The notes under the pieces were generated by a model. It ran no database searches. It was not told the DNA's origin and saw only the letters and a list, made by a program, of their open reading frames with translations. DNA of 64,000 bases, from positions 580,809 through 644,808 of the forward strand of contig NW_002060969.1 in the NCBI RefSeq assembly GCF_000150275.1, written 5' to 3'. A program made the translations under genes and the position numbers. Source of the DNA: Trichoplax adhaerens (taxonomy: Eukaryota; Animalia; Placozoa). How positions within the stretch are numbered: position 1 is the stretch's first letter; every line of letters begins with the position of its first letter. Shown here one piece after another: positions 1-64,000 of the stretch.

Positions 1-1187
1 GCTGTACTGTTCAGTATACGATGCTGTAACTTATTACTGCATTGTACAGTATACTGTATTATTCTTGCATGCTATAGCATCATTAATCAAACGGCTTGAA
101 GACAGCAACTGAACTGAATGTCAGTACACCTCATGCACGTATGCTACCGTTTAGTCTCATAATGACAAGGTAATGACAATTATAGCGTAGAGAAAATTAA
201 TTGAGCGTAAGAAGTTACGACTGCTGCAAGTTTTGTAGACTATTGCACAGTATACTGTACATAGTGGTAATCATTTTGTACTGTACATTTGTCCAAATGT
301 CAGAGTGCAGTGGTAACAGACTGTACTGCACTGTTTGTACGTACTTTGCATGATTGCAATTTGAATCGTTGAGTACTGTATCAGGCAACACGCAACATTA
401 ATTCAATCAATAAGTTGTTAAGGTAATCAAGCCGTCGCCTTTAACAATCTACGGGATCAATACAATATGACGACAAGAATATAGAAAACTTACGATCAGC
501 ACACAGCGCAATTTTCCGATGCTGTTGTTCGGGTCTTAATCTTACGTATGCGTTGTAGTAGAGAAGATATTTAGCTCTAGAATTTTCGAATCTTCTCATA
601 GCTGTTAAAGCCATTGTCATCACATTTAATCGACGGACGATATCGAAAAACAGATGTAGGTAACTGCTAGTGAGAAAGTGAGATGTGACAGCTATAAAGT
701 AAAAAGTACAGTACTTACTTTACAGTACTGTACAGTACAGTACAGTGCTGTACAGTAGAGGTCATCAAGGTTTACAGTACTGTACTGTATTGTACTGTAT
801 AATACAGTACTGTACGGTGGCACAGAAGGCTCAGATGGTGACGGTAAAAATAGCACGTAGTGTACAGTACTGTATACTCACTGTACAGTACTGTACAGTG
901 CGAAGGCAATGACACTGACAACATTGACATAAAAACTGCGTACGAAAACATTAATAATAACTAATTATATATATATATATAAATAATATAATATATACAT
1001 ACGTTATATATATGACAATATATATACAGTATATATGATGCCGCCAATTTGACATTATTGACGGTGTACGCAATGATAATTATAATGACGGCAATGACAT
1101 TATCAACGGTGCACGCGCAAATGCGCGTTGATAGTTGTTACCAAATAATTTTACCAGAAAAGTTCATAAAACATGTAAGAAATTACG

Positions 1188-1530
1188 CAACTGGAACGAG
1201 AAATCATAAAATATTACTTTCACTTAGGATATGAGAATGAAGTAATCGTCCAGTTCTTGAATAATGCATGGTATAACAATTAGTTTTAAGTACCCTCAAA
1301 CGACGAATACGAGAATTTGGATTAAGAAGGCACACTTACGTTAATGAAACTTATTTAAGGGATGCCATTAGAAATGAAATGCAGGGTTCCGGTAGGTCGA
1401 TAGGGTATAGAACTGTATGGCATTCCCTAAGATTACGACAACATTTACATTTACCGAGAAGTACGGTAGCCAAAATCATTCGCGAAATTGATCCTGAAGG
1501 AGTTGCAACTAGACTTTCCAGCCGTACCGT
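1188..1530 (+). mobile_element. Decayed, frameshifted N-terminal fragment of an IS3EU-like (integrase-core) eukaryotic transposase
   Basis: Across frameshifts it reads REIIKYYFHLGYENEVIVQFL / HGITIS / STLKRRIREFGLRR...IRNEMQGSGRSIGYRTVWHSLRL...PRSTVAKIIREIDPEGVATR, which resembles the N-terminal region of these transposases as I recall them; no DDE core is visible. Confidence 0.65.
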
Positions 1531-2510
1531 AAACGTGAAGTCATGGACTACTACTATTGCGATAAATCACTGATTTAATAAGGGGTTAGGATGGAAAGCG
1601 TGCAGAGTTCTACAAGTTTCGGCTGCAAGCCGTTGACCCATAGAATGACTTATATGTGTACTTCACACTTCACAGAATCGTTAGTAACATCACAGAAATT
1701 ATTATTCGTCCGAGGAATAATTTCATCTTATAATATCACTAAAATTGCAAACTGCTGGGCTCGATAGAATTGGAAGAGCCATAGGAGTTACTATTATACT
1801 CTTAATACAGCTTACGGCGCGATAAAATATTTCGTGTACGTTCAGTTCTTTAATTCTTAACGTTTATGATGGGTGTGACATGATAAAGTAGTAATAGGCA
1901 GTACAAATAAACGCCATGATCAGAATGTACAGTAGAACATCAATCAATATATCAAAGCTCTTAATCGTATGGCATAGTGTGGGGTTCGGCTAGTCATAAA
2001 TGTGAATAAATTCACACGAAGCAAAGGTATACTGTACAGTTTGCACCCTATAGTAGTTATTACTGAATTAACAGCTCGTCCGAACCAATACAAAGCGAAT
2101 TAGTATGTCATCATTATTAATAATTAATTTAAGTAATAACGGTAATATATTACTTAATTTCACATGTGCAATAAGTGTAAATCACTTACTAATTATTGCT
2201 TTGGAAATCATGGTACTGTGAAGTTTAAACTAGGACTAATTCAAATACCTGAATTACGATAGAATTGATAAAGGGAAAAATAAAATGAAAAATAAAAAGA
2301 TCGTCAAATCAAAACTTTTCTAGCTGTCTATGATCAAAATCAAGACCTTGTAAGTGATATGATAATTGTGCAGTTATTAAAATTAAAACTCTGGCTACCG
2401 TACCTTTCCATAATACTAACAAATCGATTTAAGAATGAACGAGTATTCGAAAATTTAACATTGAGACAGAGTTAGATGATCAAATTCAAACGTAACAGTC
2501 TAATACACAA

Positions 2511-3763
2511 TTATTCAATATTTGCATTTTCTTTCAGCCAGGCCACAAATTTACTGATATCAGTGAAAACAGTAAAATCTTTTACCGGGCCACATCCTAA
2601 AAGACGTAAGAATGAATCAAATTTAAATCTATTGCAATTATAGTTATGATTTTACTCTCTGAATGTGATGTACCGTTAAAACCCTATCTCCTGCAAGCAG
2701 GTATTATACTTTCTGCTTAAATTAAAACTGTTGACACTGAAGATTTTGTTGCTCTGACCTTGTCCCCAAAATACGATACCACTTAACACTGCATAGTCAC
2801 TTCCAGGCTGACGACAAATTAATGGGCTACCACTATCACCGTGACATACATCAGTCATAGTATCTAACATTCTAGCACAAGCCATCGTTGAAGAAATAGC
2901 TCCGTTATAAAAATTACTTCCGTTACATATATGAGAATCTATCGTTCTGATTTGTAAAGATCTCAGTCTTGAATTACTACGCTCATAGAAACTCCATCCT
3001 GATATTAAACATGGGTATCCATTGAAGAAATGAATACTGTCTTCTGCGATGCAAATAGGACTTACATATTCATTAATTTTTGCATCATTTTCCAATTCTA
3101 TAAGAGCCATATCATATGAGAAAGTTCGAAAGTCGAATTCAGGATGAACTGTTCTTTAAAGATATCGAAATTGGTAAATAAAAATCGTAAATACTTATAT
3201 GAATGTAGTAACAAATGATATTTACACTTATATCACTTACATCTCTATTATTAATCGTGAGAACTTGTATTGTACTGTATTCATAATTGGAATTATTTAC
3301 TTACATCTTTGAAATTTTAAGCGACTGCTGATTTTCAGTAGATCGAAACAAATCAGTTATTCCTAATTTTATTTTAATACTATTAGATGGCATCCATGTA
3401 GGTAGACAATGCGCAGCAGTAACGATCCATTTAGGAGCAATCAAGGCACCGCTACAAAAAGGAGACTCTTTAAAGAAAAAAACTGCTTGCCATGGTAGGA
3501 AATACGGATCAACGACATCAGTTCCAATTTGATCATTAGATATTGATCTCAAAACCTTCATGGGCAGCTTATTGCATCTGGTTTTGCTTTCTTAACTCGA
3601 CAGCAAAAAATAAAGTAAGGTAAATTGTTCAGAAAGGAAAATTATGATTTTCATATAGACCAAGATATCGTGCATGATTAGTACTGATGGTCTCACCTGT
3701 AATTGTAGCCATAAAACTAATTAAATAAAAAGTTATACATGCTTTGGAAAGTTTGGAGACCAT
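2511..3763 (-). CDS. Secreted trypsin-like S1 serine protease, 4 exons
   Basis: Signal-peptide exon 3697-3763 (MVSKLSKACITFYLISFMATIT); PWQ, CSGALIAPKWIVTAAHC (His), SYDMALIEL (Asp), DVCHGDSGSPLIC (Ser), GIVFWG, final exon GCGPVKDFTVFTDISKFVAWL; GT-AG junctions keep frame. Confidence 0.9.
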
Positions 3764-6700
3764 CTCTGATTCAGAGCAATCTGTCAGTAGTTTAAAACGA
3801 GAGAAGCAGTTGTTACAATGTGCATAACTAATAAATATAAGATGCCGCTGTCCATAAAATTAATCTACTTTGTGAGAGCTAAGGTATCTAATGTCATACG
3901 TATTATATGCTAATTGCGTTAAGGACGCCTAAAAAGAAGGCTAATTTTAAATCATGAAATAGATACACGAGCAACCTATTGACTAAATAAAAAATTATTT
4001 GAACCACTTTTGGGTTGATCATCAAAAACATCGATGTTTTAAGGTATAGCTTATTGAAGCAATGAGAAATAGCAGACTGTACGATACACTTAACATATAT
4101 TTATTCATATGATAAAAAAAAAATTTAATTTTTAGCTTCATCATTTAATTCCAAAAAACTGAAGATCATATTTATATCAGTTGAGGGTACTTTATGGTCT
4201 CATGAATCTTGATGCAAGTGCGATATGACCCTTAAAAATTTTCTACATCTACGTCTGTGTGAGAAAAAATCGGTGGTAAATTTTACTAGTATATTAATCT
4301 AAATTATATAATCTTACCGACAAATAGCGGGTATGAGTGTAGTAAAATATTTTAAAATATATATTCTAGTAACAAGAAGTTAATAGCTTTCCCTTAGAAC
4401 CCTTCAGCCGCTATATTATAATCATTGATCGCCTACAACTTCATGTAAAACTCCTCGACACTATATTTATCGTGACTACAATAGGAAAAGCATGTTTTAA
4501 ATATTTATTTGCGTATCAATTTGTAATGTGTTTCATATTAAAACAGTAAAAATTCCATTTTCACTAAGCTACTTTGTTGCCCCCATGCATGTGTATATAA
4601 TAGTTTTTTTGAATCATAGATAGCTACTATAAATATTTGTTTGTAAGTAATTATAAGATTAAATTCATAGAATAAAGGGCTCTGCCTGATGGTCTTAAGT
4701 AAACATCATCTAGATTGTATTATTCTATTATATGCGTATGCCGTACAGTACCATAATTTTGGCGAACTTCAATATCCTCAGGTGGTATCGAGGAACATAA
4801 CTTAAATGGCAATAATTCCTTTAAAATGGTATTTCAATCCGAGTTATCAATAGGAATATCATTTTTATAGGAATGAGTGCCGTTTATTAAAGTTACCTTC
4901 CACAATGGCGATTCAGATATCTTCAAAGCACCCAAACTGCAATAATTACAGGGGAATTGATCCTGTCGCTAATATAAATTCGCATGCACAGATACCTGTG
5001 TTAATGTAAAAATTAGCAAATCATCTAGCGCTGTATAACCAACTGACTTATTTTTTTCTTCGCCAATTTGTTATGTTGCCGCTAAATATCAGTTATTAAC
5101 TTCAGAATTTACACTACATATTAGCAGCGACTATCTTATTATAATCAGTCATTGAAATCAGCCGAAAACCATTACTTTCATCACACTTGTAGAATATATG
5201 GGGCTCCTCAAATTTGAAGTAATCACTAAAGTTTGATATTTGATTTTAAAGTTAATACGTGATTAAAATTTGCATCTTACAAATCAATTAGAGAAAGACA
5301 GATTAATTACATGAGGATTTAGTTAAGTTGTAATTAAGTTATATCGCTGAAGTTTGCTGAAGTTACGGTATTCTCACATCTGCATGCGTTTATAGCGAAA
5401 TTGTATCATCGCTACGGTGTGATTAGCACTCAAGTGTTAAAGTATGGAGTATCTAGCCTTTACGGTGTAATTCTTGTCAGCTTAGCGCCGCATATTCCGT
5501 AGATATGCAAACGCTACACCCCGTTATATTACTTTTTTCTAGAGTAAAATGAATTACAGTAAACGAACGCCATAAGTTTTGCGCAAACCTCAACTGATTA
5601 AATACTAAATGAAATGATCACGATTTAATATTGCTATGAACTAAGGTTAATATACTGTAAACAAATTAACAAAGTAATTTCAGGCGGTTTAAATCCTTCC
5701 CAAATTAGATAGCAGTATTTAGTCGCTGCTTAGATATTATGTAGACACCACTTGTATTTAATCCTATTCGATATCAAGTATAAGTTAACATACGTACGCA
5801 TAATATATCACTAAGTAACAAATAGCTACGATATGAAATGCTGAAAATGTCAACTTTTATTAACTACGCGTATATGTTTTCTAATTTAATTTCTGTACAA
5901 TGTTTATTATGATTATTCCTGACGATAGACACGTATATTACGGTATCTAAATCTAAATTGTAAGGCTATTTGTTATCTCAAGGGATGTCTTAAAAGCAAA
6001 CAATCAATAAATTTACGGAACTGCAGCATGTGCATTATTATGATATCATAAAACCATAACGTCTTGCAATATTTAATTATACACTGCTATTCAAAATTGA
6101 CAATTTTGAATAGCAATGAATTATCTATCACATCCCATATTTGAGATACATACCGTATGGTACGGTACTACATTCGAAGCACCATTTGAATAGATTAATG
6201 AAAATGACATAGATTTATGAAGTATTTGATATTGTTGCCATGATAATGACACAGTATCGGTTGCTATTCCATTTGCTCACAAATATTTAATAATCATCGT
6301 AAGATTAAATCACAAGGACTTACACGCTCCCTCTGTACTATATATGCTTAAATTTCGATAAATGGAGAAAACATACTTGATTCTTATCTAAATTATACTT
6401 CTTTGGAATTGATATACTATAGCTACTTTGTATCGACGAGCAGATGACATCAAATTGTCCATTATTTGTGCATAGTAAAAATTTGAACAGGACGTCACCG
6501 ATTATATTATATTAATTGCTTAGTTTATCTGCATTTTCTTATTTTTGAATTGATGATTGTGTTAATTAGTAAGCTGGTAACGCTGCATGTACGTGCCTAT
6601 TTTTCGCTCATTCCTAACTAGGGTTGATTCTATTCTTAGGAATAGCCGTAACATATATAGATAATATAATACGAGTTCATAACTCGCTGCTGATGCGAAA

Positions 6701-7707
6701 GACTTCTCAATATCAGGAGGGTAAGATTTACAAAGGAGTAATTGTCGCCTTGAATTAAATCATGAAATAGTCTTCATATAAAATACACTAAACTAGTAGG
6801 TAATTTACAATTGATGTGTGTAATTCATTTATTATATCAGCTTACGAATATTTAAGTATTTAGTTGAATATAAAGATGCAGCTATGCATGAGTAATTGCG
6901 TATACGCGAATATTGCGGTCAGTATATATCAACGTACAGTACTATACATATAGTAAAATATAAATTAAACAAATACTATCAATGCCTATTATTTTATCCA
7001 GATTAGAACTTAAAAGATATTTCGTATTGGCTCACATATAAGTCTCGATAATTTAACTCACGAAAGAAACAATAATACGATTACTTAAGACAGCTTAGAA
7101 TAATTAATTAATTTATTTCATCTTGCGATAATAAAATGAATGAATGCCAAGTAATGGATGTATGAAGGTGTCAAAGAACGTTACATACGTATATATACAA
7201 ATACTATATAAAATATAATATTAATGAATGAATTACAGCTTAACTTTTGATTAGAATCTTAAGAATAAATGATATTAAATGAGCTGAAGTAGTCAGTTCC
7301 TGAAATAAACTACAGTACATTAGATGCGCATATAACTTTATGATCAAACGCTTTTCATCATTGTACGATACGGTAGCTTATACATACGTATATGTTTATA
7401 ATTAAAGGATTGAAATTATGCAATGGCGTATAGGTATACACTGCGCATGTTTCAGTATAATTTTCTAAGAGTATCGCAATTCGCAAGCATACAACTCAAA
7501 ATGTACAGAACAACTTTTATTTTAAATTACAAAATTGCCACTAAATCTACGAGAAATGGACTTCTTAAATACAGATATGCAACATCCAATTTAAAAATAT
7601 ATCAGTTCTACGACTGCTGAGTTATTACTACGTTATATGAGCAGACATTTTAAGAAGTGTATAGGGAGTGAGTAGGATTTCATAGTAACATTGTCTCATA
7701 ACTATGA

Positions 7708-10700
7708 TTACGTTTTACTAATAATGGGGGAATCCCAGTACGCTGAACTTGTTCTCTTATTATACCGTGACCGCTTACGATTAAAAATCTTACCAAGATC
7801 CGGTGGGGAGACGACATTCGGGAAAATCTCATCCGGATTAGATACATTTGATAAGCATTGTTTCTTCAGAGCTATCTTTAAATTTGGGGTTTTAGCCCAG
7901 AGCGGTATAGGTTTGCGAGGCGAATCTTCGTCGTCTGTTGAATCATCACTGTTCAAGTTGCTAATGTCATATGTTGATAAAACTTTCTTTTTTAAAATAT
8001 TCTTAAATTCTTTGTTGTCATAAATAGAATTTCCAACACTATCTTGGGTTCTATTACTTTCTTTCAAAACTCCCATAATAGCAGGTGAAATTACAGTTTT
8101 AACTTTTTCAGTTTCAGTGTTATTTAACTTTGTCTTAGACGGAGGTGTTTTAAAGGTGGATACGTTTTCATCATTGAAGAATGCATTAAGAATTTCCTTC
8201 TTTTCACTTAAAGTGCCTTTAATAGAATTATTCTTATCTGATGAACTTTCACTGTAAATAACTGGTTCAGTATTGCCTCTATGGCAAGCATTACCGCTAT
8301 CCTTAGCTTTTAGAATTTTTTCTCTATAAGTCAATGTAAGATCAACAATATTCATACTATTAATTTAATCTAAAAATTATCACTAAAATGCAAATGTCAA
8401 GGACATTGTTTAATACTAGCTAGAATTGCTTACAATTCGGCTTTTTCTTGCTTGAGTTTCATGATCATTTTTTGCTGTTGCTGTTGCATATGTCTTTGCT
8501 TTTCTTGAAATAAAGACCGCTGAAGACTGGTAGTCTCTCTCAGCTGCTGATAATTGTCTGTAATTTCGCTCATAGGTTGAGCAGGAGCAGCTTTAAAGTG
8601 ATTTACATTAATCTCCTTTGCTGCACTTAGAGCTTCTATTCCATGAGCAAGGTCACTTTCCTTATCCTCAGTACGAACGCTTGTAGCGTCAACTTTCACT
8701 TGTTCCATGGGTGTTAAACAGCCAGCGTTCTTATTCTTGTCTAGTTGATTCGACTTTTTTAAAGTAGTTTTCACAGCTCCTCGAGTAGATTGTTTCATCG
8801 GAACTTCTGTGGGCTTCTTCGGTAAATCCTTGCTAGTTTGCTTGGTTTTAATCTCATTTACACCTTTAGTCTTTGCTACTTTGCTAGTCTTTCGTTCGAT
8901 TTTTTTATCATTCTGCGTTTTTTGCGTCAGTTTCTGCATTAATTGACGATTTCTTTCTTTCTCAGCTTTTGCTTTCGCAGCACGATGTTCAGCAACACGT
9001 CGCTCCTTTTCTTCCCGTTTACTACAACGGATACAGGTTGGTTGATAATTAATAAGCTGATGTATTACATTAAAATAAGATTTTTACATCTCAAACCGTT
9101 TCATATCTTCCATCTTAATTCTTCTTTGTTCCTCAATTCTCTGCTTTCTCTCTTGAGATAAGGCAGCCTTAGCTTTAATAGCAGTCTCGAGTTCTTTCTT
9201 TTTTTCCTTGGTATAATTACAATTTAAAGTATTATGTTTGGAAATTTGACGGACATCCAGAACAAAATGTTACAAAATCAATCACAAATGCCAGTAAATA
9301 CCTCTCTTTGATGCATGACAACAGTTTTCTTTTTCAGAAAAGATGTAACTCCGGAAGCAATATTATTTGGAGTTTTGCATAAAGATGCTAGCTGCTAGAA
9401 GACAGAAGTATATACACATAGGTATATTTCTTTGTAAATTTCTTCAACACCCTAACATGGTATCACAACTTAACGCCACTTACTGAGATAGGAGATGCGA
9501 TGGAACTGGTGTTAACGACGGCTGATACCGTTCCCTTTTGAACTTTAAATGTAGTTGGAGTAATATTTTTCGTTTTAACAAATTTCGGTGTACTTAATTC
9601 AATCTCATTGTCTATAGCATCTTCAAAAGCTACAGAAAACCTATTTGGCGGTGTAACATAGCAGTCTTTAGTTTCCTTTACATCTTCTAAATCTGAGTCC
9701 TTCTCCGCTTTGGGTCTGCAAGGGTAATGTGGATATGTAAGGAAGAATGAATATCACGATACTATAGATAACAAGTACATGAATGACAGACTGCTCATTG
9801 TTACGCACCTTTTCGCCTTTACAACATCATCTTCATCTTTCCAAATTTTACCATCTATTAATAGTTTAAAGTTGAAGAAAACATGTTAAGATGACCGATT
9901 TTTTTTTTAAAATGTCAAGATTTACATACTATGTTTCCTTTTCTTGTCCTCCGAATTAAGTTCGTTCATATCTATGGGAGCAATATCACAGGGATCAGAA
10001 GCGTTGCCTTTTCGACCTGTTTTGGTGCCTAGTAAAGCTCTTGTTCCAGAAATATTTGAACATATATTATCACATTCAGGATCTTTGTTTATGTCAGCGT
10101 TTATAGGGCTACCATAGATAACATACAAAAATGATTTAAGAATAAGTTCTTATTTATGTGACTTATTTGCTTAGTCGATAAATAAAAAGTAGAATCACTC
10201 ATCTAAGATCTCTTATAACCGCAATACGCATGTAAGATTTCGAAGATTCGAAATAGATATGACTACACGTAATGTTAGCATGTTCACTCTTCAAATCAAG
10301 GCCTACCTTTCTATTTGCTCCGTTTGAGTGATATTAACTGGTGTGTTTACAAATTCCACTGATGTTTCTTCTATGAAATGTAGCCGCTCGTGAAAGTAAG
10401 TATTACTATTCATCTAGTTTACTAGTATAATAGAGGTAGAAATATAAATTCCCACGTACCGGAAATTTTTCTCCTAACATTGGATGATGTTAACCTTCCC
10501 TTAGGTGTGTCATATAAATCACCATCATCTATACCACTTCTGTAGTAGAGAAGTTATCGTCAAACTTCATACACATAAATTAAACAGAAAGAAAAAAATC
10601 ATTCATCGATTACCTTTCGTTTGTTAACGAAATGACGACATCATTATTTGAGGAGCTTTTTGATAAATTTGCTATAAATTAAGGAAGATCAAAAAGAAAG

Positions 10701-12676
10701 AATTTAATACATGAAATGGTATGATACGACCCGTTATCATTAGTAAATAAGGATAACGAATCTGTCAATTTTCATCAATGACTTGATGAAAAGTATAACC
10801 ATTACCTGATTGTTCACCAGCTATGCTCATGGGAGTGCGCGTTTCAGTAATACAGTCTTGAGTATCACCGTTATACGAAATATTACGGTCTTTTACAACA
10901 TCCGTAGAAATTCTTAAGTCGCCGGAAGTGCCATTTATATTACAATTATTTCTGCTATTACAAGGGTCTTGATCCTTCATTACCGAAGGTGTTTCATTTA
11001 TTTTTAAAGATGAAGCAGAACTAAAGCTGGCATTTGTATCTTTGGGACTTTCTTCGAGAATATTCGTGTCCGTTTCTAAAATCGATGAGTGTTCATTTTC
11101 TACGATGATTTCATTACCTTCTTCCTGTGATTCTTCATCGTTTATCGATTCAGATCCGCAATTGGAAACCTTTTCGTTTTTTGATAGCGGCTCAGTATTT
11201 ACCATTGGTTCATACGTATTGAAAGTGACCGTATCTGTGGTTAGATTTACATCCCTTTCATTTGCTTCTGCTGTAATGCCCTCTATAACGGTTAGCGTTT
11301 CTTGCAAAGAAACGTGAACATCTTCGTTCATCCCTAAAATTAAATCATTATCATTATTGATATTAGTATCTCGAGAGGCTGCATCTAAGAAACGGTTCAA
11401 CGAAGAATCTACAATCGTAGTCCTGCTTGGAGTTGAGATAGTACGAGACGATAATAAATTCATCGTATTTTTTTCCCCTGAGACTGATTCGGCGCTAACT
11501 GGTAACTTAATGAAACTATTCATGATTTCATTAGCGATAGGATGCGGTGAAACAGCACTCATGGTAGATAAATTTTCCGCGCAATTGCTATTCTGCTTCC
11601 CTGTCGTTGTTATAAGCCCTGCTTTCCCAAAGTCAAATGCAGTTATATCCTCTGATACACTGGTTTCGGTATTCAGATTCATATTGTTCATTGTAGGGGT
11701 CAAGGGTATCACAATTTCTTTGCAATCACTTCCTATACTAGTATTTTTCAATTTATTTGCGGATTGTGGTGTGCTGGATGATATACTACAAATATTCTCT
11801 GTGCAGGAGCTATCATCGTATTTCATTTTAGCCGCCATCCTTCTGGTTATTCTAACATTCTGCGTAACTTTTGCCTCAGGGCATTGTTTCTGATTGTTCT
11901 TTCTCTTGTTTTTTTTCCTCTCATCTTGGTGAGGGATATTATTCGTATTCATATTTTGGGTAACTTTATGCCGCCCTCTCTTAACGGGGGATTCTTGTAA
12001 AGTTTCATTCTCTTCCTTATCTTCGCTGATCGTATACTCGGAAACATCTAGCTGAAAATACGTTTTCTTGCTGATTTCCTGGCGCTTCCTCTTCATTGAA
12101 GGTGTTTTTGGAAGCAATGCTGCTCCGGAGACACTATAATGATAGAAATTATTATGTAATTCTTACAGGCTTTCAAATATAAGTAATGATGCTGCATACA
12201 CTACGTAGATTGCGTTGATTCCCGTTCGAAAGAACAGTTGCTCTCTTAGCTGAGTGAGGCTGCATCGTATGTCGGATAAAATTTATTAATGTCATTTAAG
12301 TTAAGCAAAATATACTCGTATATTAACTTAAAGTGCGTGCTTCAAAATACTGTAAAGTAAATGCAACTGCGTACGGGACACGGAACACTACACGGTACTG
12401 TACTGTATACAGTACCTTGATTGTATCCAGTATAAAGCTAATGATTACTATAAGTAAGACACGATCACAAACTGTAGCGGCACCGTATATAGTAAAATTA
12501 TCTTATGGAAGTACTTACTTCTGCTTTTTGTCTTGAGCTACTTCCAACAGCGTCTCTTCTAGCCAGGTAAGATTTTCTTGATATACTTCTTTATAGAATT
12601 TATCTATGGAATCGGTTGTTTGGCTATAATACCTTTGGGCCAAATTTATTAATTGACGAGGGAAATAATCGTTCAT
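7708..12676 (-). CDS. INCENP: Inner centromere protein (chromosomal passenger complex), multi-exon
   Basis: N-terminal helix (LTWLEETLLEVAQ) spliced to LLPKTPSMKRKR, long low-complexity middle, charged coiled-coil, and a C-terminal IN-box (PIPLWAK...NPDEIF...PDLGKIF...YNKRTSSAYWDSP). Not every internal exon boundary was checked. Confidence 0.88.
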
Positions 12677-15491
12677 TCTGTACTTGTGCAGTTGACAATT
12701 GTTGATTGTAAATGATGTAAAATATACTTTGTCATGCAATATTGTTGCTTAGATATGTTAACCAAAAATTGACAGCACAATATACCGGATGCCAAGATAT
12801 CGAAGATACTGTAGTACCGGCTCACCACTAAACGAATGAATTGTGATGACGAAGCCAAGCTGGTGTGGTAACCACCTGATTGTATTGTACCGTTACGATT
12901 TTCCAATAAAATTTAAAATTTAAAATCCCGTTTTGTGTCCAAGTTGTTACTATTTGTAAGACAGTAAAAACATCGTTAAGTTTAATTCACTTTCCAAATT
13001 ACTGTATTTGTTTTACTGTTAATATACTAAAAATTTTGGCAAGGAAAAATAAAAATACGTTGCGACGATTGTGAAAATTATGCTACTAAAGCGACTTTAA
13101 TACTGTAAATTCTGAATGATTTCCTTCAGTGCAGTAATCTGATCGTACGATCTTTGCTGCGAGCTGACTCTACACCGTAAATACTTGATTATTCCACAAA
13201 GTCTTGATAAGGTTAATGAAAGATCGATGCAGAGCTTAGAACTACTATAAAGAAATTCCAGAGATGTACAGTACTAACGATCTGTTCATTATCTTTATCT
13301 CGTTTTAAAAAGAAAACTTATTTAAGTTACTAACTGGTATGGGTTTGTACTAACCGTAATAATTTATACTTTTATTATTTTACGCGCTGCTTGACAGTGC
13401 TTCCAGGTCCCAATTAACTTAAGAAGGATGATTCGGTACTGTGCTGTATCTTAGTATGCTTTTGCTAATAGCCAAGCCGTAGTTGCGGATACTGTAGAGT
13501 ACTGTACTGTACTGTACAGTACTGTGTGTATGCAGCCGATGGTAGGATTGAAATTTGAGACCTTCAAAAAAATGAGATCTGAACGTTACAATTTTATTTG
13601 TACACCACAGTATTGTAGTAGTACTGTACAGTACTATACTCAGTATACTGTACTGTACAGTACAGTACAGTACTGTACATGCAATCAGTCAGTAATGTCA
13701 TAGTACTGTACACTATATCATACTGTATGATTCGTGATTATGACGTTTTTATTGTAATTTTGTACTTTAATCGTGGCCATTGATATATAAATTAATTATA
13801 AATTAAATAAAACAAAATTTAAAATAAAATTTATTTGTAAATGATCTGTACTGTACAGTACATGTACGTACAGTAGATAACAAAAATCAAAATAATACAA
13901 TAAAGATTTCTTACGGTTGAATTTTAGCATTTACCTAATACTGTACTGCAAATGCAAGTAGTAAATAAATACGAGTATACAGTACTGTACAGTATAATTT
14001 GTAATTGCCAATGCACATGACTAACGACCTTATGCTGTACACTGTACAGTACAGTACTGTACTTTTACTGTGGTGTACTGTACGTACAGTATGCAGTATA
14101 AATTTGTATCTGCAGTGTGGTGTACTGTATTTTACTGTACTGAAACGGGTACAATGTTACTGTTAACTACTGTACTGTACACTATTCAATATTTTTAAGT
14201 TTTACTGTACTGTACTATACTGTACTTTCTTTTTTTATTTATACTGTAGACTGACAGTTTTTATTAAATTTTAAATCATGTTCATATTCGCCATGTCCAA
14301 TCATTGTACAGAGATCATTGACGTCACCAAGCTATTATTCGCGTAAAACGGATCTCATATGAACGTTGCACAATTGTACAAGAGAAGACCTGGACTGATC
14401 ACTCTTGGACAGACGGACACTTTTGGTCTCATCTCGTCAAAATATTGTGCCAAACACCTCGCTATGACATTACTTTAGTATGGAGACAGACGATCGATTT
14501 TAAATGCACCCATTTTTTCCAAATTAAGTAATATTACTGTACTGTACAGTACAGGGCGTTCGGAATGTGTTGCAACGAAATCCATACAAATTTCTGTAAA
14601 TTGTTGCGTATATTTCCGATTTTTTTTTTTTTTATAAGAAAGCCTATGAGTTGAACGGTATGGATATGAGAGGCATGTCGTACTCGCGCGCGCAGTCGTA
14701 ACGCAAATGTTCATCAAAGTTAAATGTTTAATTCACTATTTCCAGTGAATCTTGTTATTATCTATTAATAAGTTCTGCTTGGAAACAGTTATATAAAATC
14801 GTAGATGTTATTTAATCTAAGTTAGTACCAGTGATTTAGAAAATGGGACACGGAAGGTCCGTACTAAGTAACCATTTTTCGATACTTACGGAATCATTCG
14901 GTAAGAATAGTCTATCTGCCTGAGGGAGTTGATCATTCCAGGCCTTCTTCCAGTACTGTACACTGTACAGTACAGTACCACAGTACTCACAGCCGAATAA
15001 CTTACAGTACTGTACTGTACTGTTCAGTGCATTGATTTGATGCTTTAGCCAATGTACTGTACCGTACAGTATACTTTTTTGTTGGTTCTCTTATTTTCTC
15101 AGTATTTGCTATGTATGTTTTTGTTATGTTTATAGAAACTCAAACTAATTTTATTTTGGATCAATTCGATTGGACTTATTTCTTTCTTACTGTTAGTTTT
15201 TTTTATTGATTATCTGGATCAATACAGTATTGTACAGTACTGTACTGTACAGTCCTGTACTGTACACTGTGCAGTACAGTACTGTACAGTACTGTATCGT
15301 ACAGTATCACCATTAATATACAGTATGTACAGTACAGTATGACTGACTACGGTACCGCTGTCATCAAATTCATGAGTGTACAGTACAGTACATTACGTCT
15401 GACCATAGTGATCCCATTCCCAATCAACTGCCGACTTCACGAAATGTGTTTTACGTAAAAAACGAATATACTGTATAATAACAATCTAATA

Positions 15492-17063
15492 ATGTTGGTA
15501 TCTAGATATCGCGCAATAATCTACAGCCAGTTCGTCTTGTTACTTATTGATCTCTTCATCAATGCTTTTGGATCACTTCTTAGCGATCGAGATGTCATCC
15601 TACTCGTTATTTATATGTAAGTATCATACGTACAGTACTGTACTGTACTTTAAATCTATACAGTACTGTATATACAATAGTTATATTACCTATACACTAT
15701 ACTGTACTGTATATGTTATACTGTACTGTATACAGTATAATATATATATATATATATTAACGGAATGAGAAAAAGTTCATCAGATATTGCAGATCTCTAC
15801 TATACAATACTGTAAATTATTGTTATTAAATTTTACCAATTAATTAATTAATTTACTATTGCTACTACACTATGCCAGGAACTTCTAAATTCTGAGAGAA
15901 AATTTTATTAGAAGTCCATGACCATGCCCTGACTGTGCAATATACAGTACTACCATGGAACTGCTAGATATATGGAGCATCTAGTAGTCCATGGTACTAC
16001 CGTACGTCATGAACACTAATCATACAATATTTTTTGATTGATACTTGATTTCTAATTGAACGTTATTTTATATCAGGAGTACTTATATTTCTGTATAGTA
16101 GTCACAGCATAATTAATTAATTTTTGATAAAATTCGGGTTTCATATCTTAGCCGGAAAGAGTTGTATTACACAACTCTTTCCACTCAACTTGTGTAGTTG
16201 TGGCATGTGGCCTCCTGATGATCGTCATTATTTGAATCATACATTCGCACTGTGCTAGATAAATGTCGAGGAGGACAAGCCTAACGGTAGAAGTTTAGTT
16301 TTATTACACATTATAAGCTTCAGTGGCACCGCAAAAGCGCTAGAATTGCAGAATCCGAAAATCAAATATTGAAAATTTGCAGATATCATTTAAAAAAGTG
16401 TGGCAATGGTGCAATCTACCTACAGCCTTATCCCTTAATTGCTTCTTTATATCTTAAACCTATGTAGAGTCCAGCTCCTGTGCCTGGTATTCAACTTAAT
16501 TGTTATATTCCTGGTCTTCTTTAATACTTACGTTTTTCAAGCTGGCCTTATGAATCTGTTGGTTAGAAAATTTCGGATGGCCATTTGTATTAATGTGATT
16601 TATGCTTTGATCTCTGTGGGTATTCACGTATGGACATTGGTAGGTTTAAATTAATTTCATTAATTAACTATTGAATTGCGCATCAGTTTAATCTTGTTAA
16701 AAAGTTATTGTAGCTATTTGATAAAACCGCTAAAGTTGAGCGTGTGGGTGTACACTATTTTAAACACTTTGTTTCTCAAGATAAAGGTGTGGGGCCAAGG
16801 CTCAAGTACATACATTTGGGAACCTGGTTACCAGGCGCTGTATGTAGTCCACAGAGTTGGTAAGCCTTTAAGATGATACCCTCATGAGTATTGGATGCTA
16901 TACTATACCAGTAATCTTTAAGTAATAGTTAATTTATCATTTTTCGTTTTTAGCTTCTGTATTTTATTACTACTTCTACAAGAGAATGGCGTTAAAACTA
17001 GGAGATCCGAGGTACTACAAAGATTCGGAATGGTTGCGAAAGGAGTATGCTCGATCTCACTAA
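15492..17063 (+). CDS. TMEM138: Transmembrane protein 138 (ciliary), 4 coding exons
   Basis: [26 protein letters not shown]..., [50 protein letters not shown] match the TMEM138 family; canonical splice sites. Confidence 0.92.
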
Positions 17064-18257
17064 TTTATAATTTTATAACTAAATTAATTAACTACACTTA
17101 TAATCCATCTTGTTTCATATTTTGTACATATAGTAGTGCTTGATATAATGTTACTTGTACTATATTTAATATATATATATATACGTAAATCCGCACTCTT
17201 ACCGTGTGAAGACTTCGGACGATTCTTGCTAATTCTAAAATAATTGAGACTGATATCTCTGGATAATAAATATCAGATTTTATAATTATATAATGTTACG
17301 TAAAAATAGTGAAAAATCTGTAATATCGGTCCACATTAACTAGCACGCAACATATAATTATCTACCGATAATTTTCATAGGCGAATTGTACGGACATCCA
17401 TGCGGTAGCTTATCATATCGAATGCTATAAAAGTGAAAATGACGCAGCTTTCACTGCTTCTATGAGCTCAGTGCAGGCCGTACAGCAGAATACACCTGTC
17501 GTACGTTAGGAAAGATAGCAATATTTCTAGAGGAACTCACTAATTTATTAAATAGATATTAGTCAGAAATTATCGTTGGACTTATTGTAAGATCAAGAAA
17601 TGCATTGCCTAAAGGTTAAATTTAGAGTAATTGAATGCGTGTCCGTCCTTTTAGCAAGTTTCAATAATGTGTCTATCCTGGATTACATAAGTACACCCAT
17701 TCACGGTTCGATTTCGACTTAAATCCATCAAGTGTTAGTAGAATCGACTCCCAAGTCGAATTGATCCAGGCGTATACATAAGAAGCTGTACAATGTACAC
17801 TTTTCTGTCTCTGATTTGGAAGTAGAGTTTCACGATGCTGTAAATTGTTGCGCGATAAACAGTATGGTAAGATACTCGTATATGATGACACATTTATTTA
17901 TATGACAGAATTAGCTGCAAACAAAACGAATGAATTGGAAAAACTAACGATGTTCGCAATAAGTATCGTTTTTGTTGTATTACGTAGAAGAGCGACGAGA
18001 TAACCATGACACCTTTAGCACTAGCAAGCCTTTTTACCACATTGAAATCCTTCGTGATTTCGAAAATTAGATATAATAGAATTACATAGTATGAAATGTA
18101 TACATAAAGAATATTGAACAGTTTCCGGCCTTTTGCAATGTTCAGTACTACACTATATCGAAAAGGATAGCTGCATGTATTTACTGCTGCTCATAAATTA
18201 GATTAATATAACAGGATAACTATTACTTTATAGAAAGGAATTAACGCTATTAATTCG

Positions 18258-19393
18258 CTAAGCTTCGTATGAATCTTCCTCGGCTATTTCTTCGATTTCG
18301 TTTTCGGCTTTAGGGAAGGATAAAGCTATGAGGTCATCTAGGCACAAGAATAAATTTTTAACTTTTTACCCCTTATAATAATTTGAATTAAAATATGCCA
18401 TTGCAAATATTAACCTTGCAAACAAAGTGTAATGTGAAATTAATAATGCGTGTGTAAGTGATTAGCAAGCTTACCTAAAACTATATATGCGGAAGACCTC
18501 GGTCTACCTTCACTATCTACAAATCTCCCATATGATAATCTACCATTAAGTAAGACCCGTTGCCTGAAAATACAATTGCAAATCATGTACGCGTATTAAC
18601 TATTACTGTAGCAAATCTATATACAGGACGTAGTATTACAAACTTCATACCCCTTCGTTACTGTTTGCATGATATAATTCTGTAACGCAGGCTTGTAAGC
18701 GAAGATGCTATGCCATTCCGTTTTAGTTGTCAAGTGTCCTGCCCAAAGCAGATAAATGTAAGGAAGAGTTATCCCAAATTCAAATATAAATTACGTTACC
18801 ATTTTCTTAGGTCACCATACGTACAAGAAGGGAAAGGTGACTACAGTACCCTTTTACAAGTGGAACAAGTGAGTAGAAACTTTCTATAGTATAATACCTG
18901 AGTCTTCATTTTTAACAAACCATGACCTATTCGTGGCAACAGAGAATCTGACACTTTTATCATCCACCTTAACGGGATCATTTCCAACATTTCCTAGCAA
19001 TTGCACATGATTGATGCCTAAAATGAGCAAACGATCACAAAAGTTTATTATCGAACGTGACTTTACTAATATTACATCCACCAATTTAATGATACAGCAC
19101 CACGACTACTATAATTAGGGTAATATATCTCGTCAATTCTCACGAGTTATACCATATTAGATGCAACGATAGTAAAATAAAAAGAAGCATATCGAAAACA
19201 AAACGGTATCTTGGTCAATTTTGTCACCAAAATCAATCAAGTTCCATTCACATAATGCTGCATTGAACATAATTCTAATTGATCTTACTTCGGATTGGTC
19301 GTCTCGACTCCTCGTTTCTTATAAGTCGCGAGGTAACCTATTACAGCAAGAAAAGATCCAGCACACGTTGTCTTACAGACGTCAAGGAAGCCA
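18258..19393 (-). CDS. SSBP1: Mitochondrial single-stranded DNA-binding protein (start codon uncertain)
   Basis: Spliced exons RPIRS|INHVQLLGNVGNDP...RFSVATN, KTEWHSIFAYKPAL...VTKG, RVLLNGRLSYGRFVDSEG, acidic tail EEIAEEDSYEA*; OB-fold SSB signature. Confidence 0.88.
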
Positions 19394-20377
19394 TGCTTTG
19401 ACTACTGTAGTTTATCTATCTGTAAATGGTTCAATCTACAGTACGATACTGTACTGTACACTCTAAATGTACTGTACACTATTATCGTACATACAGTACT
19501 GTACTGTACTGTACTGTACAGTACTGTACACTGAGTGTACAGTAACAGTACACAATGATACTACAGTACTGTACAGTACGTGGCACGTACAGTACAGTAC
19601 AGTATTTCAGTCCATCAAAAACAAATGGCCGAATTTAGAATATCTGTTGGACGTTACGTAAATTCGTCTTGCGCGAGTACTAAAAGTGTGTAAATTGACA
19701 AAATTTTTAAATATTATCGGTGTGCAATAGTTAACATCTCAGTTGAGAGGGGGTAAGCAATGATTCAAACAACTTTTGCTATTCTCATATGGTCTACTGT
19801 ACATTGTACAATAGTGTACAATACAGTGTACAGTATAGTGCAGTAATGAGCACTGACTATGGATTGCACCCAATAGGATTGTATGGAGCACTGGTATACT
19901 GTACAGTACAGTACTGTACTAACAGTGGTAGATGGAACAAACCGAGTTACGTCGTTTAGCATTAATTTTCCATGATATCTGTTAAATCGTTAAATCGGCT
20001 ATTTAATTGCTTGTTTGCCCCTCGATGCTGTCGGGGACTGTAATAAACCGGGATTTACTGCGCTGTACAGTACAGTACTGTACTGTACTGTACATTATTA
20101 CATTACAGTATTTAGTATTCCATGGTACTGAGGAGTACAGTACTGTACAGTACCGTAGATCCAGCGTGTGGTGTGTACAGTACTGTACTATAATCTGGTC
20201 AGTACAGTACAGTACTGTACTGTACTGTAACCAGGTCTTTATACAAATTTACTTCCCTACAGTGTTGCAGTACCATAATACTTATTCCCACTAAGATTCG
20301 AAGTGTCATGTAATGTCAAATGAACATGACAACTAGCACTGTCGTGTGGACCTCTAGAGCCGCTAGTAACCTAATGC

Positions 20378-20458
20378 CAGTAACGACTCAAGGGGAAAAA
20401 TAAAGCAGGGACAACTCAAGGGAAAAATAACTTATTTCTTCCCCTTGAGTTATCACTG
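20378..20458. repeat. 81-bp element with ~26-bp imperfect terminal inverted repeats (MITE-like)
   Basis: Left CAGTAACGACTCAAGGGGAAAAATAA versus reverse complement of the right end CAGTGATAACTCAAGGGGAAGAAATAA; internal partial direct copy ACAACTCAAGGGAAAAATAA. Confidence 0.6.
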
Positions 20459-21092
20459 CTAGTACTGAGAAACTTGCTGACACTGCTCAGTTTCATCTGC
20501 TGTATGCCAAATTATACCAGTCTACGTACAGATCGTATCTTTTATCTCTACATCATGCACCGGCAAAAGCTGAACGGAATATTTGAACTTAAATAAGTGT
20601 TGCGGATTTATGTTACGTATTTACTAGCGCATACTATTATATTATTGTATTGCATGATTCTTTGCATTCATTCTTATCGGTTACTGAGAGTTTAGAAGTA
20701 TTCGCACGCTACGATTTAACAATAAGGAAAGAAATATACTGTACGATTATGCGGAGGCACATTCATTTACTTAATACATTCAAATAGTCTTCCCTGTTGA
20801 TCACCAAATATTCAAAAGGACTGAATATCTTCACAGGAAATACAGTGCTTTTATTGGCACAACGTATTATGATTCTTTATTTGTTGCTACAAAAAGGCTG
20901 TAGTTCCTTTTTAGTTGCTATTGAGATTATTGTACTACATAAATACGTCATTTAACAATATAAGTAGCTTATCTTGGTATTTACTCGTATTCTCAATTTA
21001 TTGCTTAGTTAATAATTAATTATATTATTAGTAGTATAAGAGACGTTTAAGTTTATCGTAATTTATGTCTATTAGAATGTATACGTGTATAT

Positions 21093-21094
<2 letters not shown>

Positions 21095-21125
<31 letters not shown>
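21095..21125. repeat. (TA)n microsatellite
   Basis: Uninterrupted TA run. Confidence 0.9.
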
Positions 21126-21128
<3 letters not shown>

Positions 21129-22803
21129 GATATGATGCATCGTATCTATGGACGCATGGCTACTCTATTTCTAACATAACGTTATTGTATCATACGAATA
21201 CAGTTTCGAGGTTGATTATAACTATGTTTACTTATTCGAACCATGATTACGAAGTCATATTAATAGCGCCGGAAATATTCGATATCAAACTCTTCTTAAC
21301 AGATAAGGTGTACACACGACTCTTGAGATCCCAGTATTCTGATACGGTTTTCAATAAAATCGATATTATGATTAGTCATTGCTTGTAGTCGTTTAAGAGT
21401 TACAGCACTGCAATTGTATGAGAATGTTCTTAATGGTATTTGCATTAAAACTTATGTTTCAAGTTTTACCTTCAGATTCATTTATTGTTCCATAGATTCA
21501 ATATTCTAGAATGAATTAAATACATAAATGACAGTCTAACTTTTGATGTAATAAGGCTGCACGGGCTATAGTAGTACTACATAAACATACCGCAGTTTTC
21601 ATTAATTATACGAATTATCACTACTCTTACTAAATTTGATAATTTCAGATTGTAAGTTATAGCATCTATATACCTGAATACTAAGAATTTATAACAATTA
21701 TCCATGCAGTGTCCGCAAATGACTATGCTTTACCATAGATGTATATAAATGACGCGTTAGGAATAGGTATGGAGTTTACACATAGGCAATCCTATAAATA
21801 ATCGAGCTACCTTGTACAGTAGTAGAATGGAGCTCTAAGGATGTGTTTATCTCACTGTAATTCATATTTACAAACACATTCATTGAGCTCGATCGTACAC
21901 AAATGCCTAACAATCTGATCATAATCGCTTTCGCTTACGTAAAACATCTATAACATGGAATCGATCTTATCTGTAGTGACCATGCAGCATGTGGGAGGCA
22001 ACAGTTAACCAGTTGATAGTTACTGTTTTTATGTATTAACAATTTAGTATCATTACGAGTTTGGAATAGAATTAGAATTTTTAAGCACATATTAACTGCA
22101 TTGAAAGGTCTGATATGATGGTTAACTGATCTAAAGTATCTTCCTTCCCTCCTGACTTAATTTATTTCTTACCCTGCACAGTTTTATACGCCTGATAGTA
22201 TGAATAAAACAAACCTTCATTATCTTGTCTACCAATCGGGAAGGTACCTTTCGTTGTGAATGCTATAGCAAAAGTTGTAGTATCACATATTATCATGATT
22301 GAATTTTTGGCTGCTTCTGACAATAAGTTCTTTATTTATAATCAGTTTAAAGCTGGAGATATCGACAAATACACTACGACTAACTTCAAACCCTAATACC
22401 TGCTATAACTAGATTAACGTACGTTCACCAAGAAAATGGTAAAATCTCTTACGACCTCTCAGCAACGAAGATAAAAAATCCTCTTAGGAGCAACGAGAGT
22501 TTATGATATCACGCTAGCATAATTATTTAACTTTAGCTAGAGTATTTACGGTAAATAAAATCCCTCTCAAGTATCCTCATTCCTATATGTTTTAAAGCAA
22601 GAGTAACTTTACGATATGATTGAATTGGCTCTTGAAAGGTTAAAAATACTGAATACTGTACTGAAATACGTGTATAAACATATATGTAGTCTAAATACCC
22701 ATGTCAGTAGCCGCTCTTCAGACAATAGCGATGTGAGTATGTAAAGCATGTATATCTGCAACACAAGTCTACTTACTCTACTTAAAATTACCATAAAACT
22801 TAC

Positions 22804-25800
22804 CTGAGAGAGGAAGGATAATGCAAATTCTTGCTATTATTTTACATATAAACCAGTAAAAACATCGTATTAAAATTTTACTAGTTGTAAAGTATAAATA
22901 TGAATTGATCTGTTTAATACGAGTACTGTTGTGTATAACCTATACCGTATTATTTTAAAATAGTTTCAGTTGTATATCCACTAACGTATCGAAATTTACA
23001 TGGGTATCTAATATTTTTCTTTACTTACACGAAATCTAGCCGAAAGGTACCATAGCAAGGGCAAGTTCTGAAATTATTTTAAAAAATTGGTACATAATGT
23101 CAACATGGAATATCCAGTGGCTGTGATATGATCATATGAAATTAAATTAAAATATTCAGGATAAAATAGATATAACTATGAAATTCCTTATTTATCCCAG
23201 CTTCTCATTGAAACTTTATACACGTTAATAGAACTTGAAGAATAATTCTGTTTTTGGCAAAGATAAAAATATTAAGTTTATACTACATACTAAAGCATTT
23301 GAGGATACTTTCAACTACAACTCAACCAGAGAATACAGTGAGGCAAAAGTTAATTATTTAATGTATACTAATTATTAGAAGACTAATTTTTAACGTTATC
23401 ATAACCATCAATTTTTATTTCAATATTTACGTCTGCAACGTAAAATTCAAGGCGGTTGTCAACAGAGAGAACTAAGTAACTCAACAATCCTTAAAATTAA
23501 ATAGCCTAATAGGAATTGCATTTTAAATTATTTTATTTAGTAAGCCTTATGCCCCAATATGGCAAGGAACGAAACAATTATGTACGTATATACGTATATG
23601 ATTATATAAATAATACTGTATAATGAATTTTCCGAAATTAGAATATTTAATGATGACACTTAGTTGACAAGTACCCACTAGGCAATACTTAAAAATGTAA
23701 TGGTATCTTACATGATTATAAATCAGTTTACACTTACCGAATAATATTCACGCGAAAGGGGTATAGGGAATTCATTTGGCTACAATAAATTAAAAAATTA
23801 CTAATAGCAGGATGACAGTATTCATCAACTGTCGTCTGTAAAGTATTGTGACCCACTGCAAGGAATATTATCGAGTAGCATAATTCGTATTTTCATGTAG
23901 CCTAGTCTGTAAGTACCGTATGTGCACCAGCTAGCTAGATAATTGCCAAAGCATTCACAAGATAAAACTGATTTATTATGTTTTACGTTCACTTACCGTC
24001 AATAACGTAGTCTCGTAAGGTGAAGGTAGATTTGGTCTCTGTAACACATAGTTTGATATGCTTATTTTGCTTTCTTGCAGTTAATTAAACATTAACATTA
24101 TCATCTATTTTCATAGCAATAAGCTTTAAGAACTGTCACAATATTTATAGTGTTTATTTATAAATATTTCATTTTCTGAATTTAAACCAAATTGATATCG
24201 ATTAGCCATGATAAGCTGTAAGTGCTTGATAAAGAAATCACTACTTTATATTCACACCTTGTTATTATCTACAACGTAACTACGATGCCCATCAATTACC
24301 CCCGTACAATGTATTACTGTATATAAAGTGTAATACAGTACTTAAAGCAAGTCTTGTGGGAGTGCCGTATATTTGGCATTGCTTGCTATTGAGATCGTGT
24401 TGCACGAAATGTTAGTACCGCAAATGAATTAAAAGTGCGAACGATCCTCGCTAATATGCGCTGCTATTATTTTCAAGAAATGCTGTATTTAACCAGTAGA
24501 TCAGTGTAACATGTAATTTACTTACATTAAAGTATAAGGGTGACAATGCAGGAGATGGAAGAGCTGGAGATGAGTCATCTTGCTAATCGTAAATAGTAAT
24601 GAAAATAAAAATATATAATGTCCAGAATTGATAGCTAACACGCAGTAAAACGTCAATCCAGTTGCGATAAACTTACACGAAAGTATATGGGTACTTGTTG
24701 CGATGGTGGTGGTGGGGTATTATCTTGCTGTAATAGTTTACAATATAATCAGGAGAGGCACTACCTGCATAATTATACTAATTTATTCTAATAGCATAAG
24801 TAACTATTTTATACTGTATGTAGAGTACAGCGTTAGCACCTACTCTAAAGTAGATAGGTATTTCTTGTGAAGGCGATGGAGGTGGCGATGTCGGCTCTTG
24901 CTGTAATAAAGTATTTTAGATACAACTTATAAGATTGTAAATTTGTACGTACGATAATGTGACGAGTATGTCTTCCACATCGTACCTACCCGAAAGTAAA
25001 TAGGAGGAGGAGGATCAGTGGGATCTTGCTATCAGAATATGCATATTATTACGTTAAGTTAGATTCAAGTTTTAATGGAAATTATATCAGCTAGTTTATT
25101 GCGTCAGCATATATAGGATGCTACATAGGACTCTTAGCGTGTGCGCTTACACGAAAAGAAATCGTTAGCGGTTCTTACCACTATGAATCAAAAAGTAGCT
25201 TTAGCTATATAACGTAAGCTTATTCTGTAATTTTGATAGAATCCTAATATGTATAGTCCATAGTACTTACACGCAACTTGATTGGTTTTAAAGGTGGTAG
25301 TGGCCGATTTTGCTATTATAACATTAAGCGAAACGTTAACAGTGTCATTCAAAGTATAAGCCTTGATCGAAATAGTTAACATACAAACACTTGTGATAGA
25401 AATTTGTTGTAGGAATAAACACATAGAATAATTAAGCACAGCTATTAAATCTGCTATTAAGGTCAAAGGGCTACATTCAATTGGGATCTATCAGGTACTT
25501 ACATTTAGATAGACGGACAATATCCATAGCAACGGATCATCTCTCTAAGATATAATAATTATTTAATGTTATAGTATATTAGTGGTGATCGTTTTATTAG
25601 TACGTGCGTTTGGCAACGCGTTAAGAACATTGATACTAAATTACTAATACTATATTCGTATTAACGATATATAATGAATTCAAACATATCAATAAGCCTG
25701 CAGGTTTCAAAGATCTATGTCAGAGATTCTATTACCAAACAAAGATCATTAGAACACTGAACGCTATTATTATTACAGATTCTGATTATATAAAGCGTTC

Positions 25801-26817
25801 GAAATTGGTATAAAGATTCAAGTATCTACAGTAATTTTCACCGAATAGAGTTCTAAGTGAATACCTACACTGTATTAGCCATAACTTCGATTTTTTATTA
25901 TGGAGTTCATCATAGATTCTGTCACAGATTTTAAAGTAGAGTATCTATGGAATTTTTATTTTATTAAGTGTGCACTCACACGCATGAAGATGGAAGGGCT
26001 AAGCGAAGTCGAAATTTTTTTCTACAAAAAAAATAATTTTTAATAATGTATTTATCCATCAAGCATCTGCTAAGTATCGTTTAACATAAATAAATCTATA
26101 AAATTGAGCGGAAATCCGAATTCTTTACACTAAAATTTTCATATTGTTTATCAAAACTTACTTTTTTGTTCCTAGAAACTGGCGGCTTACTTCTCTAAAA
26201 TTAGTTTTAATATTAATGAAATATTATTAAAAATTTTGATAATGCATCTTATTAGATTTTGGTGAGAATTGTATAAACGTATCGTGATCATTTGAAGACT
26301 ACGAAACCTAATTAATAGGTACCACAAATTTTTCTTTTTAATTGTAATCTGAATATTTATTGTTAGTCCCGACATTGTTAGATGTGAAAACATCATCAGC
26401 GTACGTTAATATACAATGTTATCGGTTTCATTCTTAACCTTAAGCAACAATCTGCTTAAAAAACTGAATAAACAAGCCTTCAATTTCAACAGATTTTAAA
26501 ATGAATCAGTTGTCTCGTTCATTATAATTGTTTACATGGTCCCACTATGCACAATAATAAGCTATTAATTATTCTAGCAAATTTCTGATTCTATTGTAAC
26601 TACCTTTTAAATCGAAACTTTAATTGAGAATACTCACAACTAGGCTCTTTCCATTCAGCTTAGTCACTATTGGATGCAAATCTTTATTGTTTGAGCCTCC
26701 TTTTGTGATTGATGATGCCCTGTTTTCTTTAATTATTTTGGCATTATTGACATTATCGCAATAGGCAGTAGTCATGATGAATACCGCTGCGATTAATAAG
26801 ATTCTCCTTAATTTCAT
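22804..26817 (-). CDS. Micro-exon secreted prepropeptide (Q...PIYFR cassettes); 3' end unresolved
   Basis: Signal-peptide exon 26638-26817 (MKLRRILLIAAVFIMTTAYC...), then AG/GTRRG-flanked open phase-0 exons: 26162-26194 RSKPPVSRNKK; 25980-26021 KKISTSLSPSIFMR; 25503-25544 RDDPLLWILSVYLN; 25271-25312 QNRPLPPLKPIKLR; 24990-25028 QDPTDPPPPIYFR; 24844-24900 QEPTSPPPSPSQEIPIYFR; 24677-24727 QDNTPPPPSQQVPIYFR; 24526-24582 QDDSSPALPSPALSPLYFN; 23997-24038 RPNLPSPYETTLLT; 23738-23779 PNEFPIPLSREYYS; 23029-23067 NLPLLWYLSARFR; 22804-22833 QEFALSFLSQ. Confidence 0.8.
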
Positions 26818-29043
26818 TTTTTACTTTGTTACTATACCTATCATAGAAGAAGGAGCATTTGTTACTGCTGCAATTGAGTTAGTAATAACAGAGAAAGAAT
26901 ATCCAAGCAATATTTTAAGGTCGTTATATAAGATTACCAAATCTGATAGCGGTTAGGATAAAGTGATCATAATACAGACTTTAAATCATCAGGCATGTTA
27001 TTCCAAGCATATATTGTAGCATTTCTGAACTAATTGAATTTGAAAACGAATTTTGAACGCAGTCTGAGGCGTAACTTATATTGTACTCATACAGTGACGA
27101 TATACTCAACAAATGTTGAGTCAAGAAACTGACGAAGTTTTATTTCTAAATCGCTATCTATCGTGAATAATAAAATGGTTAAGCATAAAATAATCAACCT
27201 GTAACTTATAGTTTTACGGTAATTATGTCTATAAACACGCTTAAATCTAATATTACAGCGAAGCAATTTCAGAATCTACATTTCTTTATTCTAATAAACG
27301 ATCATATTTATAGTGTGTACTTCTAAGTACACGGTATAAAGTTACTGAACCTCTGACAGGTCCACGACAAATGGTAATACTATCTGTTAAATGAACACAT
27401 TATCGTAAACCGTCAGCAAAGCGACGGGAGTTTGCACTAGTATTTAACAATTTACACTGTGGAAATCTCTTAGACTCTAGCTAGATTATACCGTAGCATT
27501 ACACTTACATAGAAGTAGCATATTATTATGAATCATTCGTGTCTATAAGTAATTTCCTCCTGCTGTGCTCTTAACATTATAAAAGCTATCTTCTTTTGCC
27601 TATTTCATTAGTAGCTCTGGCAGTTACACCGTAAGCTTGCACGCTTTACCTATTCTACACCATTATAGTTGTTCGACTAGTCACATCGTTACTCGCATGA
27701 TAATCTTACACGACTATTCTCTTACACTAGCTCAATAAAGATTACTCTTCCGTTAACTATTCTATTGTACTTTATTGTGACTAATGCGAAACTCTCAACC
27801 TTCCGAAACATCGCAATATTGTTGCGGTACACTATTTCAAAGCCCTTGTTTCTATATTCTAACAAGCTACTATATAAAATTCGAACAAGTACAAACCTTA
27901 ACGAGTATTCAAAGTTTCCACTTCAAGGAAATTTGAAAAAGCGCCACGATTGCAATGATAAATTGTCGCCAAGATCGCACAGAGGGAATAATTTCGGTTA
28001 GAAAAGCAAAGCAAAGTTAACATATATATATACCTTCATTGTCCCTACAAACGATTCATAAATACGATAGATAATCTTTTAACGGAAGTGTTGATAATAC
28101 AACTTATAATTGATGATGTATATTATTTTAATGAGAGAAATATATTTACAGGATTCGCATACTTTAGCATTTCTGCATTTCAAGAACAAAGCGATGATAG
28201 TACTGCTATTTTAAATAATTAATTACGGTATGTAATCTAATAAATCAAGCCTTGCAAATTTGAAGACAGTAGCTAGCTTTTGATAAATATAATTATTATT
28301 ATTGAACTAGGATTTTACATACAATTTAAATTTCTTAGAATGAAGCAAATACCTTACGGATAATAGAATACCCAGATACCAGATGACTTTACTTGATTAC
28401 CTAAAATTTCAATACGGAAATACGAATTCTAAATTTAGTATCCAATTATTCCTGTATCGAAAGTATTTTCTAATACTACAGTAATAAATGTGATGCTAAA
28501 TTAGCGAACAACATGAATCGAAGTCCTTTTAAATCAGACTTACGGTACACATTATTTAGTAGATTAATTTATTTGTAATATTGTAGTATCATCCGATAAA
28601 GCTCCTATCAATTATAAATTTCAATTTATAGAAGACAAGCATCCTTCTTGATAAACAGTTTACCAAAGATTAGATGGTCGTTACATTATTATTCAACACA
28701 TATTGGTATTGGAGTATTTCATTCAAATATCAGCGTACCGCTAAATTCAGTTGAATGAGGCAACGCTAATCACTAATGTCTATAAATAGCACCTACAGCA
28801 TCTTGCATTAAGATCATTATTGACGCTAATTGATATACGTGTATAATAAGACGCTAGGGTATTTGCAAATGTTATAATGTTTCCCAAACATTATATCTAA
28901 ACAAAGTAACACCAAACTTCTCATCCATTAGAAAAACGTTTATAACCTACACTGTGCGTTAGCGACGCCTCTACGTCATACCCGGTGCGATACCGTAGTA
29001 TATTATATGTACATGCATACTGTGTTCTGATCCATAGTAAAAC

Positions 29044-29495
29044 CGCTAAATTAATTATTACAGTATGGGCATGCAAGGCGGTATTAACAGTATGAAAAAA
29101 GGTTAAATGCAGTAAAACGCTAAATGTGTGCTTTCGAAACGAAGTGCAGATCATAATCATACAGTATTAAATATAAAAAGAGAGTGATATACTGTATAAC
29201 GCCAAATATGGGTATGCGAATCTCAAAGTATTAATTAAAGGCGCACTGTAATGTGCTTTCTGTACCGTATACCAGCTAAATTATTATAATTATGCAGGAT
29301 TAATGATATGATAAAAAGTTATATGCAGTAAAACGCCAAATGCATGCGTTCGAAACAATGTGTTTATTATAACCATACGGTATTAAGTATAAAAAGAGAT
29401 TGATATACTGTTTAACGCCAATACGGGCGTGCGAATCTCGAAATTGTTAATTAAAGACACACTGACGCACTGTATAGTACTGTACTTTCTGTAGA
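29044..29495. repeat. Diverged tandem duplication, 2 x ~225 bp
   Basis: Both copies share GCTAAATTA...ATGCAGTAAAACGCYAAATG...TTCGAAAC...CATACRGTATTAA...TATAAAAAGAGA...TGATATACTGT...TGCGAATCTC...TTAATTAAAG. Confidence 0.85.
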
Positions 29496-31484
29496 TCCGG
29501 AGTGTGTGTGTAGGTAAAGACGTGGGTATACTTCAAAGTGTGTATACAGATACTCCACCGTACAATCCGTCGGACAAAGAGTATAAAAGTCGAAAGTTTT
29601 TAAAGGTGCGTAGTATGGGTTAGTGATGGATAAATAATTAATCTGCAAGTGATATTTATCATATTACAGTCATTGTTATTGTGCTAATAGCTTATCATAA
29701 TCTAATATACGACATAAGCTATTGCTTAAAATATACATGAAATATTTACTAACAACGGTAACCAGCTGCTCTATTTTAATCCATTTGTGAATGAATTTGC
29801 TTAAAACTGTAAGGCAATAATATCTTTAGCAAATCAAATATCTTACATACATAAATAATATGATATTAATATAGGAAATGATTGATTTAGGAATAATTAA
29901 ATAACGATATTGATACTATTGACCATATTTAGTAAATATTTTGGTAAGATAGCTTAATGTTAATGTTTTGATCAATCTATCGGTGCTAAATTATTGAAGG
30001 TATCGTTCTACCTTGCCTTGAGTATCATTTGGCAACTCACATTTTCCGCTGAAATGCGAGATGTTGTCCAATACTTGGAAAGTGTATTTATGACCGGAAA
30101 TTGCATAATTAATTGTATACAATAATTATATTTTTATGCTTCTATCTAAACATTGATCTTACAATAATTATTTCCTACTTTGAGATACTCCAATTTATAA
30201 TTAATGCTTACTAGTCTCATCAAAAGATATTCAATTGTCCTTGTATTCTCACTACTTACGATTATTTTTAGCTAAATAGATCTATTTTTGTTAGTTCCGC
30301 AAAGTAAATTAGGAGACATATTCTAAATGAAAACAGCATAATATCAATGTAATAGTTTCTTTGGAAAACACGTGTAGAATAAATTTTGAAGGTAATTGCA
30401 GAAGTGATGCTTCCTATTTGGTATCTATGAAATACTACTGCCTTAAACTACATTATCAAATAAATAGTGATATAGTATCATATTTTGGGTAAATTTAAAG
30501 TTCTCTCGAAGCTAGTTCTAATTCTATAACAACCAGGAAAAATTTTTATTCTATAACTTGCAGCTATATAAGATTTCTTCAAAGAAATGATAACATCAGT
30601 ACTTATCTAAAATATTATAGACACGATGCTCTGTAATAATGCGCAGTGTACAGAATTATTGGTGTATATTAAATGTGAACTAAAAGTAACCTTAATTAAC
30701 ATTTGTAAATAAAAGGTAGTAGCACTATAGTGTGTCTAAGATAAACTCAGCAATTAATCGATAAACTTGAGTGCATTTGATTACTAGCAATAATCATAGA
30801 AGTCTTTAATGAAAGGTACTGTAGCCAATATCAATAGTCATTTTAGCAATATGAACTCAATTTTAAATTATGATAGGAAGCGGGTCCCTTCACTAAGTTT
30901 ACACTTTTTATTAATATTTATCGGCATTTGCTAATCGTTCAAGTAATATTAGAGCGGTCCTACAGGTGAAGATTATCCCTAGAAATTTTAGTTAACACCT
31001 TGTAATTTACGATACGATATGCTAATTAATGAGTGATTTGAACAACTAAATGATTGATTTAAAGTCAATGCGAAATCGGCTAGTTGGAAATTAAAACTAT
31101 TATACGACGAATATATTCTTGTGTAATATCCTTTTTGCTAAAGTATCTTCAAAAATAATAAAAAAAGAACTACAGTTTCTTGTAAACTTCGCTTTGTTAC
31201 ACAAATTAGGTTCGTCTTATAATTACCAAAAATTATCTAGCTGCAATCGGACTATCATCAGTCAATCAAATAATATTAATGAGATTTTATGGGTATCACG
31301 CTGTTAGCAGTTTCTGACTGAAGAATCATGATCTCGGTACCGGTACCTAGACGAGCATAGACAAACTGAGCCAACCTAGACTCTATTAACTTAAAATTGC
31401 ACCATATTCCGTGGAATTTCTACAAATTTTACCAGTCTAAGTTATTACGCGAAAATTCATCAATTATGTGTAATGTTACAAAAT

Positions 31485-31684
31485 NNNNNNNNNNNNNNNN
31501 NNNNNNNNNNNNNNNNNNNNNNNNNNNNNNNNNNNNNNNNNNNNNNNNNNNNNNNNNNNNNNNNNNNNNNNNNNNNNNNNNNNNNNNNNNNNNNNNNNNN
31601 NNNNNNNNNNNNNNNNNNNNNNNNNNNNNNNNNNNNNNNNNNNNNNNNNNNNNNNNNNNNNNNNNNNNNNNNNNNNNNNNNNNN
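31485..31684. other. Assembly gap (200 N)
   Basis: Run of exactly 200 N, a round placeholder length typical of a scaffolding join. Confidence 0.99.
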
Positions 31685-34600
31685 AGATTTTCGGGCTTTA
31701 CACTCAAAATTGTTATTTATGAGATTGCACCCACGAACTAGTAAATGAACGTTAATACGTCTTTAGCGTCGGCCATAAACGAACGGTATCTAAATTTAAA
31801 TTTTTTTATAATTTCGTTAGCGTACAAGTTAGATTATATTTAGGCTTCTAAAGTTTGCTTTGTAAGCAATCGATAATTGACTAACATCCTATCCAACTGT
31901 AGTACATGAAATCCAAGTCATATAAGATCGAATTATGGGATCGAGCACAGAATTGCTCGCCTATTAAGGGTTTTAACGTAGGTTATTTTTCGTCTTATGC
32001 ACTAATAACATGCAATGGACATCATTTTTTTAATTAATTTGACTATGATTTAAAATTCGGAAGACCCAATCTAAGTAACAGCCGACAGGAATCTTATTCA
32101 CAAGCTATAAATTTTGAAATTATTAATGCGGATTATGTTTGTAGCCAATTATAGCACTAATTATTACGTAAGTATATAAAATTCTCAAAGCTATTATATT
32201 ATTTAGATATAATTTTTTAATTCCTGAATAGCCTATAATGTTCGAAAGGTTGTTTTCAAAAGATAGTTCGCAAATCTAATAATGCAGCACTAATACAGCT
32301 AAATACTTTTGTTCAAAAGCACTACAAATATTGAAGTGTTTAAGTTCTTTCTTCATAGTTAACAATATCACCCTTACATGCAGCATAGCTGATATCAGTA
32401 TATGAGCAGAGTGTTATATGATATTCTTGGCAATAGATTAAAAAGTAGAATAAATTTAACTGATTAAAAATTAACGTAGGGCATTCGTCGTTTACAGTAT
32501 TGCAATTAAGAGCGACTAATATTGTAACCGCTACGATATCTAAAGATCATTGTTTGATATTAATAGGAGCATTTCCATGCAATAAATAGATGACAAGATT
32601 CTTTATCACCCGTAAAGTATGCAGCATAATGTAATGAAGATTAATTTTTAGAATTCTCCTTTAAGCTTTTATATTATTTTCATAAGTATTGCAGCTTTAA
32701 AAATAACTTAATTTGGTTTAACTTAGTATCGTAACATATTGTAAACCCGACTCCTTTATTCGGGTTAGAACTTAAGAATATTCTGTAGCATAATTTTGAT
32801 AAGAATATCGCGATATTAGATTGTAATTTACGTGATATATTTGGTCAGTATCATACTCATGCTTCATTCATGATAAAAACTTGTAGCCCATTTTGATTAA
32901 AAAATACAGTAGAAATAATGTTACTTCGTTATTGAATACAGTGCAAACCCAAACGTTTCGATATAGGTTTTAATTAAGATTGTTAGTCTGTCTTAGTCTT
33001 TTTTATAGGTCTATATTATATAATGAAGAAAAGTATAATTTGTAGATTTAGTAATACTGGGAATCTAGGGTACAATTTATCTGATCATATGTATTTGATT
33101 GCTAGTTTTTTTTGGAATACTTTAGAATAGTAATTTGATAGTCTGATATCATCAACTGCTCTGCGCAGCATACGCATGTAAAAGGCGACGTAGTTCAGTA
33201 GAAACGTAGTTCAAGCCTTAGTTCAAGATAGAAAATGGGGAATGAGATTTTCCTAAATTCATGAGTAAATCATATTTTACGTTGGTAGTTTGATTGGTTG
33301 AGACAATAAATTTTGCTCTTACTGTAATTTTTAATTGATTTTTACAAGTTATTCGCTAAATTCTAAATAAACTGGTATTTTCCCGTAATTCTCCTAGTTT
33401 TGGGGTTTAAAAGTTGTTGGATTTACTTAAACTTTTACGTCCGTTATTACTATAAAATATTCCTGTATCAAATTTTCCATGATTTCCATACAGTACTACC
33501 ATGTATTATTGCCATAATAACCGAATTTATGAATTCCTACCGAGTAATTCACATGTACTTGTTTTATAAATTTAAGTTTGTGCATCTTTATCACTTCATT
33601 TATCATCATATTTCATTCACACTAGTAAGGACTATGAATCTAAAGAATTCTTGTTATTATTGAGCTATTGTCTATAGGGTGCACCCATCAGTAAGAGAAT
33701 AATACTATTCTAGACTTCTCTTACAAAAATATTTTAGGTGCAATGAGTTTTGAATTTTATGAACATATGAAAATACGGCTTTTCCTATTTTAGAATGCTA
33801 AGAATAGCATTTTTGTGGCCGTATTAATTTCGTCATATTTTATTATTTTTTTATCGAACGTCGAAGATATTATTAATTAATTGAGATAAAACTATTATTT
33901 TATTAACTATAATTAAGCCAATTTTACCTTGAAATTTTGTATCATTAAAACGTTTACAATACATTAAAAATGAGCAAATAACCACCGCATTGCTGGCACT
34001 CTGATGCTATTGTCTTCTGCCGCACATCATTTCTAACAGTATCAATTGAGGCTCGACTGTCACAAGATTGGAACTAAAAATGAAAATGTAAACTACTTCA
34101 CTCAAGGATAGGGTACTAACTTGTTGTCATATATAGTGCATTTCTTTTTATGCTAACGTATACTGGTGTCAAATACTACTACATCGCAGACAATTGCATA
34201 ATTAATCATGGTTTGTCATGAAATGCGTATTACTGAAGTTATAGAGAGATATACAGACTTACTAACTATATTATACGATTAAAGTTATCTTTGCATGTAT
34301 TCTCATATCAGTATATTTAATAAAGTAAATTATTGTGATCCAACAAAGTAAAAAGGGTATATTTATGAGAGCACACAGTAGATAATGCAGGATTTATGTT
34401 AATAATTATAATCTCATAATCTATGAAAGTAGATTATAAATAAGAAAAAGACATTTAGAATACGATGTATACATTTAACTTCAACGATAAAATTATTCTT
34501 CATTCTCCTTAATATTTGCCATCTTCCTGCTAAGTACTATGTGTACAGTAAAATTTTACTGTTACAGTAGTTAAAAAATTAAAATTTGATAGGTTCTACG

Positions 34601-35585
34601 TTACTCTATAATTATAATTCTAACATCGACAATAGAAATTGTAGTTACGTGATCATACATCTATGCACCTTTGTTAAATAAATTATAGTGGTTTCAGGAT
34701 TTTAAAAGATAGGTCAAATAATACTAGTGCTATAATCAAAATTTTTACAAATTCCCATGATTTCTAAATGATTACTAAATCGATTGTTTCGCCCAATTCA
34801 AAGACGGCGCATAGTATGATGATTTTTTACTTCAAACTGAGCTTTATAACCAGCATATACCATAAAGAAATTTCATCCTTTTAATAAGTTAAATTAACAA
34901 AGTGACAGCCAATGTAAACATGCAATAGCCTCCTTTTTATTCCAAGGAGTTGGATGACATTCTCATAAATCACTGTAGCCTTCTTCAAAACCCTCGAGTA
35001 AGTAAATTTTTATACATAGGATAAAATTTTGATATCATGGTCTTTTTATCCTGTCTTTAGCTCGTATTGCATATAATGTAGCGCCGTTATAAAACACGAA
35101 AACCTGGTATCATCATCATGTAGGTTAATTATTAGTTCACTGGCACATCTGGAAGTTATTTTGTAATTTTATTCGTTTTTGACGATTAAGCTTATACAAT
35201 TATTAACGGATGAGAACATTATAATTATAGCAATCAACACTTGAACATTTTGAGTTCATTAAGTATACTCAGGATAATTTCATACTTCTCAACATTTTAT
35301 TGCTCCGTGTACAATGTGGCAGTAATTACTTGACTTGGTTATACACCAGTCATGTCAAAATATTTATTAATTGAGGGGCTTTAAGGCAATGAACGTAGAA
35401 ATTGCGAAATTGATATAAACTAATAATTAAAAGACGGAACTACAATTTAAATGTGAGGTACAGCATATGAGATGACTACAGATGTCAATTTTAGGTAAAG
35501 TTATTATACTAGACTGTCATTCTGGAAGCTACTGTAGCTATGATCTAGAATAACAAGCGGAGCTTATTCTATTAATGCAGCGGTT

Positions 35586-37388
35586 CTACTTTCCTTCATA
35601 AATTATTGGAGGGGGCTGTTTATATTCCCTTTTTCTATTTATCAAACGCAATTCATCTTTTAAAGCTGATTTTGCAGAGCGATCTTGATCTCCAAACCTT
35701 GGTAATCCAAGAAATAATTTTTTCTTCTGATCATAGCTTGTCGACATATCTTTAGTAAATCTTTCGCTGCTACGCCTTTTTAACATGGCCATTGGTATTT
35801 CGTTACCGGATTCCAAATATACTGTTGGGACGTCAACAAACCCACCACTTGCTAATCCAGTTGAGTCCAAGTTCCAAATTGGTAGATTATATTTTCCAAA
35901 AGCCTTACTATCAGGTGTACTTTGGGCGAAAGAAAGTTGATAATCAAGACTTGAGGGTTCTGTCATGCTTGTTAGATAAGCTATATCTTCTGGCATCGTG
36001 TACATTTCAGGCCCATAATTGTATAATTGCCTAGCTAACAGATTGTCCCTAGGGACAATAGTTTGCTTTGTCCCTGTTAGAAATTAATTATTCATCACTT
36101 TAACGAAGCGATATATCAGGTTTCTTTTAAAATTGAGTACAGTATACGCTGGACAATTCAAAACTAACAAAAATTATAAACAATAACAAGAAATACTTAC
36201 AAGCATCCCTTTTGTGCAAATTGATACTAGGTAGCCCATACAGCTTAGGTTCGTTATCTCTGTTGCTAAATGTAAGAGTAGGCATTCGAAATTCCATGCG
36301 TTTACTATCTCTCTTACCAAACATAATGGGGGGTATATTTTGTCGGATACTTTCACTATTTCTCTTACCAAACGTAATGGAGGGTATACCTTGTTGGATA
36401 CTTTTACCATTTCTCTTACCGAACGTAATAGAGGGTATACCTTGTTGGATGCTTTCACTATTTCTCTTACCAAACGTAATAGAGGGTATACCTTGTTGGG
36501 TACTTGCACTATTTCTCTTGCCAAACGTAATAGAGGGTATACCTTGTTGGGTGCTTTCACTATTTCTCTTACCAAACGTAATAGAGGGTATACCTTGTTG
36601 GGTGCTTTCACTATTTCTCTTACCAAACATAATAGATGGCATTCCTTGTTGGATGCTTTCACTATTTCTTCTATCAAGGACATCAGAATTGTGAGATTGT
36701 CTGCTTACTTTGATATCTGAAATCAAGAAAGAAATCGTAAATTAAATTTTTATTGCTTAACTAGTCTACATTATGAATATATGCATTCGGCAATGATTGC
36801 ACCCTTTCATGAATGCAGTGTAAATACAATAGTAACTGTAAGCTTCCTCTGCTACTCGACATCATAGTTATCTTATATCATAGAATGAATTTATGTATTC
36901 AAAATTTTCATTTACTCAAGTCTAGAATGTAAATATGCAAATTCTGGTAATAATAGTATCGTTTTAGTAGTACACTGTAGAACCGAAAAGATCACTTATT
37001 ACCTTCTAAATTTCTCCTACCAAAGCCTAGAGGAATAAATGTTGGTTGTTCACGCAAAGTGTGTCTCTTAGCTGATGATATAAAACGAGCATTTCCTAAT
37101 AATTATGAAGTAATCTTTTAAGAGACTTGCTTTGCACGTTCGATATCAAAAAAGAGTAATCGATTTTATAACTTTTTAGAACCATAATTACTTCAATGAG
37201 TAACTAACTGTAGATAGAATAGTTTAGATCGAAAATTGTTTACTATTTAAGATTACTACGTTATGCTTTAATATATCATGATGCCAATTTATTCTAAACA
37301 GGTATTATTTTATTTTACCTGGCGTAGTAGCAACCACTACCGCGATCATGAGGATAGTGTAAGATAGGAAAATCGAATTCGTTGCCAT
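35586..37388 (-). CDS. SITFamide neuropeptide-type precursor, 4 exons, ~388 aa
   Basis: Exons 37319-37388 (signal peptide MATNSIFLSYTILMIAVVVATTP), 37003-37095, 36201-36716, 35586-36073, joined by phase-1 introns in frame; seven 17-aa units ending FGKR (five GIPSITFGKR) give amidation plus dibasic cleavage sites. Confidence 0.93.
36207..36666 (-). repeat. Coding tandem repeat, 51-bp unit x ~9 (7 conserved, 2 degenerate)
   Basis: Repeating CTATTTCTCTTACCAAACGTAATAGAGGGTATACCTTGTTGG on the + strand, encoding NSESTQQGIPSITFGKR on the minus strand. Confidence 0.95.
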
Positions 37389-40300
37389 AACTGGAGTTTA
37401 GTAGGCTTTCTTAGTTAAAATTCAAATATGCGACTCGCTGTCTTTGGATGAGGTAAAATTTTGATTTTTCTATCGCCGTACAATAAGGAGTACGCTCGAT
37501 TTTAAAACTATCGTAGCAGTTGGTATGTATTATATAAGGTATCGTAAACTTTACCCAAATTAATATTATTTTTATTAGTATTATTATAATTAATTAGAAG
37601 CAGAACAGATGGCAAACTAATTAAAAGATCACTACAGTCAATTGAGCAATTATGAGGATTAGAATGACGCAGATAGTTATGTATATTGCGTGATTGAAGT
37701 TGATAAACCTAATACGTGTAAATCATTCTGATTAGATATCATGTTACTGCGTATCGGATAGCTAAAAATCAATAAAATAACCCTGATGGCTGGTAAATTA
37801 CCATTCCTAACCTATTTGCATCCTATAATGTATTAAAGCATAACAAGAGTTTAATAATTGACTTTGGTATATTTGATGTGATTATCTATGCGAATATAAA
37901 TAATCTCGATATTTATTTCATTTCTTCTCTTATGTCAGAAAAGCTATTTTTGGGTAGTTCTCAGTAATAGCTAAATCTATGCTATTTATTCATATTGTAA
38001 TAGTTTATTGAATATTAACTTCGTTGATTGAATCATATTCTACTAAAACCTAAATTGCTAAATCGGTATAATTACAGATTACCTAACGTTAAAATAAATT
38101 GCTAATTATAAGTAGATAAATGAGTATCTAAAAGGAATGGAAATATCAAATCAAAACATGTTTTTCTATCCTTACTTCCTCTTATTAATTAATCCTATTT
38201 TACAGCAAAAACAATAATACCCATGTAATAATGATTTTAATTAGTGAAAACTATCTTTTAATGAACATTAAAGTGGCTACTACAAAACTCAAAACAATCT
38301 ATTCAATAATTATGATTTACTAGCTATTTATATAGTAAAATTGACTAATATTAGAAATGGCAAGCATACAATGCCAAATTTTATCTTGAAAATTACTTCT
38401 ATGTAAATGCTATTTTCGTTTTTAATTAGTGACTGCTTATAGTACAATTTGTTCTAAGATATATTATTACCGTAGTTAGTGATGACAATTCGTTATTGTT
38501 TATTAAATTTTCGCCATTCGATTTGCATTGCATTCTTTATCTAATAATTAGCAAAGAATTTTCTTATAGTTGCAAAAATTACATATCATTAATCTCAGAT
38601 TCCTTCATTTCAAGTTTCTATGGATAAAATACATGATATTCTTATATAATTCTGGTGCAGACTAATTTCTTCATACCATTATAGACTAGATAACATTAGT
38701 ATTTCTATCTCCTAAAAATAATTCGAAGTCTTTCTTATGAAATGCATCATCTAAGCAATGGATTATTGTTAATTGAATAAAAGCTGAATATAAACGAAAC
38801 CTTCTCATGCAGACGTAGGACTGTCTAATTCAATTATAATTATACACAAAATACAAAAAGCTACTATTCATTATAAAGTTATTATATGATGGCTATTAGT
38901 GACATGTGTGCGGTTCGACTACGGTAAATCATGGCAATATTCCATTAGTTAAACATAACATATTATTTGACCATACTTTAACATACTAATACTTAATCGT
39001 TCTATAAGTACTGACTTCTACTTTAGTCTTTGTCATAGTCTTGATTCTTCTCTACAGTATGTCGGCATTTAATGTTCACCACATCTAACATATTTAAAAA
39101 TCGAATAACATTTTAGTATTTAAGTTACTATTCTATAACTTTTATTTTTTCCACTATTTATTTAAGCTAATAGATTCAGCATCTTATGCTATTGCATTGT
39201 TTTGCCACATGTTACTGTATTTCCGCCTTAGCAAACAATTAAAACACTTGAACTTTGCCTTTATTTTATTAATAGGCAACTATTTCTCAATTACACAAGC
39301 ACCTTCTAAAATGACTAAAATACCAGTTCGTCATCACTAAATCCTGTCAACCTGTAATCTGATGAATAATTACCGAGTGACTATTTTTAATGGTGCGCAA
39401 GACTTTACGGTTTTATAATAACATAAGTTTTTGCATTGATACTTTTACCTAAGGGGAAATTAATGTACAGTAGTGCTAGTTTCCTAATGTTTTAAAGTAT
39501 TGCAGCAAATATTGGATCTCATCAAGATCGGTATATTTCAAATCTAATTACTCTGTGCGTATATAAAAATGCAATTGATGAATTTCGTTTTGTTAACAAT
39601 ATCATATAATAAGTTTCAGGTTACATTATTGTTATATTCATCAACTACAATTGATCTTCTTTCTGAAGAATCTGCAGCTCGACTGCCTTGCTTATCTATT
39701 GTTAGTAAATGCATTTTCTATTGTTACAAGCTAGGGATACCTCTAACTTGCAATCAGTACTGAGAATATTTTTCCTTTATCCCATATTACTAAAAATTGG
39801 AATACCGATCAGTTGGTATTCCAATGTTAGATTAAATGAAGGCAAAATACAATGAGGCTTCCAATCTTACTATGAAATCATAATTTCTTTATTAACGGTG
39901 AGATCACGGTTTAAATAGAATTAGGTGTTTAGAAAGCAGGTTTGGTTACACGAGGTACTTCGTCTTTAACAATTAGGCCAAATAAATTTGCTAAAGCAAC
40001 TCAATTTGTACCGATCAAGTTAGTTTAATCCTCTTTAATTGACTGCGTTACTATTAAACTGCTTAATTCCTGAATATAAAGTAGTGAACATATGTTAGGT
40101 TATCGTACTAGGATATTTCATCCAAATTTAGAAGCTGTATTTTCAATTTCCAAAATCATTCACAGTGATTAATAAGGTCTAGTTAAACTAGTTCGTAATT
40201 ACTGTTTTAATCTGTATATTCCTAAATCAATAGCTGCTTATGCTTCAATGACCACTATCTATTAACTTATAGTTGAGAAACCCGTAAAAATTACTGACAC

Positions 40301-43156
40301 GTATTTATACATTATACATGTATGTAAATATAAAATATATACATATACGTATATATATATGTATATATATATATGCATGCATAATTTGAGCAATGTATGC
40401 ATGCATAAATGTAAGATGAAAATCATCCATAATATATACGTCCCGGTAATTTACTTTTGTGATACTCATGGTTTTAACATGCTAGGATTTAGGGGAAAAT
40501 GTAATTCTCAACTTGACTATGACGATGATACTCTAGGCTAAGAACTTTAGTATGTAATGCTAATGTAGAAAATTAGAGTTAACGGCTCCATATCAACTGA
40601 TTTTGATCACAGATAGCAAAAAAATGATAGATATTAGCCTCTTACTCGTGCTATATAATTACAGTACATTATTATCTTTGTTTACTCTTTTAAACAAATA
40701 AACTACGTTACCGGTTGCTTACCATGTTAACTCAAAGGTATCAAGTTAGGTACTGTAATTTAATTTGTAATTTATGATAGTGATTAATAATTTTACTATA
40801 ACATAAATCGTGTCCCAAAATTTACAAATCCTTTTTTGAAACGCTCTCATGCTTTATTCCATTACAGGTTTACTCAAAAATGCTGCTTAATAATACTCAA
40901 TGTGGTTTACGATACAGTAGACTATGATTTCAAAAATTTGTCAACTATAGATAGCAAACAATTATTCTTATAAATGCTATAAATAGAGTCTTCTAGAAGC
41001 TAGTAATAACAATGTGGTTAAATGCAGGTGCTAATTTAAAGTTATATTTTAGTATGTAGCTCATTTGTACACCCAATATGAGGGCCTACAAGAGTAATGA
41101 TCTAATTTTTTAAATAGCTTCATTCCAATCAAGAATCTTGAATATTTGAATACAATATAGTTGTAATTGATTCCAATTAATTGAATATATCTTTGTACGA
41201 ATGTAGAAATTTTATTCAACGTCTATAACAATTTATAGATCTTTACAAGCTATTGTCATGTATATCAAATCAGCCTGGATTGCAGATAGCGATATATAAC
41301 TTGTATACAGTTTCATATTGAGTGTAGACACTTTTTATTTTACCTCTTTTAATTAAAAAGACTTTAAGCGCTATGATGTGAATGAAACACTGTGAATTTA
41401 TTACGCAATGGACCATTTATAACAGATTAATTGCATGATTTTGCTTGTCTTATACAGAGGTTACAATATCATGTCCGGACAACATTGCAGAACGGACACG
41501 TAGGTTTAACAAGCTTCCGATCAATAAGACCGTATTTACAACCAGTGCAAGTGCTTAAATTCTAAATTCTAAAAGCGAAACATATAGAAAGATCTTTACT
41601 TCATTAATATGTTGGATATATAATAATGTTTTATAATTAAATAATATTTCGTACTTTTTTTGAGAGTTGGGATTAAGTTATATGCTCCAATCGAAGTAGC
41701 TAGGTTCATTAAAATCTAGAACTTAAATTTACGATATATCTAAGAAGAAATGATCTTCAAAAATTATGATGGCTAGTATGGGATATTTTATCAAGAGATA
41801 ATCACAGAGAATAATCTTAGCTTCAGATTTTAGTATATTATTTAGAGATTGGTACTATAATGTAGTATCGCATGTGTGGAAGATAAATTTCACTCAAGCC
41901 TTTGATAGCAATTGGGCACTATATAAAGCATACTGCGTAGGCTCTGATGTACAGATTATAGCGAACTTGGATACTACAAAACTCATATGCTATAGTTGTA
42001 CTCTGATTACAGTGATAGCCTGCATAGTACGTATATAATTCTTCAAGTTAATATGCCTATGATGCAAATGTCAAAACGTAAGGGTCAACTTTAGTAAAGG
42101 TGATTGTAAAGCGATGCCTAAGTTGTAAAACACATCATACTGCGCCAAATAAGTTCTTTCGGGCAAGTGCTTTTTATTATAACATTATTTCTGCCAATAT
42201 TATACTAATAAATGATTTATTTATACGGGTATAAATGTGCGAGTAACCTCAGATTTCGTGCAATGCGGTATCATGTTTTGTAAGATATTTTAGAAAGAAA
42301 CTTATACAAAAGAAGTCTGGAGTTAGTTTTTATTAATATAATGTAACAAATTACTTAAAGAATAAACGACCAGCAAATTAGGAATTAAATATCTGATTAA
42401 TTTGAAATGACGATGAGATAAATTGTCATTTAGCATGAGATTGCTTGAAACTTTCTATTGCTCTTTAACTATCTAGCTAGAGCGTAAAATATTTCCAATA
42501 CAGGATATCTTTGTGTATAAATCCAAGCTTAGAAATCCTACTTTTTCTTTATATTTTACAGATATTATCGTAATTATCACATAAACGTATTTATTCTGTA
42601 ACCTAAGTAAATAATTAATGTTTAGTATTATTAGCTCTGATTTTTACGATCAGTTTAACGTCAATACTAGATATTGATATTTTACAGTGGTATCGAGACT
42701 GTGATGCATTGTATTGTTAAATTATCCCCTTTAGAAGGATTGCCCTTTTCGCCCTGTACTAGTATAAGTCACCTATGGGTTTTCTTAACTGTTAGTTTGT
42801 GAATTACAGTGTATCATATGTAGCACGACGAGATTAATGCAGTAAATGATCATTGCTTTATTAATTACTTCGTCTAAAATATTTCAAGATTATGTTTCTT
42901 TATTCATGTACCTAACATTGCAGTTTTTACGATAAGTATGAGATTATTAGCTACGTAGGACTTAGATCAGTTATTATTTTTTTCATTTCTCGTAACTGAC
43001 AGCATTTAAGCGTATAGCTATTTCGGCTATCATTATAAACTTAGAACTAATGAATTTCTTTTTACTGTCATATTTAATGTTAATGTAGAATTCGTTATAA
43101 GATGCCTATTCATCTTTTGCAGATACATGAAAATTATTCTGCATAGTCAAAAGATT

Positions 43157-44200
43157 TTAACGACCATATCTAGGATAAAGATACGGCGGTGGTTGATCTT
43201 CTCTTGCTTTTCTATCATAGCTGCTTTCTTTGATAGATCCATGTTTCGAAAAATAATCGGGATTTAAAATACTCAATAAATCGCTTCGAGTTTCTAAACC
43301 CTCTTCATCATACCTATCATATAAATCACCTCGTGCAAATTTTAATAGTTCACTTGATGGGTTTTTTAGAAGATGTTGATATGGCGTTTCATAGTGACGG
43401 GGATCAAATAGACCATCGGATTTTCTTGTTATGTCATCATTTCCTATAGAATACGTTATATCATATTAGTAAATATTTCAGAAATCATTTTCGTCCAGTT
43501 AGATCGAACTAATTACAATTCCGAGTTATAAAAGCGATTTCTAGAGAATCATGTGTTAGCACCATAAAATTTTGATTTAATCCACCAGAATCAAGTATTG
43601 GTGTTGATAAATACAAGTACTAATCGTATATTGTATAGTTAACTGGATTAGTATGTATATAAATAAATTAAAAATAGAACTCATCTATTTTATTATTAGC
43701 TATTCAATTATATGCAGAAATTACGTTCTTATTCGTTAGATAGTACTGAATTTACACTATGAAATTTGTAGCTAATTCATAGGTTTACCCGGAAATTACG
43801 ATTTCTAAAATTTATATCCTTGTTCTTGTAATATGTTCTCATGTGTTATGATATTTTATTGCCAAGCTACAAATTAATTTTACATTGGATACTAGCTTCT
43901 TCAAATCGAATCTTTGATTAAAGAAACGTACTACAGGTTAAAAAGATATTGATACACCAAGACTAACTTAATAAAAGAGCCTATAGTACTATTAATTACT
44001 AAAAAACTAGAGTAAATGCTAATAAAAAAACAGTTCGTAAATTGCTTAGTCTGAGCATATTTTTGCAGCTTGTGCTGTATTGAAACGCTATGATATTGAG
44101 ACTCACCCAACTTTCCAGTAAAACCTGTTAGGTCATCAATGCGTCTACAAGAGACAGAAGCGAATAAAACATAGGTGTAAATGAACAGCAAAAATTTCAT
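43157..44200 (-). CDS. Secreted prepropeptide with C-terminal QPPPYLYPRY-amide candidate, 2 exons, 126 aa
   Basis: Exon 44107-44200 MKFLLFIYTYVLFASVSCRRIDDLTGFTGKL (signal peptide, donor GTGAGT, phase 1); exon 43157-43443 is open in the matching phase: GNDDITRKSDGLFDPRHYETPY...SYDRKAREDQPPPYLYPRYGR*. Confidence 0.85.
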
Positions 44201-46598
44201 GATACCGATGCTGTATTGAGGAATTTGATAATTTGGAATTTTTTTGGCGGATATAACCAAGCAGATTGTGATACTTTATTCAGCGAGGTAGACACTACTT
44301 ATAACATTTATCTATGATTCTATCAGAGGAAGTTGAAACAGCTGCTGTCTTGGACTTAATTAATTTGATGACTCAAAAGACAGATTTAGCTCCTTACGAG
44401 ATTTTTGCATGTTTTCAATCAACAGTGTATTAAATTCGTATACCAATGCCTACAAGTTACTTCCAAAAGGATCAAATTAACATTCTGCTTTGCGAAATAT
44501 AATGCTCGTTAGATAATTTTGGATTTGTATATTGTATTATTTCATAACAAAATACCAAATTAATACATATTTTATTGTCTTTATTTTCTCATTATATTGA
44601 TTAACTTCGGACTGATTATAATAGTTTAAAAATAGATCTGATCAGTTAATTTAGCATTGACACTATAAACCAGTTCAAAGTGCATATGTCGGTCTTGGAA
44701 AGAAATTTAAGTCTATTCCTATGCTACTAAATGAATGACATGAAGTAAAATTACATAAATATAGTAGATTATGATATTATTTACAGTATCATTATTAACT
44801 TAATGTAATATCTATATCATACTATTAAAAGGCACGATTACTTCTAGTAATAAAATTACTAAGAAAGACGTATATTAGCATTTTTGTATTAGTTTTTAGC
44901 ACGGTAACATTTTTAAAGGGAGCGTCGCTAATCATTTCCATGCTAGATATAGCATATTTCAGATTGAATGGATTAGCTTCAGAAATATTGCTATTGACGT
45001 TATTAAGGTAGCAATTATATTTGTATAATAAAATTTGGATTAAAATCATCGTCATGACGTCATCCAATCATTACAATATAACTTCGTGGTTGAGGATTAA
45101 AAAAGAATAATGTGTAATAATGCTCCATATTTTAAAATTAGCTATTTTACGTTTAAGTGAACACGTAGGTGTAGAAGGATTCAACGTTGAATAAATATTT
45201 TAAGCTATCTAAATCCGATTGTCGCAAGAGTACAGTACTTGTTATGCTGATACTGACATGTTCTAACTATTACATAAGACGGTTGCTAATTAGGGTCGCT
45301 TGTGCAACTGGGTGGGCTAAAGTTAATATCTTTAACTATAGCTTAGCTGCAAAATGTTTGATCAAACCATACTACTACGAGTATAATTGGTTAATTGTAA
45401 TAATTATACGATAATAAAAGTTTATCTGCAAGCTCAAGGATGAGATTTGCTTGAACATATATTTGTATTTTTACTCATCATCCACTTTCTTCATTATATA
45501 AGAACTGGTTGCGTCTAAAACAAAATTTTTAATATACATTAATCATAATTACATCAGTAAAATACTGTTACATGGTACTACAGCATACGCACAGATATTG
45601 CTTAGCGGTGAAGGGAAATCATAACATAATATGAATCAATTGTAAAGTGTGATTTAGGGCACATATTGCGGCAAGTTATGCGATAACACATCAAAACTAG
45701 GTTACAGAAGCTGTATTCACACTTTGGGTATATAAAGTAAAAACTGAATGTCGGTGATAGTATACCGTACTTCTTATCGAATAATACGGCTAGCAATGAA
45801 GAGGGGAGTCTTGTTTTGCTGCATTCACTTTCTGTTTTGAAAATTCTTACTGCGCAACGGAAAACGGTGCAGTTAATTTTGAGGATTATAATCCCCATGA
45901 CCGTCATTCATAGAACCTGTAACAATAAAAATTTTCTTATGATGTTTTCTATGTCCTATCAACTGGCAGTGCAGGATTGGTTTTGTTTTTATAGTACACC
46001 GACAATATTTTTTAAGGCACCGATTCTTATCAATATTACATTGCATCTAAATATAATTGCAATAATCAGCAGTTTAACTTAGCTACAAGAGAACAGATTT
46101 TATTCATGCAAAATTATTGAATGCTTTAATTTTCGAGATGTTTCAGTTTGTAGTATCTGTTAAATAACTTTAATCCTCAGTTGAATATAATTTCGGTAAT
46201 TATAGACCATAATGTTATTAACTTGATTAAATCTTTAATTTTCGGAAACACTTATGCGGTTTTATATTTCAGAAATATCATTATAAAGTTCCTTTAAAAA
46301 TACACTACTTGTATTATATAATTTACATCATCATCAATATTAAAATTACAAGAAAACACGGCCCAGAGACATGTTATAAGCGTTTCTCTTCTTATCCTGT
46401 AGTAATGTTGCTACAAGCTGTTGCTAGAATTAAAATCTAATCAGACCGGGTACTGCAATAAAGCTAGAAATTTCGATGAATTCTAAACGGAATTATCTTA
46501 TTTTTCATGATATACCGCACTATAAGAAAGTTTGATATTGGTAAAATAAAAGCCGAGATTTTTTCTTAGCTGGTACCACTGACATGTTTCGAACTTGG

Positions 46599-48243
<1,645 letters not shown>

Positions 48244-48667
48244 ATTTGCTGCTAGTACGTACGTGTACCCCTCGCTCGTCGCGTACAGTAAGTTATCGCA
48301 GCCTATCGCAGTTCGCTCATTACCGACTTTACAGTATTTTGCTATTTGCGGTAATGTACTGTACTGTACAGTACAGTACTGTACTATTTCCTCACAGTGT
48401 ACACTCACTGTACTGTACTGTACTGTATCCTAATATCCTATTACTGTAAACAGTGTACAGTATCATGGTTCCATTGACTCCCTTAAAATAAGCGTACGGT
48501 ACTGTACTTTGGTGCTTTTGTTGACATGCGTAAAAAATAGTATGGAGAACCTACAGTACAGTACAGTACAGTACAATAAATACACATACTGTACCGTACT
48601 CTTCAATACTGTACTGTAGTGTAAGCTTTTAAAAACTTTACAGGTTCTTATTTCGTGATTTCATGCA
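48244..48667. promoter_or_regulatory. Probable bidirectional promoter between HINT and HSPA14, rich in CAGTA/TACTG
   Basis: Head-to-head start codons separated by 424 bp; dense TACTG/CAGTA arrays at 48350-48620. Confidence 0.65.
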
Positions 48668-51600
48668 ATGACGGCGTTTGGTTTACATTTTGGAGGAACT
48701 AATTTGACATTGGCTGTTTGCAAGGTAAATTGCGTTATAGCAGTTCTAAAAGCTGATAAATATGGAACTGTCAGGATGCGTTGAGTAATGCTATTCATGT
48801 ATTCCAGATCATGTTGATTAACATGTTGAATGTAGTAAAATTGAGTAGGATTTGGTAAAACCTGCAAAGATGTACAGTAACATACACTATACGAGATGTA
48901 CTGTACTGTATGTTGTACAGCAAAAGATATACAGTCCAGTAATACTGTACTTTACGACCCTTAGTGTACGTAAGAGAATTCGCCACGTCGGAGAACTCTA
49001 CTCGCTCGTTATACTTCGCGTGTACCAACAGTACTTATACCTTTCACTAAATGGTATTTTACTAGGTGTACAGTAAGTTATGTATAATTATAATACAAGC
49101 ATATTAATATATTACAAGTGCTATCATTTTATTAATCAAATCAAGAATAAAGTTAGTATTTTCAGTTTATCTTTGCTCAACGAATATAACGTTGTTACAG
49201 TACGAGTTTAATGGCGTGCTGCCTTTGGCAGAATATGCAGACAGTATATGTTATATGGTACTCTACTGTACAGTACACTACAGTAACGGACAGTAGAATG
49301 CTTTACGCTATGCGTATTTTACTGTTTTAACTTTGCCTATCTACTGTAGCGGCATTTGATACGTGAATAATATACGACGTATAATTAATAAATTACTAGT
49401 AGGCCCATGCTCGTTATACTTCGCGTACTGGCACTGTATAGTTTGAATGTGTATATGTTATGCGCTTACACTTTCTATTTTACATCATATACATTAAAGT
49501 TACATGAGTATATAATCGGATCAAATTGATCCAAATAACATCATGACCCTATCTTATGAAGTTTTCCTAGCCTAGAAATAATAGTATTGCTTTGTAACCT
49601 TTTAGGATGGTCAAACGGAAATTTTAGCAAATAATGATGGCCATCGATCAACGCCTGCTGTGATCGCTTGTAAAGGAGCTCACTATGTATGAATATTCGA
49701 TCTGTGAATAGGCTCGCAATATTTTTACGTTATTTCTTATTCGTATAATGTAATCCAGCTGCACTAAATCATCCATCTCTGCTGTTAAGAAACCTGATTG
49801 ATAGTTTCTGGTTTACCATAGAAATCAGTAAAACGACAACTATGTACCTACATTACAATTACAAGGAGCATTAATCAAGCCGTCTTATTTATTTAATAGC
49901 AAGTCGTATATAGTACACTTTTAACACAATTATGCTATCTGCTACTTAGCGCTTATTGGGCAATTGCATAATATGTGCTAGAATCAGCTTTGGCTCCTGA
50001 ATTGTAACAGTTCAGCCTTTTGGCTAATATTATACTGTACTTCTGGTGGGTATATAAACGTGTTGAATATTAACTAGGTTTGATACTAGTACAATCACTA
50101 ATTTTGGATTGTTAATAGATGAAGTATTACTTTACCATATGGTAGTTAACCTGGAAAGTTGATTAAAGCGTTTTGGCAAATGCATCACGCAACGGTGTTA
50201 GAAGTAACTTCGTTAAATTTTTAGTAAATGTAATTATAAATTATTCGAACTGCAGATTTTGTATACTGCTAGCAGCTGTGCTGATTAGTGAGTGAAGTGT
50301 TATGTATTTATTTGATTATCAAGTTGAGCTACCCTAGAACACATAGCAAATTATTCTAAGATTTATTACGTCAGGTCGTGTTTACGCATTTTTTTGGTTG
50401 TAATCGTAGGCTGTTGGAATCAATTCTGCGTTAAATTACAGACCTGGTGAAGATATAATAGTAGAAAATATTCGTTCTATTATCGGCCTAAAGTATGCGA
50501 ATGCAATAAACTATTATTTTATTGTAATGCGATATGTGATTTCTAGAATTTTTAGATATTTATATTTATAGTAAAGGTAACTTCTATATCTGTTCGTACC
50601 TAAAAAATTTTTGAGGTCTCGCAAGTTATTACCGATGTACGATAGAATTTATATAATACTTAAATGTTTGGTGTTTACTATATTGATGAAGATCGGAGGA
50701 TTTCAAAGTACAAGAATTCGTTCGTAAATCCAAATGTAAGGTAACGTGACAGTTAGAGCGGGTATACGCGTGGTATTAATTACGGCGACAATGGTGAAAT
50801 ATATTACACCTTCTTAGCTGACACTTTCAATGAAATATTTTTTCTAGTAGTTAAAGAATCAGTTATTAGATAGCTCTAGAATTAAAATTAAATCACCGTA
50901 TACCATAAATTGACTGTAGATAGAATCCGATGAGGAAGATATTATTTTCAAATTTAAAGAAAATCTGAAAGATACTTTTACGTTGTCTCGGCTTGTAGTA
51001 CTTCTGCTACAGAAAATGAAAGGTATATGTCGATAAACTGTATTTATCTTAAATTGTAGTAGCTATCAAAGGGTTAAGTAACCTAGGATCTAACAAAATA
51101 TAACTATACTTAGCTTTGAAACATAACCATTAACTTTGATCAGTGTATTCGTACTAATTAGAAATTACGCAAACTTACACCCAAGAAGAACCTATCCGGG
51201 TCGTTTTAGCTGTACCCGTCTATTATAAGGACGTGCAAATACTGGCACTGAAGTAACTTACGTACTTGTGGACTTACTAGTTACTTCAAATTGCATATCA
51301 CTGTCAGATTGACTAAAAGCTAAGTGATTCGCCAATTCCTAACTATTATATCCTTCTAGGGCCGCCGCTGAAGAAGTTGGATTTAACGTTCTTCGATTTG
51401 TGAAAGAACCCTGCGCTGCTGCGTTAGCGTACCAGATAGGACAGAATGACATATACGAAAATGGGTAGGTTATTCTTCATTCATAATGCAATCCATTATT
51501 TTGTAGTACTCTTTCAGATACCTTTTCATAACTTTATCTATACAATTTTATTTTATGCAATTTCTGTGTAATTTTAGATACTACCTAATATTTCGTCTGG

Positions 51601-53365
51601 GGGGTAAGAGCACAGATGTAACTATATTGAGGGTAGACGGAGGATTATATGAGATATTAGCTTACAAAAACGAGCAAAACTTTGGTGGAGAAGATTTTAG
51701 TTGCACTATTAGTGAATGTTTAATAAAGGAATTTGAAAAGTATGGGCTAGTTTCAAAGTAGTTATATAATTATAATTTTTTTTACCTTGTTGGATTCATT
51801 TATATTTTCATTTATTACAATAAATTTTGTTTAGAAAATGGAATGTACAGATCCCAAGGGACAGTCAACGCGCTCTCAATAAATTCTTAAAAGCTGCTGA
51901 GCAATGCAAACAAATCCTATCGTTATCTCCTACTGCAACTCATTTCATTGAATCCGCGTATGATGGTATCGATTACCAGTGTAGTATTAGTCGAACTAAA
52001 TTTGAGATGCTATGCAGTAAACTATTGGAAAAGTGCCTTAACTTAATCGATAATACCTTGAATGATACATCTTTGACCAAGACTGATATTGCTAAGGTCG
52101 CAAAAAACGCTTGCGATTTATTACATTAAAGTAGCAGTCTATTAATATTATTATTTAACGAAAATTAATCATATACCGTTGTATAGTTTCAGATTTAATG
52201 TCGTGATAATTTAATGTAAGTCATTAAAGTTAATAATATTTATACATAGATTATTCTTAGCGGAGGATCATCACGTATTTTAAAACTCCAAGAAATAATT
52301 AAAGCCAGATTTGACATCCCAGTCTGTGTAGGTATAAATCCAGGAGAGGTCATTGCTATCGGTGCCGCTGCACAGGTTGGTTAGCTGAAATCTTGGAGAG
52401 TAATTTACGTAAAGAATTTATGTTTAGCTGCATTCGTGATTAGTCACTGATTATTCTTCCTACTCGTATGTTAATTATACAGGGAGGGCTTATTTCGAAA
52501 GAATCTTCCGACTGCAGTGAGAAGACTTTATCAGTCCTTTGCTCTCCGTGTGGTATTTGTGTCTCGGTAAATATCTCTAGTCATTTCATAGCATAGAATA
52601 GGCGATAAATAATAGAATCTTAGTTAAAATAGAATAAATATAAAGTTTGTTACGGTATTAGGACAGAGAAAGTGATCTTATAGTGGACGACGTGCAGGTT
52701 ATTGTTCCCAACCTTTGTCCTCTTCCTTTCCGAAAGAGAATTCCGCTGCGAGAAGTCTGTGTCGAGAATCCTCTAGTTTGTATATATGTACATCAATTGC
52801 TTCGATCCGACAAAGAGTACGAAATTCGACCAATAGCAAAGGTATTCGCTACAGTTGGGTTTCTTACAATCTATGTAATCTTTATATGATAAGACAATTT
52901 CTGAATCTCGGGTTTTCCGCCGTAGTTGGTATTAACCGATTTATCAAAAGACGATGACAACCGCTTTATAATTGATGTGGAATATAAACGGTATGACAAA
53001 CTATAAATATTCTACTCGTTCGATTGTATTCATGAAACACCCAGTTTTTTAGCTGATCTACTATTAAATAGTACGATTATGTAAAATGTGTATATAGTAC
53101 TTGTAAACTCAATATTATACCCTAGTCCTTTCTAGACAACCCTTAGATGATATATTTAAGACTATTTTTGTTCGTAAATTGTTCTATTAATTATCTGTAA
53201 TCGCACTTTATTTTCCTGAAAAGTTTCTAGTGATGATATCAGGGATTGATCATTGTTATTTACGATCACTGATATTATAGGGATGGAGAAATTAAAATAG
53301 AACTAATAGAGACCATTTCAAAACAAGCAACATCCTTAACTATCGGCACCGAGAAGATAGAGTGA
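48668..53365 (+). CDS. HSPA14: Hsp70 family member 14 (ribosome-associated complex subunit), multi-exon
   Basis: MTAFGLHFGGTNLTLAVCK|DGQTEILANNDGHRSTPAVIA, AAEEVGFNVLRFVKEPCAAALAYQIGQ, FRLGGKS, NFGGEDF, AEQCKQILS, ESAYDGIDYQCSISRTKFE, SGGSSRI; short C-terminus lacking EEVD. Confidence 0.88.
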
Positions 53366-56300
53366 AGCGCAAAGTCAGTAATAGTAGCCATAGAGAATAC
53401 ACGTTGTGATTGCATAATCGTATTTGCGTTATCTTTGTATTTGAACTTTAAATTAATAAACGTTCGTGAGCTAGACTTGTTACGGCTACATTTATGGTGT
53501 TGAACGCTATGAGATAACCAAATTTTTACATTTTCTTAATAAAATACGTTTCATTGTCATAATGAGATCTACTGCTCTCATAAAAAGCCTCGAAATGGTA
53601 GCTAAATCATCTTTCATTAATTATACGATATTAAGTTCTTATTCAAATGTAAATTTTGCTATTAGTTCGATAATTTTGTATTATCGTAGTACTGCAGTCA
53701 ACTGTACATCATATTCAATGAACGAACCATGGTTTGACACATGAAATATCGTCTACTGGTAAAAAAATACGTATATATGCCATAGCAATCATATTAAAAT
53801 TTTCTGTTGCTAAAAATAATTTGATTGGACTGTTTAAGATTATTCACGTAAAGTAATACGTATGCTATTTAGTTTTAATCTTAAACCAAAAAAATATCAG
53901 AAATGAACATTACTATAGCACATTATGGAGAATTACATATTTGTGTCGATTAGAAACAGAATATAAGAAATATAGAATTATGGCTAAAGTAAAGCTCATG
54001 TCGATGTTTCTTACGTATAATAGCACCAAATAGCGCTGCTTGTATGTTATCAGATTACCGTATAACCGTAAAGATGATTAATCGATTTAGCTATGAGATC
54101 AATATCAGTATAATATTCATATGAATATTGACAATTCGTAAGAAGAAATGAAATTTTAATGCTGCATACTGTATTGCAAAGAACTAACCGAGTTAATTAA
54201 ATGAAAAATCGCCAAATGGTGCTACAACTATTAGATCACTTAACTACATGTGTAAGTTTTATATCTTTAATTTTGAATAGATATCCGTTAAACTCGAGCC
54301 TGCAATGCTATTTAGCGAACTAAGCATATAGTACTAGTAAGCTACAGCATACACAATTTTTACCGAATGCTATGCTTTATTTTTTATTTTTTTAAACGAT
54401 TTTTAGCACTGTAACGTTTGAAAGGCGATTAGCAATTCTATCGAATTTATACAAAAACATGCCAGAACACCGCTTATATATTGCCCTTTAACATAGTTAT
54501 GGAATTATTTCCTGACAACCTGCTATGGTATTAGGATACAGTATACAGTATAATGAAGTACGTGCTGACTGGTATATAACTCAGACTAGTTGCCGGATGA
54601 CAGATCACTATTCATTCCTGAGCTACCTTTAGTAAGAATGAGAAAAGATTTAGTTAAATTTTCATGAGGCTCTGCGAAAGGCAGTTGGATGCCTTGGCAT
54701 ACTATAATTAGATAACTATTGTAATGGATGTATAACTCTGTATCTAGCTGTACATGTAATAACTTTAAAAATCTAATTAAGTTAGCAAGTCTTAAAGGTA
54801 AAATTATAATCACGATTTCAAGATTTTCATGTAATCATTATCTACTGCAGTTAACTGAGATTTAAAAAAGAAACAGAACTTATTTATTTGATTCCCAGTG
54901 ACTATACTCTAACCCAATTTTGGATCCTAACGTAGTGCGATAGTATTACAATGTAGTACTAACGCAAGAATTACTTTCTATAATTATTATTTTAAGATTT
55001 CCCTTGTCCTCCTATTTATTAGTCTGTAAAGAATAAAAAATATGCCGTAACTGAAGGAATTGATAAGGTCAATAAACTTGATAATTCGTACGTTTGGATT
55101 TTTCAATGAATAAATATTTAATCTATTTTTTTGTTACTAAAATAGTAATTACTAATAAGAAATTACAAGCTATCCGTTCTGTTATCTGCTGAAGAGAAGT
55201 TTGTAACCGTGTAGTCAAGGAAAAAGTAATGAATGATATAATGTCTTAATTCAGTATATGGGTTGGTGCTAAGGTAGTGATCTCCAAACAACTTCGTTAA
55301 ACCCGCTATTAAGTATATAGCAAATAGGAAAATTTATATTAACTAACAAAATGTAAGCCGCAACTTAAAATCATTAAAAGTTGCTAAATAAAAGCGAAAT
55401 GGTAAATACTAGGCTGATTGCTAATCCTTCAGTTATTTATGATTTTTAATCATCTCCCTATTAAGCGAGCGTTTTATCGTATATGATCATGTACGGTTAT
55501 AAAGTTTTATAATTTTAAACTTTTCCAATAATCCAACAAAATATAAAATTTCGTGGCCTCATTGTTTTTTTTAGGCAAGTATATACGAATATTTGTGTAC
55601 TATTTATGTACCTTATGACATTCAGTATTTTTAAGGCTAGTCGTTTCTTTACAAACTTGATGATCAATACTTACAATAATCTATTACGATTGATATCACG
55701 TCTTATTGTGACGATTTATATAAGCCTAACTAATTATATGTAATCATTAAAATAATATATGAGGGCTATTATTAATCCAATATTAAAGCATTTAACAAAG
55801 CTCGGGCATATTTTTCAGAAAGAAATATTGCACCAAACAAAGTGATGTTATTTAATTGCTGTAAATAAGTTGCTATAATGGCGTTGTAAGAGTGGTATTT
55901 CCGATTGATTAATCTTCTATTTCTAAAACAATAACGAAAGTAATTCCAGGTGTTTTTCTTCCCATCACTTTACAATATTAAGCCGAGTCATGTACTATAC
56001 AAATTGCTCATATGGGTGAATAATGTCATCCTAAACATGTTTTTGACGCGTTAAAAAAATATACTTTATGAATACTTATGATCAACTGGCATCAAGTAAA
56101 AAATACTCCTTAAATTTAAATCTCCTGTTTAGTTTTGATATACTGTAAATACAGAACGTACTGTAATGGAAATAAATAATTGCGGTATTAAATATTAGTA
56201 TCGATCGGATGAACTCTTTAGTGATGGTACCGTGCTATTTTATAAGAAGCTAACACAAACAATACTGGTAATCACTATAATAGTATGTAACGGTTTTATT

Positions 56301-56812
56301 TGCTCATTCTTGAAGTCTCATATTAAACATTTTTAATTAAGAAGTAAACTGTGGCTTTGATAAAGTAGCAAATGTATAATGGGTAGGCTAGAGTGGAAGG
56401 TAAAATATTATAATTTAGCCAATCGCATCACTGCTAAATAATTTAATAAGTAAGGAAATTACTTCAAGCTTTTAAATTTAAGTTAATTTGATCATCAATA
56501 TTTAACTAAGAAATAAATAAATAATAAAGTTTCATCATCGCGATTATGGCATTCCTTCGTATAGATTTTAGAAATAAGTGGAGCATATATTATTTTCTTA
56601 AGTTCATACAATGGTCTTTGGAGCTTAAATAATTTACTAATTAATCTTTTAGAACATACGATGTGTATAAATAGAACATACGATGTGTATAAATATTGAA
56701 GTTTTGGAGTAGTAACCTCATTACAAAATTGCATCACTAGTAAAACTGGTGGACAAATAGTGTTATATCAAATAATTTGTCTCAGTAAAATTATTACCAA
56801 AAATTACTATTC

Positions 56813-59800
56813 ATGGACCATAAGATAAAAATTTTAGCATTGATAGTTATTGCTATTGCTGGCCTATCTTCAGGAAAATCGATGGTAAGTCAATGTTGAT
56901 AAGAATAATAGCATTCTATTCATTTTTAATTTTAAAACTTCTTTACCGTACTTGACATATGTCTCAAAATTAATACGACAAGAACTTCGATTCCTTCTAA
57001 AATTCGCTTTATTACATGAATAAAACTAGCCACTACCATTATCTACGTTTGCAGCGCCAATCAACACCTTTTCTAAATATTAGGCACCTGTATAATCTTA
57101 CTGTCTAATCTGTATACATGATCTATTTTGGGTTACACACTATACTCTTTAATACATTATTCGTTCTCAATTATTTTGCCGAGTAGATTTTATGTTCAAA
57201 TACTGTATGGAGTAGATATATTGATCAAAACCATAATTAAGTTATTGATGGTACATTATCTTCATCATAATTATAATTGATCATTTCAGTTTACTACAAT
57301 ACAAGAAAACATATTTGTTATCCAGCGACATAGAATCGAATGTTTGAATATAATATCGAAGGTTATTGTCTTATACTGTATGATACTCTTGCGATAATTT
57401 TGAGATTAGCCATAAATAAGATAAATTTACTGCTGATGTTCGATAGAATAGAAGATAGTGTAAAAATCTTACTATTAAATGAAAGATTACGCTATATGTA
57501 TAATCTGGTACTTAGACAGCAATGCTTTAGTAGAATTTAAACAAAAATTGATAAGTTTAGACTCATAGTGAACACTTATAGCTACTTCTTTAAACTTTTC
57601 TTTTAAGTTTTTCCGGTAACATCTACCGCTTAAATCATTATATTTTAGCGAATCATTTAATATTGCTTTCAATAGATATTAGACTTTATGAATTTATACT
57701 AATTTCTTATTCACCTATGAGTGCTCTTGTAGTAAATCTCTAAAAATATCAGATTAGTTTTATTGATGACATAATCAACTCTAATTGACAAACATAAACT
57801 TGAAATTTTATTATGCATAAATTATTATATTTGGATGTTAAAGAGTTGTTTAACTAAAAAATTCTTTTTCTTTCACTCTTAAACATCGCTTCTAGGATAA
57901 AAATGGGCGAAATACTGTTTCTCTTTGGACAGTTAGTATACTCATATATGCACATATAGATAGATTGAAATGATCTAGTGTCGCAAATTACCTATGAGTA
58001 AATCGTATTATTTTCTTTTATTGTCTATCTTCCCCGGATTACCGATTACTTATGCATTATTTTAATGTTAAACTTGACACAGTCCGCAGCTAGAGATTCT
58101 AAACTAGCCGAAAGGGTAAGTAATTATGAATGTACCTTTTAATATAATATTAAATATTCCAACGAGTTTACCATTACATTTTTACATTTTAAGAGAATCA
58201 TTCAGTAATGATAATTCAACGTAATTAGTATGACCAACATCTATAGTATACTATAGCATGCAATACAGTATACGTACTGTACATATACATGTATTGGCAC
58301 TATTATCAACAAATCTTGAATGCGAGATGACAATTTTTCGTCATCACTTTTGTATTTTCTTTAATTATTTAGTTAACCGCTTAAGTTATAATTAAGTGCA
58401 GTAATCCAAAACTCACTGTGGAAACAAAAAAAGCTTTAATAACATTTAGAATAACAAGTTGTTCGGTTGTTTAAAGCAAACACATTTGTTAAATATAGAA
58501 CGATCAACGAAAAGGCTATATCTATTGGGAAACCAAACGCGATGTTAGTCAAATTTAAAATTATTATGTCCTTTTTACAGTATTTTCATCCCAATATATT
58601 ATAATTACGCAGTTGCTACATCATTCGTGCGCTTTCTTAATTTCAAATTCGAAATCCTATTCATTGGCTTGATTTAGAATACTCTAATAACATTATGTTC
58701 ATTTATTGGTTAACAGTCGTGCTTTAAAAATGTATTTGATATATATTTCTACTTATTTTAAAAGTTTTCATGCATATGTAGTATTTAATTCAATTAAATT
58801 GTAGTTTGCGCTAGTTTTTGAAATACTTAAAATATATTATAATTCAGTTAAATCATTACTGTTCATATATATTAATTCAATATTTAACTAATTTCTTATA
58901 TAATTATGCCTTCAAATTAGGAAAATCCTGAGGTGAGCTTCTTATCGTTATAAATTCTTGTTCACAAATTTTATGAACAGTTTATTAATTAATCGATTTT
59001 CTTAATTTATACCGCTATTTATTAATCTATTTTACCTAAATGATATCCAGAATTGGCCGTTACTTATGTGCCATGTATTACGATCATATCTGATATCTAC
59101 AGCTATAATTCAAACTTAATTGATCTTTGCATATGCCTGATATTCTATATAATTATTGAATGTTATAATTAGGAAACTGTATTATAAATGCTCATAATCT
59201 CACTTATTCGATAATCTTTACACATTTAATATCGCATCTTAAGTAATATGAAACGATTACTACTTAGAAGATTAATATAAATCGGAACAGTATATCATTA
59301 CCGTTTACAGATATTAATCATTCGACATTTAATCGGTTCTTACGTATAGCTATGCTACTAAATTAGGGTAATCCTACCGTGAGCGAGCTTTCTTAACATA
59401 GGAAATTATCTTGCCAATATCGCCATAACTAACAAAAATTTATATTTCTTAATTTATATATCATCACGTGTTAATCTATTTATACCTGAATGACATAATC
59501 CAGAGCTTGGCATTTTTTAAACGCAAGGTATTAAAATCAAATCTAATCTCTATATTACAAATCTAGGCTTACTTGATATCGATATATTAAATTTTAAATT
59601 TTTCTGTTTATGAATCTATATTCATTTTGGAAATACTGTAATTGTAAATGTAGCATTTTATTCCTGGTCATAGATGATCACTAATATTTCTAAGTCCTTA
59701 TATAATAACTTGTCTTACCTTCACTTACCTATAAATAATGGTTCGGAGTTTAATAAAACGAGGCATAAGTCACTTATTTCTAAAATACTTATACGTAAAT

Positions 59801-61246
59801 AAGACGTATATTGATAGTATTGATATCAATTACGTACGCGTATACAAGTGACTGACTATTTAATTAATTTCCTATGTATGGCTACACGATGAAATCAGGA
59901 CAATTTATTGGTTAGTAGACCATAACTATAAATTCATCATTTCTCTCTAAAGCATAGAATTGTTGCTATTTTCTAAATTTAAGGCTATATGATACTATTT
60001 AAATTCATTGGTGTCTTTTCCTCTAAATTTAAGGAGGATTATCCTTTTTTCGGAAATAAAAAACGCCAAGATTATCCTTTTTTTGGAAATAAAAAACGCC
60101 AAGATTATCCTTTTTTCGGAAGCAGAAAACGCCAGGTCAGCTTCTATGATTGTTATAATATATATTACAATAAACAGTAACGAAAATTGATATTTAGAAG
60201 TTGCCCATTATAAAGCTAAGCGTAGTAATTTCAACAGGCATAATTAACAATTTTTTAGAATCATTCTATCAATGCTTATCTGTATTCAAACAGTATATAT
60301 TATTACACATTGTATCCGTATTGTGAATCCAAAGCAAAGCAGCCATTATTAATGAAACACCATAATTTGATGGCCATATTGACAAATAATTGAGATTGCT
60401 TCTCTTTAATAGTGTGCAATCCTCTCCTGCAGTATTATAGGCATAGATTCATTTCCTACATTAAAATATCGTTCTTTATTTAATGATGCCGTTGACTGTA
60501 CTGTACGTTAAGCATACAAATGTAAATTATTTCCCCCAAAATTCCTATTACTTTACACACTTATTTTCATTAATATTATGGGCTGATTTCCATGTTCTTA
60601 CATGGAAAATGGTGAGCTATTAATATTATTTAATAAAGTGAAGATCAATTAAATGAATAATTGAACTTTATGCTCCACTTGTATAGAACTTAAGGGAAGA
60701 TAAAGTGGACAGTTCGGTAAGTTATTTGTAAATAATGGTTGCAAATTATGTAATGATACGCATCGTACAGTATTAATATAGGAATATAAAGTGTTACTGG
60801 TTAATATCGCTCCTTTGAAAGCAAAAGTTTAATCTATCTGAATCGATAAACATGGCTATTATAGCTTAAAGTTATGATTATAATTATTAAGAGATATAAT
60901 TATTTTAATTAGGATGATATGTGGGATTTCCTTGAGAGAGATGTAAGTATATCACTACCATTTAGTCTGCTAAGTTTATAAATTTAACCAAGGTGAGTAT
61001 ATAAAGTGGTTACCAATAGTTTTGCTGTATGACTGCATAAATTTATGAACATTGATTATGCTAATAATGATGAATACTCAGTCCAATTAAACAGTATAAC
61101 AGCAATCAGGTCAGCAATTGTATAGCTGTTGATTTCAATTAAAATGATTTACATCGTAGCACTATCTGTTTAATGTTTTAATGTAGATCATTCCTTTTTG
61201 GAAGAGGAACCGATTGGCCTCCATTAAGAGGTCAAGAATGAATTAA
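56813..61246 (+). CDS. ELP: Endomorphin-like peptide (YPFF) precursor, 11 phase-0 coding exons, ~151 aa
   Basis: Exons 56813-56884 MDHKIKILALIVIAIAGLSSGKSM; 57896-57931 DKNGRNTVSLWT; 58083-58115 SAARDSKLAER; 58499-58543 NDQRKGYIYWETKRD; 58921-58932 ENPE; 59504-59527 SLAFFKRK; 59899-59910 DNLL; 60034-60135 EDYPFFGNKKRQDYPFFGNKKRQDYPFFGSRKRQ; 60687-60716 NLREDKVDSS; 60913-60942 DDMWDFLERD; 61187-61246 IIPFWKRNRLASIKRSRMN*. Confidence 0.9.
58915..59600 (+). repeat. Diverged intragenic tandem duplication (~450-bp period) inside the YPFF precursor gene
   Basis: AATTAGG..AATCCT...GTGAGC, TTTCTTAATTTATA, TTAATCTATTT, ACCT.AATGA, ATCCAGA, GTATTA recur at about 58915 and about 59361. Confidence 0.75.
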
Positions 61247-62040
61247 TGGTCCTAGCGGGTATCGCTACTTTATCTAAGTAAGTGTGCTGTTCAAGTTTAT
61301 CGATTTTATTAACTTAAATTTTCAATCTAAATTATAAATTAATAACTGTAATCCAACATTTATTATTATACGCATTTTTAACTTACTATCTTTACATAAA
61401 TTTTGAAGTAGTCACCTAGCAATCACAAGCATCGTTACAAAGGATAAATTTGGACATTGTAGTGGAAGTTTGAAGTTTAATGTGTCGTAACATGATAACT
61501 CGATTATTATGGACTCTTGTAACAATTTATTATAGTGGAAGTAATTTCTAGATTAGAAATGAAATCATATGTATATTTATAAATAATTTGGAGACTTGAA
61601 CTATTTAAATGTAGAAAAGATCTATGTCCCTGCTTAAAAATAAAATCGATGCAAGATTAACTTATTTCTAAGACGGTATATACTGTTTGTTTATGTAGAG
61701 TTTTTAAGATTTAATGACATAACAATCACCGAATGTTAATGTTTAGCAGCCCGCCCACTACTTCTGCCTTAATTTAGTTATACAGTTCAGTATATGTGAA
61801 GATTAATGTACTAATTATCTCGGTATTAACTCTAGCCTTTGTGAGAATATCTACTTTATCGCTCGAACACCTAGTTATCTCTAAGTCCAATGAAATATAT
61901 TTATATACAGTATGTACCCTCCTTTGCATAGTACTGTGCATCAGTGTATGATTAAGTATATAGAATGTTAATGCCTTAACGGTAACTTTGCAGTATGCAA
62001 AAATCCCTAACCGTCTCTCTCTTCAAACTCCCGGCTTTTA

Positions 62041-62328
62041 TACCCTCGACGGCGGATTATACCGTAGGGTGTATGTAGAATCTGTAGTAAACCCTTCTAA
62101 TACTTGGAAGCCCTAACCATCGCGGTTCTTCCTTATGGTCCTAACATAGCTATTCTGTGTCATATTGTAGGTTCTGCACTACTGTATTTACACCCTAGAC
62201 GGAGTATTACTGTAGGGTGTCTGCAGAATCTCCAATCAAGCCTATCATATACTTGGAAGTCCTAACCATTGTGGTTCATCCCCATGGTCCTAGCATAGCT
62301 ATTCTGTATCATACTGTAGGTACTGCAC
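62041..62328. repeat. Subtelomeric tandem duplication, 2 x ~150 bp
   Basis: Both copies share ACCCT.GACGG...GTAGGGTGT...TACTTGGAAG.CCTAACCAT...ATGGTCCTA.CATAGCTATTCTGT...TGTAGGT.CTGCACTA. Confidence 0.88.
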
Positions 62329-63929
62329 TAATCTTAGCACTTTCGAAATGTCAGTTATGTACTGTACAAGCAGTGATACGGTCGGTGTTCCTTCTTTAGT
62401 AGCTTCTTGTATAAGTCTGTTTGTATATAACAGTATATACTGTTATAGAATGCATAGACTAATACGTATTAATACCTATAAGTACAGTACTAGTAATATC
62501 GCCAACCGCTTCGCCGTCCGTTTATGTAAGTTAGGATAGTTTAGTAAATAATTCAATATATGCAGCACAATTCCAGCTGTAGTCAAGACGGATAGTTTAT
62601 GTACTTTATCTTTATTTACGCTCTGGTGTATACTCCTGACGTACGTATTTTGGACGTATACAGCACTTGAAAAAGGAAAAAATACGCGTATGGTTGGTTG
62701 GGTACCAGGCTCTACTGGATATGTTGTTTAGGTATACAGTAATTAGTGCACAGTATATCTCACTGGATACTTAGAGCTGACTTGTGAACTTAATTTACGC
62801 GCATTCTCTCCTTCCAATTAGCCCTATTCTTCTGACATAACCGAGCTAGCACGTTAAATCAGCACAATTTGGTATCTGACTTGCTATCAGTTATGACTTA
62901 GTAAACTGAAAAGGCTTCACATCTCTGATAACATCGATGCTTCAGTACCGTAAATTGAAGTAAGATAGTACTCCCTAGCTCTGCCATCGAGCGTTTCATT
63001 GCTAGCTTACATGCTTTTGCAGTCATTACGAGTATAAATTTTAGAGGGAGGAATGATAAATTCTTCTCTAATAGGAATTTAAGTTTATTACATAAAATTT
63101 AAATATACTGACTAGTCTAGAAGGCTCGAACTGAAATTGCTTGCAATTTAAGGGATTATTGCACTATAAAGCAATGCACCATTGGACATGTGAATGGACA
63201 GGGATAAACAGTAAATAGGACACTAAAGTATAATGAATGGTTTGACTTCGTCAATTATACTTACAAATATAAGAGACGTAACGATCTGTACTGATTAATT
63301 CGTAAATGAAGCAAAAAATAATTTATTGTAGATTACATTGAAGGTACGTCCTGAAATGGTTAATAAATTGATCTTATGTTATTAAAAGCCGCAAGGAAGA
63401 ACTCGGATTAATCCCATTAACATATTGCTATGGCTTTACTATAATTGCTAACTGGTCCGTTGCTACTTTTTCAAGACATAGTAATAATCACCGATATCTT
63501 AAATAGGGAAATGAATGATTCATCAAAAATTTAGCTATATCCAGAAGAGAAATTATTCCAAAATTTCGAAAGGAAAAAATTCTAAACTGGAGGATACTCT
63601 GAAATTATACTGGTCACAGTTTCGTAATTAAGCATTGTAACATTATATATTTCGTGGCGTAAAAGACCTTTTACTACGGTAACACCATGTATGATTAACT
63701 CAGAGTAATTTAGCGCAAGTAAGGTACTCATTAGGTGATATGAATCATTGCTATTGTATCTACCTGGATGACCGCAGCCATAAGCTACTAGAAGAAGGTC
63801 TTCTTTTAGTAGTCCATAGTGCAGCTTAAAATTATCTCATATCCTAACATGGATACGTGACCTAGTTCCTTACTAGCCCAATCTAGTAAACTAATTAAGC
63901 TAATTCCTTATGAATGAAACCTTAATCAA

Positions 63930-64000
63930 GGTTAGGGTTAGGGTTAGGGTTAGGGTTAGGGTTAGGGTTAGGGTTAGGGTTAGGGTTAGGGTTAGGGTTA
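63930..64000 (+). repeat. Telomeric (TTAGGG)n array, chromosome end
   Basis: About 11 perfect TTAGGG units run to the end of the window with the G-rich strand oriented outward. Confidence 0.97.

What the first reader, a model, noticed from the sequence alone, without database searches (positions are those of the whole stretch)
22804..26817. Hidden micro-exon gene: one secreted peptide cassette per exon
Seen: a signal-peptide exon is followed by 12 open exons of 30-57 nt, all multiples of 3, all phase 0, each with an AG acceptor and a strong GTAAG/GTAGG/GTGAG donor; only exon 1 appears in the ORF track. Four consecutive exons start with CAA GAT/GAG (Q-D/E) and end PIYFR or PLYFN. Splicing therefore creates R|Q junctions, so the exon boundary coincides with a predicted monobasic cleavage site. 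Established: N-terminal Gln cyclises to pyroglutamate and carboxypeptidase E trims C-terminal Arg. Inference: the products are pQDPTDPPPPIYF, pQEPTSPPPSPSQEIPIYF, pQDNTPPPPSQQVPIYF and pQDDSSPALPSPALSPLYFN. Because the exons are symmetrical, any subset can be skipped, giving a splice-programmable peptide cocktail architecturally like schistosome micro-exon genes. I do not recognise this precursor among described placozoan peptides.
Basis: partly seen in the sequence, partly recalled or inferred. Interest (0 to 1): 0.93.

Follow-up and report, generated by a model that had tools for sequence, protein, structure and literature searches.

The report
Micro-exon secreted peptide precursor, misannotated
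This is a real, spliced Trichoplax gene made of a signal-peptide exon plus 14 tiny in-frame coding exons; it probably encodes a secreted precursor of several pyroGlu...PIYF peptides, and public annotation hides it by fusing it to the neighbouring mitochondrial SSB gene.

Summary
On the minus strand, exon 1 (ATG at 26817, signal-peptide-like) and all 12 predicted micro-exons are joined exactly as predicted in spliced RNA contigs from three runs in three studies. Two more coding micro-exons (22262-22215 and 21505-21470, the second holding the stop) give a 255-aa product, followed by a 3'UTR exon. A 5'UTR exon probably lies near 27.9 kb.

The gene is not truly hidden. The public models TRIADDRAFT_61842 and RDD41141.1 contain E1-E14 and E1-E11, but both fuse them to the downstream mtSSB gene and carry the SSB name.

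Exons E5-E9 and one dead pseudo-exon form a tandem array of about 150-nt units. The PIYFR ends of E6-E8 are kept through synonymous codon changes only, so the motif and its terminal Arg are under selection. This fits processing at R|Q into pGlu...PIYF peptides, as in known placozoan peptides, but cleavage is not shown. The part of the published peptidomics table that I could read holds none of these peptides.

No exon skipping was seen. I found no homologue outside Trichoplax and no paralogue in the genome. This scan has already confirmed a similar micro-exon precursor elsewhere in the same genome.

The parts
27897..27955 (-). Probable 5'UTR exon (ends near 27897-27899, GTTTGT donor). A TATA-like run lies at about 28021-28033.
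   Evidence: The X6 contig has 25 nt beyond 26839 that match 27921..27899 at 23 of 25 positions with one indel. The X14 contig has 57 nt beyond 26839. An AG sits just before 26839. The 5' end is not determined.
26638..26839 (-). E1: 22 nt of 5'UTR plus 180 nt of CDS (ATG at 26817). 60 aa with a signal-peptide-like N-terminus: MKLRR, then a hydrophobic core, then TAYC.
   Evidence: 11-residue hydropathy peaks at 2.99 over residues 6-16. Joint 26638|26194.
26162..26194 (-). E2, 33 nt (RSKPPVSRNKK)
   Evidence: joints
25980..26021 (-). E3, 42 nt (ends SIFMR)
25503..25544 (-). E4, 42 nt (RDDPLLWILSVYLN)
25271..25312 (-). E5, 42 nt (QN...PIKLR)
25151..25180 (-). Dead cassette (pseudo-exon). It keeps ...ISFR|GTAAGC but has an in-frame TAA at codon 2, and all RNA contigs skip it.
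   Evidence: (D1 copy at 25145-25166). Joint 25028|25271 passes over it.
24990..25028 (-). E6, 39 nt, cassette QDPTDPPPPIYFR
24844..24900 (-). E7, 57 nt, cassette QE...PIYFR
24677..24727 (-). E8, 51 nt, cassette QD...PIYFR
24526..24582 (-). E9, 57 nt, cassette QD...PLYFN
23997..24038 (-). E10, 42 nt
23738..23779 (-). E11, 42 nt
   Evidence: Joints seen in X14 and X6. X9 instead has a contig that retains the intron between E11 and E12.
23029..23067 (-). E12, 39 nt (ends SARFR)
22804..22833 (-). E13, 30 nt (QEFALSFLSQ).
22215..22262 (-). E14, 48 nt, new. Weak GTTTGT donor.
   Evidence: Joints 22804|22262 and 22215|21505 in X14, X6 and X9
21470..21505 (-). E15, 36 nt, new. Seven codons, then TAA, 12 nt before the last junction.
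21097..21338 (-). E16, 3'UTR exon. It starts at 21338. The end is inferred from the length of the X14 contig. AATAAA lies at 21002, 20881 and 20855.
   Evidence: Joint 21470|21338.
24520..25290 (-). Tandem array of about 150-nt exon-plus-intron units: E5, pseudo-exon, E6, E7, E8, E9.
   Evidence: Repeat family D1 has six copies of the motif-plus-donor at 120-167 nt spacing. Alignment A1.

Best explanation
This is a single-copy Trichoplax gene of about 7 kb and about 17 exons on the minus strand. It encodes a 255-aa, domain-free, Pro/Ser/Leu-rich secreted precursor. Exon 1 supplies the signal peptide. Fourteen further phase-0 exons of 30-57 nt each supply one short cassette. The central cassettes E5-E9 arose by tandem duplication of an exon-plus-intron unit of about 150 nt. 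Most cassettes end in hydrophobic/aromatic residue + Arg, and the next one starts with Gln or Arg, so each splice junction is also a candidate monobasic or dibasic processing site. The inferred pathway is: a prohormone convertase cuts after Arg, a carboxypeptidase removes the Arg, and glutaminyl cyclase closes the N-terminal Gln. The products would be non-amidated peptides such as pGlu-DPTDPPPPIYF plus two longer ...PIYF relatives, and probably others (for example from E3, E5 and E13). Shown: the exons, the splicing, the reading frame, the array, and selection on PIYFR. Inferred: secretion, cleavage, modification and signalling.
For: Splicing: all junctions are exact GT..AG joints in X14 and X6, and all but the two flanking E11 in X9 (three studies). 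They are absent from the unspliced, DNA-like run X4. Coding: one open frame runs across 15 exons, with P about 1.5e-7 by chance, and exon GC exceeds intron GC. Signal-peptide-like N-terminus. Pfam finds no domain on residues 1-209, and the protein atlas finds no fold or look-alike. Among E6, E7 and E8, the PIYFR end differs at 2-3 of 5 codons, always synonymously. All three Ile codons are used, and Arg is CGG, AGA or CGT, so the motif and its Arg are held at the protein level. The array structure is shown. The processing logic has placozoan precedent: mass spectrometry found pGlu-QQKKPYNGWPPF flanked by D and a single R (WPPF precursor), and pGlu peptides are common there (PMC10580291 Table S5). 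ELP repeats are Q/EDYPFFGN/S flanked by basic residues (PMC5612019). The neighbourhood holds known peptide genes: SITFamide at 35.6-36.7 kb and the PRYamide gene (TrispH2_005562 and 005563), and ELP at 56.8-61.2 kb. All 15 coding exons are intact in Trichoplax sp. H2: of 31 substitutions in 6.5 kb, one falls in the CDS and none in the micro-exons.
Against: No mature peptide is shown. The held part of the Najle 2023 peptidomics table has no IYF, LYF or other motif from this protein. The file was cut when stored, and these peptides have a blocked N-terminus and no basic residue, so I would expect them to ionise poorly (my inference). No cell-type expression data could be tied to the gene. There is no Gly amidation signal. 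In the detected placozoan peptides the N-terminal Gln usually follows D or N, not R. Several cassettes (E4, E10, E11, E12) are hydrophobic and do not look like typical peptides. No orthologue outside Trichoplax H1 and H2 was found, so conservation is nearly untested; the H1/H2 deficit of exon substitutions is not significant (about 3.7 expected, 1 seen).
Confidence: 0.6

Rival explanations
1. The product is secreted, or placed on the cell surface, as an intact proline-rich disordered protein (mucin-, adhesive- or matrix-like). The exon-per-repeat structure then reflects only exon duplication, as in collagen, elastin or titin PEVK genes. The Arg residues are not cleavage sites.
For: Micro-exon residues are 19% Pro, 12% Ser and 12% Leu. 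No peptide appears in the published peptidomics table. There are no amidation signals. Hydrophobic cassettes E4 and E12 look unlike peptides. The protein has no predicted fold.
Against: Selection holds exactly the C-terminal pentapeptide plus Arg while the middle of each cassette varies in length and sequence. That is the pattern of multi-copy peptide precursors, not of structural repeats. There are only about four clear repeats. The gene sits in a cluster of peptide genes.
Confidence: 0.25
2. It is a schistosome-style micro-exon gene whose main purpose is protein or peptide variation by regulated skipping of symmetrical exons.
For: The architecture matches the MEG description: a signal peptide and 10-20 symmetrical exons of 6-81 bp, multiples of 3 (10.1101/2023.06.21.545858). 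Every internal exon here is phase 0-0, so any skip keeps the frame.
Against: Three RNA runs give one and the same full exon chain, with no skipping joint. The only variant seen is a retained intron in X9. There is no sequence relation to MEGs, which are specific to Schistosomatidae. An earlier follow-up in this scan of a similar Trichoplax gene also saw no shuffling (not tested by me).
Confidence: 0.1
3. The public annotation is right: these exons are the N-terminal extension of the mitochondrial single-stranded DNA-binding protein.
For: TRIADDRAFT_61842 and RDD41141.1 join E14 or E11 to the SSB exons at 19337..18261. Pfam SSB matches residues 227-327.
Against: RNA contigs run E14 to E15 (in-frame TAA) to E16, and there is no loose end at 22215 or 23738. 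The two models disagree with each other. The H1 model starts at Met15 and loses the signal peptide. A secretory signal makes no sense on a mitochondrial matrix protein. The SSB gene has its own candidate ATG mini-exon (19394..19377) behind CAGTA arrays.
Confidence: 0.02

Closest known systems
Placozoan multi-copy propeptide genes: WPPF, SITFamide, ELP/YPFF, RWamide
   Same: Signal peptide. Repeated short peptides with a conserved C-terminal aromatic motif followed by basic residue(s). N-terminal Gln, which can become pGlu. Non-amidated ...F ends occur too (WPPF, MFPF, LF). The gene lies within 10-35 kb of the SITFamide, PRYamide and ELP genes. Like ELP, genome-based peptide screens missed it.
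   Different: Here each copy sits on its own micro-exon and the splice junction coincides with the R|Q site. In the SITFamide gene all copies lie in one exon, and in ELP the three copies share one exon. There is no Gly for amidation. Gln follows Arg directly, without an acidic spacer. The mature peptides have not been detected.
Xenopus caerulein and magainin genes with tandem peptide-encoding exons
   Same: These are multiple tandem-repeated small exons, each encoding one peptide copy and expanded by exon duplication (PMC3731216).
   Different: They are vertebrate skin-gland defence peptides of unrelated sequence. Their duplicated exons are nearly identical, whereas here the cassettes have diverged except at their ends.
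Schistosome micro-exon genes (MEGs)
   Same: Signal-peptide exon, then 10-20 symmetrical very short exons that carry most of the CDS. Secreted products. Hard for gene finders.
   Different: There is no homology. The exons here are 30-57 nt (most MEG exons are 15 nt). Alternative splicing, the hallmark of MEGs, was not seen. The repeat-with-cleavage-site logic is not a MEG feature.
Micro-exon secreted precursor found earlier in this scan (s1-752974, same genome, another scaffold)
   Same: A real, spliced Trichoplax gene that builds a small secreted neuropeptide-like precursor from tiny in-frame exons. It is missing or misannotated in public genomes, and no exon shuffling was seen.
   Different: That gene has six phase-2 exons; this one has 14 phase-0 micro-exons and a tandem cassette array. 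I did not re-examine that locus.

Membership tests
Secreted regulatory-peptide (neuropeptide-like) precursor | N-terminal signal peptide | tested here: inconclusive
   MKLRR plus a hydrophobic core of about 13 residues (peak hydropathy 2.99) plus small residues at TA-Y-C. This is only a heuristic; no SignalP-type predictor was available.
Secreted regulatory-peptide (neuropeptide-like) precursor | Several related short peptides flanked by basic processing sites | tested here: met
   PIYFR three times, plus PLYFN, PIKLR, SIFMR and SARFR, each followed by Q or R. The Arg is kept through synonymous codon changes.
Secreted regulatory-peptide (neuropeptide-like) precursor | Mature peptides detectable by mass spectrometry | tested here: not met
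   No motif of this protein occurs in the held text of Table S5 of PMC10580291. The file was cut when stored, and the peptides lack basic residues, so this is a weak negative.
Secreted regulatory-peptide (neuropeptide-like) precursor | Expression in peptidergic or secretory cells; bioactivity or a receptor | not testable with these tools
   The gene IDs (61842, RDD41141) were not found in any held paper or supplement.
Schistosome micro-exon gene (MEG) family | Most of the CDS lies in symmetrical micro-exons behind a signal-peptide exon | tested here: met
   E2-E14 are all multiples of 3 (30-57 nt) and hold 564 of the 765 coding nt; counting E15 raises this to 585.
Schistosome micro-exon gene (MEG) family | Protein variation by alternative splicing of internal micro-exons | tested here: inconclusive
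   No skipping joints in X14, X6 or X9. Contigs drop rare isoforms.
Schistosome micro-exon gene (MEG) family | Sequence relationship to schistosome MEGs | tested here: not met
   The only hits in 1.8 and 5.8 billion proteins are the two Trichoplax models. This is an analogue, not a member.
Mitochondrial SSB (the name in public annotation) | SSB OB-fold domain in the same translated product | tested here: not met
   The transcript has a stop in E15, upstream of any SSB exon. The Pfam SSB match lies only in the fused part.
SITFamide precursor paralogue | Significant sequence similarity to the SITFamide repeat exon | tested here: inconclusive
   Local alignment score 64, against 32.3 +/- 5.6 in 500 shuffles (z 5.7, none reached it). 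With composition adjustment, BLASTP gives only E = 0.07. The match runs collinearly over units corresponding to E1-E5.

The most novel reading that the evidence does not exclude
Trichoplax repeatedly builds secreted signalling-peptide precursors as chains of symmetrical micro-exons in which the splice junction is the cleavage junction: this gene, the ELP gene 30 kb away, and a third locus found by this scan. In this gene, regulated cassette skipping or array expansion would set which pGlu...PIYF peptides a cell releases. That would give an animal without neurons splicing-level control over its peptide repertoire.
Probability: 0.12. Interest if true: 0.8.

Novelty: new member of a known kind. 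Interest (0 to 1): 0.55.

Why it matters
Placozoans coordinate behaviour with secreted peptides instead of neurons, and their peptide catalogue is still being completed. This locus adds a candidate precursor with at least three closely related non-amidated pGlu...PIYF peptides, and possibly more products. Both public annotations hide it inside a gene model named 'mitochondrial SSB', and one of those models also cuts off the signal peptide. Signal-peptide or motif-based screens, and possibly the assignment of 3'-end single-cell reads, would therefore tend to miss it. It also shows that micro-exon architecture is a systematic blind spot for peptide discovery in this genome; ELP was missed in the same way. 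Finally, it is a clean example of a peptide array growing by duplication of an exon-plus-intron unit.

Tried and rejected
1. Paralogues in the same genome: exon 1 as protein, the motif-plus-donor DNA pattern (28 matches against 26 for the control, clustered only here), and the 831-nt array as DNA. All found only the locus itself.

2. Distant homologues: exon 1 against 1.84 billion representatives and residues 1-209 of public protein P0001 against 5.8 billion proteins. Only the two Trichoplax models matched. P0002 is a spurious hit to a repetitive protein.

3. Protein atlas: no usable hit, and every structural TM-score was below 0.25.

4. AlphaFold single-sequence model of P0003: mean pLDDT 38 everywhere, including the SSB domain, so it says nothing.

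5. Literature: no paper holds PIYF together with Trichoplax, and none holds the gene IDs. The Najle 2023 and Mayorova 2025 supplements have no entry for this gene.

6. Similarity of the QDPTDPPPPIY cassette to the terminal QPPPIIY peptide of the SITFamide gene: not above shuffles (z 0.24).

7. H1 against H2 for selection: too few differences to test.

8. Searches used exon 1 by reference, or the public proteins P0001 and P0003, which already contain E1-E11 and E1-E14. The true C-terminus (E15) was therefore never searched as part of a whole protein.

Full report
**Where and what.** The window belongs to a 105.6-Mb assembly of 1414 contigs. Its best public protein matches are Trichoplax adhaerens and Trichoplax sp. 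H2. The finding lies on the minus strand.

**Check of the observation.**
- Translation from the ATG at 26817 gives 60 codons up to a GTGAGT donor at 26637.
- With a stricter donor, the 4-kb region holds 14 candidates. Dinucleotide shuffles give 0.49 on average (maximum 3 in 300), and the other 60 kb of the strand holds 7.
- At the stop-codon frequency of the introns (0.077 per codon), an open frame over 196 codons has a probability near 1.5e-7.
- Exon GC is 0.38-0.49 and intron GC is 0.30.

**Transcript evidence.** I laid the contigs of four public runs on 21300-27200.
- In X14 (recorded as RNA-seq, organism B) and X6 (organism A) every predicted intron is an exact joint with CT..AC ends, which is GT..AG on the minus strand. 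X9 (organism A, another study) shows all of them except the two joints flanking E11.
- X4 covers the introns evenly, has no joint and behaves like DNA. The joined forms are therefore RNA products.
- Three further joints extend the gene: 22804|22262, 22215|21505 and 21470|21338.
- E14 (22262-22215) is open. E15 (21505-21470) has seven codons and then TAA, 12 nt before the last junction. E16 is 3'UTR.
- The coding sequence is therefore E1-E15, 255 aa.
- At the 5' end, the X6 contig carries 25 nt beyond 26839, where an AG precedes the exon. These match 27921-27899 at 23 of 25 positions, next to a GTTTGT donor. A TATA-like run lies about 100 nt further up. A 5'UTR exon near 27.9 kb is thus probable.
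- No exon-skipping joint was reported. The only variant is a contig in X9 that retains the intron between E11 and E12, at depth 71 against about 756.

**Public annotation.**
- Exon 1, searched by reference against 1.84 billion representatives, hits P0001. This is RDD41141.1, 'Single-stranded DNA-binding protein, mitochondrial [Trichoplax sp. H2]'.
- P0001 holds E1-E11 and then the SSB exons at 19337-18261.
- A search with residues 1-209 of that public protein adds only P0003, TRIADDRAFT_61842. P0003 starts at Met15, so it has no signal peptide; it holds E1-E14 and then the same SSB exons.
- Pfam finds SSB only at residues 227-327 and nothing on 1-209.
- The RNA contigs contradict both fusions, since E14 joins E15, which carries the stop.
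- The SSB gene has its own candidate start: ATG at 19394, six codons, a 39-nt intron, then the exon at 19337. CAGTA-type arrays lie behind it.
- So the micro-exons are not unknown to gene finders, but the gene as such is hidden inside a chimeric, misnamed model.

**Anatomy of the repeats.**
- Repeat family D1 has six copies of the motif-plus-donor (...TAC TTT CGT GTAAGT and variants) spaced 120-167 nt apart. These are E9, E8, E7, E6, a dead copy and E5. Alignment A1 shows the shared cassette frame.
- The dead copy (25180-25151) keeps ...ISFR|GTAAGC but has TAA as its second codon, and splicing skips it.
- E6, E7 and E8 all end PIYFR, yet 2-3 of those five codons differ in each pair, always synonymously. 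Ile is ATT, ATC or ATA, and Arg is CGG, AGA or CGT. The middles differ in length and sequence.
- This is selection on the protein-level end motif, including its Arg, and not on the splice donor.
- E3, E5 and E12 also end hydrophobic residue + Arg. E5, E6, E7, E8, E9 and E13 start with Gln, and E4 and E10 start with Arg.

**Mechanism.** The best reading is a secreted multi-copy propeptide.
- The proposed steps are cleavage after Arg, removal of the Arg, and cyclisation of the exposed Gln.
- Placozoan precedent exists. Table S5 of PMC10580291 lists pGlu-QQKKPYNGWPPF flanked by D and a single R, and many other pGlu peptides. ELP repeats are Q/EDYPFFGN/S between basic residues (PMC5612019).
- The gene lies among peptide genes: SITFamide (TrispH2_005562) at 35.6-36.7 kb, the PRYamide gene (TrispH2_005563), and ELP at 56.8-61.2 kb.
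- The steps from secretion onward are inferred.
- Against it: none of the motifs occurs in the held part of that peptidomics table. However, the file was cut when stored, and a pGlu-blocked peptide without any basic residue should ionise poorly (my inference).

**Relatives.**
- The genome holds no paralogue, and no homologue was found elsewhere.
- The N-terminal units (E1-E5) align collinearly with the repeat exon of the neighbouring SITFamide gene. The score is 64 against 32.3 +/- 5.6 in shuffles, but the composition-adjusted BLASTP E-value is only 0.07. This is a lead, not a result.
- H1 and H2 differ at 31 sites in 6.5 kb. One lies in the CDS (A10V) and none in the micro-exons. That fits constraint but is not significant.

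**Comparison with known kinds.**
- The architecture matches the description of schistosome MEGs. There is no homology, and the hallmark alternative splicing was not seen.
- Tandem peptide-encoding exons are known from the Xenopus caerulein and magainin genes (PMC3731216).
- Within Placozoa the known multi-copy precursors keep their copies in one exon.
- An earlier follow-up in this scan reported a similar micro-exon precursor elsewhere in this genome (I did not re-test it).

**Limits.** I never built a joined E1-E15 protein or sent one to any search. Searches used exon 1 by reference and the public proteins P0001 and P0003. Only four runs, all as contigs, were laid, so rare isoforms, transcript ends and expression level cannot be judged.

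**Verdict.** The peptide-precursor reading is the best explanation (about 0.6) but is unproven. The 'hidden' and 'splice-programmable' parts are not supported as stated. I class it as a new member of a known kind, of moderate interest.

Noticed in passing
window 26162-26167 and 26015-26021 (E2/E3 junction), minus strand: Splicing joins A6 to A7 and creates an A13 run that codes N-KKKK-I. The X6 and X9 contigs carry one extra A there (A14), which would shift the frame into a stop in E3. X14, the window and both public models have A13. The run exists only after splicing, so transcriptional slippage is excluded. The remaining explanations are RT/PCR slippage or a strain polymorphism. Such poly(A) tracks are known to stall ribosomes.
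   Followed up: partly
window 18261-19394, minus strand: Mitochondrial SSB gene with a candidate start of its own: ATG at 19394, a 6-codon mini-exon, a 39-nt intron, then the exon at 19337. CAGTA/TACTG arrays precede it at about 19440-19520. Both public models fuse this gene to the peptide gene upstream.
   Followed up: partly
window 36130-36741, minus strand: In the SITFamide precursor all repeats lie in one exon. Its last, divergent units (...PPIMFGKR, ...TLTFSNR, ...LPSINLHKR) align collinearly with E3-E5 of the micro-exon gene. This suggests an old tandem paralogy, but the statistics are marginal.
   Followed up: partly
window 23029-23767: In run X9 a 769-nt contig (depth 71) retains the intron between E11 and E12, while the spliced chain has depth about 756. 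X9 lacks the two joints that flank E11.
   Followed up: no
window 56815-61240, plus strand: The known ELP (YPFF) gene also has very small exons, including two of about 12 nt near 58921 and 59366. Its three peptide copies share one exon (60034-60136). Senatore 2017 notes that genome-based peptide predictions missed ELP.
   Followed up: partly
window 21080-21125 and 21309-21314: A (TA)n microsatellite lies in the 3'UTR exon. Strains differ by 4-nt indels: GTAC inserted near 21309-21314 in H2, X6 and X9, and TATA deleted at 21122-21125 in H2.
   Followed up: no
window about 31470-31700: An assembly gap (run of N) shows up as X-filled ORFs.
   Followed up: no

Follow-up and report, generated by a model that had tools for sequence, protein, structure and literature searches.

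Placozoans have no neurons, and their behaviour is controlled by about a dozen peptide-secreting cell types. A signal-peptide exon followed by many short symmetric exons (lengths multiples of three) is the build of the micro-exon genes (MEGs) of schistosomes, which encode secreted non-hormone proteins. In cnidarians, preprohormone paralogues for RFamide, GLWamide and PRXamide peptides have multiplied in some species (Koch and Grimmelikhuijzen 2022, PMC9545775). The Trichoplax adhaerens locus described here, which bears on how signalling peptides multiply in a nerveless animal, would resemble the cnidarian arrays in gaining new peptide genes through precursor duplication and in fast changes of cassette copy number. 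While the cnidarian paralogues keep the same peptide family, the Trichoplax neighbours encode very different peptides, with homology barely detectable. Two members have been published as single genes, the endomorphin-like peptide precursor (TaELP, here YPFF; KY675296) and the SITFamide precursor (TRIADDRAFT_61843), and matching peptide repeats and antigen identify them as the same genes; the literature searched on them makes no mention of their linkage (∼19 kb), their chromosome-end position or the micro-exon build of TaELP.

The window, the whole stretch of 64,000 nucleotides that was analysed, shares its last base with the 644,808-base scaffold C1388, which terminates in (TTAGGG)n (63930..64000, plus strand, 11.8 copies). 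Four peptide-precursor genes occupy the ∼40-43 kb adjoining this telomere of one T. adhaerens chromosome. Toward the telomere the order is PIYFR (minus), SITFamide (minus), PRYamide (minus), HINT, HSP70-family and YPFF (plus), with 2.7 kb between the end of YPFF and the repeat. The first-pass annotation had described a peptide-gene cluster near the telomere, and all the features it named are present. It had also held that only HINT and HSPA14 interrupt the series, in agreement with the annotation of Trichoplax sp. H2, which has no genes between the three consecutive minus-strand genes and, among the peptide genes as a whole, only two others: a HIT-domain (HINT-like) housekeeping gene (approximately 46929..48243, minus strand, coordinates transferred from H2; 144 aa in H2 with PF01230 and PF11969) and, arranged head to head with it, a 510-aa HSPA14-like HSP70-family gene (approximately 48706..53413, plus strand, H2 call, PF00012 HSP70). 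An HSP70-like open reading frame lies at 51827-52129. The ∼38-kb span given for the cluster (22804-61246) does hold the four genes, but PIYFR overshoots its start by ∼1.3 kb (CDS, to 21482) to ∼1.7 kb (transcript). The apparently empty flanks, put at 6-9 kb and proposed as possible carriers of cell-type enhancers, are smaller than that because an alternative 5′ UTR exon of PIYFR occupies 27509-27763 (minus strand; loose contig ends map to 27509-27538).

Each of the four genes has a hydrophobic N-terminus in its first exon, as read by eye; the listed part of Najle 2023 Table S5 flags TrispH2_005562 and TrispH2_005563 as SignalP-positive, and a TaELP signal peptide was reported by Senatore 2017. 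The SITFamide/PRFamide gene (35586..37387, minus strand, 388 aa, four exons, phase-1 introns) is a documented precursor gene with a processed peptide detected by mass spectrometry. It contains a 51-nt repeat in 7.3 copies, and exon 3 (36201-36716, minus) carries SITF/SIMF-Gly-Lys-Arg cassettes, the several copies of ..SITFGKR giving basic cleavage sites with an amidation Gly. Exon 4 includes the peptide QKKKLFLGLPRF-Gly (35691-35729, minus) and terminates in QPPPIIYEGK-stop. Among the entries listed in Najle 2023 Table S5, pQKKKLFLGLPRF-NH2 was seen by mass spectrometry in H2, as was its H13 ortholog pQKKKKLFLGLPRF-NH2, one lysine longer, and SITF expression in H2 peaks in peptidergic_omicron. 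Varoqueaux 2018 worked with the SITFamide peptide in the form NSESTQQGIPSITF-amide; SITFamide has been visualised with antibodies in the animal, its cells lying in the upper epithelium.

The PRYamide gene (43157..44200, minus strand, 126 aa, two exons, phase-1 intron), proposed earlier as a candidate, is a real precursor: its product is 100% identical to TrispH2_005563, and according to the listed data of Najle 2023, mass spectrometry of Trichoplax sp. H2 revealed the mature peptide pQPPPYLYPRY-NH2 (43166-43195, minus), amidated and pyroglutamated. The precursor ends in ..PRYGR-stop, a basic site with an amidation Gly, and the same listed data give the close variant QPPPFLYPRY-NH2 for the Hoilungia ortholog and an expression peak in peptidergic_zeta in H2 (Table S5). 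A search of the rest of the genome turned up no PRYamide paralogue.

YPFF (56813..61246, plus strand) is a documented precursor gene, known as a cloned transcript, and it has a micro-exon build. Its signal-peptide exon (56813-56884) is followed by exons at 57896-57931, 58083-58115 and 58499-58543, placed by an exon finder and splice sites. The published antigen ERNDQRKGYIYWETK is split over the exons at 58083-58115 and 58499-58543; antigen and splice sites together back four TaELP exons of 33-72 nt. A further exon (60034-60135) holds three copies of E/Q-DYPFFG-N/S, in which ..YPFFGNKKR (x3) provides basic cleavage sites with Gly; repeats and antigen match the description of KY675296 (Senatore 2017). 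Exons within 58544-60033 and after 60135, including those at 60913-60942 and 61187-61246, are predictions. The TaELP cells lie in the ventral rim. The locus also yields annotation corrections: the H2 gene models fuse PIYFR to the mitochondrial SSB gene, the H2 table has no gene for the TaELP peptide among those listed, and the PRYamide gene has no matching H1 protein in a protein search.

Taken together, four secreted-peptide precursor genes, each transcribed on its own, probably form a conserved block in the last 43 kb of the chromosome. Translated in all six frames, the window shows PPP tripeptides only in the three minus-strand genes, and PPP-(I/Y)-(I/L/Y)-(Y/F), a motif defined after the sequences had been viewed, occurs exactly once in each against 0.01 expected. 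SITF and PRY both finish with a QPPPxxY peptide and then G-K/R-stop, and BLASTP aligned SITF exon 4 with PRY exon 2 over 14 residues (7/14 identities, E=0.014). One ancestral gene may have given rise to all three by tandem duplication, after which the cassettes would have diverged fast and left the PPP-(I/Y)-x-(Y/F) core, with the terminal QPPPxxY...G-K/R-stop peptide as a residue in SITF and PRY. Cassettes could have multiplied both by repeat slippage, as in SITF, where H2 has two more copies than H1, and by exon duplication, as in PIYFR and, elsewhere, FFNPamide. Each gene would retain its own regulation, with H2 neighbours peaking in different peptidergic cell types, and the telomere-adjacent position would be incidental. 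Common descent is nevertheless argued from similarity confined to very short proline-rich motifs, and convergence is possible because proline-rich peptides with a Gln start and an aromatic end are a general placozoan style. YPFF has no similarity to PIYFR, SITF or PRY; it lies on the opposite strand behind two housekeeping genes, and its place in the group may reflect chance or very old descent. The earlier proposal that the locus had been expanded by local duplication finds only partial support, in the short motifs of the minus-strand genes but not in YPFF.

PIYFR (21097..27763, minus strand, from spliced RNA contigs) is a micro-exon gene whose transcripts are precisely spliced and whose 255-aa product is secreted and rich in proline; the processing of this product into peptides is putative. 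The CDS (21482-26817) runs from a start codon at 26817 to a stop at 21482-21484 through fifteen coding exons at 26638-26839, 26162-26194, 25980-26021, 25503-25544, 25271-25312, 24990-25028, 24844-24900, 24677-24727, 24526-24582, 23997-24038, 23738-23779, 23029-23067, 22804-22833, 22215-22262 and 21470-21505, and the 3′ exon ends at 21338 (loose contig ends map to 21309-21338). Bulk RNA contigs from three runs and two Trichoplax lineages confirmed 14/14 introns as GT..AG (CT..AC on the plus strand). Exon-by-exon translation placed all coding introns in phase 0, with the stop inside the exon at 21470-21505, and the 13 internal coding exons, also RNA-confirmed, measure 30-57 nt, all multiples of three. 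Transcripts vary only in the 5′ UTR; the coding joints are identical in the three runs with no alternative coding-exon use, which is weak evidence since contigs drop rare variants. PIYFR is thus like the schistosome MEGs in its signal-peptide exon, short symmetric exons and secreted product, but differs in that no alternative exon use appeared in three runs, no sequence relationship exists, and its cassettes look like peptide units. Exon 1 has no paralogue elsewhere in the genome.

PIYFR could instead be an uncut structural, adhesive, mucus-associated or antimicrobial protein, leaving only three signalling precursors at the locus, a possibility that we take seriously but rather doubt. The product has no Pfam match, it lacks Gly-basic amidation sites and contains just two dibasic ones, its cassettes close on one Arg ahead of Gln and lack Gly, and no PIYF-type peptide appears among the mass-spectrometry peptides listed in Najle 2023 Table S5, all of which would suit such a protein, as would the schistosome precedent; the cassette ends and the missing peptide also count against the four-precursor reading. 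However, five cassette boundaries read Arg|Gln, and peptides running from pGln to an aromatic plus a basic residue have been detected from the WPPF, LF and MFPF precursors. PIYFR also directly adjoins two proven precursors and has their PPP-I-x-Y/F core, and because the H2 models fuse it to SSB, the database searched with the mass spectra may have covered it poorly.

The reading as a block of four precursor genes gains from the distribution of such genes in the genome at large. Among 12 known precursors, four pairs lie within 30 kb, whereas a uniform-placement null predicts 0.037 (P about 5e-6); this null ignores gene-density variation, a weakness for our preferred reading. Among 34 curated precursor genes, ten pairs carry H2 locus tags that differ by no more than 2, where 0.18 such pairs would be expected (P<1e-5). 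Clustering far exceeds chance genome-wide, as had been anticipated, and the locus is a non-random peptide-gene group, but one of at least four. In H1 coordinates, RWamide (2,292,323), WPPF (2,301,306) and FFNPamide (2,314,826-2,317,095) span <25 kb of scaffold C1410; LFNE (238.3-238.5 kb) and LF (252.5-254.5 kb) lie within 16 kb on C1414; and PWN (666.8-668.2 kb) has a second peptide gene 13 kb away (654.1 kb) on C1403. These three other groups sit 0.24-2.3 Mb inside scaffolds of 1.9-13.3 Mb, so a chromosome-end position does not recur among the located groups; the subtelomeric character claimed for the locus is right as to its adjoining the telomere, but nothing ties the clustering to it.

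The closest parallel is the RWamide-WPPF-FFNPamide group (TrispH2_001133, 001134 and 001136), likewise three secreted-peptide precursor genes, conserved in H2, with one other gene tag, 001135, in its midst. Orthogroup numbers indicate that WPPF and FFNPamide have probably stayed together in Hoilungia, and FFNPamide is built from one-peptide micro-exons. As at the present locus, adjacent genes differ in the peptidergic cell types that express them, RWamide, WPPF and FFNPamide peaking in alpha, lambda and gamma, respectively. The group differs in lying in the interior of an 8.6-Mb scaffold and in consisting of long-known precursors, and comparison of its members with the window genes found no significant similarity.

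The genes of such groups might be unrelated by descent and co-located through a selected, shared chromatin or regulatory environment or in gene-tolerant regions. This we consider unlikely. In its favour, pairwise similarity is near noise, clusters also mix quite unlike peptides such as RWamide, WPPF and FFNPamide, and in Hoilungia H13 both SITF and PRY peak in zeta in the listed data (Najle 2023), fitting a shared regulatory domain. In H2, by contrast, each neighbour has its expression peak in a different peptidergic cell type, and SITFamide cells of the upper epithelium stand against the ventral TaELP cells; moreover, the LFNE and LF neighbours clearly have a common LF motif, and the PPP core in the window is restricted to three adjacent genes. 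On the side of common descent, it is a tentative suggestion that placozoan secreted-peptide genes lie genome-wide in old, conserved tandem arrays, whose members have diverged near-unrecognisably and come to act in different peptidergic cell types, within-array duplication having driven peptide and cell-type diversity. If so, PIYFR would be a new member, its one-cassette-per-exon build showing cassette multiplication; the history of precursor genes in conserved tandem groups could be reconstructed from position despite lost sequence similarity, and compact, defined loci would be available for work on how neighbours switch between cell types.

Trichoplax sp. H2 shares this arrangement across window positions 25755-54203. 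The 200-N assembly gap at 31485..31684 is intergenic between PIYFR and SITFamide, and H2 contig NOWV01000082.1, which aligns collinearly to 36669-31687 and 31484-25755, has 370 bp of AT-rich sequence in its place (L004:15805-16174), in which no gene was seen on reading; the join, which had been marked for confirmation, is correct. An assembly artefact, whether a mis-join at the gap or a collapsed or chimeric scaffold end, is extremely improbable: although the gap does separate PIYFR from the other three genes, the H2 contig, which was assembled independently, remains collinear from 25755 to 47385, gap included, with 98.8-99.5% identity, a second H2 locus prolongs the collinearity to about 54203, and the length of the H2 contig implies that it stops where the H1 scaffold does. 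For SITF and PRY, the synteny predicted for relatives extends beyond Trichoplax: the two are adjacent in Hoilungia too, as judged from table gene numbers rather than coordinates, which counts against the preferred reading, g03414 (a third secreted-peptide gene), g03415 (SITF) and g03416 (PRY) being numbered consecutively.

Peptide precursor genes are clustered in the Trichoplax adhaerens (H1) genome, and this clustering is genome-wide rather than particular to the locus studied here. Apart from ELPE, the peptides already known from Varoqueaux et al. were placed in the H1 assembly (105.6 Mb, 1,414 pieces) using back-translated patterns. RWamide (C1410:2,292,323), WPPF (C1410:2,301,306) and FFNPamide (C1410:2,314,826-2,317,095) were found to lie inside 25 kb as three known precursors, and the same patterns located YYamide (C1410:3.63 Mb), MFPF (C1410:7.68 Mb), SIFGamide (C1401:0.70 Mb), LFNE (C1414:0.238 Mb) and PWN (C1403:0.667 Mb). 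LF gave no genome match with a back-translated pattern, and its cassettes were found instead by script in a C1414 locus. Four pairs of precursors were less than 30 kb apart, as compared to 0.037 expected when 12 precursors were placed uniformly by simulation (P ~5e-6). The same was true of Trichoplax sp. H2 when the 34 curated precursor genes taken from Table S5 of Najle et al. 2023 (PMC10580291) were compared by locus tag, with 10 pairs at most two tags apart against 0.18 expected; two of these pairs were confirmed in H1 coordinates (LFNE and LF, 14 kb apart; PWN and the ENEEQNEKQN gene, 13 kb apart). By both measures, close pairs far exceed expectation. No mention of genome-wide peptide-gene clustering was found in the papers searched.

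The locus had been described as a subtelomeric cluster. The group does sit at a telomeric scaffold end, as the window (G000:C1388:580809-644808) reaches the last of the scaffold's 644,808 bases and finishes in 11.8 copies of TTAGGG. The other peptide-gene groups, however, are located well inside scaffolds of 1.9-13.3 Mb, and the telomere is therefore no part of the clustering rule.

To compare the locus with H2, contig NOWV01000082.1 (L004) with 10-kb flanks was reached via P0070, the 422-aa H2 protein in the SITFamide cluster. The sole assembly gap in the window (200 N, 31485-31684) had raised the possibility of a mis-join that would detach the PIYFR gene. BLASTN places L004:10822-15804 on window 36669-31687 and L004:16175-21905 on window 31484-25755, two blocks at 98.8-99.5% identity with order and orientation kept. 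Because the H2 contig is collinear on both sides and spans the gap, the join is right. The H2 sequence at this site is 370 bp and AT-rich, and inspection by eye saw no gene in it; as the gap is intergenic, reading frame across it is not at issue. H2 is collinear with the window from 25755 to ~54203 and, judging by its length, the H2 contig probably stops at the same point as the H1 scaffold. The only genes that the H2 annotation places among the peptide genes are a HIT-domain gene (144 aa) and an HSP70 gene (510 aa), arranged head to head, in agreement with the earlier reading that only HINT and HSPA14 interrupt the group. An Rfam search of window 20000-64000 and a Pfam search of the four peptide-gene products each returned no family above threshold. 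Public protein names for products of the window are TRIADDRAFT_61843 (T. adhaerens) and TrispH2_005562 and TrispH2_005563 (Trichoplax sp. H2). Synteny also extends to Hoilungia, where the SITFamide and PRYamide genes are numbered consecutively (g03415 and g03416) after g03414, which codes for a secreted peptide specific to Hoilungia, according to the gene numbering, as opposed to coordinates, in Table S5 (PMC10580291). Since the protein collections yielded H1 and H2 sequences only, with no Hoilungia or Cladtertia match, this more distant synteny rests on the published gene numbers.

Expansion by local duplication, as first proposed for all four genes, is suggested for the three minus-strand genes but not for YPFF. 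A BLASTP comparison of SITFamide exon 4 with PRYamide exon 2 gave a sole match, NRKREYKQPPPIIY / DRKAREDQPPPYLY (E=0.014), and both matched segments lie at the extreme precursor end, followed by G-K/R-stop. In a six-frame translation of the window, seven of seven PPP tripeptides fall in the three minus-strand genes, and the pattern PPP-(I/Y)-(I/L/Y)-(Y/F), which was defined after seeing the sequences, occurs once in each of them as compared to 0.01 expected from shuffles. The short match and shared motif are suggestive of common descent of PIYFR, SITFamide and PRYamide, and are no proof of it. No similarity ties YPFF to any of these genes. Kinship with the RWamide group (QPPRWa with QPPPYLYPRYa; FFGNKK with YPFFGNKK) was also considered and set aside as speculation, with BLASTP E values of 0.3 and 7.2. 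Searches of the H1 genome found no paralogue of either PRYamide exon 2 or PIYFR exon 1 elsewhere. Published cell types show that the array is not a simple co-expression domain, since its members differ in their sites of expression: SITFamide peaks in omicron and PRYamide in zeta cells in H2, both peak in zeta in Hoilungia (PMC10580291, Table S5), and the cells that express TaELP are ventral rim cells, those that express SITFamide belonging to the upper epithelium. The flanks of the genes are candidate sites for the cell-type enhancers proposed in the first-pass annotation.

As read from sequence, the SITFamide gene (35586-37387, minus) has four exons and three phase-1 introns. Exon 1 encodes the signal peptide, exon 2 carries ..QPTFIPLGFGRR, exon 3 consists of QQGIPSITFGKR-type cassettes in a 51-nt repeat of 7.3 copies, and exon 4 spans 162 codons with the terminus KREYKQPPPIIYEGK-stop. 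A protein search matched exon 3 to residues 55-226 of a 388-aa protein (TRIADDRAFT_61843 / XP_002117813.1) at 100% identity. H2 has two more 51-nt cassettes than H1 (L002:17480-18181, an H2 locus, as compared to window 36296-36669), giving an ORF of 233 as opposed to 199 codons and a precursor of 422 as opposed to 388 aa. From this precursor, pQKKKLFLGLPRF-NH2 has been detected in H2 and pQKKKKLFLGLPRF-NH2, one lysine longer, in Hoilungia (Najle et al. 2023, PMC10580291, Table S5), and the former is encoded at window 35691-35729, in exon 4 on the minus strand. SITFamide cells stain with anti-FMRFamide (Varoqueaux 2018), which may be explained by this PRFamide, a mass-spectrometry-proven product of exon 4. 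The precursor also holds, at 35586-35630 and 37000-37095, two extra candidate amidated peptides, ..QPTFIPLGF-Gly-Arg-Arg in exon 2 and the terminal QPPPIIYE-Gly-Lys-stop, and no report of either was seen.

The PRYamide gene (43157-44200, minus), with two exons and a phase-1 intron, was previously listed as a candidate and proves to be more than that. The search with exon 2 matched one protein, TrispH2_005563 (126 aa), which is identical along its whole length to the gene model derived here, and Table S5 records [D].QPPPYLYPRY.[G] in pyroglutamated and amidated form, the gene peaking in peptidergic_zeta (Najle et al. 2023, PMC10580291). The Hoilungia ortholog g03416 yields QPPPFLYPRY-NH2 (PMC10580291, Table S5). 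No H1 protein belongs to the PRYamide protein cluster, and this gene is therefore apparently missing from the original H1 annotation.

The YPFF gene (56813-61246, plus), which encodes the precursor of the endomorphin-like peptide TaELP, is built of micro-exons, of which those between 58544 and 60033 and the last two are predicted. Exon 60034-60135 encodes EDYPFFGNKKR-QDYPFFGNKKR-QDYPFFGSRKRQ and fits the description of KY675296 as ‘three repeats of Q/EDYPFFGN/S flanked by basic residues’ (Senatore 2017). The antigen used in that study, ERNDQRKGYIYWETK, is split over exons 58083-58115 (..AER) and 58499-58543 (NDQRKGYIYWETKRD), which confirms that the gene has a micro-exon build and verifies one of its splice junctions. 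The TaELP peptide is entered in the H2 table without a gene (Najle et al. 2023, PMC10580291).

For the PIYFR gene, RNA contigs came from three runs, two of them H2 metatranscriptomes and the third under another organism label, taken as T. adhaerens. They contain 14 joints, each of which reads CT..AC on the plus strand and coincides exactly with a micro-exon border predicted from sequence. The minus-strand product opens with a 60-residue exon that includes the signal peptide, followed by 13 exons of 30-57 nt, all phase 0, and by a last exon that holds the stop, for a total of 255 residues; like all exons in the analysis, these were translated and searched singly, with none joined into a spliced protein. 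An RNA contig places the stop codon at 21482-21484, in exon 21470-21505, and the gene therefore runs ~1.3 kb past 22804, where the first-pass annotation, right about its existence, had begun it. A 3′ exon reaches to 21338, and a 5′ UTR exon begins at 27509. Beside this 5′ UTR exon (27509-27763), a second leader, TAACGAGTATT(T)CAAAGTTTCCACTT in plus-strand reading, is joined to the acceptor of the first coding exon (26837-26839, minus) in contigs of two runs. Neither the window nor the H2 loci reaching window position 54203 contain this leader, which may stem from a distant exon, from trans-splicing or from a chimeric contig. An exon-like stretch between two used exons (24343-24386, minus; QAMPNIRHSHKTCF, with AG ahead) is in no RNA contig. 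A 350-aa H2 model with an SSB domain begins at the PIYFR first exon (window 18800-26839; L004:20843-21905), and looks like a fusion of PIYFR with a downstream SSB-like gene (ORF 18884-19084).

Three PIYFR exons in a row read Q..PPPPIYFR, Q..IPIYFR and Q..VPIYFR, and others end in ..IFMR, ..IKLR, ..LYFN and ..ARFR. Cassette borders are Arg|Gln, with no Gly and, at most borders, no dibasic pair, and no PIYF peptide is among the Table S5 entries covered (PMC10580291). The Arg|Gln borders resemble those of peptides already detected in placozoans, for example [D].QQKKPYNGWPPF.[R], and the product is a putative peptide precursor.

A micro-exon build similar to that of the window's micro-exon peptide genes is shared by FFNPamide (C1410:2314800-2317150, L008), which appears to contain ~16 micro-exons, each 30 nt long, that recur every 132 nt, are separated by phase-1 introns and encode one D-D/G-Q-F-F-N-P-G-K-R unit apiece. 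The LF gene beside LFNE also looks micro-exonic, because each of its cassettes (DSQGYALFRK, DSQGYPLFRK and GHPLF; C1414:252500-254500, L012) lies in a short stop-bounded open stretch. A second LFNE cassette set on a 6-kb contig (C1024:5497-5658) is identical to C1414:238387-238482 and is probably an unmerged haplotype.

Follow-up and report, generated by a model that had tools for sequence, protein, structure and literature searches.

The window, by which we mean the whole 64,000-nt stretch of Trichoplax adhaerens DNA analysed here, carries on its minus strand a two-exon gene of 1044 bp for a small peptide precursor, referred to below as the PRYamide precursor. A second peptide precursor gene adjoins it on the same strand. 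The features of the two genes on which the argument depends are listed here.

44107..44200, minus strand: exon 1, with the ATG at 44200, which encodes the predicted signal peptide (about residues 1-17/18) and then RR-IDDLTGFTGKL, and which also supplies the opening base of the split Gly32 codon
43444..44106, minus strand: intron of 663 nt, phase 1, GTGAGT...TTCTATAG
43157..43443, minus strand: exon 2, residues 32-126, with the stop codon TAA at 43159-43157; 100% identical to TrispH2_005563
43334..43378, minus strand: QHLLKNPSSELLKFA (residues 54-68), the second of the conserved products, with cuts following Tyr53 and preceding Arg69; seen by mass spectrometry (MS) and conserved in the second orthologue (L003)
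43202..43213, minus strand: RKAR (residues 109-112), putative prohormone-convertase-type cleavage site; RK(A/T)R is kept in the second orthologue (P0002)
43196..43201, minus strand: Glu-Asp dipeptide, removed before Gln115 (MS flank [D].Q)
43166..43195, minus strand: mature QPPPYLYPRY (residues 115-124), as pGlu-PPPYLYPRY-amide; MS in Table S5 of Najle et al. 2023, orthologues QPPPFLYPRY
43160..43165, minus strand: Gly125-Arg126, amide donor and carboxypeptidase-trimmed basic residue; invariant in P0002, amide seen by MS
35586-36005 (last exon) and 36127-36726, minus strand: SITFamide precursor TrispH2_005562, which adjoins the PRYamide gene at a distance of 6 kb

Exon 1 translates as MKFLLFIYTYVLFASVSCRRIDDLTGFTGKL plus one base of the split Gly codon. 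The donor reads G/GTGAGT at 44106 and the acceptor TTCTATAG/G (the slash marks the exon boundary), with exon 2 running from 43443. After the split Gly, exon 2 translates as NDDITRKSDGLFDPRHYETPYQHLLKNPSSELLKFARGDLYDRYDEEGLETRSDLLSILNPDYFSKHGSIKESSYDRKAREDQPPPYLYPRYGR, which begins NDDITRKSDG and ends SYDRKAREDQPPPYLYPRYGR before the stop codon. Upstream of the acceptor, the frame of exon 2 is open for just 8 codons (an open frame of 102 aa against 94 matched), so the splice is required to provide the start codon and the signal peptide. A hydrophobic core spans residues 3-14, after M-K (Kyte-Doolittle 1.5-2.1), and is followed by the small residues S15, S17 and C18, which fits a predicted signal peptide cleaved near residues 17-18; here we relied on a hydrophobicity heuristic and, for exon 1 as a whole, on the gene model. 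The gene is present as a single copy in the assembly of the window, and its product is expected to be disordered. The two exons were translated and searched separately, and the whole-protein searches used the identical database protein described next.

A word-based search with exon 2 matched one protein, and this was the gene product itself: 'hypothetical protein TrispH2_005563 [Trichoplax sp. H2]' (P0001). It is 126 aa long, agrees with the window at 126/126 residues and holds exon 1, the junction Gly (...GKL-G-NDD...) and exon 2 as predicted. Over 21 kb, the window and the H2 contig NOWV01000082.1 (GCA_003344405.1) share 99.1% identity, and within the 1044-bp gene there are 3 differences, one synonymous (GGT/GGC, Gly26) and two intronic. 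The first-pass annotation had proposed this two-exon model with its coordinates, the 44107/43443 junction and the C-terminal motif from the sequence, and all of these hold, the same junction being used in the public H2 gene model. Its reading of the C-terminus as RKAR, (ED)QPPPYLYPRY, GR and stop is likewise confirmed by the exon-2 translation, RKAR-ED-QPPPYLYPRY-GR-stop. Its description of the gene as unannotated has to be withdrawn: the identical 126-aa model is in NCBI (TrispH2_005563) and appears again as H2NP008 in Najle et al. 2023, so that the gene is at most absent from the track of open reading frames. The window gene is the orthologue of TrispH2_005563, real, correctly read and already known; protein, mature peptide, processing and gene neighbourhood are the same in both, and the strain alone differs. 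The orthogroup of TrH2_TrispH2_005563, OG_936, has Tadh, TrH2 and Hhon members (Najle et al. 2023, PMC10580291, Table S5).

The earliest report of the peptide is from 2023. The set of 11 behaviour-tested peptides of Varoqueaux et al. excludes the QPPPYLYPRY peptide, and a 2022 review still gave the placozoan preprohormone count as twelve (PMC9545775). A full-text literature search for the peptide sequence, 'PRYamide' and the locus tag yielded no main text that names them in connection with placozoans; matches to 'PRYamide' were Clytia RPRYamide and molluscan and insect peptides and were set aside. The peptide is also absent from the main text and one supplementary file of a 2025 secretory-cell paper, and no behavioural or physiological effect of it was found reported in the literature search.

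The mature peptide can be read from published data. The peptidomics database search of Trichoplax sp. H2 recovered QPPPYLYPRY, amidated and with pyroGlu, in 3 PSMs at an abundance percentile of 0.96 and with the flanks [D].QPPPYLYPRY.[G] (PMC10580291, Table S5). Among the 60 peptides of the curated list it is entry H2NP008, with the annotation 'H13, almost identical: QPPPFLYPRY' (PMC10580291). In Hoilungia, the product of Hhon_g03416.t1, with Phe in place of Tyr at peptide position 5, was detected as QPPPFLYPRY-amide in 2 PSMs, with amidation the sole modification recorded and a percentile of 0.10 (PMC10580291, Table S5). The MS support for the RYamide is modest, with 3 PSMs from H2 and 2 from Hoilungia. 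The earlier claim of a secreted precursor with a C-terminal peptide amidated on Tyr is backed by these published spectra (pGlu-PPPYLYPRY-NH2), which supply, for both H2 and Hoilungia, the amidated product that was to be looked for by MS; the flanks further show that the dipeptide (ED), which the annotation had placed in brackets, is removed.

The precursor has the layout of an amidated neuropeptide, the peptide being preceded by a basic cleavage site and followed by Gly and one more basic residue, and this layout is conserved in P0002. It also follows the rule for cnidarian and placozoan peptides of the pGlu...amide type: ED precedes Q115, and the spectra give [D].Q as the flank and show Gln converted to pyro-Glu. 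The placozoan DQPPRWGR shows the same D/Q processing, under a rule of D/Q to pQ and G-R to amide (PMC9545775). Expression of the H2 precursor peaks in the cell type peptidergic_zeta with a fold change of 288, Hhon_g03416.t1 is also zeta-specific (fold change 244), and the orthogroup is flagged 'signature_wSP_nTM' (PMC10580291, Table S5).

Among 1.84 billion representative proteins searched with HMMER, the sole further true match is P0002, a protein of 133 aa that is 60% identical and whose C-terminus reads RKTREDQPPPFLYPRYGR before the stop. It comes from a 1.1-kb genomic contig (L003, Logan contig SRR30664516_15198, from the public run SRR30664516). The acceptor in this contig is ...tcgtatag/aa, and the real exon 2 runs from position 433, in place and phase as in Trichoplax. 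One should be careful with the deposited gene call, which opens at an intronic ATG in L003 321-432 and reads through the acceptor, so that the first ~38 residues are not real protein; the contig stops before exon 1. Since the internal peptide of P0002/L003, QRRLKNPVKELLKFQ, is not the one that Table S5 gives for Hoilungia H13, judging by sequence this contig probably represents a third placozoan lineage.

Taken as a whole, we regard it as very probable that the locus is the Trichoplax precursor gene for pGlu-PPPYLYPRY-amide, orthologous to TrispH2_005563. Following established prohormone biochemistry, the signal peptide would direct the precursor into the secretory route and be cleaved near residues 17/18. 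A prohormone convertase would then cut after R109-K-A-R112, a role assigned to RKAR from the (R/K)-X2-(R/K) convertase rule, and the Glu-Asp dipeptide would be trimmed by the activity, typical of cnidarians and placozoans, that processes acidic residues at the N-terminus. Glutaminyl cyclase would convert Gln115 into pyroGlu, a carboxypeptidase would take off Arg126, and PAM would convert Gly125 to the amide on Tyr124. Both ends would be shielded from exopeptidases, one by the pGlu-Pro-Pro-Pro head and the other by the amide. Released from zeta cells as a paracrine signal, the peptide would then act on a rhodopsin-type GPCR of other peptidergic cells. The same precursor additionally yields at least one further conserved peptide, of the pQHLLKNPSSELLKFA type.

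By the Nei-Gojobori method, applied to the two exon-2 sequences of the window gene and P0002/L003, exon 2 overall has a dN/dS of 0.29 at a dS of ~0.9. The value is 0.07 for the last 20 codons (SYDRKAREDQPPPYLYPRYGR), 0.14 for the first 34 codons, which form an N-terminal block, and 0.70 for the spacer between the two blocks. Selection is thus strongest on the last 20 codons, as the first-pass annotation had expected of an alignment of orthologues, and the N-terminal block of exon 2 is also under purifying selection. The annotation's claim of a single peptide fails here, because this conserved block gives MS-detected peptides, from the middle of the precursor, in both genera. They were recorded as pQHLLKNPSSEL in H2 (1 PSM, percentile 0.013) and as pQRHLKNPVNEFLKFQ in Hoilungia at a percentile of 0.63, against 0.10 for the RYamide (PMC10580291, Table S5). 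Given this greater abundance of the internal peptide in Hoilungia, the RYamide is perhaps not the chief product in all cases. One could go further and hold that the precursor makes several products, with the N-terminal half of exon 2 (KSDGLFDPRHYETPY plus pQHLLKNPSSELLKFA) as the main or an equal signal and the RYamide as one of two or three. The detection in both genera and the Hoilungia percentiles speak for it, as do the dN/dS of the first 34 codons and the 25 identities between P0001 and P0002 across residues 36-67. Set against these, the H2 internal peptide ranks far below the RYamide (percentile 0.013 vs 0.96), bears no amide and is cut after Tyr, which is not a classical basic site; it could be a piece left by degradation, or an element conserved for sorting or as a spacer. 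We consider this extended version a real possibility that falls somewhat short of even chances.

The remaining alternatives, which concern the target and the nature of the pGlu-PPPYLYPRY-amide, are all unlikely, in differing degrees. An Arg before an aromatic-amide C-terminus is a feature of the RFamide ligands of ion channels, and the peptide has it in common with them, so it might, instead of acting on a GPCR, directly gate a DEG/ENaC (ASC) channel in the manner of FMRFamide on FaNaC and of the Hydra RFamides on HyNaC. Of the roughly ten DEG/ENaC subunits in placozoans, some belong to the HyNaC/ASIC branch (PMC9545775). Against this reading, no placozoan channel is known to be gated by a peptide. 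In the published AlphaFold2 docking, 60 peptides were paired with 196 GPCRs and 11 ASC channels at a pDockQ cut-off of 0.23; for this peptide, 0/11 ASC channels scored positive, and two GPCRs were the sole positives (PMC10580291). One is TrispH2_008478 (GPCRrhod.HG78.7; pDockQ 0.255, FoldX ddG 7.5), expressed in peptidergic_mu, and the other is TrispH2_009407 (GPCRrhod.HG2.50, NPFFR1/2-like; pDockQ 0.256, ddG 0.59), expressed in peptidergic_kappa (PMC10580291). With scores barely over the cut-off, these are candidate receptors; of the two kinds of target that the first-pass annotation had put forward, a GPCR or a DEG/ENaC channel, direct channel gating appears unlikely, and action through a GPCR on other peptidergic cells is, on this modelling, the most likely route. 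A non-signalling role for the secreted peptide (antimicrobial, adhesive or digestive), with a resemblance to neuropeptides in looks only, is less probable again, and we would give it little credence. Among the peptides of Trichoplax are amidated, arminin-like antimicrobial candidates (PMC12013895), but the gene's site of expression is a dedicated peptidergic cell type, not gland, lipophil or epithelial cells, and the peptide is short, net uncharged and Pro/Tyr-rich, not cationic-amphipathic, with both ends blocked like those of signalling peptides. Least probable of all is that the precursor is a diverged member of a bilaterian RYamide/RFamide family (NPY/NPF or luqin/RYamide) or a spexin- or proenkephalin-like protein. 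Its Arg-Tyr-amide C-terminus and the NPFFR-like group of one docked receptor could be quoted in favour, as could the curated name 'hypothetical_spexin_proenkephalin-like' in Table S5, which its authors derived from a diamond search of invertebrate neuropeptide collections and mark as hypothetical (PMC10580291). The full protein matches no Pfam family at E up to 10, and phmmer against PDB chains gave no peptide-hormone match, only chance matches to a formyltransferase and ribosomal protein S18 (E 0.18-0.37). The exhaustive HMMER search found no relatives beyond Placozoa among the 1.84 billion representative proteins, matches at E <= 1e-3 being the protein itself, P0002 and P0003; there was no spexin or proenkephalin match at that threshold, and together with the missing Pfam family this argues against such homology. 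The peptide also lies at the C-terminus and not right after the signal peptide, and it lacks the family features discussed at the end of this text. We therefore regard membership in these families as highly improbable.

Three other search results should not be over-interpreted. P0003 (899 aa, E 3e-4) is a bacterial-type Thr/Asp/Gly-rich tandem-repeat protein, in which eight copies of a 28-residue stretch match the low-complexity segment TGFTGKLGNDDIT, and it was rejected as a relative. Language-model neighbours in the ESM Atlas are, with few exceptions, a mixture of unrelated neuropeptide precursors (DH31, urotensin 2B, NPFF, CCK, PDH, PBAN and QRFP), with shared-feature counts of 114-140, which is under family level; we read them as reflecting a generic neuropeptide-precursor look and nothing more. 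Structural neighbours were dismissed as meaningless at a pLDDT of 0.53.

The adjoining SITFamide precursor deserves attention in its own right. The last of its exons (35586-36005) carries D/QKKKLFLGLPRF/G, with PRFG at 35691-35702, and the corresponding pQKKKLFLGLPRFamide was detected by MS with pyroGlu and amide at a percentile of 0.96 (PMC10580291, Table S5) and, in the docking, was paired with an NPFFR-like GPCR from homology group HG2 (PMC10580291). Like the PRYamide, it is a single-copy peptide of the form D/Q...PR(F/Y)-G. The same exon ends in RKREYK-QPPPIIYE-GK, which is similar to the RKARED-QPPPYLY of the PRYamide precursor; the terminal QPPPIIYE itself was not found in Table S5 (PMC10580291). 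A comparison of the two precursors gave a borderline BLASTP E of 0.011 over 14 residues (RK.R..QPPP..Y), a local score reached by 33/3000 shuffles. They differ in orthogroup and in cell type (omicron for SITFamide, zeta for PRYamide), and at the sequence level tandem paralogy is no more than suggested. A bolder version would have them as old tandem paralogues, each with a single-copy pGlu...Pro-Arg-(Tyr/Phe)-amide and each signalling via paralogous NPFF-receptor-like GPCRs of HG2 (TrispH2_009407 and TrispH2_005100); this we consider improbable, if worth stating. If true, placozoan RF/RYamide ligand-receptor pairs would have been duplicated together, possibly with an ancestry common with bilaterian RFamide-type receptor systems. 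To our knowledge, the tandem-paralogue connection was not drawn in the 2023 paper.

Anti-FMRFamide sera stain SITFamide cells (Varoqueaux preprint), and the RFamide from the SITFamide precursor is a simpler explanation of this staining than a cross-reaction with SITFamide. The SITFamide repeat array, at 36301-36669 in the window, has a 51-bp period (17 aa, NSESTQQGIPSITFGKR) and aligns to H2 in several registers, one of them offset by one unit, which hints that the window strain and H2 differ in copy number or register. Endomorphin-like QDYPFFGN repeats lie on the plus strand at 60040-60117, 16 kb from the PRYamide gene. Between 35586 and 61246, the SITFamide (minus), PRYamide (minus) and QDYPFFGN (plus) sequences thus fall within ~25 kb, with HSP70 and HIT-family genes between them, and the three precursor genes may form a small peptide-gene cluster.

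Placozoans have no neurons, and their behaviour is coordinated by secreted peptides; each confirmed peptide is therefore a node of the type of chemical signalling network that is the oldest known in animals. For the PRYamide, the MS proof, the cell type, the orthologue and the candidate receptors have been known since 2023. Added here are the absence of relatives outside Placozoa, the gene structure of a second orthologue and the dN/dS by region of exon 2.

It remains to place the PRYamide precursor among known systems. By its sequence features it belongs neither to the NPY/NPF nor to the luqin/RYamide family, and the caution of the first-pass annotation, which had claimed no homology to either, was well placed, as family features are lacking and the Pfam, PDB and HMMER searches returned no such match. 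Peptides of the NPY/NPF family (Pfam PF00159) have ~36 residues and a PP-fold, directly follow the signal peptide and end in RxR(F/Y)amide; the PRYamide is a 10-mer at the C-terminal end of its precursor and ends in Y-P-R-Y-amide. The hallmarks of luqin/RYamide are an RxRY motif and a Cys pair in the precursor's C-terminal portion, whereas in the PRYamide precursor C18, at the boundary of the signal peptide, is the sole Cys, the peptide is C-terminal and RxRY is absent. What these bilaterian systems have in common with the PRYamide is the Arg-Tyr(Phe)-amide end and the amidation route; length, peptide position, RxRY, the PP-fold and the luqin Cys pair set them apart.

Two non-bilaterian systems offer further points of comparison. 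The hydrozoan maturation-inducing hormones (MIH), (W/R)PR(P/Y)amide, for example Clytia RPRYamide, share the Pro-Arg-Tyr-amide end. Unlike the PRYamide they are multi-copy tetra- and pentapeptides, and homology is not detectable. They act via a rhodopsin-type GPCR, as cited in passages of PMC9004410 and PMC9545775, and the MIH receptor is reported to lack a convincing orthologue in Trichoplax (PMC9545775). The precursor of the placozoan pQPPRWamide carries 11-15 tandem copies of a 6-mer, whereas the PRYamide precursor has one 10-mer at its very C-terminus, and no sequence similarity between the two was detected past the motif. That motif is, however, held in common in each of its parts: D/Q-P-P giving a pGlu-Pro-Pro head, a Gly-Arg amidation signal and an Arg-aromatic-amide end (PMC9545775).
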